In this document: one piece after another, positions 1 to 64,000 of the stretch
Layout of the letters: each line of letters opens with the position of its first letter
Position numbering within the stretch: position 1 is the first letter of the stretch
Source: Candidatus Latescibacterota bacterium
Lineage (GTDB): Bacteria > Latescibacterota > UBA2968 > UBA8231
Direction of reading: 5' to 3'
Assembly (NCBI GenBank): GCA_965223905.1
Contig: CBDCXV010000002.1
Span: forward strand, 1-64,000
Length of the DNA stretch: 64,000 nucleotides
The notes under the pieces: generated by a model
Told to the model about the DNA's origin: nothing
Databases searched by the model: none
The model's input: the letters and a program-made list of their open reading frames with translations, nothing else
Program-made: the position numbers and the translations under genes

Positions 1-2
1 GC

Positions 3-470
3 TTCGATTTCGGCGACAGCCCGCTGCTCCTCGGCCCCGAGCGGCGGCTCGAGATCCTCGACGCCATCCGCGCCTTCGAGCCCGAGGTAGTGCTCTGTCA
101 CTGGATCGACGACATCCTGCACCCCGACCACGTCGAGACGGCGCAGGCGGTGCTGTGGGCGCGGAGCTACTGCAACGTCCCGGGAATCGAGACCCGGCAT
201 CCCCCCTGCAAGTCGCCGGAGTTCATTTGCTACGAGGCTCAGCTGGCGACCTCGCCGGTGACCCGGTTCCTGCCCGACTTCTACGTCGACATCGATTCGA
301 CGATGGAGCGCAAGACCGAGGCGATGGCCAAGCTCGCGGCGCAGCCGTCGCTCGTCGACCAGTACACCAAGCTCGCCCGCTACCGGGGCCTGGAGGCGCA
401 GATCGTCGCCGGGATGATGGAGTGCACCTGCGCCGAGGGGTTCGTGCGCATCGGCAAGGAAGGGATGTAG
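3..470 (+). CDS. PIG-L/LmbE-family metal-dependent hydrolase (GalB 4-oxalomesaconate hydratase-like), 5' end outside the window
   Basis: Frame is open from base 3 (FDFGDSPLLLGPERRLEILDAIRAFEPEVVLCHWIDDILHPDHVETAQAV...). Contains the HPDH motif, YVDIDSTMERKxEA and terminal AEGF typical of PIG-L family proteins. Confidence 0.8.
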   Translation, partial: FDFGDSPLLLGPERRLEILDAIRAFEPEVVLCHWIDDILHPDHVETAQAVLWARSYCNVPGIETRHPPCKSPEFICYEAQLATSPVTRFLPDFYVDIDSTMERKTEAMAKLAAQPSLVDQYTKLARYRGLEAQIVAGMMECTCAEGFVRIGKEGM

Positions 471-641
471 CCGGGGCTTCGGGGGCCACGTCCCGGAGTC
501 CCGCGTCCCGCTGCGGCTACAGAGGTCGAGGTAGCGACCGACGTCCCGCGTGTCTACCGCAGCAGGGTGAGCTTGCGGGTCTGAACGCTTTCGTTCGTCA
601 CCAATCGGTACAGGTAGAACAGGCGCCCCGGGACTCGACCC

Positions 642-765
642 TCAGGTGTACCGCGCATTGCGGTACCTCGGGTCGTAGAAAGCCGGCAGCAGCTGGTCGA
701 CCCGCAGCAGGCCGGTGCCGGTGAGGGCGACCCCCGCGTCGTCCCAGGTCAGCACCCCATCGCCT
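642..765 (-). pseudogene. Probable 3' remnant of a HemN/HemW-like radical SAM gene
   Basis: Translation GVLTWDDAGVALTGTGLLRVDQLLPAFYDPRYRNARYT* resembles the C-terminus of HemN-like proteins. No matching N-terminal part lies upstream. Recognised from memory only. Confidence 0.4.
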
Positions 766-964
766 AGGTCCTCCCCCGGGAGGGGGGCGAAGAGGTCGTC
801 GAGCTCGGACAACGGATAGGTCTGCTCTCCGCCCGCAGCAGCACTCCGACTTTCTTCAGGTCCATCCTCTGTTCTCCCCGCAGTTTTTTTTATTGGCCGG
901 CCTCTGCGAAACGCAGCGCAGCCGTTGGTTCGAGCCGGCCGATGGACGGACAGCGGCCTCTTTC

Positions 965-1235
965 TCATCTGATCAGGGTCATCTTGCCCACCAGGGCGCG
1001 GTCGGCGGCGACCAGCCGGTAGAGGTAGACGCCGGTGCCCTGGGAGCGGCCCTGATCGTCGCGTCCGTCCCAGAAAACGGTGTGGGTCCCCGCCTCCCGG
1101 AAGCTTGGAAGCAGCAGCGTCGTCACGACCTGTCCGTAGAGGTTGTATACCACCAGGGAGACCTCGGCGGGCGCCGGCAGCTCGAACCGGATCGCGGTGC
1201 TGGGATTGAAGGGGTTGGGCTCAACCCCCGCGGTG
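965..1235 (-). other. C-terminal FlgD-Ig / T9SS type-A-like sorting domain (only copy in the window)
   Basis: EPNPFNPSTAIRFELP...VSLVVYNLYGQVV...GTHTVFWDGRDDQG...GVYLYRL...KMTLIR*. Confidence 0.9.
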
Positions 1236-4200
1236 AAGGTTCCCCCGTTACTCCTCGCCCCCGCCCGGGTGTAGCCTGTGGCCGAGGAAGACCAGCCACT
1301 GTTCCCTGCGGCGTTGCGGGCGCGCACCTGCACGGTGTATTGGGTGTTGGCGGTGAGCCCGGTCAGGCTGGTGCGGGTGGTGGTGCCGCCGCTGACCGAT
1401 TGGGAGGACCAGATCTGGTAGCTGTTGCAGAACGAGACCTCGTTGGTCTTGCAGTACCGGACATGGTAGCCGGTCAGGTCCGAGCCCCCGTTGTCGTCCG
1501 GGGGCGTCCAGGTCACCTCCAGCGACTGTAAGCCGGTCGTTCTCACCGACACCCCGGTGGGCGGATCCGGTGCCTCGGCCGGGGTCGCCGAGCGGCTGGC
1601 CGCCGAACCGTAGCCGATCCCGTTCTTGGCCCGCACCTCGAACGTATACGACGTGCCGTTGCTCAGACTCGACACCGTGCGGCTGCGCGCCGACGCCCCC
1701 CCCGACACCGTCGACCAACCCGACCAGGTATGGCCGCTGGTGCTGCTGTAGCGCGTCTGGTACCGCTCGATGGCCGACCCGTTCGAAGACGCCGCGTTCC
1801 AACTCAACGACACCTGCCCATTGCCCGAAGAGGCCGAAAAGCTTCCCGGCGTGCCCGGAGTCCCCGCCGGGGTCGCCGAGCGGCTGGCGGCCGAACCGTA
1901 GCCCACCCCGTTCTTGGCCCGCACCTCGAACGTATACGACGTGCCGTTGCTCAGACTCGACACCGTGCGGCTGCTGGCCGAAGAACCCCCCGACACCGTC
2001 GACCAGCTCGACCAGGAATAGCCGCCGGTGTTGCTGTAGCGCGTCTGGTACCGCTCGATGGCCGACCCGTTCGAAGACGCCGCGTTCCAACTCAACGACA
2101 CCTGCCCGTTGCCCGAAGAGGCCGAAAAGCTTCCCGGCGTGCCCGGATTCCCCGCCGGGGTCGCCGAGCGGCTGGCGGCCGAACCGTAGCCCACCCCGTT
2201 CTTGGCCCGCACCTCGAACGTATACGACGTGCCGTTGCTCAGACTCGACACCGTGCGGCTGCTGGCCGACGAGCCCCCCGGCACCGTCGACCAGCTCGAC
2301 CAGGAATAGCCGCCGGTGTTGCTGTAGCGCGTCTGGTACCGCTCGATGGCCGACCCGTTCGAAGACGCCGCGTTCCAACTCAACGACACCTGCCCGTTGC
2401 CCGAAGAGGCCGAAAAGCTTCCCGGCGTGCCCGGATTCCCCGCCGGGGTCGCCGAGCGGCTGGCGGCCGAACCGTAGCCCACCCCGTTCTTGGCCCGCAC
2501 CTCGAACGTATACGAGGTGCCGTTGCTCAGACTCGACACCGTGCGGCTGCTGGCCGACGAGCCCCCCGACACCGTCGACCAGCTCGACCAGGAATAGCCG
2601 CCGGTGTTGCTGTAGCGCGTCTGGTACCGCTCGATGGCCGACCCGTTCGAAGACGCCGCGCTCCAGCTCAACGACACCTGCCCATTGCCCGAAGAGGCCG
2701 AAAAGCTTCCCGGCGTGCCCGGATTCCCCGCCGGGGTCGCCGAGCGGCTGGCGACCGAACCGTAGCCCACCCCGTTCTTGGCCCGCACCTCGAACGTATA
2801 CGACGTGCCGTTGCTCAGACCCGTCACCGTGCGGCTGCTGGCCGAAGAACCCCCCGACACCGTCGACCAGCTCGACCAGGAATAGCCGCCGGTGCTGCTG
2901 TAGCGCGTCTGGTACCGCTCGATGGCCGACCCGTTCGAAGACGCCGCGTTCCAACTCAACCGACACCTGCCCGTTGCCCGAAGAGGCCGAAAAGCTTCCC
3001 GGCGTGCCCGGAGCCCCCGCCGGGGTCGCCGAGCGGCTGGCCGCCGAACCGTAGCCCACCCCGTTCTTGGCCCGCACCTCGAACGTATACGACGTGCCGT
3101 TGCTCAGACTCGACACCGTGCGGCTGCTGGCCGAAGAACCCCCCGACACCGTCGACCAGCTCGACCAGGAATAGCCGCCGGTGTTGCTGTAGCGCGTCTG
3201 GTACCGCTCGATGGCCGACCCGTTCGAAGACGCCGCGTTCCAACTCAACGACACCTGCCCGTTGCCCGAAGAGGCCGAAAAGCTTCCCGGCGTGCCCGGA
3301 GCCCCCGCCGGGGTCGCCGAGCGGCTGGCCGCCGAACCGTAGCCCACCCCGTTCTTGGCCCGCACCTCGAACGTATACGACGTGCCGTTGCTCAGACTCG
3401 ACACCGTGCGGGTGCGCGCCGACGAGCCCCCCGGCACCGTCGACCAGCTCGACCAGGAATAGCCGCCGGTGTTGCTGTAGCGCGTCTGGTACCGCTCGAT
3501 GGCCGACCCGTTCGAAGACGCCGCGTTCCAACTCAACGACACCTGCCCGTTGCCCGAAGAGGCCGAAAAGCTTCCCGGCGTGCCCGGATTCCCCGCCGGG
3601 GTCGCCGAGCGGCTGGCCGCCGAGCCGTAGCCCACCCCGTTCTTGGCCCGCACCTCGAACGTATACGACGTGCCGTTGCTCAGACTCGACACCGTGCGGG
3701 TGCGCGCCGACGAGCCCCCCGGCACCGTCGACCAGCTCGACCAGGAATAGCCGCCGGTGTTGCTGTAGCGCGTCTGGTACCGCTCGATGGCCGACCCGTT
3801 CGAAGACGCCGCGTTCCAGCTCAACGTCACCTGACCGTTGCCCCGGGAGGACCCGAAGCTACCCGGCGTGCCCGGAGCCCCCGCCGGGGTCGCCGAGCGG
3901 CTGGACGACGAGCCGTAGCCGATCCCGTTCTTGGCCCGCACCTCGAACGTATACGACGTGCCGTTGCTCAGACTCGACACCGTGCGGGTGCGCGCCGACG
4001 AGCCCCCCGGCACCGTCGACCAGCTCGACCAGGTATGGCCGCTGGTGGTCTTGTAGCGCGTCTGGTACCGCTCGATGGCCGACCCGTTCGCCGACGCCGC
4101 GCTCCAGCTCAGGCTCACCTGACCGTTGCCCCTCGTGGCCGAAAAATCCGGCGGATCCGGTTCCCCCGCCGGGGTCGCCGAGCGGCTGGCGGCCGAACCG

Positions 4201-7200
4201 TAGCCGACCCCGTTCTTGGCCCGCACCTCGAACGTATACGACGTGCCGTTGCTCAGACTCGACACCGTGCGGGTGCGCGCCGACGAGCCCCCAGACACCG
4301 TCGACCAACCCGACCACGAATAGCCGCTGGTGCTGCTGTAGCGCGTCTGGTACCGCTCGATGGCCGACCCGTTCGAAGACGCCGCGCTCCAGCTCAGGCT
4401 CACCTGACCGTTGCCCCTCGTGGCCGAAAAGCTGCCCGGCACCGACGGCACCCCTACCACCGCCGCGGTCGGGTCGCTCTGCGCGCTCTTGCCCGAGCCG
4501 TGCCCGTCCGCGTAGCCGACCGTCGCCCGCACCTGCTGGCCGACATCGGCGGACACCGGCGTGTACCGGGACCCAGCCGTAATCGGGTTGCGCGCCCCCG
4601 GAGGCGGATCGATATCCACCCACCCCGAATTCGCGTCGTCCCGCCGCTGCCACTGCCACGCCACATCGCTCAGGGAGCCGTCGAGGTCCACCAGGGTGGC
4701 CGTCACCCGCTGATCCACCTCCGGAGACGTCGGCGACAAGCGCACCGTGCCGGGGGTGTCCGGCGGCCTCACCGGGTCGGTGGGAGCGCTCTGCGCGCTC
4801 TTGTCCGGGCCGTGCCCGTCCGTGTAGCCGACCGTCGCCCGCAGCTGCTTGCCCACATCCGCCGTCACCGGCGTGTAGCGGGATATGACCGCAATGGGGT
4901 TGCGCGCCCCCGACCCCTCGATATCCACCCACGCCGAACTCGCGTCGGCCCGCCGCTGCCACTGCCACGACAGCCCCGACAGGGAGCCGTCGAGGTCCAC
5001 CAGGGTGGCCGTCACCTGCTGGTCCACCTCCGGAGACGTCGGCGACAAGCGCACCGTGCCCGGGGTGTCCGCCGCCCTCACCGGGTCGGTGGGAGCGCTC
5101 TGCGCGCTCTTGTCCGGGCCGTGCCCGTCGGTATACGTCACCGTTGCCCGCAGCTGCTTGCCGACATCGGCGGCCACCGGCGTGTAGTAGGACACCGCAG
5201 CAATGAGGACGGGGTTGCGCGCCCCCGGAGGCGGATCGATATCCACCCACCCCGAATTCGCGTCGTCCCGCCGCTGCCACTGCCACGCCACATCGCTCAG
5301 GGAGCCGTCGAGGTCCACCAGGGTGGCCGTCACCTGCTGATCCACCTCCGGCGACGTCGGCGACAGGCTCACCGTGCCCGGATTGTCCGCCGCCCTCACC
5401 GGGTCGGTGGGAGCGCTCTGCGCGCTCTTGTCCGGGCCGTGCCCGTCGGTATACGTCACCGTTGCCCGCAGCTGCTTGCCGACATCGGCGGCCACCGGCG
5501 TGTAGTAGGACACCGCAGCAATGAGGACGGGGTTGCGCGCCCCCGGAGGCGGATCGATATCCACCCACCCCGAATTCGCGTCGTCCCGCCGCTGCCACTG
5601 CCACGCCACATCGCTCAGGGAGCCGTCGAGGTCCACCAGGGTGGCCGTCACCCGCTGATCCACCTCCGGAGACGTCGGCGACAGGCTCACCGTGCCCGGA
5701 TTGTCCGCCGCCCTCACCGGGTCGGTGGGAGCGCTCTGCGCGCTCTTGTCCGGGCCGTGCCCGTCGGTATACGTCACCGTTGCCCGCAGCTGCTTGCCGA
5801 CATCGGCGGCCACCGGCGTGTAGTAGGACACCGCAGCAATGAGGACGGGGTTGCGCGCCCCCGGAGGCGGATCGATATCCACCCACCCCGAATTCGCGTC
5901 GTCCCGCCGCTGCCACTGCCACGCCACATCGCTCAGGGAGCCGTCGAGGTCCACCAGGGTGGCCGTCACCCGCTGATCCACCTCCGGAGACGTCGGCGAC
6001 AGGCTCACCGTGCCCGGATTGTCCGCCGCCCTCACCGGGTCGGTGGGAGCGCTCTGCGCGCTCTTGTCCGGCCCATGCGCGTCCGTGTAGCCGACCGTGG
6101 CTCGCAGTTGCTGGCCCCGGTCCGCCGTCACAGGCGTGTACCGGGACACCGACGCAATCGGGTTGCGCGCGCCCGGAGGCAGCTCAATGTCCACCCACCC
6201 CGAATTCGCGTCCGCCCGCCGCTGCCACCGCCACGTCAGCCCGCTCAGGGAGCCGTCGAGGTCCACCAGGGTGGCCGTCACCTGCTGATCCACCTCCGGC
6301 GACGTCGGCGACAGGCTCACCGTGCCGGGACGGTCCACCGGCCCGATGCCCGCGCTCGCGGCCGGCTTGCGGTCGCTCGGGCCCGAACTCTCCCCGTCGA
6401 GATACGTCACCGTCGCCCGCAGGTACTGACCGGCGTCCGCCGCGGTCGGCGTAAACGCCGAACCCGCCCCCCGCGACCCGAGGCCCGTCCACGACGACGA
6501 CCCCTCCGCCCGACGCTCCCACCGCCACAGCGTGGTCGACACCCCCCCGTCCGGGTCGGTCAGCGTCGCCCTCAACTGCGTGCCCACTCGCGGCTCCGTC
6601 GACGACAGGGTCACCTCCCCCGGCTCGTCCACGTTCCTCACCGTCACCGCCACCGCCACCGTGTCCGACGACAACGACCCGTCCCTCGTGTACAGGCCCA
6701 CCACGTAGGCGTTGTCCCCGGCCTCCCCCCCGATGTCGGCCGGGGCCTCGTAGTCGGGAAAGTCCGCCATTTTCTTGAAATACAGCGTGTCCCCGCTGAT
6801 CCGGAACGAGGCCGCATCCGGGCCCTCTTTCTCCAACGTCAGCACAGCCCCCGGATCCGGATCCGTCAGCCCGTAGGTCGCCACCGTGTCCGAGCTCTCC
6901 TCGGCGAACGACACCGCCGTCGGGCCCGCAGGCGGGTTCGGACGCCGGTTTTCCGGCAGCACCAGGGGCCCCGGCGGCACGTCCACCAGCCTCACCGTGG
7001 CGCTCGCCGGCGTTCCGGAAACCACCCCCTCCGGCAGATCCCCGAACCCCAACGTCACCTCCTCGTCGACCCGGTCGGCATCCTCAGTCGCCGTGATCGA
7101 AAACGACTGCGTCGTCGTCACGGCCGAAAACGACAGCGTGTCGGCCACCCCCGGCCACGACACCGTGTAGTCGCCCGACTCGGGGGCTCTCGTGATCGGG

Positions 7201-10200
7201 ACCTTCACCAACCGCCTCGCCGCCTGAGACAGCGACACCGTCACCGTCACCGCCTCCCCTCGTTCCGACGCCGAATACGTGGAACCGTCGTAGGATACCG
7301 TCAGGGGCGGCCACCTTACCGCGGCCGTGGCGACGCTCTGCGCGGGCTGGTTCGCACCCTGCCCGTCGGTATACGTCACCGTGGCCCGCAGATGCTGGCC
7401 GACATCGGCGGCCACCGGCGTGTACCGGGACACCGCCGCAATCGGGTTGCGCGCCCCCGGAGGCAGCTCAATATCCACCCACCCCGAATTCGCGTCCGCC
7501 CGCCGCTGCCACTGCCACACCACCCCGCTCAGGGAACCGTCGAGGTCCACCAGGGTGGCCGTCACCGCCGTGCCCACCTCCGGCGACGTCGGCGACAAGC
7601 TCACCGTGCCGTCGTCGTTGTCGACCAGCGTCACCGTCGCGCTCGACGGCGTCCCGGCCGTCACCCCCGAAGGCAGATCCGAGCCGAAACCCAACACCAC
7701 CGACTCGTCGACCCGGTCGGCATCCTCACTCGCCGTGATCGAAAACGACTGCGTCGTCGTCACGGCCGTAAACGACAGCGTGTCGGCCACCCCCGGCCAC
7801 GACACCGTGTAGTCGCCCGACCCGGGGGCTCTCGTGATCGGGACCTTCACCAACCGCCGCGCCGCCGCAGACAGCGACACCGTCACCGCCACCGCATCCC
7901 CCCCTTCCGAGGCCGCATACGTCGACTCGTCGTAGGATACCGTCAGGGACGGCCACCTCACCGCGTCGGTGGCGACGCTCTGCGCGGGCTGGGCCGCACC
8001 CTGCCCGTCGGTATAGGTCACCGTCGCCCGCAACTGCTGGCCGACATCGGCGGCCACCGGCGTATACCGGGACACCGCCGCAATGAGGACGGGGTTGCGC
8101 GCCCCCGACGGCGGCTCGATATCCACCCACCCCGAACTCGCGTCGGCCCGACGCTGCCACTGCCACACCACCCCGCTCAGGGAACCGTCGAAGTCCACCA
8201 GGGTGGCCGTCACCCGCTGATCCACCTCCGGCGACGTCGTCGACAAGCTCACCGTGCCGTCCGGAGGGGCCACCGGACCGATCTCCGCGCTCACCGCGGG
8301 CTTGCGGTCGCTCGGCCCCGAACTTTCCCCGTCGAGATAGGTCACCGTCGCCCGCAGATACCGGCCGGCGTCCGCCGCGGTCGGCCTAAACGCCGAACCC
8401 TCCCCCCGGGACTCGAAGCCCGTCCACGACGACGACCCCGCGGCCCGGTGCTCCCACTGCCACCGCGTGTCCGACACGCCCCCGTCCGGGTCGGTCAGCG
8501 TCGCCGTCACCGTCGTGCCCACTCGCGGCGCCGTCGAATTCAGGGTCACCTCTCCCGGCTCGTCCACGTCGGTCACCGTCACGGCCACCGGAAACGGGGC
8601 CGAGTGGTACGTGTGCGCATAGCTGGCCCGCAGGTTCACGGCGTAGACGTTGTCGCCGGCATTCCCCCCGATGTCGGCCCCGGCCTCGTAGTCGGGCCCG
8701 CGGATGAATTCGAGAGTGCTTCCATTCATCTGGAAGTGGGCCGAATCGGCGTCGCTCAGGGACCAGGTGACCGGCACCACCGGGGTGTCCCGCGCGTCCG
8801 TGGCCCGGTAGGCGGCCACCGACTTGCCGCCCCCCTCCTCGACCTCGCCGACCCTCTCCTCGACGGAGACGCTCGCGGGGCCCACCACCTTCAAGGTCGC
8901 GTCCAGGAGGTGCACCGTGGCCGCGGCCTGCGCGCCGGGGCCGATCCCGGCAGGCAGGTCCTTGAACCCCAGCCGCACCGTCTCGTCCTCGGCGTCCGCA
9001 TCAGAAAGGGCCACGATCTTGAACGAGTCCGAGGCGGCCGAGGACGTGAAGGACAGGGTGCTGTCCGACGCCAGGTCCACCGTGGCGAAGTCGCCGGCCT
9101 CGGTGTTCGCGCCCGGGGCCACCGTCACCTTCACCTTCACGGCCACCTCCCCGGCCGGCGGCGGCGACATGTTCACCCGCACCGTCGCCGTGTCGCCGTC
9201 TTCCAACGCGAAGTACGACGAAGCGTCGAAGGAGACCGTCCGCACCGGCGGAGCCAGCACCGGCTCGGTCGGGGGGTCGCTCCGGGCGCGCTGCGCACCG
9301 TGGACGTCGGTGTAGCTGGCCCGAGCCCGAAGCACGTAGCCCACGTCCGAGGCCGGCGGCGTGTAGCCGCTGGACGCACTAGGCGAGCCCCGATTCAACC
9401 AGGTGGCCGGCGACGTGTTGCTCGCCTGCCACTGCCACAGAGTATCGCGCACCCCGCCGTCCGGGTCGCTCAAGGTCGCCGTCAGTTCCGTGTCCACCTG
9501 CGGCGAACGCGACGACAGGCGCACCGTGCCGTCCTCGTTGACGTCCGTCACCGTCACCGTCACCGCCACCGTGTCCGACGACAGCGACCCGTCCCACGTG
9601 TACAGGCCCACCACGTAGTCATTATCGCCGGCCACGACACCCTCCTCGTCGCCGGCCACGTCGGCCGGGGCCTCGAAGTCCGGGAAGTCCGACATTTCCT
9701 TGAAATACAGCGTGTCCCCGCGGATCCGGAACGAGGCCGCATCCGGACCCTCTTTCTTCAACGTCAGTACAGCCCCCGGATCCGGAGCCGACAGACGGTA
9801 GGTCGCCACCGTATCCGAACTCTCCTCGGCGAACACCACCGCCGTCGAGCCCGCTGGCGGGTTCGGACGCCGGTTTGGCGGCGGCACCAGGATCACCGAC
9901 GGCACATCCACCAGCGTCACCTGAGCGCTCGACGGCGTGCCCGCGCTCACCCCCGCAGGCAGATCCCCGAAGCCCAGCGACACCGTCTCGTCGTTCCCGT
10001 CGCTGTCCTCATTGGCCGTGAGCGTAAACGACCGGGTCGAGTCGCCCAAGGCGAACGACAGCATCTCTTCTGCCAGGCCCGCCACCGTGAAATCCCCCGC
10101 CTCCGTGCCCGCATCGGCCGTCACCGTAACCGGAAACGACACCCCCCGGGTCGCCTTGGCCGACAAGGCCACCTCCACCGGCACCGGCTCGCCCCCTTCC

Positions 10201-13200
10201 CGCGCCTCGTAGCTCGAGGCCCCATAGGCCACCTGAGGCTGCACCGGCGTCACCAACACCGGATCCGTTAACACACCCTCCGCCGCGGCGGACTTCGCCC
10301 GCACCCTGAACAGATATTCCACCCCGTTCGTCAGGTTTTCTACCCGGATATACCGGATCCTTCGTCCCTCATACTCGAGACTGTCCACGTCTCCGTCGGC
10401 CACCTTGGTCCATTCCATCTTGGCCGGCCTCTTCCTTTTCCCGTAGCGCCAATGGGTAATGCTGGCATCGGCGGAAGCGTCCCATAGCAGCAGCACCGCC
10501 TCATGGTCCGGCCACACCTCGAACCCTGTCGGCGGCGGCAACATCACCCCACGGGTCGGCTCACTCTGAACAAAACGGGAATAGCTGCCCGCATCCGGCA
10601 CATACCGCACCATCGCCCGCAACTGACGACCCAGATCCGCCCGCAACGGCGTGTAGCTGGCCGAGGTCGACGAGCCCGACAGATCCGACCAGGGCGCACT
10701 GTCGCTGTCATTCCGGCCCTGCCACTGCCAGCTCCCAGCGCTCACCCCCTCCAGCGAAGCCGTCAGTGCAACCCCCGGCTGCGGCCTCTTGGTGCTCAAC
10801 GACACCTCCTCATCGCAGTTGCTCAACGTGGTGTTCGTCATCGTCACCGTGCCCGACGTATGGGCCTGCACACAGCCACCCCCGTCCCGGATCGTGGCGC
10901 CGCTCAGATCGGCGCTGCCCCCGCTTTCCACCCGGATGCCCGACCAATCGGAGGGGGACGGGGAAACAGTATTGCTTGACCGGAAGGTGACCCCCGGGCC
11001 CGCGCCAAGCGTACCGGCCACGATCAGCGCCCCCGGGCTGAACGACACCTCCGTTCCCGAACCCAGGCTCAACGTCACCCCCGAAGGGATCGTCACCTCC
11101 CCGTCCACACAGACCGCGCCGCTCCACGTCGTATCCGACGACAGCGAGCCCGACCACTTCGGCGCCAACGCCAAAACCCGCACCGAGTCCCCGGCCGCCG
11201 CGGCGTTGCGCGCCCGAACCTCGAAGTAGTAGGTCGTGCAACTCCCCACCGACAGCGTCAGGCTCGTCGGCAGCGCCTCCTCCGGGGACGGCACCGCCGT
11301 CCAGTCCGACCACGTGCGCTCCCCGCCGCTCAATTGATAGGCGCCCTGACGATACTCATACCCCGTCAACGCCGTGCCCCCATCCGAAGACGGCGCATCC
11401 CACGAAAGCTCCACCTGACCGTTCGCACCCGACGCTTCAGGGTTGCGAACCGGGGGCGGCCCCCGGCCCGGCGTCGCCTGAGCCTTTGACGAGTGCCCTG
11501 AACCCACCGCGTTGACCGCACGCACCTCGAAAGTGTACTCCGTGCCGTTGCTCAGGCTCATCAGCGTGTGGCTCGCCGTCGTCGAATCGCTGTCCGATAT
11601 ATCCCCCCAGTCCGGTAACCACGTGCCGGCCCCGTCGCTGCTTTGACGGTACTGATACCCCGTCAGCGGCGAGCCGTTGTTCGAAGGGGTCTCCCAGGTC
11701 AGAGACACCTGACCGTCGCCCGGGGCCGCCCTCAGGTTTTCCGGCGCATCCGGCTTCCCAACCGGCATGGCGGATTTGGTGAATGAAGTCACCCGGGTCC
11801 TACCGGCTCCTGCCCTTGACGTTCCCGCCGTCCGAGGGCTTCTCCTTCCCATGGCACCGCCCGTTTGCGTCCCTGTCCCCTCAACCGCCCGCACTTGGAA
11901 CTGATAGCTCACTCCGGGGTTCAGACCGTCCACCGTATACTGCGTGGTCGAGGGGCCACTGCCGTCAATCTCCTGCCACGGCCCCAGTGCTTCCGTGCCG
12001 GATCGGTACTGATACACCAACCCGGTCAAACTCGCATCGGTCGGGGTGCGCCAACTCAGGTCGACTTCCCCCGCATTGGCGCCCGCCTGCGCGTCCAGGG
12101 GGACCAGCCACGTCGGGTCCGATGCCTCACCTTCCTGTCCGTCTGCGACTATCCGCACCCGGAACTGGTGGGTCATCGCGGGGTCCAAGCTCCCCACGGT
12201 ATGCGCCGTCACCGTCAATCCGCCGGCCCCGGAGAGCCCGGGGACCCCACCTACCACCCCGAAGGACTCGGTGTACCACTGAGTCATCGCGTTGTTATCG
12301 TCCCCCGTCTTCCATCCTATCTGGGTTGTGAAGGGAAGGCACGTGGCGGGGTTGGGGCAGTCCTCGGGCAACGGACTGCACACCAGAGGGTTGGGGTAAG
12401 GGCAGTCTACGGTAATTCGGCCTGTCAGGTCGTCGAGCGGCTCCAACCACACAGGCACCGGCCGAGGCGGCCGGGGAGATACGCCGTTTGGCGGGAAGGG
12501 ATCTGACCAGTCGCCGTCCCCGCGGACGTTGCTCGCCCGCACCTGGTAGCGGTAGCGAGTGGGCCAATTCACCCCGTCGTGCGGGTAGCTGAAGACCTCA
12601 GCGTCCTCAGAGTCGAGGGTGACAAGGTGGTACCAGGTCGACCACTCAGAAGTCCCCGTTGACGTCCCCGAAAAAACCTGCTTCTGATATTGCAGCGTGT
12701 ACCCGGTCACCCTCGGATACCCCGATACCGCGTCCCATTGAACGGTGAGTTGCTGCAAACCCCGGGTGACGGACAGGCCCTCCGTGGGCTTCGGAGGCAC
12801 CCTGCCCACGTCATGGATCGTCACCGTAGCCGTAGCCGGCTCGCCGGCGATCACGCCTCCCGGCAACGAACCAAACTCCAACTGCACCGTCTCAGGATCA
12901 ACATCGGTGTCCTGATTGGCCCTGACCGCCAAATGGTTGGACCCTTCACCCACGCCGAAAACCATCCCGCCATCCGTCAGCCCCTCGACCATGTAGTCGC
13001 CCGCCTCGGCGTCTTCCGACGATACTGTGATTGGGATCGACACTGCCTGAAGAACCGGCGGGGGCGTCAGTCGGACCTCTACCAAAATCTCCCGAACCGG
13101 ATCCTCCTCCAGCGTCGGAGTCGATGGCCGCGCCCCAAAATCTACTGCCACTTCGTAGGCCGCGGAGCCGAAGGACGCCAGCAGAGGAGACGCATTAAGA

Positions 13201-14726
13201 ATTTCGGTATGCTCCAAGTTGATTGAGCCACCCGCCATCTTATGAAGGCCGCCCCAGGCTTCCTCCGTAGAAGCAACGTCTTTGCCCCGAAAGCGGATAG
13301 GTGCGGCGGCGGACTCCCCGGAGGCATTCAGGGTTCCGTACACGAAAATCTCTGCTAGATTTTCTACGCCTGCGGAAAATTTGTGGGAATCTACGCCAGG
13401 CGTAAACTCTATAACGGTGCCCTGCTCGATCGTCAGCGTCGCGCCCGGGAAGACCACAATGTCGCCCCGTAAAAGGATCGTTCCACTCCAACTGATGTCG
13501 CCGACGATAGGGAAGTTATGAAAGGCGGCATAGGGTATATCGGATTTGGGATAATCCGTACGGTCGTTTTTATCGTAACGAATCTTATCCCAACCAGAAT
13601 AAAATGGGCCTGGTGGAGCCTCGTTGCTGTCTCGAAAATTAAGTGTAGTCCATGACGAAACCTTAGGGGTTCCCCATGATACGTGCGCGCCCAGCCAACT
13701 TTCCTCAGGATCCAATCCCATATTAGCCAAGGTATCCACCGGGTCCGACAGACAAACGATATTATAGGATTGGGCTATATTTTTATTCCTGTCAGAGTCG
13801 ACAATCTCGGGATGCAGAACGATTCCGTATGGGGTCAGATCTTCGTCCGCTCCTGCTTTTGCTCCATTTCCATAATGTCCGGGCGTTGGAAAATGTCCAT
13901 GGCCTCCTGCACTCACATAGACGACCGGATATTGACCACCCACTGGCGCGATGTTTTCTCGAATGTTGTTCGTTGCAGAAGGATTATCCGTAACGTTGTA
14001 GTAGGTGATACCCTTTCCGTGGAATGTATAATCCACCCCGTGGATCTCGGCCTCGTTCGCATTGCGGCTCGTCACCATGACATTGACTTTGGGCCAATCC
14101 CCTTCGTGTTTGTTCTCGAAATCATTGAAGGGATAAAAGAAATAATACTTGATCACGACGGAACCGAAATTATCCGACGAATCGCGGTCAAATACACGGA
14201 CATATGCAGTATTCGGGAACCTCCATCCAGCATGAGAGTCATCCATGCCCTGCCTTGGAAAATAGGCAGCATACCAGGAATCTGCATCATTTCCAGGGTA
14301 ATCGAAATACGTACGCAGTATATGAGTTGAACCAAAGCCTCCATTTACTCGGGGACCAAAGTAATGTGGATCATGCCCAATGAGGAATGCAAATTCATTT
14401 GACTCAAAATCGACTTTGTCGGCAAAAAAATCCTGAATGAGAAACGGAGATGATGTGATTGGCCCTAAATAATATCGCCTGATTGACAAATCTACTGCAC
14501 GGACTTGTACATTGGATACAGATTTAGCACCCACGATTTCTACAGGCTCAGGATTGATTACTTCATATCTACGGCCTCTTTCTGTTGGATTCTCCGTCAG
14601 CACCAAAATGGGAGCAAATTTCCTAGCGAGAGCTTCGTCATCTTCCCGAGTTGCATGGACAGGGCTGACAAAAAAATGATGCAAAACAGATGCGAATATA
14701 ACTAGGCCCAAAACAGCGGAGTTCAT
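965..14726 (-). CDS. Giant surface protein (about 4,590 aa if the frameshift is corrected): signal peptide, Vps62/NPP1-like head, beta-helix-like neck, FN3/Calx-beta/cadherin-like/Ig-like stalk, C-terminal FlgD-Ig/T9SS-type sorting domain
   Basis: ORFs 1248..14756 and 965..2959 join if one extra C at about 2960 is removed (CTCAACCGACACC versus CTCAACGACACC in sister repeats). ATG at 14726 follows GAAAGGAA and gives a hydrophobic signal peptide (MNSAVLGLVIFASVLHHFFVSPVHA). Many FN3 signatures (LxW...Y.YR...L.NG..YTFEVRA.N..G). Confidence 0.9.
1581..4455 (-). repeat. Ten near-identical tandem 288-bp (96-aa) FN3 repeats
   Basis: Anchor GGGGTCGCCGAGCGGCTGG recurs at 1581, 1869, 2157, 2445, 2733, 3022, 3310, 3598, 3886 and 4171. 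Spacing is 288, except 289 across the frameshift and 285 for the last interval. Confidence 0.95.
4460..6330 (-). repeat. Six tandem Ig-like repeats of about 309-318 bp (GTVxLSPTSPEVDQxVTATLVDLDGSLS...WQWQRR...YTPVxADVGxQLRATVxYTDGHG)
   Basis: Anchor CTCACCGGGTCGGTGGGAGC at 4768, 5077, 5395, 5713 and 6031; three 318-bp units are almost identical. Confidence 0.9.
9560..11440. repeat. Shared stalk block A, with near-identical copies at about 16490-17840 (offset 6399) and about 24417-26094 (offset about 14860)
   Basis: Same DNA and same shadow ORFs (10789..11229, 17188..17628, 25658..26101); anchor GGATCCGTTAACACACC at 10261, 16660 and 25130. Confidence 0.92.
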
Positions 14727-14809
14727 ATTGTTCCTTTCGTAAATTCCAGCCTCCATGCGGACTCTCTTTTTTCTAATTTTTAGTGAATTCTGCCTTCAAA
14801 ACCCACTTT

Positions 14810-15709
14810 TCAAAAGTGCAGCGTGGCCACGGCGGACAAGCTGCCCCTCGGGTTCGGTGCCAAGCCGATAGAGAAACGGCGGGCTGCGGAGAACTTGCGC
14901 CACCATTCCGACGCCAGCGTTGCACCGACGACAGGGCCAATAAGGATGGATGGCCAGAGCACCTCTGGATTGGCAATCGTCAACCCATAGCCCCCTAATA
15001 GGCCCACTACACTGCCGCCCAGGGATACGCCTAGAGATTTGGTGAGAGACATCTTGGAGCGGTGACGTGGAAACGCATTGACGCCGATCGCTGTTCCGGC
15101 CAAATAGCCGAATACATGCCCCCCACAAACGAGGTCTGGACCATCACCGCAGTACGAGTCGCCTGTCACCATCCCCAGCATTCCAAAATAAGATCCGGTG
15201 ATCAGCTTGAGGGCAACCCATTTATCAGTACTCATGCCTCTGCTCTCCGCCAGACCATCCAGCGTCGTGCCGCTTACTGCATGGCTCGTATCCATCACCG
15301 TCAGGGTCTGAATTGGCGGTCCATCCGGCCGTACTCTCTGCATCCGCTCCGTCGCCCTCCGGGAAGGTGTCCCTACCAGGACCAGCGTTAGAATGCGCTC
15401 CAAGGCCATGGGTTTTTGCCTGCCATCTCGTCCTCGAGATAGGGTCAACGTCTCCGCATTGATGGCTTGGATGTAGCCTCGGGCGGTCTCCAGCCTTTCC
15501 CACTCTCCGGAAACCGGGTGCCGCTCCCCTTGCCCATGGATCACCACCGCAAAGGCGCCCACCTCCACCGTGCTGCTGTCGATCTGACCGCCTTTCAGAA
15601 TCACCCCTGCCGGCGGCGCCTCGGCGGCGTCACCAGTGGTCGCGTCAGCATGGTTGCCCCGTGAGAAGAGGGAAACAGCGGTGACGAAAAAAACAAAGAT
15701 GAGGCTCAT
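14810..15709 (-). CDS. Partner family A exported/membrane protein: signal peptide, conserved small beta domain, Gly-rich hydrophobic helices, C-terminal beta-hairpin ending in Phe
   Basis: ATG at 15709 follows GGAAGCAGGGAG. Motif IDSSTVxVGAFAVVIHGQGERHPVSGEW..L.T.RGYIQA is shared with the genes at 31690, 36362 and 38975. Tail RRFSIGLAPNPRGSLSAVATLHF. Confidence 0.85.
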   Translation of the reverse strand: MSLIFVFFVTAVSLFSRGNHADATTGDAAEAPPAGVILKGGQIDSSTVEVGAFAVVIHGQGERHPVSGEWERLETARGYIQAINAETLTLSRGRDGRQKPMALERILTLVLVGTPSRRATERMQRVRPDGPPIQTLTVMDTSHAVSGTTLDGLAESRGMSTDKWVALKLITGSYFGMLGMVTGDSYCGDGPDLVCGGHVFGYLAGTAIGVNAFPRHRSKMSLTKSLGVSLGGSVVGLLGGYGLTIANPEVLWPSILIGPVVGATLASEWWRKFSAARRFSIGLAPNPRGSLSAVATLHF

Positions 15710-15884
15710 ACTCCCTGCTTCCTTTTGCCAAGACGGGCCCGTGATCGAGTTCCCGCCCGACCTACCTTGGAGTCTGTTGTCGTACACGTGAAGTACCTAC
15801 ACCCACGAATCCGGCCTACCTCCCTCCCGCTCCCACGTCCACACCGTCGCCGATACTCCCCCATCCGGGCGCCCAGCGTCGCCC

Positions 15885-18800
15885 TCAGCTCCACCCCTCC
15901 CGCGGCGTCGCCGGGCGCACCGTCACCGTGCCCGGGCGGTCCACGTCGTCGTCGACCAGCCTCACCGTGGCGATCGCCTGAGTGCCTGCGCTCACCCCCA
16001 GCGGCAGATCCCCGAACCCCAACGTCACCTCCTCGTCGGCCCGGTCCGTATCCTCGGTCGCCGTGATCGTAAACGACTGCGCCGAGGCGCCGGGGCCGGG
16101 ACTGAAAAAGAGCGTGTCTACGATCCCCGGCCACGTCATCCTGAAGTCGCCCGTCAAGGGGGTTCGCGTGATCGGGATCTTCAGCAACCGGTGCGCCGGC
16201 GGCGTCATGTTCACGGTCACCGTCTTCGCCGCCCCCCCTTCTATCGCTTCATACCTCGAGAACTCATACGTCACCGTGCGCGGCACCGTCACGTCCTTCA
16301 AGGTCACCTGAGCGCTCGACGGCGGGCCCGCGCTCACCCCCGCAGGCAGATCCCCGAAGCCCAGCGACACCGTCTCGTCGTCCCCGTCGTCGTCCTCATT
16401 GGCCGTGAGCGTAAACGACCCGGTCGAGTCGCCCAAGGCGAACGACAGCCGCCGGATCCCGGCCTCTTCCGTCAGACCCTCCACCGTGAAATCGCCCGCC
16501 TCCGTGCCCGCATCGGCCGTCACCGTAACCGGAAACGACACCCCCCGGGTCGCCTTGGGCGACAAGGACACCTCCACCGGCACCGGCTCGCCCCCTTCCC
16601 GCGCCTCGTAGCTCGAAGACCCATAGGCCACCTGAGGCTGCACCGGCGTCACCAACACCGGATCCGTTAACACACCCTCCGCCGCGGCGGACTTCGCCCG
16701 CACCCTGAACAGATATTCCACCCCGTTCGTCAGGTCTTCTACCCGGATATACCGGATCCTTCGTCCCTCATACTCGATACGGGCCACCTCTCCGTCGGCC
16801 ACCTTGGTCCATTCCATCTTGGCCGGCCTCTTCCTTTTCCCGTAGCGCCAATGGGTAATGCTGGCATCGGCGGAAGCGTCCCATAGCAGCAGCACCGCCT
16901 CATGGTCCGGCCACACCTCGAAACCCGTCGGCGGCGGCAACATCACCCCACGGGTCGGCTCACTCTGAACAAATCGGGAATAGCTGCCCGCATCCGGCAC
17001 ATACCGCACCATCGCCCGCAACTGACGACCCAGATCCGCCCGCAACGGCGTGTAGCTGGCCGACTGGGACGAGCCCGGCAGATCCGACCAGGGCGCACTG
17101 TCGCTGTCATTCCGGCCCTGCCACTGCCAGCTCCCAGCGCTCACCCCCTCCAGCGAAGCCGTCAGTGCAACCCCCGGCTGCGGCCTCTTGGTGCTCAACG
17201 ACACCTCCTCATCGCAGTTGCTCAACGTGGTGTTCGTCATCGTCACCGTGCCCGACGTATGGGCCTGCACACAGCCACCCCCGTCCCGGATCGTGGCGCC
17301 GCTCAGATCGGCGCTGCCCCCGCTTTCCACCCGGATGCCCGACCAATCGGAGGGGGACGGGGAAACAGCATTGCTTGACCGGAAGGTGACCCCCGGGCCC
17401 GCGCCAAGCGTACCGGCCACGATCAGCGCCCCCGGGCTGAACGACACCTCCGTTCCCGAACCCAGGCTCAACGTCACCCCCGAAGGGATCGTCACCTCCC
17501 CGTCCACACAGACCGCGCCGCTCCACGTCGTATCCGACGACAGCGAGCCCGACCACTTCGGCGCCAACGCCAAAACCCGCACCGAGTCCCCGGCCGCCGC
17601 GGCGTTGCGCGCCCGAACCTCGAAGTAGTAGGTCGTGCAACTCCCCACCGACAGCGTCAGGCTCGTCGGCAGCGCCTCCTCCGGGGACGGCACCGCCGTC
17701 CAGTCCGACCACGTGCGCTCCCCGCCGCTCAATTGATAGGCGCCCTGACGATACTCATACCCCGTCAACGCCGTGCCCCCATCCGACAACGGCGCATCCC
17801 ACGAAAGCTCCACCTGACCGTTCGCACCCGACGCTTCAGGGCGCCGGGGCGGGTCCGGCGCCCCCCCCGGAGTCGCCTGAGCCCGCGACGAATCCCCTTC
17901 TCCCACCGCGTTGACCGCACGCACCTCGAAGGTGTACTCCGTGCCGTTGCTCAGGCTCATCAGCGTGTGGCTCGTTGTCGTCGAATCGCTGTCCGATATA
18001 TCCCCCCAGTCCGGAGACCACGTGCCGGCCCCGTCGCTGCTTTGCCGATACTCATACCCCGTCAGCGCTGAGCCGTTGTCCGCAGGCGTCTCCCAAGTCA
18101 ACACCACCTGACGGTCGCCCGGATCCGCCGACAGGTTACCCGGCGCATCCGGGACGTCGGGCAGCGTCACCTGCCGGGAGAACGAGACTGCTCCGGCCCG
18201 GTAGCTCCCCGCCGCCAGCTCGTAGACTCCCCGCACCTGGAACCCGTAGACTTCCCCGTTCGCCAAGCCCGTGACCGTGTGCGACGTCGTCGACGCCGTG
18301 CTGCCGGGCACGTCCTGCCACTCCCCCCACGAGCCGAGGCCCCGCTGCTGCCGATACTGCCACTCCTCGAGCCTGTCGTGGCCCGGGCTGTCCCAGCTCA
18401 GCGTCACCTGCTCGTCGCCGGCCTGCGCCCGCAGGGGAACCACCGCCACCGAGTCCGACGCCACGCCCGGCACCCCGTCCGCGTTGACCAGTCGCACCCG
18501 GATCTGGTGCACTACCGTGTCGGCCAGGCCCGACACCCGCACCGTGTCCCCGGCCGCCTCCACCCGCACCGAGGTCGCCGTCGCTCCATCACTGGAGGCG
18601 CCCCTGGCCCCGGATGCGCCGCTGGTCCCGGAGGCTCCACCCCCCGCCTCTCCATCTCCTGGCGCCCCGCTGAAAGGGGACGCGAGACGATAAGCCCCTA
18701 ACACGCCCCCGCTATTCACCAGAACCTCAAAATCGATCGGAAACGCAGGGCCGGAGTCCGGCGGGAGGTCGGGGTCGGAGTCGGGGTCCGGAAACGGCTC

Positions 18801-21653
18801 GAACTCCTCCTGCTCGCAAGGCGGGCGGGAGCATTCCAAGACGATGAACTCCACCTCCCATTTCTTCTCCGATTCCTCCGAGGATTGCTCGGATGGCTCG
18901 ACGGATACGTCGCCCGCCGCCGCCTTGTTCGGTACCGGGGTCACCCCCGACGGCGGGAAGCTTGTTGACCACTCGCTGTCGCCGTGAGGGTTCGTCGCCT
19001 GCACCTGGTAGCGGTAGCGGCGCCACGCCTGCAGATCCCGATGCGTGAAACCCGTCGAGTCGACCCCCAATGCCGGCAGCGGACACAGGTTCCAGATCCC
19101 CGGCCATACCCATAGGTCCCGGGCGACCGCATGGCCGATTTCGAAGCGCAACGTATACCCGCTCACCGTCATATCCGTCGACGCGTCCCATACCACCCGG
19201 ATCTGTCCCGCTGCTGTTGAACTGGCGGCAAGGCCCGCTGCAAGGGTTGGCGGTATCGTACCCGGGGTTCCGGATTCGGAGAGCGTCACCGTCGCCGAAG
19301 AAGGCGTGCCGGACCGAACCCCCACCGGAAGCGCAGCACCAAACCCCAGCGTCACCGTCTCGTCGGCATCGCCGTCGCTGTCCGCGTTGGCCGTGATTGT
19401 GAAGTGCTTGGAGTTATCCCCCCCGACGAAGTGCAGCAGGTTACCCGAGCCGAGGCCGCTTACCGTGTAGTCGGAGGCTTCCGCGGTACCCGCAGTAACC
19501 GTAATCGGTATCGAAACGGAACGGTCCGCCGCAGGCGTCAGCCGAACCGTCACCTGCGCCGGGTGCCCTTCGGTGGTCCCTTCGGGATTCGGTTCGACCG
19601 CTTCGTAGGTCCCTGCACTGTAGGAAACCTGCATCAGGGCGACCTTCACCGACTTCGAGGCCGGACCCGCCCCCGTAGAATTGACCGCACGTAGTTGAAA
19701 CTGGTGCATTTCTCCATGGCCCAAGTTGTTTACCACCGCCTCCCGGGTGTCGGCGCCGCCGGACACATCCGTCCAACTCCCCCAACCCGCGTCCTCTGCG
19801 AGGTCGGCCGCCCACACTCTCCTGCGATACTCCCACCCCGAAATGCTGGGGTCTTCCGGGTAGGCGTCACGCCAGGTCAGGGTCACCTGCCCATCCCCGG
19901 CATCCGCTCTCGGGGAGGTCGGACGGGATTCGGGCTGACGGGTATCTCGAACTTCGGTATGGTGAAAGGCTGTCGAGCCACCCCTCATCTTGCGAATGCC
20001 AACCCAGGCATAGTCACCGGTCCAAGTGGGGACTGACTTCTGCCGGAACCGTATGGAATCGGTGGCGGTGCCAGTGGCTACCAAACTTCCGTAGACGTAT
20101 ATCTCGGCCTTGGTGTGGTCGATTACAAGGCGAGGTCGAAGGGCATCGGACCCAGACGGTTCATAATGGAGTGTAGTTATCTCCGTTATGGTCGAGGTAG
20201 GGCCCGAATAGGAGGGAGTGAACTGGTGTATATCGGTCTCCGGTTCAAACTCTACGACCGTGCCGGGCTGTACGGTGAGGGTCGCACCCGGAAAGATTAC
20301 GATGTCCCCTTTCAGAGAGATATTGCCACTCCAGGTGACATCACCCACAACGGCAAAATGATGAAATTCGGGATCGGGTATATCGTCCAACTCTATAAGT
20401 TCGTCATCCTCTATAAGGTCGTCCGCTATAAGGTCGACATCAATATTTTGCGCAAAACTGCTCCAGCCCTTATACAAGGGTCCTCTGGGAGCGTCGTTCG
20501 CGTCAACAACAAGTGGGATATATTCGTCGGGAGAATCAACCATTGGCGTTCCCCATAAAAGGTCAGCGCCCAGCCAGCTCATTTCGGGAGCAAGGCCCAT
20601 GTTGTCGACTTGGGCACGTCCCATTTCGTCGACATCGGGATCAGGTGTGGGTAACATTACAATCTTATATGATTCACCTCCCGATTCAACCGAATTCTCG
20701 ATGGCAGGGTGTAAAACAATACCATGGGGCGTCAAATTCTCATCACCCTCTCTGCGGGGATATAGTCCCGGTTTTGGCAAATGGGAATGGGAGCCGGCCC
20801 CTACGTAAACGACAGGATACTTGCTCCCCACGGTTGCCAGACTGTCGCTGAAGTCGACCGTAGATGGATTGTCCGTATTTCGGCCAAGATAGACAATGCT
20901 CTCTCCGTGGGTCTTGAAATCGACTCCATATAGTTCCGCCTGTTCGGGATCACGACTGGTAACCAGAAGATTGATTTTGGTCCAATCACCTTCGTGGTTG
21001 TTTGTGAAATCGTTATACGGATAAAAGCAAAAATACTTGATTACGACGGAACCACGATTATCGGGCGGATCGAGTGGAAATACGCGCGCATACACGGTAT
21101 TGGGGTAATTCTCTCCAGCCCGAGGACCGGATTCATATGCCTGATTCCAACTTTGTTTTGTCGTTCCGGGATAATCGAAATACATGGGATATAGCCATAC
21201 ATCTTCTGGCGAGCCATCGAGAGTTCGAAAACCCTCTATTTTTTTTCCGATAACGAGCTTCAGAAACGCGAATTTGTTCTGGGCAAAATCGACATTGAGA
21301 AAGTCATCGTTTTCGAGGTACTGATTCCACTCTGGAAATGGCAATTCCGCTCCCCAAATAACAGTTCTTCCTTCGGTAAGAAAGAGTCCTGGGGGCAAAC
21401 TGGAAAACCACACGTTCTGCACAGAGTCCGCCCCCATGATTTCAACCGGCTCGGGATGGAGTGCTTTACGGCCGGACCGAGTGGGATTCTTGGTCAGTAC
21501 GAGGACAGGAGCGAAGTTTCTTGCCAGGGTCGAGTCACTGATCGAAGTGGGAACGAAATCAGCTTCAACATGGCTGATTGGCAGGTTAACCATTGGAAAA
21601 GAGATCAGAAGCATGATGGGGAGATTTCTTCCGATGTCAGTCTTTCTTTGCAT
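15885..21653 (-). CDS. Vps62/NPP1-like head + neck + partial FN3/Calx-beta stalk; C-terminally truncated, no sorting domain
   Basis: Signal peptide, LARNFAPVLVLT, FCFYPYNDFTNNHEGDW, PVVYVGAGSH. Ends at a frameshift inside an Ig-like repeat, with decayed repeat sequence continuing to about 15800. Confidence 0.85.
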   Translation of the reverse strand: MQRKTDIGRNLPIMLLISFPMVNLPISHVEADFVPTSISDSTLARNFAPVLVLTKNPTRSGRKALHPEPVEIMGADSVQNVWFSSLPPGLFLTEGRTVIWGAELPFPEWNQYLENDDFLNVDFAQNKFAFLKLVIGKKIEGFRTLDGSPEDVWLYPMYFDYPGTTKQSWNQAYESGPRAGENYPNTVYARVFPLDPPDNRGSVVIKYFCFYPYNDFTNNHEGDWTKINLLVTSRDPEQAELYGVDFKTHGESIVYLGRNTDNPSTVDFSDSLATVGSKYPVVYVGAGSHSHLPKPGLYPRREGDENLTPHGIVLHPAIENSVESGGESYKIVMLPTPDPDVDEMGRAQVDNMGLAPEMSWLGADLLWGTPMVDSPDEYIPLVVDANDAPRGPLYKGWSSFAQNIDVDLIADDLIEDDELIELDDIPDPEFHHFAVVGDVTWSGNISLKGDIVIFPGATLTVQPGTVVEFEPETDIHQFTPSYSGPTSTITEITTLHYEPSGSDALRPRLVIDHTKAEIYVYGSLVATGTATDSIRFRQKSVPTWTGDYAWVGIRKMRGGSTAFHHTEVRDTRQPESRPTSPRADAGDGQVTLTWRDAYPEDPSISGWEYRRRVWAADLAEDAGWGSWTDVSGGADTREAVVNNLGHGEMHQFQLRAVNSTGAGPASKSVKVALMQVSYSAGTYEAVEPNPEGTTEGHPAQVTVRLTPAADRSVSIPITVTAGTAEASDYTVSGLGSGNLLHFVGGDNSKHFTITANADSDGDADETVTLGFGAALPVGVRSGTPSSATVTLSESGTPGTIPPTLAAGLAASSTAAGQIRVVWDASTDMTVSGYTLRFEIGHAVARDLWVWPGIWNLCPLPALGVDSTGFTHRDLQAWRRYRYQVQATNPHGDSEWSTSFPPSGVTPVPNKAAAGDVSVEPSEQSSEESEKKWEVEFIVLECSRPPCEQEEFEPFPDPDSDPDLPPDSGPAFPIDFEVLVNSGGVLGAYRLASPFSGAPGDGEAGGGASGTSGASGARGASSDGATATSVRVEAAGDTVRVSGLADTVVHQIRVRLVNADGVPGVASDSVAVVPLRAQAGDEQVTLSWDSPGHDRLEEWQYRQQRGLGSWGEWQDVPGSTASTTSHTVTGLANGEVYGFQVRGVYELAAGSYRAGAVSFSRQVTLPDVPDAPGNLSADPGDRQVVLTWETPADNGSALTGYEYRQSSDGAGTWSPDWGDISDSDSTTTSHTLMSLSNGTEYTFEVRAVNAVGEGDSSRAQATPGGAPDPPRRPEASGANGQVELSWDAPLSDGGTALTGYEYRQGAYQLSGGERTWSDWTAVPSPEEALPTSLTLSVGSCTTYYFEVRARNAAAAGDSVRVLALAPKWSGSLSSDTTWSGAVCVDGEVTIPSGVTLSLGSGTEVSFSPGALIVAGTLGAGPGVTFRSSNAVSPSPSDWSGIRVESGGSADLSGATIRDGGGCVQAHTSGTVTMTNTTLSNCDEEVSLSTKRPQPGVALTASLEGVSAGSWQWQGRNDSDSAPWSDLPGSSQSASYTPLRADLGRQLRAMVRYVPDAGSYSRFVQSEPTRGVMLPPPTGFEVWPDHEAVLLLWDASADASITHWRYGKRKRPAKMEWTKVADGEVARIEYEGRRIRYIRVEDLTNGVEYLFRVRAKSAAAEGVLTDPVLVTPVQPQVAYGSSSYEAREGGEPVPVEVSLSPKATRGVSFPVTVTADAGTEAGDFTVEGLTEEAGIRRLSFALGDSTGSFTLTANEDDDGDDETVSLGFGDLPAGVSAGPPSSAQVTLKDVTVPRTVTYEFSRYEAIEGGAAKTVTVNMTPPAHRLLKIPITRTPLTGDFRMTWPGIVDTLFFSPGPGASAQSFTITATEDTDRADEEVTLGFGDLPLGVSAGTQAIATVRLVDDDVDRPGTVTVRPATPREGWS
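18170..19210. repeat. Shared stalk block B, near-identical to about 22761-23800 (offset 4591)
   Basis: Near-identical shadow ORFs 18271..18693 vs 22862..23284 and 18727..19191 vs 23318..23782. Confidence 0.92.
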
Positions 21654-21682
21654 TTATTTCCCCTCTTTCTTGGTTGAGCCCA

Positions 21683-22486
21683 TTACTTGTTTGAGCGCAT
21701 TAAATGCTCAATATAGACGTTGGCTTCTATCATAGCCAGATCCACTCTTTCTCCGTCATCCCATTTTTCGTATGTCGTATCACCATACCCTACTTCCAGA
21801 CGTAGATTGGAGTGCATGGGCATGGGAATCGATATGCCCAATCCAAATCGTATATTCACAAATCCATCTCCGAGATATCTGGTATATGCATCCCGAACGC
21901 GATCACTATCAAATTTCTTCGAGTAAAACCATATCCCCGTCCCCAAATGGCAATAGAGGTATGTTCGAGGCAGCATCGTGTACATATTGACAACCAAATC
22001 TACATCCGTCCATGTTCGATTCGCTACATGGCCCTCCTCCGTTCCTTTCGATATATTCATCCCAAGAGCAAGGTTGGAAAAACGACTGTATCTCATTGAC
22101 AAACCAAAAGGTTTATATTCCTTTCCAGTATATTCCAGATTGCCTATATACACCCAACGCCTTGATACTCCAATGAACCAGCGATTCAACAACACACGAC
22201 GACTAATCTCGTATATCTGCTTATATTCAATGGTAACATCGTCGAATTCCTTCACTCCTCCATCCATGGTAACCGTGCTGTCGTCTGCATCGACAACTCG
22301 CCTGTCTTTTATTTCCAAGGTATCGCCTTCGTCAACATAAGTGACCCCCAGTTTCTTCCCTTCCTCAAACAAACTCCTGTCGATCTTTCCGCTATGGCGG
22401 GTAGCAACCACCTCGGTCATGGGGGCCGCACACCCTAGGGAAAAATGGGCGATAGCCATGAAAATCAAGCAAGCAATAATGCTCAT
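21683..22486 (-). CDS. Partner protein: predicted lipoprotein with a C-terminal beta-barrel-like domain
   Basis: ATG at 22486 follows AAGGAGGG; lipobox-like FSLG-C. Alternating amphipathic strands ending LRLEVGYG...IEANVYIE, similar to the C-terminus of 35334..36362. Confidence 0.75.
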   Translation of the reverse strand: MSIIACLIFMAIAHFSLGCAAPMTEVVATRHSGKIDRSLFEEGKKLGVTYVDEGDTLEIKDRRVVDADDSTVTMDGGVKEFDDVTIEYKQIYEISRRVLLNRWFIGVSRRWVYIGNLEYTGKEYKPFGLSMRYSRFSNLALGMNISKGTEEGHVANRTWTDVDLVVNMYTMLPRTYLYCHLGTGIWFYSKKFDSDRVRDAYTRYLGDGFVNIRFGLGISIPMPMHSNLRLEVGYGDTTYEKWDDGERVDLAMIEANVYIEHLMRSNK

Positions 22487-25400
22487 ATCAATTCCCTCCT
22501 TCGAATGGTCCATCCGCTGACCTTTTTTGGTACCCCCACGTCCGGGTCGGTCAGCGTCACACTCACCGTCGTGCCCACCCGCGGCGGCGTTGGGGTCACG
22601 GTCTCCTCCCCCCGCCCCGTCGCTGCTCTGCCGATACTCATACCCACCCCGTCAACGCCGAGCCGTTTGTTCGAAGGGGTAACCCACCTCAGGGTCACCT
22701 GGGCGTCCCCAGACTCCGCTGACAGGTTGCCCGGAACACCCGGCTTCCCCACCGGCGTCGCCTGCCGGGAGAACGAGACCGCTCCGGCCCGGTAACTCCC
22801 CGCCGCCAGCTCGTAGACTCCCCGCACCTGGAACCGGTAGGTCTCCCCGTTCGCCAGGCCCGTGACCGTGTGCGACGTCGTCGACGCCGTGCTGCCGGGC
22901 ACGTCCTGCCAGTCGCCCCACGAGCCGATGCCCCGCCGCTGCCGATACTGCCACTCCTCGAGCCTGTCGTGGCCCGGGCTGTCCCAGCTCAGCGTCACCT
23001 GCCCGTCGCCGGCCTGCGCCCGCAGGGGAACCACCGCCACCGAGTCCGACGCCACGCCCGGCACCCCGTCCGCGTTGACCAGTCGCACCCGGATCTGGTG
23101 CACTACCGTGTCGGCCAGGCCCGACACCCGCACCGTGTCCCCGGCCGCCTCCACCCGCACCGAGGTCGCCGTCGCTCCATCACTGGAGGCGCCCCTGGCC
23201 CCGGATGCGCCGCTGGTCCCGGAGGCTCCACCCCCCGCCTCTCCATCTCCTGGCGCCCCGCTGAAAGGGGACGCGAGACGATAAGCCCCTAACACGCCCC
23301 CGCTATTCACCAGAACCTCAAAATCGATCGGAAACGTAGGGCCGGAGTCCGGCGGGAGGTCGGGGTCGGAGTCGGGGTCCGGAAACGGCTCGAACTCCTC
23401 CTGCTCGCAAGGCGGGCGGGAGCATTCCAAGACGATGAACTCCACCTCCCATTTCTTCTCCGATTCCTCCGAGGATTGCTCGGATGGCTCGACGGATACG
23501 TCGCCCGCCGCCGCCTTGTTCGGTACCGGGGTCACCCCCGACGGCGGGAAGCTTGTTGACCACTCGCTGTCGCCGTGAGGGTTCGTCGCCTGCACCTGGT
23601 AGCGGTAGCGGCGCCACGCCTGCAGATCCCGATGCGTGAAACCCGTCGAGTCGACCCCCAATGCCGGCAGCGGACACAGGTTCCAGATCCCCGGCCATAC
23701 CCATAGGTCCCGGGCGACCGCATGGCCGATTTCGAAGCGCAACGTATACCCGCTCACCGTCATATCCGTCGACGCGTCCCATACCACCCGGATCTGTCCC
23801 GCGGTGGTTGAATTGGCCCCAAGGCCCGCGGTCAGGGTGTCGGGAATGGTACCCGGGGTTCCGGTTTCGGAAAGCGTCACCGTCGCCGTGGAAGGCGTGC
23901 CGGCCCGTACCCCCACCGGCAGCGGAGAACCAAACCCCAGCTCCAGCGTCTCGCCGGACTCCTCTTCTACGATGTCCGATTCGGCCTGGATGGTGAAACG
24001 CTGCTGGTGGTCTTGTAGCGCGTCTGGTAGTGGTCGATGTCCGACCCCGTTCGCCGACGCCGCGCTCCAGCTCAACGACATCTGCCCGTTGGCCCGGGTG
24101 GCTGCAAAATTACCCGGCACCGACGGCACACCTATTACCACGGCGCTCTTGCCCGGGCCGTGCCCGTCGGTGTAGCTCACCGTCGCCCGCAGGTACTGAC
24201 CGGCATCGGTGTCGCCGGGCAGGAACCGCGACAACGTCGAATCCTCAATCTCCGTCCACACGGTCACACCCGGAGCCCGGCGCTGCCACTGCCACAGCGT
24301 GTCCGACAGGCTCCCGTCCGGGTCTCTCAGCGTCGCCTTCAACTGCGTGCCCACCTGCGCGCTCGACGGCGACACACTCACCATCCCCGCCTCGTCCACG
24401 TTCCTCACCGATACCGTCACCGCCACCGTGTCCGACGACAGCGACCCGTCCCACGTGTACAGGCCCACCACGTAGTCATTGTCGCCGGCCACGACACCCT
24501 CCTCCCCGTCGGCCACGTCGGCCGGGGCCTCGAAGTCCGGAAAATTCTCCATTTCCTTGAAATACAGCGTGTCCCCGCGGATCCGGAACGAAGCCGCATC
24601 CGGACCCTCTTTCTTCAACGTCAGCACGGCACCCGGATCCGGAGCCGACAGCCGGTAGGTCGCCACCGTGTCCGAACTCTCCTCGGCGAACGACACCGCC
24701 GTCGCGCCCGCCGGCGGGTTCGGACGCGGGTTGGGCGGCGGCACCAGGATCACCGACGGCACATCCACCAGCGTCACCTGAGCGCTCGCCTGCGTGCCCG
24801 CGCTCACCCCCGCAGGCAGATCCCCGAAGCCCAGCGACACCGTCTCGTCGACCCCGTCGCTGTCCTCATTGGCCGTCAGCGTAAACGAGGCGGTCGAGTC
24901 GCCCAAGGCGAACGACAGCCGCCGGATCCCGGCCTCTTCCGTCAGACCCGCCACCGTGTAATCCCCCGCCTCCGTGCCCGCATCCGACGTCACCGTAACC
25001 GGAAGCGCCACCGCCCGGGTCGCCTTGGCCGACAAGGCCACCTCCACCGACACCGGCTCGCCCCCTTCCCGCGCCTCGTAGCTCGACGCCCCAAAGGCCA
25101 CCTGAGGCTGCCCCGGCGTCACCAACACCGGATCCGTTAACACACCCTTCGCCGCGGCGGACTGCGCCCGCACCCTGAACAGATATTCCACCCCGTTCGT
25201 CAGGTCTTCTACCCGGATATACCGGATCCTTCGTCCCTCATACTCGATGCGGGCCACCTCTCCGTCGGCCACCTTGGTCCATTCCATCTTGGCCGGCCTC
25301 TTCCTTTTCCCGTAGCGCCAATGGGTAATGCCGGCATCGGCGGAAGCGTCCCATATCAGCAGCACCGCCTCATGGTCCGGCCACACCTCGAAACCCGTCG

Positions 25401-28400
25401 GCGGCGGCAACATCACCCCACGGGTCGGCTCACTCTGAACAAATCGGGAATAGCTGCCCGCATCCGGCACATAGCGCACCATCGCCCGCAACTGACGACC
25501 CAGATCCGCCCGCAACGGCGTGTAGCTGGCCGAGGTCGACGAGCCCGACAGATCCGACCAGGGCGCACTGTCGCTGTCATTCCGGCCCTGCCACTGCCAG
25601 CTCCCAGCGCTCACCCCCTCCAGCGAAGCCGTCAGTGCAACCCCCGGCTGCGGCCTCTTGGTGCTCAACGACACCTCCTCATCGCAGTTGCTCAACGTGG
25701 TGTTCGTCATCGTCACCGTGCCCGAGGTATGGGCCTGCACACAGCCACCCCCGTCCCGGATCGTGGCGCCGCTCAGATCGGCGCTGCCCCCGCTTTCCAC
25801 CCGGATGCCGGACCAAGCGGAGGGGGACGGGGAAACAGCATTGCTTGACCGGAAGGTGACCCCCGGGCCCGCGCCAAGCGTCCCGGCCACGATCAGCGCC
25901 CCCGGGCTGAACGACACCTCCGTTCCCGAACCCAGGCTCAACGTCACCCCCGAAGGGATACTCACCTCCCCGTCCGCACAGACCGCGCCGCTCCACGTCG
26001 TATCCGACGACAGCGAGCCCGACCACTTCGGCGCCAACGCCAAAACCCGCACCGAGTCCCCGGCTCCCGCGTCGTTGCGCGCCCGAACCTCGAAGGTGTA
26101 GTTCGTGCAACTTGCCAATCCCGGCAGCGGCTGGCGCGTCGACAGCGGACCGCCCGGGGGCGACGCCACCGCCGTCCAGTCCGGCGACCACGTGGCCCCC
26201 CCATCGGCGCTCTGACGATACTCATACGCCGTCAACTCCAAGTCCCCCGGAACCGGAGCCACCCAGGATAACGTCACCTGACCATTCGCCCCCGGCGCGC
26301 GCGGGTGCCGGGGCGGGCCCGGCGGCCGCCCCGGAGTCGCCTGTACCCGAGACGAGTCCCCCGCCCCCACCCCGTTGACCGCCCGCACCTCGAAGGTGTA
26401 CTCCACCCCGTTGGTCAGGCTCATCAGCGTGTGGCTCGTCGTCGTCGAGTCGCTGTCGGAGATATCCCCCCAGTCCGGAGACCACGTGACCGCCCCGTCG
26501 GCGCTGCGACGATACTCATACCCCGTCAGCGCAGAGCCGTTGTTCGCAGGCGTCTCCCACGTCAGAGAAACCTGACCGTCCCCCACCTCCGCTTCCAGGT
26601 TTTCCGGCACATCCGGAACGTCGGGCAAGGTCACCTGTCGGGAGAACGAGACCGCTCCGGCCCGGTCGTCCCCCGCCGCGTACTCGTACACCGCCCGCAC
26701 CTGGAACCAGTACTCTTCCCCGTTCGCCAGGCCCGTGACCGTGTGCGACGTTGTCGACGACGTGCTACTGGCGATGTCCTGCCAGTCCCCCCACGAGCCG
26801 CGGCCCCGCTGCTGCCGGTACTGCCACTCCTCGATGGTCTCTTCGTTGCCCGAGTTGTCCCAACTCAGGGTCACCCGTCCTATCCCCGCCTGCCCCCGCA
26901 AGGGAACCACCGCTACCGAGTCCGACGCCTCCCCCGCAACACCGTCCGCGTTGACCGCCCGCACCTGGAACTGGTACGTCTTCGTGTTGTCCAGGTCCGT
27001 CACTCTATACGTGCTTACGATCGGCCTGCTGTCGTCCACAGCCGCCACGCTGTTCGAGATCGTTATCGGACTGGACACCGCCTGCCGCGCGCCCCGTGAA
27101 CCCGGGCTCGCCCCGCTGATGGACACGGACCCCCACCCACCCCACAGCCCGTTCCCGACCTTCAGCCGATACTGGAGAAGATTGAACTGCGAGAAGTCGG
27201 TGGTGGACGGAAAGGTCGGCCCGGAAGGACCGCACAGCGGCGCGAAGCAGTTCACCTCTATGACAAATCTTTCAACGCCGAAGGAAGGTGCGCCGGTACC
27301 CAACGATCGGATCCCCGCGCCGACCAGCGGTTCCTGCAGGGGACTCACACCGTTCGGCGGAAATTCATCGGACCAGTCGCTGTCGCCGCGACTGTTGGTT
27401 GCCTGCAATTGATACCGATACTTCCGGGAAGAGCTCAGCCCCTCGTGGGTAAACGTCGTGGATGTGGCAACAGGAAGCGGGCAGACATTCCACGACGACC
27501 AACCCACAAGCGAAGTCCATACCGGATTGCTCTGGAACCGCAGCGTATACCCAGTCACTGAAGGGGTGGCCGTCACTGCGTCCCAACTTACCAGAATCTC
27601 ACCCAATCGGGTGGTAGCCGTACCCCCGCTCGGTGCGTCCGGTATTGTCCCCCCGGATAACGTGGCGGATGGCGGGTGAATGGAAACGGTCGCCCGGCCC
27701 ACTCTCCCCGTCGATCCTACGGGGGATCCCGGCCGCACGCCCGCCGGCAAAGTCCCGAAGCCCAAAATCAGAACCTCTTTTTCTTCATTCTCGGTGTCGG
27801 AAAGGGCGGTGAGGGTCAACCGTTTCGAGTTGTCCCCAACGTCGAACCTCAGCGTGCTGGTACTCAGCGAATAGTCGGCCGCAGTCGCGGGATCTGAATT
27901 CAGTCCCACTAGTCCGGAATGGATCCCCTGAACCGGTATCGTAACCGACCGGTCAGCAGGCGGGGTCAGCCGAACGGTTACTTCCACGGCCTTCCCTTCG
28001 ACCACGTCGTAGGTCTCGGCACTGTAGGAAGCTTTCAGAAGGCCCACCTTCATCGCTTCCGCAGGAGGGCCCCCGTCCCCACCATCTCCCACGACGGCCG
28101 TGTTCACGGCCCGCACCTGGAACTTGTGGAATACCCCATGTTGAAGGTTTTCCACGGTATACTCGGTGTCAGAAGGTTCCGTGTTCAACATCCCTGTCCA
28201 GCCCCCCCAAGCCCCGAGAGTTTCCACACCTTCTTTGCGCCTGTACTGCCAACCGGCAATGGTGGGGTCTTCAATGGCAGGTGCTCCCCAGCTCAGCGTT
28301 ACTTGGCCATCTCCTGGTTCGACGGTAAGATTGGAGGGTGGTGAGGGAGGCGGGGCCATGTCTCGAATCTGGGCGTTGTCCAAAGGGGCTGAACCACCCG

Positions 28401-30048
28401 GCATGATACGAATCCCGCCCCAGGCGTACTGGCCTTGCCACGAGGTGCCCGACTTCTTGCGAAACTGAATTGGAGTACCGGATTGGGTAGTCAAAGTCCC
28501 GTAGACGAAAATCTCGGGGAGGTCATCGTCGCCATGCCCTTGGGCAGGGAATTGGTGAATGTCTGTTTCTGGTTCGAACTCGACAACGGTGCCGGACTCT
28601 ATGGTAAGCGTCGCACCCGGAAGGACTACGATGTCACCGCGCAAGGTCAGCGTTCCACTCCAGCTCTCATCGCCTACGATAGCGCAGTGGTGGTACTTGC
28701 TATAGGGTATATTGCCATGTCCAAAATCCCTGCTCGCAAGCCCTTTCAACCCGATAATAGACTCCGTGAAAAGTTTCAGGTCTTCCCAGCCTTTGTGGTA
28801 AGGACCCCTGGGGCTCTTATTACCTTTATCGAGAATATCCCCCGGAGCATTCCCCGCAGGAACGGAAAGATCTCCCCATCTGACATCCGCTCCGAACCAG
28901 CTCATGCTCCCGGTAAGACCCTTGTTTGTCTGCGCTAAATCAAGCTTCGCAGGGAGCATCGCCAAGTCATAGCTCTCCTGCAAGTCAGAATTCCCATTAA
29001 CTTCAGTGCTCAATACCAGGCCGGTATGGGTCATACGCTCATAAACGGTGACTTTGTTGCTCGCTTGATCTACGACTAGTAAGCTTATTGGCGCAGGTAT
29101 ACCTGTAATGGTGGAGAGCAAGGACGTGACTATGGATTTTTTCACATTATCTGCTTCGTAGAGAGTATATCTTCCACCGGTAGGATACGACCCATGAGAA
29201 CCGGCACCCACATATATCACGGGGTGCGTGCCCTGGTTCAATCGTATGTCCGTCTGGGGATCAAATACAAAATTCGAAGTGATATTCGGCTTTGACCCAT
29301 AGTCACGGTAGTAAGACAGATGCGCCCCGTGGGCCAAATACTCCACCCCTAATACTTGAAGATTGGTATCATTGGGATCGCTGGAATTGACCACCACATG
29401 AACCCGCGGCCAGTCGCCCTCATGGTTGTTCCATGAGTCATTATACGGATAGAAGTAAAAATACTGGATTACGGTGATGGAGTCAGGATAGGTTGCGTCG
29501 GTCGTCTTGTATATGTGCACATAGGCCGTATTGGGAAAGGGTTCACCTCCATGAGGCCCGGTACCGAAATAATTTTTGTTCCAGCTTTCTTTGCCATTGC
29601 CTGGATAATCGAAGAAGGGCGCAATCGTGTAATCGCGAGTGTCGTCTGGAGCGCCCGGCAGATTTGCCCTGGCAGTGTGGGCATACGATTGGGGCAAAAA
29701 AGCGAACCGATTTGCTGAGAAGTCCACACCGGGAATTCTCAGCGGAGGCTCCCACGTTGGAAATGATTCCCAAGTCACCTTCTTGAACGTTATTGAGTTA
29801 GAGTTCAGTCCCGATCCCTTCTTGCCCGTTATCTCGAACCGCAAGTTGGCGGCCGACTGAGCGCCGACGATTTCCACCGGTTCAGGGCGAAGCACGCGCC
29901 GGTTGGGCGCCTGTTCATCTTTCGTAAGTATCAGTATGGGCGAAAACTTGCGCGCCAATAGCTCCTCATCACTGATCGTGTCCGCATACCCATGCCGTGC
30001 CGTGAGGAATGCCAGCGACAGACTCAGGACCATCCTGTATGCTCTCAT
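22483..30048 (-). CDS. Vps62/NPP1-like head + neck + mosaic stalk (2521 aa); truncated, no sorting domain
   Basis: Signal peptide, LARKFSPILILT, YFYFYPYNDSWNNHEGDW, HPVIYVGAGSH. Contains blocks A and B, an internal junction at about 24000-24050, and a frameshift-scrambled tail at 22490-22680. Confidence 0.85.
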   Translation of the reverse strand: MRAYRMVLSLSLAFLTARHGYADTISDEELLARKFSPILILTKDEQAPNRRVLRPEPVEIVGAQSAANLRFEITGKKGSGLNSNSITFKKVTWESFPTWEPPLRIPGVDFSANRFAFLPQSYAHTARANLPGAPDDTRDYTIAPFFDYPGNGKESWNKNYFGTGPHGGEPFPNTAYVHIYKTTDATYPDSITVIQYFYFYPYNDSWNNHEGDWPRVHVVVNSSDPNDTNLQVLGVEYLAHGAHLSYYRDYGSKPNITSNFVFDPQTDIRLNQGTHPVIYVGAGSHGSYPTGGRYTLYEADNVKKSIVTSLLSTITGIPAPISLLVVDQASNKVTVYERMTHTGLVLSTEVNGNSDLQESYDLAMLPAKLDLAQTNKGLTGSMSWFGADVRWGDLSVPAGNAPGDILDKGNKSPRGPYHKGWEDLKLFTESIIGLKGLASRDFGHGNIPYSKYHHCAIVGDESWSGTLTLRGDIVVLPGATLTIESGTVVEFEPETDIHQFPAQGHGDDDLPEIFVYGTLTTQSGTPIQFRKKSGTSWQGQYAWGGIRIMPGGSAPLDNAQIRDMAPPPSPPSNLTVEPGDGQVTLSWGAPAIEDPTIAGWQYRRKEGVETLGAWGGWTGMLNTEPSDTEYTVENLQHGVFHKFQVRAVNTAVVGDGGDGGPPAEAMKVGLLKASYSAETYDVVEGKAVEVTVRLTPPADRSVTIPVQGIHSGLVGLNSDPATAADYSLSTSTLRFDVGDNSKRLTLTALSDTENEEKEVLILGFGTLPAGVRPGSPVGSTGRVGRATVSIHPPSATLSGGTIPDAPSGGTATTRLGEILVSWDAVTATPSVTGYTLRFQSNPVWTSLVGWSSWNVCPLPVATSTTFTHEGLSSSRKYRYQLQATNSRGDSDWSDEFPPNGVSPLQEPLVGAGIRSLGTGAPSFGVERFVIEVNCFAPLCGPSGPTFPSTTDFSQFNLLQYRLKVGNGLWGGWGSVSISGASPGSRGARQAVSSPITISNSVAAVDDSRPIVSTYRVTDLDNTKTYQFQVRAVNADGVAGEASDSVAVVPLRGQAGIGRVTLSWDNSGNEETIEEWQYRQQRGRGSWGDWQDIASSTSSTTSHTVTGLANGEEYWFQVRAVYEYAAGDDRAGAVSFSRQVTLPDVPDVPENLEAEVGDGQVSLTWETPANNGSALTGYEYRRSADGAVTWSPDWGDISDSDSTTTSHTLMSLTNGVEYTFEVRAVNGVGAGDSSRVQATPGRPPGPPRHPRAPGANGQVTLSWVAPVPGDLELTAYEYRQSADGGATWSPDWTAVASPPGGPLSTRQPLPGLASCTNYTFEVRARNDAGAGDSVRVLALAPKWSGSLSSDTTWSGAVCADGEVSIPSGVTLSLGSGTEVSFSPGALIVAGTLGAGPGVTFRSSNAVSPSPSAWSGIRVESGGSADLSGATIRDGGGCVQAHTSGTVTMTNTTLSNCDEEVSLSTKRPQPGVALTASLEGVSAGSWQWQGRNDSDSAPWSDLSGSSTSASYTPLRADLGRQLRAMVRYVPDAGSYSRFVQSEPTRGVMLPPPTGFEVWPDHEAVLLIWDASADAGITHWRYGKRKRPAKMEWTKVADGEVARIEYEGRRIRYIRVEDLTNGVEYLFRVRAQSAAAKGVLTDPVLVTPGQPQVAFGASSYEAREGGEPVSVEVALSAKATRAVALPVTVTSDAGTEAGDYTVAGLTEEAGIRRLSFALGDSTASFTLTANEDSDGVDETVSLGFGDLPAGVSAGTQASAQVTLVDVPSVILVPPPNPRPNPPAGATAVSFAEESSDTVATYRLSAPDPGAVLTLKKEGPDAASFRIRGDTLYFKEMENFPDFEAPADVADGEEGVVAGDNDYVVGLYTWDGSLSSDTVAVTVSVRNVDEAGMVSVSPSSAQVGTQLKATLRDPDGSLSDTLWQWQRRAPGVTVWTEIEDSTLSRFLPGDTDAGQYLRATVSYTDGHGPGKSAVVIGVPSVPGNFAATRANGQMSLSWSAASANGVGHRPLPDALQDHQQRFTIQAESDIVEEESGETLELGFGSPLPVGVRAGTPSTATVTLSETGTPGTIPDTLTAGLGANSTTAGQIRVVWDASTDMTVSGYTLRFEIGHAVARDLWVWPGIWNLCPLPALGVDSTGFTHRDLQAWRRYRYQVQATNPHGDSEWSTSFPPSGVTPVPNKAAAGDVSVEPSEQSSEESEKKWEVEFIVLECSRPPCEQEEFEPFPDPDSDPDLPPDSGPTFPIDFEVLVNSGGVLGAYRLASPFSGAPGDGEAGGGASGTSGASGARGASSDGATATSVRVEAAGDTVRVSGLADTVVHQIRVRLVNADGVPGVASDSVAVVPLRAQAGDGQVTLSWDSPGHDRLEEWQYRQRRGIGSWGDWQDVPGSTASTTSHTVTGLANGETYRFQVRGVYELAAGSYRAGAVSFSRQATPVGKPGVPGNLSAESGDAQVTLRWVTPSNKRLGVDGVGMSIGRAATGRGEETVTPTPPRVGTTVSVTLTDPDVGVPKKVSGWTIRRRELI

Positions 30049-30085
30049 TTTTTCTTTCCTTCATGCAAATCGTGCGTTATATCGT

Positions 30086-31690
30086 TCAGAATCGCAGTGC
30101 GGCGACGGCCGACAGCCGGCCCCTGGGGCCCGGTGCCAAGCCAACAGAGAAGCGGCGCTCTTCATGGAAGCCGCGCATCCCTTCGGATGCAAACGCAGCC
30201 ACGACGGCCGGAACGCCAACAAGGACACCGGCCGCTACGGTGCCCGATAAATAGCCAAATACACCTGTACTGGGAAGTTTATCGTACGCTCTGTCGTCCA
30301 GTTCGCGAACTACTTGCTTACCCACCCAGCTGCCTGCCAAGGCATACATGAGGGTAACTTTGTCGTATGGATCCACAATGGTTACGCCAAAGGCTGTCCC
30401 GACTAGGTGACCAATTGATGCCCACTGCAAAGGAGGACCTCCTATACAAATGGGAGCGTCTTGTTCTATATCTTCTGCACATCGATTGTAAGGAACACCG
30501 ATCCAAAATCCCGCCACGGCCAATAGAGTGCCCCCATAAGCACCTGCGCCAAATTTGACTGCCAATCTTTTTTTCCGGTTTTCAAGCCCCGGCAAGTGCT
30601 GGCTATACTTGGTAACCAGTCTGCGGCTGGCAGCTGCTTTCAGGCTGTCCTCTGCCACCTTGCTCCGGGGGGGCTCGGCAACGGCGGTCGCCACGGTGTC
30701 CACCGTTCCATCCGTGTCCGGAACAACGTCGAAGGGCGTATCGAGGCTCCCTGGGCCTGAGCCCCCATCTCGAGAGTCCTCATCCACCACAATGTCTGCC
30801 AGCCGACTCTCCCGGTCCGCCGATGTCAGGGGAAGTGATCCTACCAGGACCAGCGTTTGAATGCGCTTCAGTGCGATCCGATCCTGCCGTGGATCTCGTG
30901 CTCTGGCAAGGGTCAAGTCCTTCGCATCGACAGCTTGAACGTAGCCTCTGGTCGTAACCAGTTGTTCCCACTCCCCCGAGAGCGGGTGCCGTTCTCCCTG
31001 TCCATGGACAACCACGGCATAGGCGCCCACCTTCACCGTGCTGCTGTCGATCTCGCCGGCTTCCAGAATCACCCCGGCCCGTAATGCCTCGGCGTCGCCC
31101 GCGGCGTGCCCAGAATCTGCCAAGACTTGAAAGTGCTCCAAGGCCATCGGCGCCGCCGGACCATCCCGCCTTTTCACCCGGCTGCTGGCGATCGCATCGG
31201 CGTTGTTCGCCCTGTCTGCCGTCGCCTCCATCTCCCCGCCGGCCGGCGTACTGTCGGTGCGCCCATCCTGGGGCTGGGGACTCCGCCTCGCTGGCAATCC
31301 GTTCGATCGTGCCCTAACGGCCTGCTCCACCCCCCTCCGGGTAGGCGACCCTACCAGGACCAGCGTTTGAATGCGCTCCAAGGTCACCGGCTTCGGCCTG
31401 CCCTTTCGTCCCATGGCCAGGGTCAACGTCTCCCCATCGACGGCCTGGATGTAGCCGCGGACGGTCTCCAGCCCTTTCCACTCCCCCGAGACCGGGTGCC
31501 GCTCCCCTTGCCCATGGATCACCACCGCAAAGGCGCCCACCTCCACCGTGCTGCTGTCGATCTCACCGGCCTCCAGAATCACCCCAGCCCGTAGCGCCTC
31601 GGCTGGATCACTGGCTGAATCCGCGTACGTAAGAGTGGCTATTGAGAGAAGCGAAATCGCCGTGACCCAAAAGACAAAGATGATGCTCAT
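30086..31690 (-). CDS. Partner family A protein with a duplicated N-terminal domain
   Basis: Two copies of EALRAGVILEAGEIDSSTVxVGAxAVVxHGQGERHP.SGEW; RBS GGAGG; tail RRFSVGLAPGPRGRLSAVAALRF. Confidence 0.87.
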   Translation of the reverse strand: MSIIFVFWVTAISLLSIATLTYADSASDPAEALRAGVILEAGEIDSSTVEVGAFAVVIHGQGERHPVSGEWKGLETVRGYIQAVDGETLTLAMGRKGRPKPVTLERIQTLVLVGSPTRRGVEQAVRARSNGLPARRSPQPQDGRTDSTPAGGEMEATADRANNADAIASSRVKRRDGPAAPMALEHFQVLADSGHAAGDAEALRAGVILEAGEIDSSTVKVGAYAVVVHGQGERHPLSGEWEQLVTTRGYVQAVDAKDLTLARARDPRQDRIALKRIQTLVLVGSLPLTSADRESRLADIVVDEDSRDGGSGPGSLDTPFDVVPDTDGTVDTVATAVAEPPRSKVAEDSLKAAASRRLVTKYSQHLPGLENRKKRLAVKFGAGAYGGTLLAVAGFWIGVPYNRCAEDIEQDAPICIGGPPLQWASIGHLVGTAFGVTIVDPYDKVTLMYALAGSWVGKQVVRELDDRAYDKLPSTGVFGYLSGTVAAGVLVGVPAVVAAFASEGMRGFHEERRFSVGLAPGPRGRLSAVAALRF

Positions 31691-31715
31691 ATGCCCCCCT
31701 CCTACCTTTCGCTAA

Positions 31716-34700
31716 CTAAGACGGGCCCATGATTTGAGCACCCGCACGCACCCGGGAGGTGTACGCCTGACCGTTGCTCAGCTCCGGCACCGTGTGCGAC
31801 CGGGTCGACGCCTCGCTGCCGGCGATCCGCTGCCACTCCCCCAGCACCGACCCCAGCGCCGACCGCCTCACCCGATACTTCCACCCGGTGAGGTCGTCAT
31901 TGCCCGCATCGGCCCAGCGCAACGTCACCCGACTGTCCCCCGGCTCCGCTTCCAGATTACCGGGCGCATCCGGGACGTCGGGCAAGGTCACCTGTCGGGA
32001 GAACGAGACCGCTCCGGCCCGGTCGTCCCCCGCCGCGTACTCGTACACCGCCCGCACCTGGAACCAGTACTCTTCCCCGTTCGCAAGGCCCGTTACCGGG
32101 TGCGACGCCGTCGACGCCGTGCTGCCGGGCACGTCCTGCCAATCTCCCCAAGACCCGCGGCCTCTCTGTTGCCGATATTGCCACTCCTCGATGGTCTCCG
32201 CGTTGCCCGGGTTGTCCCAGCTCAGCCTCACCTGACCTGTCCCCGCCTGCGCCCGCAACGGAATCACCGCCACCGAGTCCGACGCCTCCCCCGCCACCCC
32301 GTCCGCGTTGACCGCTCGCACCCGGAACTGGTACGTCTTCGTCTTGTCCAGGTCACTCACCCTGTGCGTGCTCACGATCGACCGGCGGTCGTCCACCGCC
32401 GCCACGCGGTTCGAAAAGGTCAGCGGACTCGACACCGGCTGACGAACCCCCCGAGAATCCGAGCTCGAACCCGACGTGCCCGAAGCCCCTTCACCGCCAA
32501 GGACCCGGAATGCCTCGGTCCCGGCCTTGCCCTCAAGCTGAAACCCTTCAAATTGCGCCAGTTCAGTGGGAGAGATCCCGGAATCGACCAAGTCGTCGCA
32601 GAAGGGGATGCAGCTTCCGACGATCTCAAATTCATCACCGGTCGTCGGTGTGCCGAACCCCAAAGTCCGAATCCCAAAGCCCCTGACCTTGGGCACTCCC
32701 GGACTCACCCCGTTCTCTGGAAATACACCCGACCAGTCGCTGTCGCCGCGACTGTTGGTAGCCTGCAGTTGATAGCGATACTTCCGGGAGGGGCTCAGCC
32801 CCTCGTGTGGAAAGCTCAGTCTACTGCCGATCTCGTTTCCGGTGGTTGTGGTAACAGGAAGCGGGCAGACATTCCACGACGACCAGCCCACAAGCGGAGT
32901 CAATACCGGATTACTCTGGAACCGCAGCGTATACCTCGTCACCTTTGGATCAGCCGTTACTTTGTCCCAACTTACCAGAATCCGGCCCAATTGGGCGGTA
33001 GCATTACCGGTCGGTGCGTTCGGTATTGTGCCCCCCGGCGACGTATTGGACCGCTCATGAATGGTAACCGACGGCAGGCCCGCACTCCCCGTCGATCCTT
33101 CCGGGGATCCGGTCCGCACGCCTGCCGGCAGAGTTCCGAAGCCAAGGAACAGGTCCTCCTGCGTGACCTCAATCCCGTCGGTATTTGAATGGGCGGTAAG
33201 GGTGAAACGCCTGGAGTTGTCCCCAACGTCGAACCTCAGTGTGCTAGTACTGAGGGAATAGTCGGCGGACGTGGCGGACCCCGTCAGACCGGAATGAATC
33301 CCTTGGACCGGAATCGTAACCGCCCGGTCCGCAGGCGGAGTGAGACGGACGGTGACTTCCACGGTGTTTCCTTCGACCACGTCGTAGGTCTCCGCACTGT
33401 AGGAAACCTGCAGAAGTCCTACCTTCATGGCTTCCGCAGCCGCGCCCCCATCCCCGCCGTTTCCCACTACGGGCGTGTTGACGGCCCGCACCTGGAACTT
33501 GTGGAAAACACCGTGCGCGAGTTCCCTAACGGTATACTCGGTGTCAGAGGGTCCAGTGTCCGACATGCCGATCCAGTCCCCCCAAGCCCCGAGGGTTTCC
33601 ACACCTTCCTTGCGCCTGTACTGCCAACCGGTCATCATGGGGTCGTCCGCGACAGGCTGACCCCACCTCAGTGTCACTTGCCCATCACCTGGCTCGGCCG
33701 TAAGGCTGGTTGGAGGAAAGGAAGAAGGTCCATTGTCTCGAATCTGGGCATTGTCCAAGGGGGCGGTACCACCCGGCATGATACGAATCCCACCCCAAGC
33801 GTAATCGCCTTGCCAGGTAGTTCCCGATTTCTTACGGAATTGGATTTGAGTACCGGACTCAGTAGTCAGGGTTCCATAAACAAAAATTTCGGCGAGGTCA
33901 TTGTCGCCATGGCCATGAGCTGGAAATTTGTGGATATCTTCTTCTGGTTCGAATTCAATGACAGTCCCCGGTGTTACGGTCAGCGTTGCACCGGGAAAAA
34001 CCACAATGTCGCCTCGCAAAGAAACGGTACCACTCCAGGTAACGTCACCGACGATGGGAAAATGATGGAATTCTCCTTCCGGAACGTTATCTTTTGACCA
34101 GTCCTCATCTCTTGTGTCAATACTTCTCCACTTTGTGTAAAATGGACCACGTGGAGCATCATTATATGCATCAAAACAACGTTTTAAACGTTGGGAACCA
34201 AAAAGACGCATACACCCAAGACTTTCAAAATTTGCACCCGGTGAATCAACCATAGGAGTTCCCCAAAGAAGATCAGCCCCCAGCCAGCTCATTTCAGGTT
34301 CAAGTCCCATGTTATCAACCAGGGCTTGCCCCGAATTATTCACATTGGAAAAAGGATCAGGTAACATCACAAGTTTGTAGGATTCAGCAATATTCTGAAT
34401 TGGTCTGGATATTGTAGGGTGTAGAACAATTCCATGTGGGGTCAGATTCTCAGCACCCCCGGCACGGGTATATATTCCGGGTCTAGGCAAATTCGCATGA
34501 GATCCGGCACCGACATAAATGACAGGGTTAGCATTTCCGACGATAGATATGTAGTTTCGAAAATTTACCATAGAAGGATTGGTCGTAATTTCATCCCTAT
34601 CGTACACCAAACTATTACCATGAAATTTGAAATCCACCCCGTAAACCTCAGCTTCCTGCGGGTTACGGCTGGTCACCTTGACATTGATCTTGGCCCAGTC

Positions 34701-35324
34701 GCCCTCATGGTCATTTGTAAAGTCATTATATGGATAGAAGCAGAAATATTTAATGATGACAGATCCGTGATTATCCGCGGCATCGCGGGTAAATACACGG
34801 GCGTATACGGTATTCGGGAAATTTTTTCCTGCCTTGGGGCCAGATTCATACTCTCTATTCCAAGATTCCTTGTCTTCACCGGGGTAATCAAAAAAATGTG
34901 GGCTTACCCATTCTCCCCCTAACTCTGCTGGAAAATCCATATCTAAATAAGCAAATTTGTTGTCTGCAGCATTAACATTGGAAAACCCCTGACTTCCAAG
35001 CAAATTCTCAAGCTCCCTCCACTGGGCAGGAGTGCGTCCTTCTTGACTTAAGCTAGTCCCGTCTGCGGACCAAACGCTGAAGTATACATTCAATATCGAT
35101 TCTGCACCCATAATCTCAACTGGTTCAGGCCGGAGTACTTTGCGGCCAGGTCGAGTGGGGTTCTTTGTAAGCACGAGCACGGGAGCGAACTTGCTTGCAA
35201 GGGTCGAGTCACTTGCCGAGTTAGCTACAAAATCAGCGTATACTTGTACTTGGGACCACGGCTGAAAAAGTACCGCAAAAACTATGAAGACAACCCAAGC
35301 AGCACCCAATTTCATTTCTCCCAT
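31716..35324 (-). CDS. Vps62/NPP1-like head + neck + short partial stalk (1202 aa); truncated within an FN3 domain
   Basis: RBS AGGAGG, signal peptide, FCFYPYNDFTNDHEGDW, PVIYVGAGSH. Stalk closely parallels 26600-28600. Ends ...YTSRVRAG|AQIMGPS in the leader of the next gene. Confidence 0.85.
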   Translation of the reverse strand: MGEMKLGAAWVVFIVFAVLFQPWSQVQVYADFVANSASDSTLASKFAPVLVLTKNPTRPGRKVLRPEPVEIMGAESILNVYFSVWSADGTSLSQEGRTPAQWRELENLLGSQGFSNVNAADNKFAYLDMDFPAELGGEWVSPHFFDYPGEDKESWNREYESGPKAGKNFPNTVYARVFTRDAADNHGSVIIKYFCFYPYNDFTNDHEGDWAKINVKVTSRNPQEAEVYGVDFKFHGNSLVYDRDEITTNPSMVNFRNYISIVGNANPVIYVGAGSHANLPRPGIYTRAGGAENLTPHGIVLHPTISRPIQNIAESYKLVMLPDPFSNVNNSGQALVDNMGLEPEMSWLGADLLWGTPMVDSPGANFESLGCMRLFGSQRLKRCFDAYNDAPRGPFYTKWRSIDTRDEDWSKDNVPEGEFHHFPIVGDVTWSGTVSLRGDIVVFPGATLTVTPGTVIEFEPEEDIHKFPAHGHGDNDLAEIFVYGTLTTESGTQIQFRKKSGTTWQGDYAWGGIRIMPGGTAPLDNAQIRDNGPSSFPPTSLTAEPGDGQVTLRWGQPVADDPMMTGWQYRRKEGVETLGAWGDWIGMSDTGPSDTEYTVRELAHGVFHKFQVRAVNTPVVGNGGDGGAAAEAMKVGLLQVSYSAETYDVVEGNTVEVTVRLTPPADRAVTIPVQGIHSGLTGSATSADYSLSTSTLRFDVGDNSRRFTLTAHSNTDGIEVTQEDLFLGFGTLPAGVRTGSPEGSTGSAGLPSVTIHERSNTSPGGTIPNAPTGNATAQLGRILVSWDKVTADPKVTRYTLRFQSNPVLTPLVGWSSWNVCPLPVTTTTGNEIGSRLSFPHEGLSPSRKYRYQLQATNSRGDSDWSGVFPENGVSPGVPKVRGFGIRTLGFGTPTTGDEFEIVGSCIPFCDDLVDSGISPTELAQFEGFQLEGKAGTEAFRVLGGEGASGTSGSSSDSRGVRQPVSSPLTFSNRVAAVDDRRSIVSTHRVSDLDKTKTYQFRVRAVNADGVAGEASDSVAVIPLRAQAGTGQVRLSWDNPGNAETIEEWQYRQQRGRGSWGDWQDVPGSTASTASHPVTGLANGEEYWFQVRAVYEYAAGDDRAGAVSFSRQVTLPDVPDAPGNLEAEPGDSRVTLRWADAGNDDLTGWKYRVRRSALGSVLGEWQRIAGSEASTRSHTVPELSNGQAYTSRVRAGAQIMGPS

Positions 35325-35333
35325 CCTCCTTTG

Positions 35334-36362
35334 CTAACGGATTTCCCGATCCAAGTAGACATTTGCTTCGATCAGCGCACTACCGACTATTGCGTACGTT
35401 GCAAGACCAAGTCCTATTTCAACACCCAGATTCAACTTTTCGGGCATTGGGATCGAAAATCCTGCTCCCAATCGTACATACTCAAAAAAAGGGTTAGCCT
35501 CGCTAGCCATTTGCAGCAACGAGGCATAACGATAATCTTCCTGGCTCCTTCCTACCAAGCGGGACCTTCGACGTTCTCCCGCGGCGGTACCTAACCATAT
35601 CCCTCCAACTCCACCATAGAAGAATGTACGAGGAATTATAGTATGTATGTACCCCGTCAGATCTGCGCCTGCCCATGACAAAAAACCGCCTTGTTGCTCC
35701 TCCGTGCCTATCGAAAAATTGACCTTAAAATCCAGGTTTAAATCGCGAACGCGTTTTGCAAAAAAAGAAACTCCCCTGTAGGAATACAAACAGTTTAAAT
35801 AGCGGCAATTTCCAGGTATGTCAAATGAGATCCGGCGCGCCGAAATGCCCAGATGCCAGAAATTCTTTTTTGAACTTCTCAATTGATTAATCTGTTGATT
35901 TTCAACATCAAAAGCGCAGTCGCCTGGGTCCACTATCGGGATGGAAGCCGCAGCGGCCTCCGTCTCGACCGCCACATCGGGCCGCCTACTTTCCCGGTCC
36001 GCCGATGTCGGGGGATGTGCGCCCACCAGGACCAGCGTTTGGATACACTGGAGGGTAATTCGCCACAGCCGACCATCTCGTCCCAAGGCAAGGGTCAACG
36101 TCTTCTCATCGACCGATTTAATGTAGCCTCTACTCGTAACCAGCGGTCCCCACTCCCCCGATACCGAGTGGGGCATTTCTCGCCCATGGATTATCACGGC
36201 AAAGGCACCCACCGGCACCGTGCTGATATCGATCTCTTCGGTTTCCAGAATCAACCCTTCCTGTGCCGCCTCGGCCGGATTACTGGCTGCGCCCGCATGT
36301 CCACGTTCAACCGTTGGAAGAACCAAATATACCGTGACAAGAAATCGAAAAGCTGTTTTCAT
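35334..36362 (-). CDS. Partner protein: family A N-terminal domain fused to a beta-barrel-like C-terminal domain
   Basis: EIDISTVPVGAFAVIIHG...SGEW...SRGYIK N-domain. C-terminus RLGAGFSIPMP..LNLGVEIGLG...IEANVYLD matches 21683..22486. Start placed at 36362 by analogy with 38975 (GGAGATGGAGAT-ATG). Confidence 0.8.
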   Translation of the reverse strand: MKTAFRFLVTVYLVLPTVERGHAGAASNPAEAAQEGLILETEEIDISTVPVGAFAVIIHGREMPHSVSGEWGPLVTSRGYIKSVDEKTLTLALGRDGRLWRITLQCIQTLVLVGAHPPTSADRESRRPDVAVETEAAAASIPIVDPGDCAFDVENQQINQLRSSKKNFWHLGISARRISFDIPGNCRYLNCLYSYRGVSFFAKRVRDLNLDFKVNFSIGTEEQQGGFLSWAGADLTGYIHTIIPRTFFYGGVGGIWLGTAAGERRRSRLVGRSQEDYRYASLLQMASEANPFFEYVRLGAGFSIPMPEKLNLGVEIGLGLATYAIVGSALIEANVYLDREIR

Positions 36363-36389
36363 AATCTCCATCTCCCTTTCTCAAGAACC

Positions 36390-37935
36390 GGGCAGGGCCG
36401 TCACCGTCATCTCGTGGGTCGTGTCCGCGGAGACGAAAGACCGTTGTCGGTCGCCTTCACCGTCACCTCGTAGACATTGTCGCCGCCGGCCTCCCCCGAG
36501 GACTCGTAGTGCTGTCGATCTCTCCTGTTCCAAGTATCACCCCGACCCTTGAGTCGGCTTTGTATCTGGTCGTCCGCGCCTCCGGCCACGCCCCCCCGGC
36601 CAGCGGTTTGCTCTGCCCCTGCAGATCGTAGCCGCTGACCGCCTGCTTGATAGCTCACCCTCACCCGCAGCTTCTGCCCGACGTCGGCCGTTCCCGGCGT
36701 GTACCTCGCCGCCGTCGAGTCGTTAATCGCCGCCCACGAAGCCGTCACCTCGGCCCACCGCTGCCACCGCCACCCCTCGGGATTCACCCTCACGTCGCCG
36801 TCCGGATCTCTCAGCTCGGCCCTCAGCGCCTGGCCTACCTCCGGGGACGCCGGCGATATGGTCACCGTGCCCGGCTCGTCCTTGGTGGTCACCGGTCACG
36901 GCCACCGGATACCGGGCCGAGTGGTACACGCCTCCGAAACTGGCCCGCAGGTCCACGTCGTAGACGCGGTTGCCGCCCTCGTCCAGGGACTGCTCGTAGT
37001 CGGGCCCGCGGATGAATTCGAGGGTGTTGCCATTCATCCGGAACCGGGTCGCATCCGGGCCGGTCAGGGTCCAGGTGACCGGCGACACCGGGCCGTCCCA
37101 CGGGTCGGTGGCCCGGTAGGTCGCCACCGACTCGCCCCCCTCCTCGACGGCGCCGACCCTCTCCCCGACCGAGACGCTCGCGGGCCCGACCACCTTCAGG
37201 GTCGCGTCCAGAAGGGTCACCGTGGCCGTGGCATGGGCGCCGCGGCCGATGCCGTCCGGCAGATCCTTGAACCCCAGCAGCACCGTCTCGTCCTCGCTGT
37301 CCGCATCCGAGCGGGCCACGATCTTGAACGAGTCCGAGGCGGCCGTGGACGTGAAGGACAGGGTGCTGTCCGACGCCAGGTCCACCGTGGCGAAGTCGCC
37401 GGCCTCGGTGGTCGCGCCCGCTCGCACCGTCACTTTCACCTTCACGGCCCCCGCCGCTTCTTCCGGCGCCGGCGACAGGGTCACCCGCACCGTCGCCGTG
37501 TCGCCGTCTTCCCTCGCCACGTACGACGAGGCGCTGTAGGAGACGGTCCGCACCGGCCGAGCCCGCACCGGCCCGAGGGCCGCGCTCGCGGCCGGCTTGC
37601 GGTCGGTCGGTCCCGAACTCTCCCCGTCGATATAAGTCACCGTCGCCCGCAGATACTGACCGGCATCGGTGTCTCCGGGCAGGAACCGCGACAACGTCGA
37701 ATCCTCAATCTCCGTCCACACGGTCACCCCCGGAGCCCGGCGCTCCTACTGCCACAGCGTGTCCGACACGCCCCCGTCCGGGTCGGTCAGCGTCGCCTGC
37801 AACCGCGTGCCCACCTGCGCGCTCGACGGCGACACGCTCACCACCGTCGCGCCCGCCGGCGGGTTCGGACGCTGGTTGGGCGGCGGCACCAGGATCACCG
37901 GCGGCACGTCCTCCAGCGTCACCTGAGCGCTCACC
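36390..37935 (-). pseudogene. Headless mosaic of stalk fragments (Calx-beta, cadherin-like, Ig-like) with several frameshifts and deletions
   Basis: ORFs 37746..37934, 36723..37727 and 36407..36892 are pieces matching about 9850-9925, 24170-24380 and 8700-9250. No start, signal peptide or head is present. Confidence 0.85.
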
Positions 37936-37955
37936 GGCCGTTTGTCCGCCCCAAT

Positions 37956-38975
37956 TCAGAATCGTAGCTTGGCGACCGCAGATAAGTGCCCCCTGGGGCT
38001 CGGCCCCAGACCTACTGAAAGTCGGCGGGACTCAAGAGGCTCCCGCAACAGTTCCGACGCAATCGTCGCCCCAACAAGAGGACCGACGAACCAGTTCCAT
38101 ATTACATCCCATTGTCCATACGCTCGAAACTGATAGACTCTTTTTCTTGGAATGTAGAGGCTTGCAGCACACCCTACCAGACTGCCCGCTAATGAAAGGA
38201 TAAATCGATCGCATGGATCAACCCAACTTACGCCAATCGCAGCCCCTATCGGATAGCCGAAAAACACGATGCCGTCAATAAAGAGCACTGCACCAACACC
38301 CTCTGCGGCACCGGTCCCAGTCAAAATAATCCCGAGAGCATAATTAGGAACTATGCCCGCAAGAGCACCGGCAGCTAATTTCTTGACAATTCTTCTGCCG
38401 CGTCCCATGTCCTTACCTTTCGCCGTTCTCCCGGAAAGACTATCCGGCGTCTCTCGGAAATCGCCCGCGGCGCGCCCAGAATCCGCGTTGCCCCAGTCTG
38501 CTACCGCCTTAATTTCCCCATTGCCCTGCGTACTGTCCTGGTTTGCCAATCCCTGGGAAAACGATCCGACCTTGCGGGCAATTCGTCCCGTCGGATTCGT
38601 ACTGTCCCACACCCCTGCTCTCAGGTAAGCCGCTCCTACCAGAACCAAAGTCTGAATGCGGTCCAAGACGATAGGTTCCGGCCAACCCTCTCTTCCCCGG
38701 GCCAGGATCATCTTCTCCGTATCAACTGCTTGAATGTAGCCTCGAGCCGTAACCAGTTGTTCCCACTCCCCCGAAACCGGGTGCCGGTCCCCCTGTCCAT
38801 GGATAATCACGGCAAAGGCGCCCACTGGCACCGTGCTGCTGTCGATCCCGCCAGCTTCCAGAATCACCCCTTCCAGTGGAGCCTCGGCTGTATCACTGGC
38901 TGACTCCGCGGGCGAAAGTTTAACCATTGAGAGAAGCGAAATAGCTATGAGAAGGAATCGAAAAGCTGTGCCCAT
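37956..38975 (-). CDS. Partner family A protein (orphan; the downstream head gene is missing)
   Basis: RBS AAGGAG, signal peptide, family A N-domain, Gly-rich helices, tail RRLSVGLGPSPRGHLSAVAKLRF. Confidence 0.87.
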   Translation of the reverse strand: MGTAFRFLLIAISLLSMVKLSPAESASDTAEAPLEGVILEAGGIDSSTVPVGAFAVIIHGQGDRHPVSGEWEQLVTARGYIQAVDTEKMILARGREGWPEPIVLDRIQTLVLVGAAYLRAGVWDSTNPTGRIARKVGSFSQGLANQDSTQGNGEIKAVADWGNADSGRAAGDFRETPDSLSGRTAKGKDMGRGRRIVKKLAAGALAGIVPNYALGIILTGTGAAEGVGAVLFIDGIVFFGYPIGAAIGVSWVDPCDRFILSLAGSLVGCAASLYIPRKRVYQFRAYGQWDVIWNWFVGPLVGATIASELLREPLESRRLSVGLGPSPRGHLSAVAKLRF

Positions 38976-39089
38976 ATCTCCATCTCCTTGTTTTGCCAGG
39001 ACGGGTTATTATGATCGAGCCCGAAAGCGAAACGGCTCAAATCCCGTGGGCGCTGGTGTGTCCGCGAAACGCCAATTTTCGGCAAACCG

Positions 39090-39851
39090 GCTGTCGACGT
39101 CGACCAGGCTCACCGCGGCCCTCACCGGCGTTCCGGCAATCACTCCCTCCGGAAGCGCCCCGAACCCCAACGTCACCTCCTCGTCGGCCCGGTCCGTATC
39201 CTCGGTCGCCGTTGATGGAATTCCTCGGACCGGGCCCGGCTCGAAGAGACGTCTTCCCACCTCTTCGTACCGCTCAACCGGCGCTGCCACTGCCACCGGA
39301 GGTCGGTCACGCCCCCATCCGGTTCATCGAGCGCGCTCCCCAACGGATGACCCACCACTGGCGCAGTCGTAGACAAGGTCACAGTGCCCTCTTCGTCCAC
39401 GTCGGTGACTTTCACTGTAACCAAATAGGGAATTGTTAATTCGCCAACATCAGCTTGCACTATTGCGCAATAAGAATTGCGAGAAGGAAGAGGCAGGCTA
39501 GCCGAATAACCATTAGCAGTTGGATTCTCATAATCCGGAGAGGAAACGAAACGAAGAACGCCCTCACTGGAAATGACAAAATCCTCTGGGTCGTTGTTGA
39601 ATTCTGTGCTTTGACCCAAAGACCAAGTAACTGTCTGGCCTCCTGCTCCTGTGACTGAGTATTCGGCAACATCCTTTTTGTCGTTTTCCGGAAATCGAAT
39701 TTCATAAAGCCCAACGACATTTGGACCCGTAACCTCCTCAGTCCAATCAGATTCTGCATCATTATCGGCGCCAAAATTGTCTATGTAAAATGCCTTTGCC
39801 CTGATTTTTTTACCTATATCTGCGCCGGTGGGTACATACGTCGAACCAGTT
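39090..39851 (-). pseudogene. Stalk remnant: AT-rich-coded Ig-like end + cadherin-like domain, then a Calx-beta fragment
   Basis: Frame TGSTYVPTGADIGKKIRAKAFYIDNFG...FPENDKKDVAEY...VTWSL...DFVISSEGVLRFVSSPDYENP...VTVKVTDVDEEGTVTLS, then ATEDTDRADEEVTLGFG, which is identical to the sequence at about 16020-16060. Confidence 0.8.
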
Positions 39852-42800
39852 TCACCGTCACCGTCACATCTAGCAGCGAAGAGTCCGCCGGCGTGCCGGT
39901 GTCCTTGACCTTCACCGTCACCTGGTAGACGTTGTCGGTCCCGTCATCGCCCGGCGATTCGAAGTTGGGGGCGGTGGCGAAGCGCAGTCCCCGGCCCGGG
40001 CCCGAGCCGGACAGCCTGAAGTCGCTCGCATCGTCCCCCGTCAGCGACCACGCGATGCTGTGGCCGTCCGGATCCAAGGCGGAGTAGGCGCCTACGGCCC
40101 CGGTGCCGTTCTCGTCGAACGATGGCGAGTCTGGGCCCGAAAGCACCGGCACCCGATTGGGTTGGCGAGGGGTTGCGGTGGCGTCGGCGGCCGGCCCTTC
40201 CCCGACCTCGTTGACCGCCCGCACCTGGAAAGCGTACGGGGTGCCGTTTCTCAGACTCGACACCGTGGCGCTGGTAGCCGTGCCCACCTCGGTCCAGGTG
40301 TCGTCGTTGGGCCAACTGGCCGAACTGCGGCGGTGCCGATGTTCGTATCGGCTGATCGCCGAGCCGCCGGTCGAAGACGGCGCGGACCAACTCAGCGACA
40401 CCTGTCCGTTGCCGGGCGTCGCCTGAAAGTCCCCCGGCGCCTCCGGCACCCCCACCACCGGGTCGCTCTTGACGCTGGCCGCCTGCTTGCCCGGCCCGTG
40501 CGCGTCGTCGTACCTGGCCCGAGCCCGCAGTTGCTTGCCGATCAGCCCACGCCCGAGCCGGATGGTCTTCGACGTCCCGAGCTGCTCATCCACCGCCCCC
40601 GAGGCCCCACCCGGCGGCGCCGGCGTGCTGGAAAACCAGGTCCACCGCACGTTCTCCTCCCCCCCGTCCGGGTCGCTCAGCGTCGCCGTCAGGTCCTGGC
40701 CCACCCGGGGCGCCATCGGCGACAGGGTCACCGTACCCTCCTCGTCGACGTTGGTCACCGTCACCGTCACCGGAAGCCGCAAAACAGGCGCACCCGACTC
40801 CCTGGCCTCCACCGTCACCCGGTAGACGTTGTCGGTGTCCGCATCGACCGGCGATTCGAAGTTGGGAGCCGTGCCGAAACCCAGGACACCGGACGACGAC
40901 AGGGTAAAGGCCCCCGCGTCGACGCCTGACCGCGTCCAGGTTCGGCCGGCAACCGACGGGTAGGAAACCGCCGCGCCGGTGCCGTTTTCCTCAAACCAGA
41001 TCCCGGTGGCCCGGTTCGACGCCACCCCGTCGCCCACCCCGTTGAGCGCCCGCACCTCGAACGTGTACGCGCCGGGGCTCAGCCCCGTCAGCGCATGCGA
41101 GGTCGTGGTCGCATCGCTGCCTGACACCGCCCCCCAGGGGGCCCAGGAAGCGCCCCCGTCCGTGCTCTGGCGATACTGATACCCCCTCAGCGCCGAGCCG
41201 TTGTCGGCCGCCGTCTCCCAGCTCAGGCGCATCTGCCTGTCGCCGTCGCCGGGCGCCGCCCTCAGGTTCCCAGGAGCAGCAGCCACCCCCGCCGGGGTCA
41301 CCGCCGTCGTCGCCTCCGAGGGCGCCCCTTGCCCGGCCGCGTTGAGCGCCCGCACCCGGAACGTGTACCTCCGGCCGTTGGTCAGATTCGGCACCGTATG
41401 GACGCGCGTGCTCGCCCCGCTGCCCGACATCGTCTGCCAAGACGCCCAGGTCGTGTCCGGGCCGACGACCGTGCCTGACCGGTACTGCCACCCCGTAAGG
41501 TGGGCGTGATCCGGTCCCGTCCAGGCCAACCGCACCTGCCGGTCGCCCCGCGTCGCCGTCACACCGGTCGCCGGACCCGGCTGCGGCTGCACCCCCGCCT
41601 CCCCCGGCAGCGGCCCCGACCAGGCGCCGGCCTCTTGCCCCCGGCGCGCCCGCACCCGATACCGATACACCCGGTCCGGGTCCAGGGTGGGGTGGACGTG
41701 CGCGCGACGGGCGCCCTCGACCGTGCCCGCCCCGTTGTCCAGCAGGCTCGTCCACGACTCCGGCCAAGTCCCTCCTGACACCGGTTTGCTCTGCCAGTGC
41801 ACGTCGTAGCCGCTGACCGCCGGACTCGCCGACACCGGGGGCCACGACACCCGCGCCTGCGCCCAGCCCGAAACCGCCAACCCGCCCTCCGGACCCGGCA
41901 GCAGGCCCTCGGTCGGCGGCGGCGGCCGGGCCGGCGTCACCGCCCCGGTGGGGGCGCTCTGCGCCCGCTTGCCCGGACCGTGACCGTCCCGGTAGCTCAC
42001 CCGCGCCCGCAGCATGTGACCGACATCCGCCGCCGTGGGCGTGTAGCTCTTCAGCCCCGGCAAAGTGGACACCGCCCCCGAAGCCCCACCCGGCGACGGG
42101 ATGGGCTGCCACGGCCCGTTGCCGAGCCGACGCTCAAACACCCACCCGTCGCGGTCCGCATCGTCGGAATCCCCCTCCTCGTGCCTCGCACTCACATTCC
42201 CATCCGGGTCGGTCAGGGCCGCGGTAAACGCCAGACCCTCCTGAGGACTCGAGGGCAGGGTCACCGTGCCCGGCTCGTCGACGTTGGTCAGACTCACCCT
42301 GACCGGAAACGGGGGCGACGACAGCGACCCGTCGCCGGCCGTCACCGTCACCTCAAAGACGGTGTCGTCGTTCGCGTCCCCCGGAGATTCGAAATCCGGC
42401 GGCGGCGCCCGGAAACGCAGCCGACCCGACGCATCGATTTCCATCGTGTCCGCATCGGCGCCTCCCAGCGTCCACGTGATGGAGTTTCCTTCCGGGTCGG
42501 TGGCCGCATACGTGGCCACCACGCCGGCGCGGTTCTCGGCAAAGGAAGGGGCGGGAGGACCGCTGGTGATCTCGGGCGCCTCGTTGACGCCGGTCACCGT
42601 CACCCGCACCGTCACCGTGGTGTCGGCCGTCGCGTCCGGGCGGCCGTCGCTGAGCGACACGTCCACCTCGTAGACGTGGTCGCCGTTCGCGTCCCCCGGA
42701 GACTCGAAATCCGGCGGGGGCGCCCGGAACCGCAGCCGACCCGACGCATCGAGACGCATCGTGTCCGCATCGGCGCCTCCCAGCGACCACGTGAGCACAT

Positions 42801-45800
42801 CGTTGTCCGGGTCGGTGCCCCTATAGGTGGCCACCACGCCGGCGACGTTCTCGGCAAACGAAACCGTGGAAGGACCGCTCGTGATCTCCGGCGGACCGTT
42901 GGTCGGCGGGGCCGCCGACACCGTGAACGATTCGGCCAACGGACCCCCCGGCACCAGCGCCCGCACCTGGAACTCGTAGGTCACCTCCGCGTCCAGACCG
43001 TCCACCGTATGCGTCACCGTCGAACCCGTGCGGTTGGGTTCGATCCCCTCCCAAAGCCCCCACGACCCCGTGCCCGCCTGCTGACGATACTGCCAGGCCG
43101 TGATCGCCGGATCGTCCGGATCCATCCAGGTCAACTCCACCGTGGTGGCGGTCGGTCGCTGCCAACGAAGACCCAGAACCGAACCGGAAGTCGACTCCGA
43201 AATCGTCGCCCCGTCCGAAGCGACCAAACGCATCTTGATTTGGTAGGTCACGCCGGGGTCCAGGCCCGTGATTCGCAGCGTCGCCGCCTGTCGGAAAGCG
43301 GCGGCTTGAGTCTCCGACGCGCCCCCGGCCAACCCCTCCACCGGCGCAAGGTCGGTAGGGGAAAAGGTCACGACCAGGCTCGCCCCAGGGGGCAGAAGCG
43401 GAGAGAAATTGGCCAGGGGTACGAAATCGCTGGTCGTCGTGACCCCCGTCGCGCTGACGGTCACCAACTGATACCGGACGTTGTCCGACGGTACCGTATA
43501 AGCGCTTTCCGGCAGGTCCTCATCCTCGTCCGACAGGTCAAACCCCACCTCGAACTGCGCCTTGCCCGCCCCGCCTCGGGGTTTCACCGAAAGCAGCTGC
43601 CTGAAATGCGATGGCGGAGACACCATCACCTCCGGCTCCGCCCCCGTGAAGGTCCCGTAGCGGGGCCGCACCTTGAACCGGTGCCCCCGCCACAACTTCA
43701 CGCGCTCTACCGTATGCGTGACCGTAGTCGCACCGCTGCCGCTTATCTCCTGCCAGTCCTGCCAGGCCAAAGGGCCCGCCTTATGCCGTGTGTCCCATCC
43801 CGTAATGCGGGTATCGCCCGGATCGTCCCAGGTCAGCTTGACTTTGTGGTCGGCAAAAATATCGAGACCGTCCAGAACCCATTCCGCCGCCAGGTTTTCC
43901 GGGGGCATGGTAACCTGCGCCGCGGCGCCCTCTCCGATCGCGTTTTCCGCACGCACCTCGAAGGTGTACACGGTGCCGTTGGTCAGTCCCGTGACCGTGT
44001 GCTCGGTGAGATCGGCCGCCTCGGTGCCGGCGGGAAGGGAGATCGGACCCCAGTCCGGAGACCACGTAGTCCCCCCGTCCGTGCTCTGGCGGTAATCATA
44101 TCTGGTAAGCGCCGAGCCGTTGTCCGGCGGCGTGTCCCAGGTCAAAAGCACCGCACGGTCGCGCGGGGCCGCCCGCAGGTTACCCGGCGCCGACGGCACA
44201 CCCGCCACCGCCACCGCCATAGCGGTGGCGGGTGTGCTCGTCCCCAGCCCATTGACCGCCGAAACCTCAAACGTGTACGACGTGTTGTGAATCAGATTTT
44301 CCACCGTCGCCTGAGTCGTCGTCACGGCGATCGGATCGCTCCAGGTACCCGCACCGGAACGGAACCGGTACTGGTACGTGACCGTAGGATCGGTGGAGGC
44401 ATCCCACGCCAGCGTCACTTGGCCCAGCTGGACTTCGGCCCTCAGGTTGGCAGGGGTGGTCGAAGCCGCAATGGATACATCCACGAGGATGTTGACATCC
44501 GCATCGGCATCGTCATACCGGATGTCGGTCAAAGCGAGGCTCAGGGTAGTGGGATCGGGGTGGGCACGGCCACCGGTTACCTGGCGCAGCCCGGCCCCCG
44601 CATTCAGACTGGTGGCCACCGTTACGCTGTCCTCGTCGAACGTACCGAAGCCGGTCCGGGGATCTTCTATCGGGCCGGTCGAAAAGGGATCGGACAACAT
44701 GTCGTGGTATTCGGGGACCGTAGGATTCTGGTCTTGATCCCGAGAGTCGCGATAACGACGTTCGTCGGCGACTATGAGGAGGGGACGCTCTTGAAAATCG
44801 GAGTCCATATCGTCATAGCGGCGCCAGACCATGAGGCCCTGATCTACCGCGTTTCTGGCCGCATAGTCGTAGAACAAGACATAGCGCCCACCAAACGCCT
44901 GCGTCGTACGGCGGTTGAGCAGAAATTCGACGTTTCCCCGGTCAATCAGATAAGTCGCACCGGCGGCGATGGCGTAGTCGTTCTGAGAACCCATAATCTC
45001 GGTCGGCGTGAGCCAACCAAGATCCACCAGGTAAAAGGGGTTTATCGGATTGGAACAGGAGGAATAGGGCAGATAGTAGCCGTTTGCCCCATCTTGGGGC
45101 CCTTGATCTCCGCCGCCCTGCATCAAGGTCCACCCCATGTGGTTGGCATCGTCCACCACATGGTTTGACACCGAGTTGCCGTACCGATTCCGGCCGGCGG
45201 GGTCCGTCCAATTCCCGTCGCCATGGTTGAGACCAAGCAGGTGACCCACTTCATGAGCGTGCGTGCCAATGCCTGCAAACCGGTCAGCGCCATGGCTGTT
45301 GTTTTTAAACCCCTGACGCTCCGACATTACGTAGCGGTAAGCGACATTCCCGGCTCTTGGATTGGCTGATGTAACTCTATCCGCTCGGGGGTGCAGTCTG
45401 CTGCTGGTATCGCTAAAGTAGGGTCCGGAGTACAGAAACAGGATCTTTCGGCGCAGAAGGCGGGAGAACGGATAATCGGCCGAAGTGTGGTTTGGGAGAC
45501 TGATGGAAGACCCCGAGGCGGCCAACGTCCTCAGCGTCTCCCGGAACGCGTCGTTCCAGAAATCATTACTCATGGCGCGCTCGGCATAGTGTTCCTTGGA
45601 GGCCGCCAATGGAATCCAATTGGGAAAGCCGTCGCTTCCCGCCGTATTGATCATACGCACGTGCAGCTCGAACGCTCCGTCGGAAACCTCGTCAAAGTAG
45701 GCCCGCAGACTGCCGAACACCTCGGGCAGTCGCTCGTTGCCACCCGCTACCGTGACGTTGCTTCCGACAAAGGCGGTGGGATGGCCCCCTTCCGCAGTGG

Positions 45801-46128
45801 GATAGCCGCCTGCCAGCATCCGCATAAAATCGTTCAGGCGGTAAAAAGTGGGGGTTGCCGTTCCCCTGGTGCCCTCACCATGCGGTCGGTCGTAATCGTG
45901 ATACCTATACCGGGAGCAGGTCGTGCACGGTCTATGGTTTGTGGGAGATGAGGCCGTCGTGTCCCGGAAGGTGATCAACACCACATCCAGGGTACAGGCT
46001 TCAGCGGCGGCGTTTGCGATGGGGTTGCCTGCGTGCGGCCACGTAGAAGTCGAGCCGCGGGCAAAAATCGCCGAAGAACTGAGAAGCGATCCAAAAAGAA
46101 GCGCGAGTAACACAGGGGTCGGTTTCAT
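39814..46128 (-). CDS. M6 (immune inhibitor A-like) metzincin protease head + FN3/cadherin-like stalk (2104 aa); truncated, no sorting domain
   Basis: Signal peptide; GSLRAYFDEVSDG; HEVGHLLGLNH (HExxHxxGxxH); Met-turn GWTLMQGG; LGWLTP; GLMVW. Start overlaps the upstream stop (ATGA). Confidence 0.88.
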   Translation of the reverse strand: MKPTPVLLALLFGSLLSSSAIFARGSTSTWPHAGNPIANAAAEACTLDVVLITFRDTTASSPTNHRPCTTCSRYRYHDYDRPHGEGTRGTATPTFYRLNDFMRMLAGGYPTAEGGHPTAFVGSNVTVAGGNERLPEVFGSLRAYFDEVSDGAFELHVRMINTAGSDGFPNWIPLAASKEHYAERAMSNDFWNDAFRETLRTLAASGSSISLPNHTSADYPFSRLLRRKILFLYSGPYFSDTSSRLHPRADRVTSANPRAGNVAYRYVMSERQGFKNNSHGADRFAGIGTHAHEVGHLLGLNHGDGNWTDPAGRNRYGNSVSNHVVDDANHMGWTLMQGGGDQGPQDGANGYYLPYSSCSNPINPFYLVDLGWLTPTEIMGSQNDYAIAAGATYLIDRGNVEFLLNRRTTQAFGGRYVLFYDYAARNAVDQGLMVWRRYDDMDSDFQERPLLIVADERRYRDSRDQDQNPTVPEYHDMLSDPFSTGPIEDPRTGFGTFDEDSVTVATSLNAGAGLRQVTGGRAHPDPTTLSLALTDIRYDDADADVNILVDVSIAASTTPANLRAEVQLGQVTLAWDASTDPTVTYQYRFRSGAGTWSDPIAVTTTQATVENLIHNTSYTFEVSAVNGLGTSTPATAMAVAVAGVPSAPGNLRAAPRDRAVLLTWDTPPDNGSALTRYDYRQSTDGGTTWSPDWGPISLPAGTEAADLTEHTVTGLTNGTVYTFEVRAENAIGEGAAAQVTMPPENLAAEWVLDGLDIFADHKVKLTWDDPGDTRITGWDTRHKAGPLAWQDWQEISGSGATTVTHTVERVKLWRGHRFKVRPRYGTFTGAEPEVMVSPPSHFRQLLSVKPRGGAGKAQFEVGFDLSDEDEDLPESAYTVPSDNVRYQLVTVSATGVTTTSDFVPLANFSPLLPPGASLVVTFSPTDLAPVEGLAGGASETQAAAFRQAATLRITGLDPGVTYQIKMRLVASDGATISESTSGSVLGLRWQRPTATTVELTWMDPDDPAITAWQYRQQAGTGSWGLWEGIEPNRTGSTVTHTVDGLDAEVTYEFQVRALVPGGPLAESFTVSAAPPTNGPPEITSGPSTVSFAENVAGVVATYRGTDPDNDVLTWSLGGADADTMRLDASGRLRFRAPPPDFESPGDANGDHVYEVDVSLSDGRPDATADTTVTVRVTVTGVNEAPEITSGPPAPSFAENRAGVVATYAATDPEGNSITWTLGGADADTMEIDASGRLRFRAPPPDFESPGDANDDTVFEVTVTAGDGSLSSPPFPVRVSLTNVDEPGTVTLPSSPQEGLAFTAALTDPDGNVSARHEEGDSDDADRDGWVFERRLGNGPWQPIPSPGGASGAVSTLPGLKSYTPTAADVGHMLRARVSYRDGHGPGKRAQSAPTGAVTPARPPPPTEGLLPGPEGGLAVSGWAQARVSWPPVSASPAVSGYDVHWQSKPVSGGTWPESWTSLLDNGAGTVEGARRAHVHPTLDPDRVYRYRVRARRGQEAGAWSGPLPGEAGVQPQPGPATGVTATRGDRQVRLAWTGPDHAHLTGWQYRSGTVVGPDTTWASWQTMSGSGASTRVHTVPNLTNGRRYTFRVRALNAAGQGAPSEATTAVTPAGVAAAPGNLRAAPGDGDRQMRLSWETAADNGSALRGYQYRQSTDGGASWAPWGAVSGSDATTTSHALTGLSPGAYTFEVRALNGVGDGVASNRATGIWFEENGTGAAVSYPSVAGRTWTRSGVDAGAFTLSSSGVLGFGTAPNFESPVDADTDNVYRVTVEARESGAPVLRLPVTVTVTNVDEEGTVTLSPMAPRVGQDLTATLSDPDGGEENVRWTWFSSTPAPPGGASGAVDEQLGTSKTIRLGRGLIGKQLRARARYDDAHGPGKQAASVKSDPVVGVPEAPGDFQATPGNGQVSLSWSAPSSTGGSAISRYEHRHRRSSASWPNDDTWTEVGTATSATVSSLRNGTPYAFQVRAVNEVGEGPAADATATPRQPNRVPVLSGPDSPSFDENGTGAVGAYSALDPDGHSIAWSLTGDDASDFRLSGSGPGRGLRFATAPNFESPGDDGTDNVYQVTVKVKDTGTPADSSLLDVTVTVKLVRRMYPPAQI
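43005..43920. repeat. Shared stalk block C, near-identical to about 49319-50235 (offset 6314), linking the M6-head and lyase-head genes
   Basis: Near-identical protein segment PENLAAEWVLDGLDIFADHKVKLTWDDP...EGIEPNRTGSTVTHTV in both genes. Confidence 0.92.
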
Positions 46129-46911
46129 TGGCTGACCTCCTGTTTGATGCGTGCCCAGGACAACCCCTCAACACTGGAGTCCGACGAGCTGGACCGGAGA
46201 GCCGCCTCGGCTCCCTCAACCGTCCGGGTACGTCCATCAATTACTGCGTGTTTGGCTGTCAAATAGTTGATAAATAGAGGAGCATCGCCGCTCCCCCTTT
46301 CATCGCTACAGCCCTTGATCCCAAAGCCTTTCAGGAAAGCAGTACCGCCTAATGCGTAAGGAAAATGCTTAATAGGTCCGCCATAAGTCTCAGATTCAGA
46401 AGAGGCGCCGGAAGCCCCTTCATCCAAATCAAAAAAGAACCGTCCACTCTGGATTATTGTGACCTTGTTGTATCCTTCTGGAGTATCGACCGAATAGCTT
46501 GGGCGGCTGGACCCGCTGGCGCCGCTAGCGCCGGAGGAAAAGCGATACAGCGACTGCTCCCCATCGTCGGTGCGTTCCATCAGTTGGTCGCCCGACCACC
46601 GCAGCTTCTTGCCCGCTATGAAATAGGATGGGGCCGGGGGCCAAAGCTCAGGCATTTCGCTGATGACGTAGTAGGTCGTGTCGGTGATGACCTCGGTGCG
46701 CAACACCGAAATGGTGAATTGGGGGGGGAAATTGGGCCCCGGCCCAGTCAGGCCAATTTTGGCGGTCGGCCTCATCGTTTTCGTAGTCGTAGTAGTCATG
46801 CTCATACGTCCACGAATTGCCCACGGCCAGCGGCAGGAAATCGCTGGTTTCAGCGACGACCGACCCGCTGCCCAGGCAAAAAACAGATATGAGTAGTAGA
46901 AGCGCTTTCAT
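46125..46911 (-). pseudogene. Exported partner protein (FxPLxVGNxWxY family) with SWARIK tail, frameshifted at a C8 homopolymer
   Basis: ORFs 46648..46911 and 46125..46805 join if the G8 run at 46721-46728 is G7 (QFPPQFTISVLRTE, which aligns with KQFTLEITHTE of the neighbouring gene). Confidence 0.8.
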
Positions 46912-46950
46912 GCGTCACCTCCGTGATTGGTTATGATGTGATTTAGCTCA
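46898..46950 (-). repeat. Approximately 45-bp gene-junction module CTAAATCACATCATAACCAATCACGGAGGTGACGC-ATGA-AAGCGCT; other copies at about 52897-52945, 59571-59612, 60493-60540 and 61450-61497
   Basis: Five copies read directly from the sequence; each contains a GGAGGT Shine-Dalgarno and the start ATG (ATGA stop/start overlap in four copies). Confidence 0.88.
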
Positions 46951-48191
46951 AGGTATCCGGGCCCCTCGTCGACCAAGCGGTTGAAATCTATTTCCCCGAG
47001 ATCGGCGATTCCCATGGACGACAGTAATACAGATTTATAGAACATAGTACCATCCGACACTCCACCAAGTATCAGGTCGCCATCTGTCGAACCAGGCTCC
47101 TTGAAGGTGCCCTCACTGAAGTCAAAGGCGCCGCCACTCCATGAGAGTGTGTCCCGTTTTCCCACTACGGGCGGAAGATCGGGCTCGACCAGAACCAAGA
47201 ATTTTTCCATCGCCTCTATATCGGACACCTCTTTGCCGGAGATTATCGCCGAAAATGCACTAAGGGTATTGTATAACGGCTCCTGATAGTATAAGTCCAC
47301 CCAGGTCTGCCTAACCCCACTCATGCCATATCCATTCAAAAATTGAACCGTCCATTCGCGGGCCGGAGCCCAGAAGTAAGGAAATTCCGCTGGCCAGGAG
47401 AAATCAAAACGAACTTCCAAAGCCTGATTCCGATATACTGGATTTACCAATATATCCAGTTGAGCCGGGTACATAAGAAGCTGTTTTCCTTGAAACATAT
47501 CTTTCATTTGCCGGGCAATGTTATGAATACCTCTGGGATCGGGATGACCGCTGCGGAGATCACGGACAAAAAGCCCACCTACGTCATTCGAGTCCCATCC
47601 TATGGACGGCATTCTGAAATCAAACACGGGGACGTCCACGCCATCCAAGCGAAAAAAGAGAACCCCGTCCTCCGACAACCGCACCTTGTTCCCGGCAAAA
47701 AACAACCCCTTATCCGGGTCCCACTGTTCGTTCCAAACCAACCCAAACCCTGGCAACGGCGGCCAGTCGTAGGGCGGCTCGTTGAAGACGAAATACTCAA
47801 ACCCGTCAATGAATTCCGTGTGCGTGATTTCGAGAGTAAACTGTTTGGTATCTGGATGAGTCAGGGATCGGTCGGGTGGATCTATTTCGTCCGGGGGGGA
47901 CTTTCCAAGCAGAGTGTCCCCAGGCACCCTGAATGGGCTGAAGTAGGCTTCCCAGTACTCCGCTTCCTCCTCGCTCCAGTTCTCGCCGTCCGAGAGGTCC
48001 CAAAGGACGTACCACCGGTCATACATTTCATTTTGATACCCGTGGGAAACGGTCCACCGGTTGCCGACTTCCAAGGGAACGAAATCGGTCACGTTGAACT
48101 CAATGGCCGTTCCCTCATCCTGGGCGACCACCGGGGCCGTATGGCCAGCCAGGAAAATCAGCAAGAGCGTTACCCATCTAATTCCAGCCAT
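46908..48191 (-). CDS. Exported partner protein (FxPLxVGNxW family)
   Basis: ATG at 48191 follows AAAGGGGA; signal peptide MAGIRWVTLLLIFLAGHTAPVVAQ; FVPLEVGNRWTV. Ends in the shared LNHIITNHGGDA tail. Confidence 0.8.
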   Translation of the reverse strand: MAGIRWVTLLLIFLAGHTAPVVAQDEGTAIEFNVTDFVPLEVGNRWTVSHGYQNEMYDRWYVLWDLSDGENWSEEEAEYWEAYFSPFRVPGDTLLGKSPPDEIDPPDRSLTHPDTKQFTLEITHTEFIDGFEYFVFNEPPYDWPPLPGFGLVWNEQWDPDKGLFFAGNKVRLSEDGVLFFRLDGVDVPVFDFRMPSIGWDSNDVGGLFVRDLRSGHPDPRGIHNIARQMKDMFQGKQLLMYPAQLDILVNPVYRNQALEVRFDFSWPAEFPYFWAPAREWTVQFLNGYGMSGVRQTWVDLYYQEPLYNTLSAFSAIISGKEVSDIEAMEKFLVLVEPDLPPVVGKRDTLSWSGGAFDFSEGTFKEPGSTDGDLILGGVSDGTMFYKSVLLSSMGIADLGEIDFNRLVDEGPGYLELNHIITNHGGDA

Positions 48192-48344
48192 GAAATATCC
48201 CCTTTCAATTGACAAATTTTCTTTGGTCAAAAAGAGATGCACCGGGCGATCGCCCATAGAAGACTACGTGTGTTCTCCGTTAATGATTCAGGCTTGTACC
48301 TTCGCGTAAGCCGCGGTTTTCATGGAAACATACCTCGATTCTTA

Positions 48345-51300
48345 CTAGGAGGCTACGCCGGGGACATAACTCCATTTCCACCGCGACGGGGACACATTCC
48401 TTGTTTTGAACTCCCTTTGAATGTCCCCCGGATCCTCGAAATCCGGGGGCGGCTCCCGGAAACGCAGCCGACCCGACGCATCGATTTCCATCGTGTCCAC
48501 ATCGGCGCCGCCCAGCGTCCAGGTGAGCGCATCACTGTCCGGGTCGGTGCCCGTATACGTGGCCACCGTGCGGGCGTCGTTTTCGGCAAACGATACCGCC
48601 GAAGGACCGCTCGTGATCTCCGGCGGACCGTTGGTCACCGGGGCCGGCGGCGGGACCGCAAGCGACCCATCCGGACTCGTCTCCACCATCGGCCAGGCCA
48701 ACACCACCCCGCCATTCGAGGCCACCCCCCGAACCCGGAACCGGTGATTCACCCCGTTGGTCAGGTCCGGCACCGTATACGAGGTCGTCGACGCCGTGCT
48801 GCCCGGGACCGGCTGCCACCCACTCCACCTGTCCTGACCCTCGCGCACCCGATACTGCCACCCCGCGATACGGGTATCGGACGGGTCCGCCCAGACCAGC
48901 TCCACCGAGCCGTTCAACGCCTGGGCCCGCAAGCCGTTGGGCGGACCTCCCACCGACTTCCCGAAGGGACCCTCCTGGGACCCGGCCAAGGCCCGAACCC
49001 GGAACCGGTAGCTCACCCCGTTGGTCAGGTCCGTAACCGTATACGAGGTCGTCGACGCCGTGCTGCCCGGGATCGGCTGCCACGCTCCCCAATCCTCTCC
49101 GGCCTGCCGCTGCTGATACTGCCACCCGGTGATGCGGGCATTGTTCGCGTCGTCCCAACGCAACGTCATCGACGCGTGACCGGGGTCCGCCCGCAGGTTA
49201 CCCGGCGCTACCAAAGACTTCGGAGGAGCCGACACCGTGAACGATTCGGCAACCAGACCCCCCGGACCGATCGCACCAACCTGAAACCGGTAGGTCTCCT
49301 CCGCGTCGAGACCCGACACCGTATGCGTCACCGTCGAACCCGTGCGGTTGGGTTCGATCCCCTCCCAAAGCCCCCACGACCCCGTGCCCGCCTGCTGACG
49401 ATACTGCCAGGCCGTGATCGCCGGATCGTCCGGATCCATCCAGGTCAACTCCACCGTGGTGGCGGTCGGTCGCTGCCAACGAAGACCCAGAACCGAACCG
49501 GAAGTCGACTCCGAAATCGTCGCCCCGTCCGAAGCGACCAAACGCATCTTGATTTGGTAGGTCACGCCGGGGTCCAGGCCCGTGATTCGCAGCGTCGCCG
49601 CCTGTCGGAAAGCGGCGGCTTGAGTCTCCGACGCGCCCCCGGCCAACCCCTCCACCGGCGCAAGGTCGGTAGGGGAAAAGGTCACGACCAGGCTCGCCCC
49701 AGGGGGCAGAAGCGGAGAGAAATTGGCCAGGGGTACGAAATCGCTGGTCGTCGTGACCCCCGTCGCGCTGACGGTCACCAACTGATACCGGACGTTGTCC
49801 GACGGTACCGTATAAGCGCTTTCCGGCAGGTCCTCATCCTCGTCCGACAGGTCAAACCCCACCTCGAACTGCGCCTTGCCCGCCCCGCCTCGGGGTTTCA
49901 CCGAAAGCAGCTGCCTGAAATGCGATGGCGGAGACACCATCACCTCCGGCTCCGCCCCCGTGAAGGTCCCGTAGCGGGGCCGCACCTTGAACCGGTGCCC
50001 CCGCCACAACTTCACGCGCTCTACCGTATGCGTGACCGTAGTCGCACCGCTGCCGCTTATCTCCTGCCAGTCCTGCCAGGCCAAAGGGCCCGCCTTATGC
50101 CGAAAGTCCCATCCCGTAATGCGGGAGTCGTCCGGATCGTCCCAGGTCAGCTTGACTTTGTGGTCGGCAAAAATATCGAGACCGTCCAGAACCCATTCCG
50201 CCGCCAGGTTCTCCGGGGGCAGGGTAACCTGCGCCGCAGCGCCCTCCCCGACCGCGTTGACCGCCCGCACCTCGAAGGTGTACACGGTGCCGTTCGTCAG
50301 GCTCGTGACCGTGTGCTCCTCGAGGTCGGCGGCCGTCGTGCCGGAGGGAAGGGGAATCGTCCCCCAGTCCGGCGACCAGGTCGCACCCCCGTCCGTGCTC
50401 TGCCGATACTCATACCCGGTTAAGGGGGAACCGTTGTTCGCCGCCGGCGTGTCCCAGGTCAGGAGCACCGCACGATCGCGCTGGGTCGCCCGCAGGTTTC
50501 CCGGCGCCAAAGGCACCTGACCGCAGTTCAACAGGGTAACCCCCGACGAAAAAAGAAGGCCGCCGGTCCCCGCCTGCTCGCAATGCACCGCGTCCCTCAC
50601 CGTCACGTCGGTCAACCTCGCCACACCCAAGCTTTTTACTCGAATCCCGTACCAGTCATCATGGGACGGGTCGGTGGTGTTGGACGAGCGGAAGGTGATG
50701 CCGCCCCCCACGGTCGTGAGGTTACCCCTGACGATGAGCTCCGAGCGGGCCGGATCCTCGCCGCCCCCGGTCTCGTCGCTGTTGGCCGCAAAGCGAATCT
50801 CGGTATCGGCTGCGATGGTCAGGTCCATTCCGTCGGGAATCGTGACGTCGCCGGTGACCAGGATCGTGCCCGACCACTTGCTGTGGCCAACCAGCTCCCC
50901 CGACCAGGGGGTGGGGTTGGTGGAGACGTGGAAATCGTCGAGGAACAGGGTGTTGTCGGCAGGAGAACGGTATTTGCCGCCGTAGTGGATGTCCGCCCAG
51001 GCCCGGTTGATCCCGATGGTGTCGTGGGTCGTATAGGCCAAATCATAAACGCATAAATCCGGATCCTTCTCGCCGTTGATCCAGACCTCGGTCAGGCCGT
51101 TTTCCCGGCCCGGATCGTTCATCTTGATGCGCTGCTCGATGCGATACCATTGGTTCATCTGAAGGCGTGGCGCGGCGTTCCAATCAACTCTTCCCTCCGT
51201 CTCGTCATAAGGCCAGTGATCGCCTGTGTCGTTCTCCTGGTTCAGGTGATAGACGTAGGACAACGGCGACCATTGGTTTGTGGGATATCCCGCCCCCCTA

Positions 51301-51914
51301 CCCGCCAGCATGCGCGCCGACCACCCCACGGATCCTTGCTCCGGATCGGGCTTCCAACCGCCCGCACCGGCATTGTACGTGCCCGCCAGACCGGGTATCT
51401 TTACTACATGTTGTTCTTTAAAAAACCAGTCCTCCTCCAGTTTTATATGATACCTCAGGTACATCTCATCGTTATCCGGCACTAACGAATCGTAGATCCG
51501 CCTATCACCTTTAGGCCATAGGTTCGTCGCGTCGCCACGGACGATCCTGCCGCCCAGGTAGTAGCTGATGCTTCGCCCGAAGTGGGGACTTAGCACATTT
51601 CCCGGGCCATTCGGGTTGTTCGTGCCATCTTGATTGCTCGTGGAATCCGGTATGAACACTTCCAAGGACCGGTTGGCTAGGACAACGCCATCTATTGTTG
51701 TATCGAGAAGGGCACGGTCGGCTCTTCCGCTTCGGATGCGATTGAACTTGACATGAGGCAGGGGCTGAGGCGTGATGGTATTTTCGTTGACAACGTGTTG
51801 CGCCCACGTGCGAAGCCCGTAATCCTCGAAGTCCTGCTTGAAATAGGTCGTATCCTGCTGTGCCAGGGCAGTTCCGCTCAGGCACAAGGCGGCGTACAGA
51901 ATCGCTCTTTTCAT
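48345..51914 (-). CDS. PL14-like polysaccharide lyase head + neck + partial FN3/cadherin stalk (1189 aa); truncated
   Basis: Signal peptide; EMYLRYHIKL..DW.F, VKIPGLAG, GWSARM, YVYH, WYRIEQRIKMNDPG..NG..EVWING, YGG, FLDDF. Breaks at PPDFEDPGD in the middle of a cadherin-like domain. Confidence 0.82.
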   Translation of the reverse strand: MKRAILYAALCLSGTALAQQDTTYFKQDFEDYGLRTWAQHVVNENTITPQPLPHVKFNRIRSGRADRALLDTTIDGVVLANRSLEVFIPDSTSNQDGTNNPNGPGNVLSPHFGRSISYYLGGRIVRGDATNLWPKGDRRIYDSLVPDNDEMYLRYHIKLEEDWFFKEQHVVKIPGLAGTYNAGAGGWKPDPEQGSVGWSARMLAGRGAGYPTNQWSPLSYVYHLNQENDTGDHWPYDETEGRVDWNAAPRLQMNQWYRIEQRIKMNDPGRENGLTEVWINGEKDPDLCVYDLAYTTHDTIGINRAWADIHYGGKYRSPADNTLFLDDFHVSTNPTPWSGELVGHSKWSGTILVTGDVTIPDGMDLTIAADTEIRFAANSDETGGGEDPARSELIVRGNLTTVGGGITFRSSNTTDPSHDDWYGIRVKSLGVARLTDVTVRDAVHCEQAGTGGLLFSSGVTLLNCGQVPLAPGNLRATQRDRAVLLTWDTPAANNGSPLTGYEYRQSTDGGATWSPDWGTIPLPSGTTAADLEEHTVTSLTNGTVYTFEVRAVNAVGEGAAAQVTLPPENLAAEWVLDGLDIFADHKVKLTWDDPDDSRITGWDFRHKAGPLAWQDWQEISGSGATTVTHTVERVKLWRGHRFKVRPRYGTFTGAEPEVMVSPPSHFRQLLSVKPRGGAGKAQFEVGFDLSDEDEDLPESAYTVPSDNVRYQLVTVSATGVTTTSDFVPLANFSPLLPPGASLVVTFSPTDLAPVEGLAGGASETQAAAFRQAATLRITGLDPGVTYQIKMRLVASDGATISESTSGSVLGLRWQRPTATTVELTWMDPDDPAITAWQYRQQAGTGSWGLWEGIEPNRTGSTVTHTVSGLDAEETYRFQVGAIGPGGLVAESFTVSAPPKSLVAPGNLRADPGHASMTLRWDDANNARITGWQYQQRQAGEDWGAWQPIPGSTASTTSYTVTDLTNGVSYRFRVRALAGSQEGPFGKSVGGPPNGLRAQALNGSVELVWADPSDTRIAGWQYRVREGQDRWSGWQPVPGSTASTTSYTVPDLTNGVNHRFRVRGVASNGGVVLAWPMVETSPDGSLAVPPPAPVTNGPPEITSGPSAVSFAENDARTVATYTGTDPDSDALTWTLGGADVDTMEIDASGRLRFREPPPDFEDPGDIQREFKTRNVSPSRWKWSYVPGVAS

Positions 51915-51959
51915 CCCGGAACCTTTCGGGTTTGGTGTTTTTTAGTTGGGTTGGAGTTT

Positions 51960-52907
51960 TTACCGCTGTTCTTTTTTGACCTGCCCCCAAGTCTTCTCAG
52001 AGGGCTGGTCGCCGACGACCGTCCCGGAATCGAGCGCATGCTCCCACCTGTCGAAATGGGCGTCTCGAGACCGCTTCCCCGTGCCATCCAGACCCACCTC
52101 GTAAATGCCGTCCGAGGCGCCCGTCGCCCCGTCGCTCACCTGGGTGAAGGCGATGCGCCGGCTGTCGGACGACCAGGAAAGAAAGCGGATCTGGACATTG
52201 TCCAGAATCTCCCGCACCTGCGTGCCCGCAGAATCGGCGACGAACAGGCCCGGCCCCCAAACGTCACCGAAGGCGATATGGGCGCCATCGGGCGACCACG
52301 CACCGTAGCTGGTGCTCTTCGACAAATACGTGCGGGAAGGGGAGTCCGTGGAGGATGATCCGGTAACCGTTTCGAGGTCGTCGAGGTCCAAGACCAGCAG
52401 CGTGTAGCATTCGTCGAAACAGTCGTTATACAGCAGTTTGCGGCCGTCCGGGGAGAAGGGAGATGGCCATGCGTTGGCCAGACTGCCTTGTTTGGTGAGA
52501 AGCCGGGGATTCGAACCGTCGATCTCTACCGCCCAGAGATCGATCAGGAATACACTTACAAAATCAAAGAAGATCGTCCTGCCATCTGGGTGCCATCGGG
52601 GGGTTTGAATTGACCGACCGCCAATCGTTGTGTGATCAAGTAGCAGGGTTTCTTCCTCGGTCTCGAGATCCATCAGGTACAGATCCGACAGTCTGATATA
52701 GACCATGCGGGTCCGATCCGGAGAGAGTGCCGGGTCATATCCCTGGGCAAGCTGCCGTTCGCCACTGCCGTCCAGATTGCTTATGTAGATCACTTCTCTT
52801 TTGGCATACACTTTGAACCCCTGGTCCTCGGTCTCCTCCTCTTGTGCTTTGGCCGGCATTCCGCCGAAGCACAGGACAGATGCGAGAAGTAGTACGAGCG
52901 CTTTCAT
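51960..52907 (-). CDS. TolB-like (PD40) beta-propeller partner protein with TWGQVK tail
   Basis: Signal peptide; PALSPD, PRWHPDG, FSPDGRKLLY, AWSPDG and SWSSDSRRIAF repeats; ends EKTWGQVKKEQR. Confidence 0.88.
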   Translation of the reverse strand: MKALVLLLASVLCFGGMPAKAQEEETEDQGFKVYAKREVIYISNLDGSGERQLAQGYDPALSPDRTRMVYIRLSDLYLMDLETEEETLLLDHTTIGGRSIQTPRWHPDGRTIFFDFVSVFLIDLWAVEIDGSNPRLLTKQGSLANAWPSPFSPDGRKLLYNDCFDECYTLLVLDLDDLETVTGSSSTDSPSRTYLSKSTSYGAWSPDGAHIAFGDVWGPGLFVADSAGTQVREILDNVQIRFLSWSSDSRRIAFTQVSDGATGASDGIYEVGLDGTGKRSRDAHFDRWEHALDSGTVVGDQPSEKTWGQVKKEQR

Positions 52908-53672
52908 GCGTCACCTCCGCGATTGGTTGTGATGTGATTCAGTTGCTGTGCTTTGACCTGCCCCCAAGTCTTCTCAGAGGGCTGGTCGCCGACGACCGTA
53001 GTGGAATCGAGCGCATGCTCCCACCTGTCGAAATGGGCGTCTCGAGACCGCTTATCCGTGCCATCCAGTTCCACCTCGTAGATGCCGCCCGAGGTGCCCG
53101 TCGCCCCGTCGCTCACCTGGGTGAAGGCGATTCGCCGGCTGTCGGACGACCAGGAAATGGCGCCGACCTGGATATTGTCCAGAATCTCCCGCACCTGCGT
53201 GCCCGCAGAATCGGCGACGAACAGGCCCGGCCCCCAGACGTCACCGAAGGCGATATGGCCGCCATCGGGCGACCACGCACCGTAGCTGGTGTCCTTCGAC
53301 AGGTACGTGCGGGAAGGGGAGTCCGTGGAGGATGATCCGGTAACCGTGTCGAGGTCGTCGAGGTCCAAGACCAGCAGCGTGTAGCATTCGTCGAAACAGT
53401 CGTTATACAGCAGTTTGCGGCCGTCCGGCGAGAAGGGAGAAGGCCATGCGTTGGCCAGACTGCCTTGTTTGGCGAGCAGCCGGAGATTGATGCCGTCCTT
53501 CTTTATCGAGTAGAGATCGAGCAGGTGGGCTATACTTCCAAGATCAAAGAAGATCGTCTCTCCATCGGGGTGCCATTTGGGATGTCCGGCCGCCACATTT
53601 ACAGAAATCGTTGCAGTATTAAGCAGCAGCGTTTCTTCCTCTGTCTCAAGATCCATCAAATACAGATTCCCA
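52904..53672 (-). pseudogene. 5'-truncated TolB-like paralog fused to the broken end of the upstream stalk
   Basis: Homology begins at GNLYLMDLETEEE (about 53670), directly after stalk sequence VATYT. Signal peptide and first blade are missing. Confidence 0.83.
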
Positions 53673-56585
53673 AGTATACGTGGCCACCACCCCCGAGCCC
53701 TTCTCGGCAAACGTGGTGTCGCTGACTCCCGACACCACCGACGCCTCGTTGACGTCGGTCACACTCACCCGCACCGACACCGTGGTGTCGGCCGCCGCGT
53801 CCGGGCGGCCGTCGCTGAGCGACACCGTCACCTCGTAGATCTTGTCGCCGTTCATGTCCCCCGGAGACTCGAAATCCGGCGGCGGCGCACGGAAAAAAAG
53901 CCGACCCGACGCATCCAGCCGCATCGTGTCCGCATCGGCGCCGCCCAGCGTCCACGTGAGCGGATCGTTGTCCGGGTCGGTGCCCGCATACGTGGCCACC
54001 GTGCCGGCGCCGTTCTCGGCAAACGATACCGCCGAAGGACCGCTCGTGATCTCCGGCGGACCGTTGGTCACCGGGGCCGGCGGCCGGACCGCAAGCGACC
54101 CATCCGGACTCGTCTCCACCATCGGCCAGGCCAACACCACCCGGCCATTCGAGGCCACCCCCCGAACCCGGAACCGGTAGCTTACCCCGTTGGTCAGGTC
54201 CGTAACCGTATACGAGGTCGTCGACGCCGTGCTGCCCGGTATCGGCTGCCACACTCCCCAATCCTCTCCGGCCTGCCGCTGCCGATACTGCCACCCGGTG
54301 ATGCGGGCATTGTTCGGGTCGTCCCAACGCAACGTCATCGACGCGTGACCGGGTACCGCCCGCAGGTTGCCCGGCTCTACCAAAGGCTTCGGTGGCGCCG
54401 ACACCGTGAAGGATTCGGCCAACGGACCCCCCGGCACCAGCGCCCGCACCTGGAACTCGTAGGTCTCCTCCGCCTCGAGACCCGAGACCGGGTGCGTCGT
54501 CGTCGTCGCGCCGGGGTCGCGCACGTTCTGCCAGAGCTCCCACGAGCCGCTGCCGGCCCGCTGACGGTACTGCCAAGTCCTGATAAACGGCTTGTTGGGG
54601 TCCGTCCAGCTCAACGCCACCGCGGTGGCGGTCGGTCGCTGCCAACGCAGCCCGTACACCGAAGCCGAGGCCGGCTCCAACTCCGTCACCCCGTCCGGAG
54701 GGACCAGACGCACCTTGAATTGGTAGGTCGCCTCGGGGTCCAGACCCGACACCCGGATATATGCCAGCACCTGCCGGGAAGCGGTCTGGTCGGCCGCCCC
54801 CGTACCGCCGGTAACCAAACCCTCGATCGGCGGCAGGTCCGTGTCGGTGAACTCGGCTTCCAGGGTCGCACCGGGCAGTATCCTTTCTATTTCCGACTGC
54901 AACAGGGCAACCCACTCGCTCGTCGTCACCCCCGCCGCCGTGGTTTCCGTAACCTCAATTTGAAAGTATTCATTCGGCACATCGCCGTCGGGCAGATCAA
55001 CATCGACCGGCAGGTCAAACCCCACCTCGAACTGCGCCTTGCCGTCGCCGCTGCGGGGCACCACCACAGGCGCCTGCGTAAGAACCGGCAAGGGGGACAG
55101 CACCACCTCCGGCTCGGCCCCCGTGTGGGTCCCGTAGCGGGGCCGCACCTGGAACCGGTACGTGCGCCAGATTTCCACCCCCTCCACCGAATGCGTGACC
55201 GTAGTCGCACCGCTACCGGTGATCCCCTCCCAGTCTTCCCAGGCCGCGGCGCCCGCCTTCTGCCGTGAGTCCCATCCGGTGATGCGGGAGTCGCCCGGAT
55301 CGTCCCAGGTCAGCTGCGCTTGGTTGTTCGCCAACAGATGAAGGCCGCCGAAAACCCATCGCGCCCGCAGGTTCTCCGGGGGCAGGGTAACCTGCGCCGC
55401 GGCGCCCTCTCCGACCTCGTTGACGGCGCGCACCTCGAAGGTGTACACGGTGCCGTTGGTCAGACCCGTGACCGTATGCTCCTCGAGGTCGGCCGCATCC
55501 GTGTCGGCGGGAAGGGAAATCGTTGTCCAGCCCGGAGACCAAGTAGTCCCCCCGTCCGTGCTCTGGCGATACTCATACCCGGTTAAGGGAGAACCGTTGT
55601 TCGACGGCGGCGTGTCCCAGGTCAAAAGCACCGCACGGTCGCGCGGGGCCGCCCGCAGGTTTTCCGGCGCCGACGGCGCCGAACCGCAGTTGGTCAGGGT
55701 AACCCCCGACGATAAAAGAAGGCCGCCGGTCTCCGCCTGCGCGCAATGCTTCGCGTCCCTCACCGTCACGTCGGTCAACCTCGCCACACCCAAGCTTTTT
55801 ACTTGAATCCCGTACCAGTCGTCATGAGACGGGTCGGTGGTGTTGGACGAACGGAAGGTGATGCCGCCCCCCACGGTCGTGAGGTTGCCCCTGACGATGA
55901 GCTCCGAGCGGGCCGGATCCTCGCCGCCCCCGGTCTCGTCGCTGTTGGCCGCAAAGCGAATCTCGGTATCGGCTGCGATGGTCAGGTCCATTCCGTCGGG
56001 AATCGTGACGTCGCCGGTGACCAGGATCGTGCCCGACCACTCGCTGTGGCCGACCAGCTCACCCGACCAGGGGGTGGGGTTGGTGGAGACGTGGAAGTTG
56101 TCGAGGAACAGGTGGTGGTTTTTAGGAGAACTGTAGCGGCCGCCGTAGTGGATGTCCGCCCAGGCTCGGTTGATCCCGATGGTATCGTGAGTCGTAAAAC
56201 GCAATCCACTTTTGCTTAACGCCAGATTTTTCTCCCCGTCGATCCAGACCTCGGTCAGGCCGTTGGACCGATTCGGATCGTTCATCTTGATGCGCTGCTC
56301 GATGCGATACCACTGGCCCATCTGATGGCGCGGCAGGGTGTCCCAGAGAACTATTCCCCTATCGTTAGAGGGAAAGTGTTCTCCCGTGCCGCAGTTGTGA
56401 ACCGGTGCGTTGCCGCACCTCTGGTCCAGGTGATAGATGTAGGAGATCGGGGACCATTCGTTCGGGGGATATTCTTCATCCCTTCCCGCCAGCATGCGCG
56501 CCGACCACCCCAGGGAATCCGGATCTTGAGGCCACATGCCGCCCGATCCGGAATTGTACGTGCCCGCCAAGCCAGGGATTTTTAC

Positions 56586-58141
56586 GGGTGTAGCCGCGTT
56601 TTTACGCAGCCATCGTGTAGGGTTGAGAGGTAGTCTTTTTAAGGTACCAGTTCCAGAAAGCCTCCCATCGTTTCGATTGCACGTGGACTCGTAGGTTGAG
56701 AATCTGCTGTCCTCCCTCGCGCCTCCAGCGCATGCCGCTGCGTTTGAGTCGATGGCCGACCAGGGTCTTGGCGGCTGCCTCCACGGGACCACTGGAGAGG
56801 ATCAAACCCAAAGCGTGATAGCCGGCGTAGTCCATTTTATCCCGGTTGTTGCGGAAGTAGCCCAGTTCGGTGGTCGCCTGACGATGGCGTGGTGATCCTT
56901 TTGGGAGTTGGCGCCGATGGTAGGCCAGGGAACGGATCAGGCCCTGAACGGCACCCGGCTCATGGCGCAGTTTGTGGCGCCATCGTCGATACCAGCGATC
57001 GGCCTTTCCCGAGCGCTTGCCGAAGAGGTGCTCGGCGGCCTTCGACAGGTGCTGGGCGGCGTGGTAGAAGTCGAGAATGCGGGTGAAGCCGTCGAACACC
57101 CTGAGCCCATCCACGGTACGCCAGATCTCGCGCTTGCCGTCGGCCAACACCACCCGGTGCTCGTAGCTCCCCTGCTGCAGGGCCCGTCCCGTCTGGTCCA
57201 CCAGGCCGTTGACCAAAGTTTCCATTTTCGCCTCCGGCATGCGCGCGGCATAGCGCACGTCGACGCGTTGGGGCTCTTCCCTGTCGGGATCCAGCGGCGT
57301 CAGGTAGGTGGCGATCCTGCCCACCCCCGCCTCTTTCCAGGCCGTGGGGGCGCTGTCGGTTTCGCTGTCCATCGGTCGTTCGGCGGGCCGTCCGCGCTTG
57401 GGTGCCGGTTCCCGCAGGGGCACGGTAACTCCGTCCCAACTGACCACCAGGGTGTCGCCTTCGGGATCCAGTGGCGCCGCTGCTTGCAAGGCCAGCTCGA
57501 GTTGTTCGGCGTGATCCTCCGCATACTGCCCTACAGTCGTCAACAGGTATTGAATGGCGGTGCGCGAGGGCGGCTCGGGCAGCAGCTCCCCCAAGCAGTC
57601 CCGGACCTCGGCAGGGACCATGCCGGCGCCCAGAAACGCCGTCAGGCGCTCCAGTTCCGGCACCATGAATCGCTTGACCATGCCGCAGCGCTCATCCAAA
57701 GGCACCCGGCTCGGTCCGCCGCGATCGCGTTGGTATAGCCGACGCGCCACCACAACCTTGCCCCACAGGGTCATCCACTCCTTGTCGACCACCTGCTTGA
57801 ATCGGTACAGCTTCCCGTGGTGTACCACGGTGTCGTCGCCCATTTCACAAGCTTGAGCCAAGCGTTGGAAGCCGCTTCGACCGATGTCGTCCAAACACGA
57901 ACGAAACTCCCCCAGCATCTGGCGAAAGGCATCCGGTCCTGCTTGCCCGGACTGCAGGCGATGTTCCCACTGCCGGACATTTTCCTGCAGGTTGGTCAGG
58001 CGAGCGCTCAAATCGTGCGTATCTTCCATCTGGGACCCCTTTCCGGTTTTTGGGCTAAGTCGTTACCCCCAAAAGTACAACTCGTACCCGGACTTGGGGT
58101 CCCACTCTTGTTAAGAAATGCGTAAAATGGAGGCTACACCC
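56586..58141 (-). mobile_element. Complete insertion sequence, ISKra4/ISLre2-type (IS256-related), 1556 bp
   Basis: 23-bp terminal inverted repeats GGGTGTAGCCGCGTTTTTACGCA / GGGTGTAGCCTCCATTTTACGCA (20/23 identical); 8-bp direct repeat ATTTTTAC at 56578-56585 and 58142-58149. Confidence 0.93.
56602..58029 (-). CDS. DDE transposase (UPF0236/ISKra4-like), 475 aa
   Basis: VSWDG, LADG, LDFYHAAQHL and SGPVEAAAKTLVGHRLKRSGMRW motifs; the stop codon lies inside the inverted repeat. Confidence 0.93.
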   Translation of the reverse strand: MEDTHDLSARLTNLQENVRQWEHRLQSGQAGPDAFRQMLGEFRSCLDDIGRSGFQRLAQACEMGDDTVVHHGKLYRFKQVVDKEWMTLWGKVVVARRLYQRDRGGPSRVPLDERCGMVKRFMVPELERLTAFLGAGMVPAEVRDCLGELLPEPPSRTAIQYLLTTVGQYAEDHAEQLELALQAAAPLDPEGDTLVVSWDGVTVPLREPAPKRGRPAERPMDSETDSAPTAWKEAGVGRIATYLTPLDPDREEPQRVDVRYAARMPEAKMETLVNGLVDQTGRALQQGSYEHRVVLADGKREIWRTVDGLRVFDGFTRILDFYHAAQHLSKAAEHLFGKRSGKADRWYRRWRHKLRHEPGAVQGLIRSLAYHRRQLPKGSPRHRQATTELGYFRNNRDKMDYAGYHALGLILSSGPVEAAAKTLVGHRLKRSGMRWRREGGQQILNLRVHVQSKRWEAFWNWYLKKTTSQPYTMAA

Positions 58142-58667
58142 ATTTTTACTACTTGGGGTATATCTATTTCACCATCGTTAGTAAAATCCCAATCTGAACC
58201 CAGTTTTATGTGGTACCTGAGATACATCTCATCATTATCCGGAACATACGAATCGTAAATCGTGCGACCCTTATGGGTTTGGTGCACCGCTGGGTCGCCC
58301 CGGATAATTTTGCCACCCAGGTAGTAGCTGATGCTCCTTCCGTAATGTTCGTTCTCTTCAACCTTAACCTTCAAGATTCGGTCACCCGAGGAGGTTGTTT
58401 CAAGATGGACGCGCTGTTCCACTCCGAGGCCCACTCCGCCTCGAACGTCATTGAAAATGACGTGAGGCAGGGCTGGGGAGGGCGCCGTGGTAATCCTATT
58501 GTTGAAGTGCTGAGGCCACGTGCCCAGTGTCAAATCCTCGAAGTCCTGCTTGAAATAGGTCGTATCCTGTGCCAGGGCAGTTCCGCTCAGGCACAAGGCG
58601 GCGTACAGGATCGCTCTTTTCATCCCGGAAACCTTTCGGGTTTGGTGTTTAAGTTGGGTTGGAGTTT

Positions 58668-59582
58668 TTACCGCTGTTCGTTTTTGACCTGCCCCCAGGT
58701 CTTCTCAGAGGGCTGGTCGCCGACGACCGTCCCGGAATCGAGCGCATGCTCCCAAGCATCGAAATGGGCGTCTCGAGACCGCTTCCCCGTGCCATCCAGA
58801 CCCACCTCGTAGATGCCGCCCGACGCGCCCGTCACTTGGTCACGTTTTGTGGTGAAGGCGATCCGCTGGCTGTCGGACGACCAGGAAATGGCGCGACCGA
58901 CCTGGGCATCCTCCAAGACCTGCTGCACCTGCGCGCCGCGGGGATCGGCGACAAAAAGCCCCGGGCCCCGAGCATCGCCAAAAGCGATATAGCTACCATT
59001 GGGCGCCCAGGCACCGTAGCTCGTGCGCTCCGACAAGCGCGTCCGGTTACCGGTGTCGAGGTCCACGACTCGCAGGGCTTCACAATCGTCATGGCAGTCG
59101 GTATACAGCAACTTGCGACCGTCGGGAGAAAAAGGACCCGGCCAGGATAGGAAGTCGTACATTCCTCCACCCCCAACGACCAAACGAAAATTCGTTCCGG
59201 CTTTTTCTACTGCATAGATATCAGAAAGAAACACACTTACCATATTGAAAAAGGTGGTACTACCTCTGGGATGCCAGATGAGTCCGGTGATGGAGGCCGG
59301 ATTTTCTGGGTCATAATCCACCAGGATCTTCTCTTCCATTGTCTGGAGATCGAGCAGATACAATCTCTTGTTTCTGCTAAAGGCCACGTGTCGTTGATCC
59401 GGAGAAAGAGCCGGACGCCGGCCCTCGGTGAGCCGCTGTTCTCCGCTCCCGTCCAGGTTGCTTTTGTAGATCACCCCCCCTCTCCCATAAACTTTGATTC
59501 CCTGGTTCTCTTCCTCCTGGGCTCCGGCCGGCATTCCGCCGAAGCACATGACAGATGCGAGAAGTAGTACGAGCGCTTTCAT
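58668..59582 (-). CDS. TolB-like (PD40) beta-propeller partner protein with TWGQVK tail
   Basis: Signal peptide, SPD/WHP/SPDG/WAPNG/WSSDS repeats; 44 bp upstream of the lyase head start. Confidence 0.88.
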   Translation of the reverse strand: MKALVLLLASVMCFGGMPAGAQEEENQGIKVYGRGGVIYKSNLDGSGEQRLTEGRRPALSPDQRHVAFSRNKRLYLLDLQTMEEKILVDYDPENPASITGLIWHPRGSTTFFNMVSVFLSDIYAVEKAGTNFRLVVGGGGMYDFLSWPGPFSPDGRKLLYTDCHDDCEALRVVDLDTGNRTRLSERTSYGAWAPNGSYIAFGDARGPGLFVADPRGAQVQQVLEDAQVGRAISWSSDSQRIAFTTKRDQVTGASGGIYEVGLDGTGKRSRDAHFDAWEHALDSGTVVGDQPSEKTWGQVKNEQR

Positions 59583-60505
59583 GCGTCACCTCCGTTAATG
59601 ATGTGATTTAGTTGCTGTGCTTTGACCTGCCCCCAGGTCTTCTCAGAGGGCTGGTCGCCGACGACCGTCCCGGAATCGAGCGCATGCTCCCACCTGTCAA
59701 AATGGGCGTCTCGAGACCGCTTACCCGTGCCATCCAAGCCCACCTCGTAGATGTCGCCCGAGGCGCCCGTCGCTCCGCCGTCGCTCACTTGGGTGAAGGC
59801 AATCCGTTGGCTGTCGGACGACCAGGAGAGGGCGTCGACCTGGACATCTGCCAGGACCTGCCGCACTTGCGCGCCACCAGGATCGGCGACAAAAAGCCCC
59901 GGGCCCCGGGCATCGCCAAAGGCGATATGGCGACCATTGGGCGCCCAGGCACCGTAGCTCGTGCGCCCCGACAATTCCGTCCGGTTACCGGTGTCGAGGT
60001 CAACGACTCGCAGGGATTCGCAGTCGTCATGGCAGTTGGTATACAGCAAATGGCCACCGTCGGGAGAAAAAGGACCCGGCCAGGATAGGAAGTCGTAATA
60101 CCCTCCACCGGGTACGACCAAACGAAGGTTTGTGCCGTCCTTTTCTATTGCATAGATGTCAGAAAGAAACACACCTGTCCTATTGAAAAAGATGGTGCTA
60201 CCTCTGGGATGCCATACGGGTTCGACGGCGGGCCGACCCGTATCAATCTCCACCAGGATCTTCTCTTTCATTGTCTGGAGATCAAACAGGTACAAACTCT
60301 TGTTTCTGGTGAAGGCCACGTGTCTTTGATCCGGGGATAGGTCAGGCCCCCAGCCCTCGACGAGGCGCTGTTCTCCGCTCCCGTCCAGATTGCTTTTGTA
60401 GATCACCCCCTCTTCAAGGTTTACATAGACCTTAATTCCCTCCTCCTGGGCTCCGGCCGGCATTCCGCCGAAGCAGTAAAGGGCAAGTAGTAGAAGCGCT
60501 TTCAT
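59579..60505 (-). CDS. TolB-like (PD40) beta-propeller partner protein
   Basis: Paralog of its neighbours; ATGA-coupled to the next gene. Confidence 0.88.
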   Translation of the reverse strand: MKALLLLALYCFGGMPAGAQEEGIKVYVNLEEGVIYKSNLDGSGEQRLVEGWGPDLSPDQRHVAFTRNKSLYLFDLQTMKEKILVEIDTGRPAVEPVWHPRGSTIFFNRTGVFLSDIYAIEKDGTNLRLVVPGGGYYDFLSWPGPFSPDGGHLLYTNCHDDCESLRVVDLDTGNRTELSGRTSYGAWAPNGRHIAFGDARGPGLFVADPGGAQVRQVLADVQVDALSWSSDSQRIAFTQVSDGGATGASGDIYEVGLDGTGKRSRDAHFDRWEHALDSGTVVGDQPSEKTWGQVKAQQLNHIINGGDA

Positions 60506-60536
60506 GCGTCACCTCCGTGATTGGTTATGCTGTGAT

Positions 60537-61460
60537 TTATAGTTCCTGTGCTTTGACCTGCCCCCAGGTCTTCTCAGAGGGCTGGTCGCCGACGACCGTC
60601 CCGGAATCGAGCGCATGCTCCCAAGCATCGAAATGGGCGTCTCGAGACCGCTTCCCTGTGCCATCCAGACCCACCTCGTAGATGCCGCCCGACGCGCCCG
60701 TCACTTGGTCACGTTTTGTGGTGAAGGCGATCCGCTGGCTGTCGGACGACCAGGAAATGGCGCGACCGACCTGGGCATCCTCCAGGACCGTCTGCACCTG
60801 CGCGCCGCCGGGATCGGCGACATAAAGCCCCGGCCCCCGGGCATCGCCAAAGGCGATATGGCGACCATTGGGCGCCCAGGCACCGTAGCTCGTGCGCCCC
60901 GACAATTCCGTCCGGTTACCGGTGTCGAGGTCAACGACTCGCAGGGATTCGCAGTCGTCATGGCAGTCGGTATACAACAACTTGCGACCGTCGGGAGAAA
61001 AAGGACCTGGCCAGGATAGGAAGTCGTACATTCCTCCACCCTTAACAACCAAACGGAAGTTCGTACCGTCCTTTTCTATCGCATAGATATCAGAAAGAAA
61101 AACATTTTCCATATTGAAAAAGATGGTGGTTCTGCTACCATCGGGATGCCAGAGAGGAGCAACGGCAAATGCATTTATTGTATCTGGGTCATGCTCCACC
61201 AGGATCATTTCTCCCATTGTCTGGAGATCAAGCAGGTACAAATTCCCATATCTGGTAAAGGCCACATGCCTCTGATCCTGGGAAAGGGCCGGAGCATAGC
61301 CTTCGGTGAGCTTCTGTTCCCCGGTCCCGTCCAGGTTGCTTTTATAGATCACCCCCTCCTTAGTTCCATAGACCTTGATTCCCTGGTTCTCTTCCTGGGC
61401 TCCGGCCGGCATTCCGCCGAAGCAGTAAAACGATGCGAGAAGTAGTACGAGCGCTTTCAT
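60537..61460 (-). CDS. TolB-like (PD40) beta-propeller partner protein
   Basis: Paralog of its neighbours; ends EKTWGQVKAQEL. Confidence 0.88.
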   Translation of the reverse strand: MKALVLLLASFYCFGGMPAGAQEENQGIKVYGTKEGVIYKSNLDGTGEQKLTEGYAPALSQDQRHVAFTRYGNLYLLDLQTMGEMILVEHDPDTINAFAVAPLWHPDGSRTTIFFNMENVFLSDIYAIEKDGTNFRLVVKGGGMYDFLSWPGPFSPDGRKLLYTDCHDDCESLRVVDLDTGNRTELSGRTSYGAWAPNGRHIAFGDARGPGLYVADPGGAQVQTVLEDAQVGRAISWSSDSQRIAFTTKRDQVTGASGGIYEVGLDGTGKRSRDAHFDAWEHALDSGTVVGDQPSEKTWGQVKAQEL

Positions 61461-61734
61461 GCGTCACCTCCGTGATTGGTTATGATGTGATTTAGTTGCT
61501 GTGCTTTGACCTGCCCCCAAGTCTTCTCGACGATGGCCGTCCCGGAATCGAGCGCATGCTCCCAAGCGTCGAAATGGGCGTCTCGAGACCGCTTACCGTG
61601 CCATCCGGACCCACTTCGTAGATGCCGCCCGAGGTGCCCGTCGCCCCGTGGCTCACCTGGGTGAAGGCGATTCGCCGGCTGTCAAACGACTAGGAGAGGG
61701 CGCCAACCTGGACATCCTCCAGGATTTGCCGCAC
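61457..61734 (-). pseudogene. Decayed 3' fragment of a TolB-like paralog
   Basis: VRQILEDVQVGALS*SFDSRRIAFTQV...GT(frameshift)KRSRDAHFDAWEHALDSG...EKTWGQVKAQQLNHIITNHGGDA; has an internal TAG, a frameshift and a small deletion. Confidence 0.85.
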
Positions 61735-61946
61735 CACCATATTTTGTCCGCCGAGGTAGCCCCCATGATGCCCACGGGTTCCGGTTTCTGTACCTTGATG
61801 TCTCCCCACTTTCCTCCGGTCTCCTCGGTCAAGATCAGGATGGGCGAAAACATTTTGGCCAATCGGTCCTCATCCGTTTCTACTTGGGCCTCGGCTGCAA
61901 GGAGGGCAGCCAACATGGTAAGTACTGCACGGAAAATCAGGGACAT
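61735..61946 (-). pseudogene. About 70-codon stub of a fifth Vps62/NPP1-like head gene
   Basis: RBS AAAGGAG; MSLIFRAVLTMLAALLAAEAQVETDEDRLAKMFSPILILT...KPEPVGIMGA matches the first motifs of the four intact heads, then runs into the TolB-like remnant. Confidence 0.82.
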
Positions 61947-61963
61947 ATCAAATCTTTTCTCCT

Positions 61964-64000: not shown

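Follow-up and report, generated by a model that had tools for sequence, protein, structure and literature searches.

Two neighbouring giant genes of a Latescibacterota-like genome raise the question of how enzymes with unrelated catalytic heads come to be carried on nearly identical stalk DNA, and whether it was a head that moved or a stretch of stalk. The window (the whole stretch of 64,000 nucleotides that was analysed) very probably belongs to an island of such a genome in which genes for stalked enzymes lie in tandem on one strand. The island proteins would carry a catalytic head at the N-terminus, in some cases followed by a linker of about 125 aa, then a long stalk built from FN3 and cadherin-like repeats, and are presumably exported by the Sec pathway; their display and substrates are likewise presumptive. 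No C-terminal anchor or sorting domain was found in genes A, B and C or in four other giant genes, G1-G4 (Pfam; last 200 aa of G1-G4 and A), so that surface display of these enzymes is unproven.

Table 1. Features of the A-B-C region, with coordinates in the window and the basis of each assignment.
Feature	Coordinates	Strand	Description	Basis
Stalk-like remnants	39090..39811	-	Out of frame, 3' of the gene A stop	tblastn and ORF fragments
Gene A, 2104 aa	39814..46128	-	Signal peptide, metalloprotease-like head, FN3/cadherin-like stalk	ORF, translation
Whole A/B stalk homology in gene A	42907..44199	-	Diverged 78-83% flanks around the tract	
Gene A copy of the 786-nt mismatch-free tract	43003..43788	-	A aa 781-1042	
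Head-proximal tract edge in gene A	43789..43924	-	136 nt, 8 mismatches to gene B	
Gene A head, aa 1-546	44491..46128	-	Zincin/metzincin-like, distantly M6-like peptidase domain	TIGR03296, AF2 model
Zinc-binding motif HEVGHLLGLNH	45223..45255	-	A aa 292-302	
Putative frameshifted paralogue of the 449-aa secreted protein	46125..46911	-	87-aa and 226-aa ORFs	By-eye ORF translations
449-aa secreted protein	46908..48257	-	No Pfam/NCBIfam match	
Gene B, 1189 aa	48345..51914	-	Signal peptide, PL14 head, ~125-aa linker, FN3 stalk	
Gene B copy of the 786-nt mismatch-free tract	49317..50102	-	B aa 605-866	
Linker module of gene B	50517..50897	-	aa 340-466, all-beta	
PL14 domain of gene B	50940..51476	-	aa 147-325	PF21294
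PD40 beta-propeller gene, 315 aa	51960..52907	-		Pfam PD40 E=1.8e-11
PD40 paralogue	52904..53710	-	5'-truncated, joined near 53670 to gene C, itself truncated at the 3' end	
Gene C 3' part	53646..56585	-	Remaining PL14 domain, linker, FN3/cadherin stalk	PF21294, translation
Target-site duplication, copy 1	56578..56585	.	8 bp	Sequence reading
ISKra4-like insertion sequence, 1556 bp	56586..58141	-	Transposase ORF 56602-58029	
Target-site duplication, copy 2	58142..58149	.	8 bp	Sequence reading
Gene C 5' part	58142..58623	-	Signal peptide, N-terminal piece of PL14 head	BLASTP, translation

The gene A stalk matches Pfam fn3 in seven stretches (E=5e-62), and Cadherin and Cadherin_4 weakly, and it contains an unusual domain, A aa 840-985, without a family match; in the remnants beyond its stop, tblastn with the stalks of gene A and G1 gives matches in two other frames. 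The stop of the putative frameshifted paralogue of the 449-aa protein overlaps the start of gene A, and the 449-aa protein itself is 36-37% identical to L001:6020-7411 and L001:17709-19121, both adjoining stalked genes in OZ242214.1, a MAG of Candidatus Latescibacterota that was the closest genome recovered. The 3' end of gene B falls within a cadherin-like repeat, an end also found in the intact 1173-aa relative P0005, and the junction there (48258-48440) has no match elsewhere in the window or in the relative's loci. The homology of the PD40 paralogue to 51975-52684 ends at 53667.

In the gene A head, the zinc-motif residues H292, E293 and H296 are present without exception in all 30 aligned homologues, and G299, H302 and M336 are kept in at least 90% of them. 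The head resembles peptidase family M6 (immune inhibitor A, InhA2) in its HEXXH motif and in a near-full alignment to TIGR03296 (E=1.3e-7, profile positions 28-284 of 286). The best PDB folds for its AF2 model (pLDDT 72.9) are InhA2 structures 4yu5/4yu6 (E=1e-5, probability 1.0), at a TM of only 0.34/0.27 and an rmsd of 9 A. However, the TIGR03296 score (31.9 bits) is far under the curated cut-off of 110.8, and PF05547 gives no match to this head even at E<=10, so that it falls below both curated cut-offs for M6. Moreover, the third-ligand position is His (HEXXHXXGXXH), whereas in family M6 it is Asp. Two other identities were rejected: reprolysin/matrixin matches (Pfam, E<=10) are sub-threshold and confined to the zinc motif, and an ADAMTS-5 match in a PDB sequence search covers only the HEXXH stretch at E ~0.6. 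The head has 165 relatives at E<=1e-3, and 27 of the 27 sampled lack a head-family match at E<=1e-5.

The heads of genes B and C point to polysaccharide lyase family 14, that of AkAly30 of Aplysia and vAL-1 of a Chlorella virus, since both pass the PF21294 cut-off of 27 bits (E=4.5e-12 and 46.6 bits for B; E=6.4e-12 and 46.1 bits for C). Other likenesses of the gene B head to PL14 enzymes (5gmt, 3a0n, 3gne) are weak. By sequence, its PL14 domain matches 5gmt at E=0.02; its AF2 model is poor (pLDDT 54.1) and the Foldseek matches are indicative, with jelly-roll lyases on top, including 5gmt (E=1.1e-6), 3a0n and 3gne (~1e-6), a PL36 lyase in first place and generic jelly-rolls lower. The lysine of VVKIPGL in gene B is aligned with a lysine of 5gmt. 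In alignment A2 the first of the invariant positions listed is P217, and the Y-x-Y pair Y220/Y222 is among them; K171 and the SAR stretch are outside this list, in columns marked as 70% or more conserved.

The second putative lyase gene, C, is inactivated by an insertion sequence. The transposase ORF matches NF033572 (E=3.2e-52, profile positions 22-422 of 422) at 178 bits, below the cut-off of 205, and the terminal inverted repeats of 23 nt (56586-56608 and 58119-58141) are 87% complementary. The element interrupts the conserved stretch of the PL14 domain between VVK and IPGLAG; with the insertion removed, ...PQVVK and IPGLAG... are joined in a restored reading frame, as in gene B. The 5' part of gene C is 53% identical to B aa 1-174 (BLASTP) and 96% identical over the first 94 nt, and the cadherin-like reading of the gene breaks off at about aa 1040 at a truncated 3' end. 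Because genes A, B and C all look damaged or shortened at the 3' end, and gene C also carries the insertion sequence, the island may no longer function and may instead be in decay.

A preliminary description of this DNA had proposed a repertoire directed at protein, polysaccharide and possibly lipid. The polysaccharide part holds insofar as the PL14 assignment passes the Pfam cut-off, with one of the two lyase genes dead, and the protein part is reduced to a zincin-like head with M6-like folds that misses the M6 cut-offs. Nothing was found pointing to a lipid-directed head: for the head of gene 31716-35324 the ESM Atlas yielded no match that could be used, leaving the heads of G1-G4 unassigned and the lipid idea unsupported. 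A possible Vps62-type likeness of the same head has no Pfam support.

Genes A and B indeed have non-homologous N-termini, as first described, BLASTP between them being silent before A aa 605 and B aa 435. The shared stalk DNA of about 0.9 kb (43005-43920 and 49319-50235) is likewise borne out, at ~99% identity. Its centre is a 786-nt mismatch-free tract, the longest exact repeat of the whole window (codon-by-codon listing and exact-match scan), which together with the edge on the head side makes about 920 nt that are ~99% identical between the two genes. The copies are 6.3 kb apart and lie within a longer homology that a self-BLAST of the window aligns over 42914-44199 and 49228-50516 (94.35% over 1292 columns). 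With the 72 differences spread evenly over 1292 sites, a run of 786 nt would arise by chance with P ~4e-28, and at the 18% divergence of the flanks with P ~2e-68. Further pieces attributed to gene C were also recovered, namely 42577-42914 against 53742-54079 (89.7%, self-BLAST), along with an exact 54-nt match between genes A and C (42929-42982 and 54412-54465).

Synonymous divergence per block, the check suggested beforehand, is not uniformly high and collapses within the tract only. Between A and B, dS is 0.49 in the first FN3 repeat (FN3-1) upstream of the tract, 0.12 over A aa 734-780 at its edge, 0.00 over A aa 781-1042 (differences at 0 of 204 synonymous and 0 of 582 non-synonymous sites), and 0.43 over A aa 1043-1074 downstream. 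The relationships among the stalks shift along with it when the stalk of OZ242214.1 at locus L001 9995-11819 (L1) is included: A-B identity in the upstream flank (0.83) is less than A-C (0.87) and B-L1 (0.91); in the core it is 0.99, with A-L1 at 0.93 and B-L1 at 0.92; in the downstream flank it is 0.78, with A-C at 0.91 and B-L1 at 0.92. The nearest relative of gene A is L1 together with C upstream, B in the core and C downstream, and sliding windows concur. Near-identity bounded by diverged homology (0.83/0.99/0.78), a dS collapse inside only and relationships that switch at the borders are all present, as expected of gene conversion, and the 786-nt tract is in all likelihood a recent internal conversion tract rather than a head graft. 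Of the two processes originally offered for it, gene conversion therefore stands, whereas recent head exchange does not, the tract being internal to the stalk with diverged homologous flanks on both sides.

Gene A is probably the recipient and gene B the donor, since gene B is collinear with the OZ242214.1 stalk (L001 9995-11819) at 92% over 1832 columns, through and past the tract; gene A matches it at 91% over 1297 columns, the homology stopping at 42907. This direction is drawn from one outgroup genome that is itself mosaic, L1 being A-like (0.98) at A coordinates 44217-44120. The gene A head was not found in the three loci of OZ242214.1 examined, nor did it turn up among long proteins of that genome, the best of 27 matches being 64% identical and none lying on the 7,053,161-nt contig. 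OZ242214.1 has two stalks of its own, 13 kb apart, that are 93-100% identical across ~1 kb.

As the stalks of adjacent genes are paralogous, homologous recombination would repeatedly copy stretches from one stalk to another. The A/B tract would then be one recent event of this kind, later than the split from OZ242214.1, in which no head moved. Similar tracts of 700-800 nt join other giant genes of the window, with exact runs of 465 and 333 nt between G2 and G3 and of 417 and 290 nt between G1 and G2. At the head end (first 600 nt) of G1-G4, A, B and the 5' part of C, seven genes in all, GC3 is 0.37-0.69; along most of the stalks it is 0.80-0.95 (0.62-0.95 per 600-nt block overall). This step from low values in heads to high values in stalks fits recombination-rich stalks, and the A/B case bears on the question whether biased gene conversion lies behind repeat stalks of high GC content.

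Conversion tracts extending as far as the first FN3 repeat, where homology starts, would re-assort heads and stalks. The PL14 gene of OZ242214.1 matches the head and linker of gene B (51990-50559) at 91-95% identity, and the gene B stalk from 50516 on matches the stalk beneath another head of that genome, L001:7505-9994, which carries a HEYGHAMDLPELFD motif and a weak PF05547 match (E=0.0015) and appears to be of M6 type. OZ242214.1 thus has a B-type stalk under an M6-type protease head and its PL14 head on another stalk; to judge from these alignments, heads and stalks have re-assorted across predicted enzyme classes between the source genome and OZ242214.1. The linker region of gene B (aa 327-351 to 424-466) is matched by all 16 proteins checked, behind heads of other kinds, and in 5 of 16 relatives checked the linker follows A-type heads.

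A more far-reaching reading, conceivable though rather unlikely, is that of a combinatorial chassis, in which a few stalk and linker modules are kept alike by ongoing, possibly GC-biased, gene conversion and unrelated heads are continually re-assorted. Its heads would include those of a PL14 lyase, of M6-like proteases of two kinds and of an unassigned family, and in relatives that of a subtilase. If true, the chassis would parallel exon shuffling, but in bacteria, and would generate novel enzymes for display within short evolutionary times, and the steep head-to-stalk GC3 step would be its footprint.

It is improbable that the identical DNA is the residue of a recent head graft or partial duplication, in which the head of one gene acquired a newly made copy of the stalk of the other. 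Such an event would account for unrelated A and B heads on common stalks, as well as for one stalk type under different heads between genomes, but a copied stalk is expected to be identical from the junction on, whereas here identity decays on both sides. The head-stalk junction (44199/50516) lies ~275 nt upstream of the 99% part and ~410 nt upstream of the 100% part, so that the tract does not reach it; the intervening 275 nt are only 83% identical, with the high dS of FN3-1, and on the 3' side identity falls to 78%, where gene A turns C-like (0.91).

We consider it very improbable that the assembler collapsed or copied a repeat or merged haplotypes from a mixed population, in which case no single cell would contain the identity. 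Each copy has flanks of its own that are well resolved, the two being 6.3 kb apart, and one edge decays gradually (8 mismatches in 136 nt), like the edge of a conversion tract. Although the closest genome is a MAG and frameshifts occur both in the A-B region and in OZ242214.1, three such tracts are present in the window, an independent genome has the same pattern, and 288-nt tandem repeats at ~95% are resolved in the window, suggesting long reads. Finally, next to no credence can be given to a dedicated system that is programmed for diversification and shuffles heads and stalk cassettes on purpose, like antigenic-variation loci: many tandem one-strand paralogues, similar tract lengths (~700-800 nt) and conserved module boundaries recall one, but no recombinase, reverse transcriptase or silent-cassette architecture was seen in the window, its sole mobile element, an ordinary insertion sequence, has destroyed a gene, tract ends have no common sequence signals as far as inspected, and the damaged genes favour passive recombination and decay.

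Read as internal gene conversion, the A/B tract is an unusually clear case of an ordinary kind of recombination, and no new mechanism is involved. It provides a clean, datable example of multi-domain secreted enzymes being rebuilt in an uncultured phylum: recombination between stalk repeats homogenises adjacent genes, and a tract that reaches the first repeat changes the pairing of enzyme and stalk. For the annotation of MAGs, identical kilobase tracts in different genes carry a risk of assembly errors and of mistaken orthology. The dead copy among the two lyase genes likewise matters when enzyme repertoires are read from such sequences.

Among the papers listed in literature searches, none describes PL14 or M6-like enzymes on stalks in Latescibacterota, or conversion tracts of this kind there; PL14, fibronectin and dockerin do not occur in PMC4454575, and the available part of PMC12993501 names FN3 just among "eukaryotic-like" domains. 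According to the accessible portion of PMC8618178, characterised PL14 enzymes are small, single-domain proteins, generally of molluscs and viruses, whereas here the putative PL14 domain sits at the front of a ~1200-aa protein that continues into a linker and an FN3 stalk. The closest parallels are found in other bacteria. In Apilactobacillus kunkeei, Giant1-5 are consecutive genes for very large extracellular proteins, diversified mostly by short intragenic recombination tracts (PMC12863079, in part). As far as that account extends, they resemble the present genes in having an N-terminal functional domain on an elongated body and in their consecutive arrangement, but they belong to a Gram-positive symbiont and have beta-solenoid binding domains as heads, whereas our heads are enzyme-like (PL14, zincin) on FN3/cadherin-like stalks in a Latescibacterota-like host. 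In pathogenic Leptospira, the genes ligA and ligB, which encode surface proteins with Ig-like repeats, are near-identical from -266 to +1890, and gene conversion favoured by their tandem position is the accepted explanation (PMC7821625, from the section available). To the extent described there, both pairs are tandem genes for repeat-domain proteins with a long near-identical segment and an otherwise different remainder; however, ligA and ligB have in common the 5' end including the promoter and differ in their C-terminal binding domains, whereas in A and B the tract is internal and shorter (0.8-0.9 kb), and it is the N-terminal enzyme heads, which differ in class, that are unique.

The stalks of two genes with different enzyme heads, A (zinc-protease-like head) and B (PL14 lyase head), contain what is, judged from the assembled sequence, a real and clear gene-conversion tract. 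In a self-comparison of the window, 42914-44199 aligns with 49228-50516 at 94.35% identity over 1292 columns, and 43003-43788 equals 49317-50102 with zero mismatches over 786 nt; the window contains no longer exact repeat. The adjoining 136 nt hold 8 mismatches. The probability of a chance origin of this run is about 4e-28 or lower, so the identity did not arise by chance. BLASTP detects no similarity between the A and B heads. The near-identical stalk DNA under unrelated heads reported in the preliminary description is confirmed. The pieces that it had located as common to the second lyase gene, C (about 42600-42980 with 53760-54060 and 54400-54470), are also present.

Features of the A, B and C genes and A/B synonymous divergence (dS) by stalk block
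Feature	Position	Strand	Size or dS	Content
Gene A	39814-46128	-	2104 aa	Signal peptide, 546-aa head with HEVGHLLGLNH, then FN3 and cadherin-like repeats
Gene B	48345-51914	-	1189 aa	Signal peptide, PL14 domain, ~125-aa all-beta linker, FN3 stalk
Gene C	58623-58142 and 56585-53646	-		Two pieces split by an insertion sequence
Insertion sequence in C	56586-58141		1556 bp	Transposase, 23-nt terminal inverted repeats, 8-bp target duplication
First FN3 repeat (FN3-1)	A aa 645-733		dS 0.49
Stalk block	A aa 734-780		dS 0.12
Stalk block	A aa 781-1042		dS 0.00	0/204 synonymous sites
Stalk block	A aa 1043-1074		dS 0.43

The event had been attributed to either head exchange or gene conversion, and only the latter is supported for the tract. 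Calculated per block on a codon alignment of the A, B and C stalks, A/B synonymous divergence is near zero in the tract and high in its flanks, and thus not uniformly high along the stalks. Pairwise affinities change at the tract borders: downstream, A is nearest to C (0.91) with A-B at just 0.78, and upstream, A-B (0.83) is the lowest similarity of all pairs among A, B, C and L1, a stalk from a related genome. The tract bears the signature of gene conversion because the identical patch is internal to an older, diverged homology. The joining of a head to a copied stalk is disfavoured, since the high identity lies between diverged flanks and away from the head-stalk junction: the start of A/B homology (44199/50516) precedes the 99% part by 275 nt and the 100% part by about 410 nt. 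Here, the process that can be seen is homologous recombination within the stalk. B and C also share near-identical patches; dS there is 0.016 (linker), 0.057 (B aa 899-960) and 0 (B aa 1046-1095). In the linker (50517-50640 vs 55680-55803, 41 codons), 8.5 non-synonymous and 0.5 synonymous differences (dN 0.10, dS 0.016) could reflect relaxed constraint in the disrupted copy or diversifying change, the numbers being small.

Used as a query against genome contigs, the shared stalk segment matched three loci, all in OZ242214.1, a Candidatus Latescibacterota MAG with a 7.05-Mb chromosome. In the core tract it shares 92-93% identity with A and B, so it is a different genome from that of the window. 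B is collinear with positions 9995-11819 of its locus L001 (92% over 1832 columns) across and past the tract, whereas the match of A (91% over 1297 columns) ends at 42907. This suggests that, once the two genomes had split, A received B-type sequence in place of its own; the direction is judged by a single outgroup, which has a mosaic structure of its own. The relative behaves likewise: two of its stalks, 13 kb apart, are 93-100% identical across ~1 kb.

The proposal of unrelated heads on a common chassis is true of the family, since the B linker module (aa 337-465) recurs after different heads. It was found after other heads in 16/16 checked database matches, five of which carry an A-type head; others have precomputed Pfam labels of Peptidase_M6 (P0019, P0048) or subtilase (P0047). 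The PL14 gene of the relative shares 91-95% identity with the head and linker of B (51990-50559), and its own stalk matches B only from 49895 (87%). From 50516 onward, B tracks the stalk beneath L001:7505-9994, whose head (HEYGHAMDLPELFD) weakly matches PF05547 (Peptidase_M6, E=0.0015) and is just 19% identical to that of A. The all-beta linker (~125 aa; 50517-50897, B aa 340-466) lies between head and stalk, with copies at 55675-56050 in C and, on visual inspection of the translated sequence, at about 33900-34300 in gene 31716-35324; it is absent from A.

The A-head family is small, with 165 representatives at E<=1e-3 (41 at E<=1e-30). Their lengths span 74-2540 aa; shorter members often look like fragments, and the longer ones carry the head at or close to the N-terminus. 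The HEXXH zinc site is invariant in the 30 aligned homologues. In 27 sampled members, the head region had no Pfam match at E<=1e-5. The AF2 model of the A head (pLDDT 72.9, pTM 0.83) matches best InhA2 (M6; E=1e-5, TM 0.34/0.27), then Akkermansia O-glycopeptidases, and TIGR03296 aligns end to end at 31.9 bits, below its cut-off of 110.8. The head is a candidate zincin protease; it looks M6-like, with membership in M6 still putative. Both B (PF21294, 46.6 bits, cut-off 27) and C pass the PL14 profile, with weak evidence for the fold (low-confidence AF2 model, weak structure matches). No evidence was found for a lipid-directed head, which had been suggested as possible. The ORF cut off by the end of the window (63452-64000) probably encodes a stalk-less M6-like peptidase: it shares 64% identity with a portion of L001:19128-20867 (579 aa) and 50% with the catalytic part of L001:7505, the M6-type head.

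Every long ORF of the region lies on the minus strand, according to an ORF scan. Beyond the stop codon of A, out-of-frame coding sequence resembling the stalk extends to ~39090, and the 3' end of B falls within a cadherin-like repeat. The insertion sequence, whose transposase matches NF033572 (E=3.2e-52, score under the cut-off), breaks the conserved PL14 stretch VVK|IPGLAG of C. The PL14 gene of OZ242214.1 was independently broken by a DDE_3 transposase, a different element at a different site (L001:13190-17000, split by L001:13581-14669 after about aa 64-81). C is truncated at ~53670, where it adjoins a 5'-truncated PD40 gene. PD40 beta-propeller genes (~305-315 aa, 80-91% identical) occur in tandem at 51960-53710 and 58668-61735, the truncated copy being fused to the cut 3' end of C and a remnant lying at 61527-61735. 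The interval 46125-48257 encodes a 449-aa secreted protein matching no known family and, by eye, an apparently frameshifted paralogue of it whose stop overlaps the start of A; homologues (36-37%) adjoin stalked genes in the relative.

The whole window is an island of such stalked genes. Four other giant genes (G1-G4, 1202-4502 aa) are larger and have in common one further head family, distinct from those of A, B and C. Two near-identical inter-gene tracts of ~700-800 nt among them (18413-19211 vs 23004-23802, exact runs of 333 and 465 nt; 10680-11387 vs 17079-17786, 290 and 417 nt) indicate that conversion is island-wide. Each giant gene has a GC3 of 0.37-0.69 in its head-end 600 nt and mostly 0.80-0.95 in the stalk (0.62-0.79 in a few terminal blocks). 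This step is compatible with GC-biased gene conversion in the recombining repeats, of which it may be a trace, and also with other causes. Low-GC blocks include 13000-15000, 20000-22000 and 34000-36000, and high-GC blocks 4000-9000 and 41000-42000. The 4502-aa gene has long tandem repeats at 1578-4440 and 4466-6422, with periods of ~288 nt (89-96%) and ~315 nt (85-91%). Small genes (14810-15787, 30086-31690, 35334-36371, 37956-38975) lie directly upstream of giant genes and share a conserved N-terminal part with 76-80% nucleotide identity (15346-15745 vs 31324-31733; 31350-31657 vs 38635-38942; 36184-36363 vs 38797-38976); those scanned gave no family match. Between two of them, 36407-37841 holds stalk-like coding remnants in several frames (<=63% to G1 aa 1745-2060) and looks like another decayed stalk gene.

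Our literature searches turned up no account of such an architecture in Latescibacterota. The closest known case to the A/B tract is ligA/ligB of Leptospira (PMC7821625), and another similar one is the cluster of recombining giant-protein genes in Apilactobacillus kunkeei (PMC12863079).
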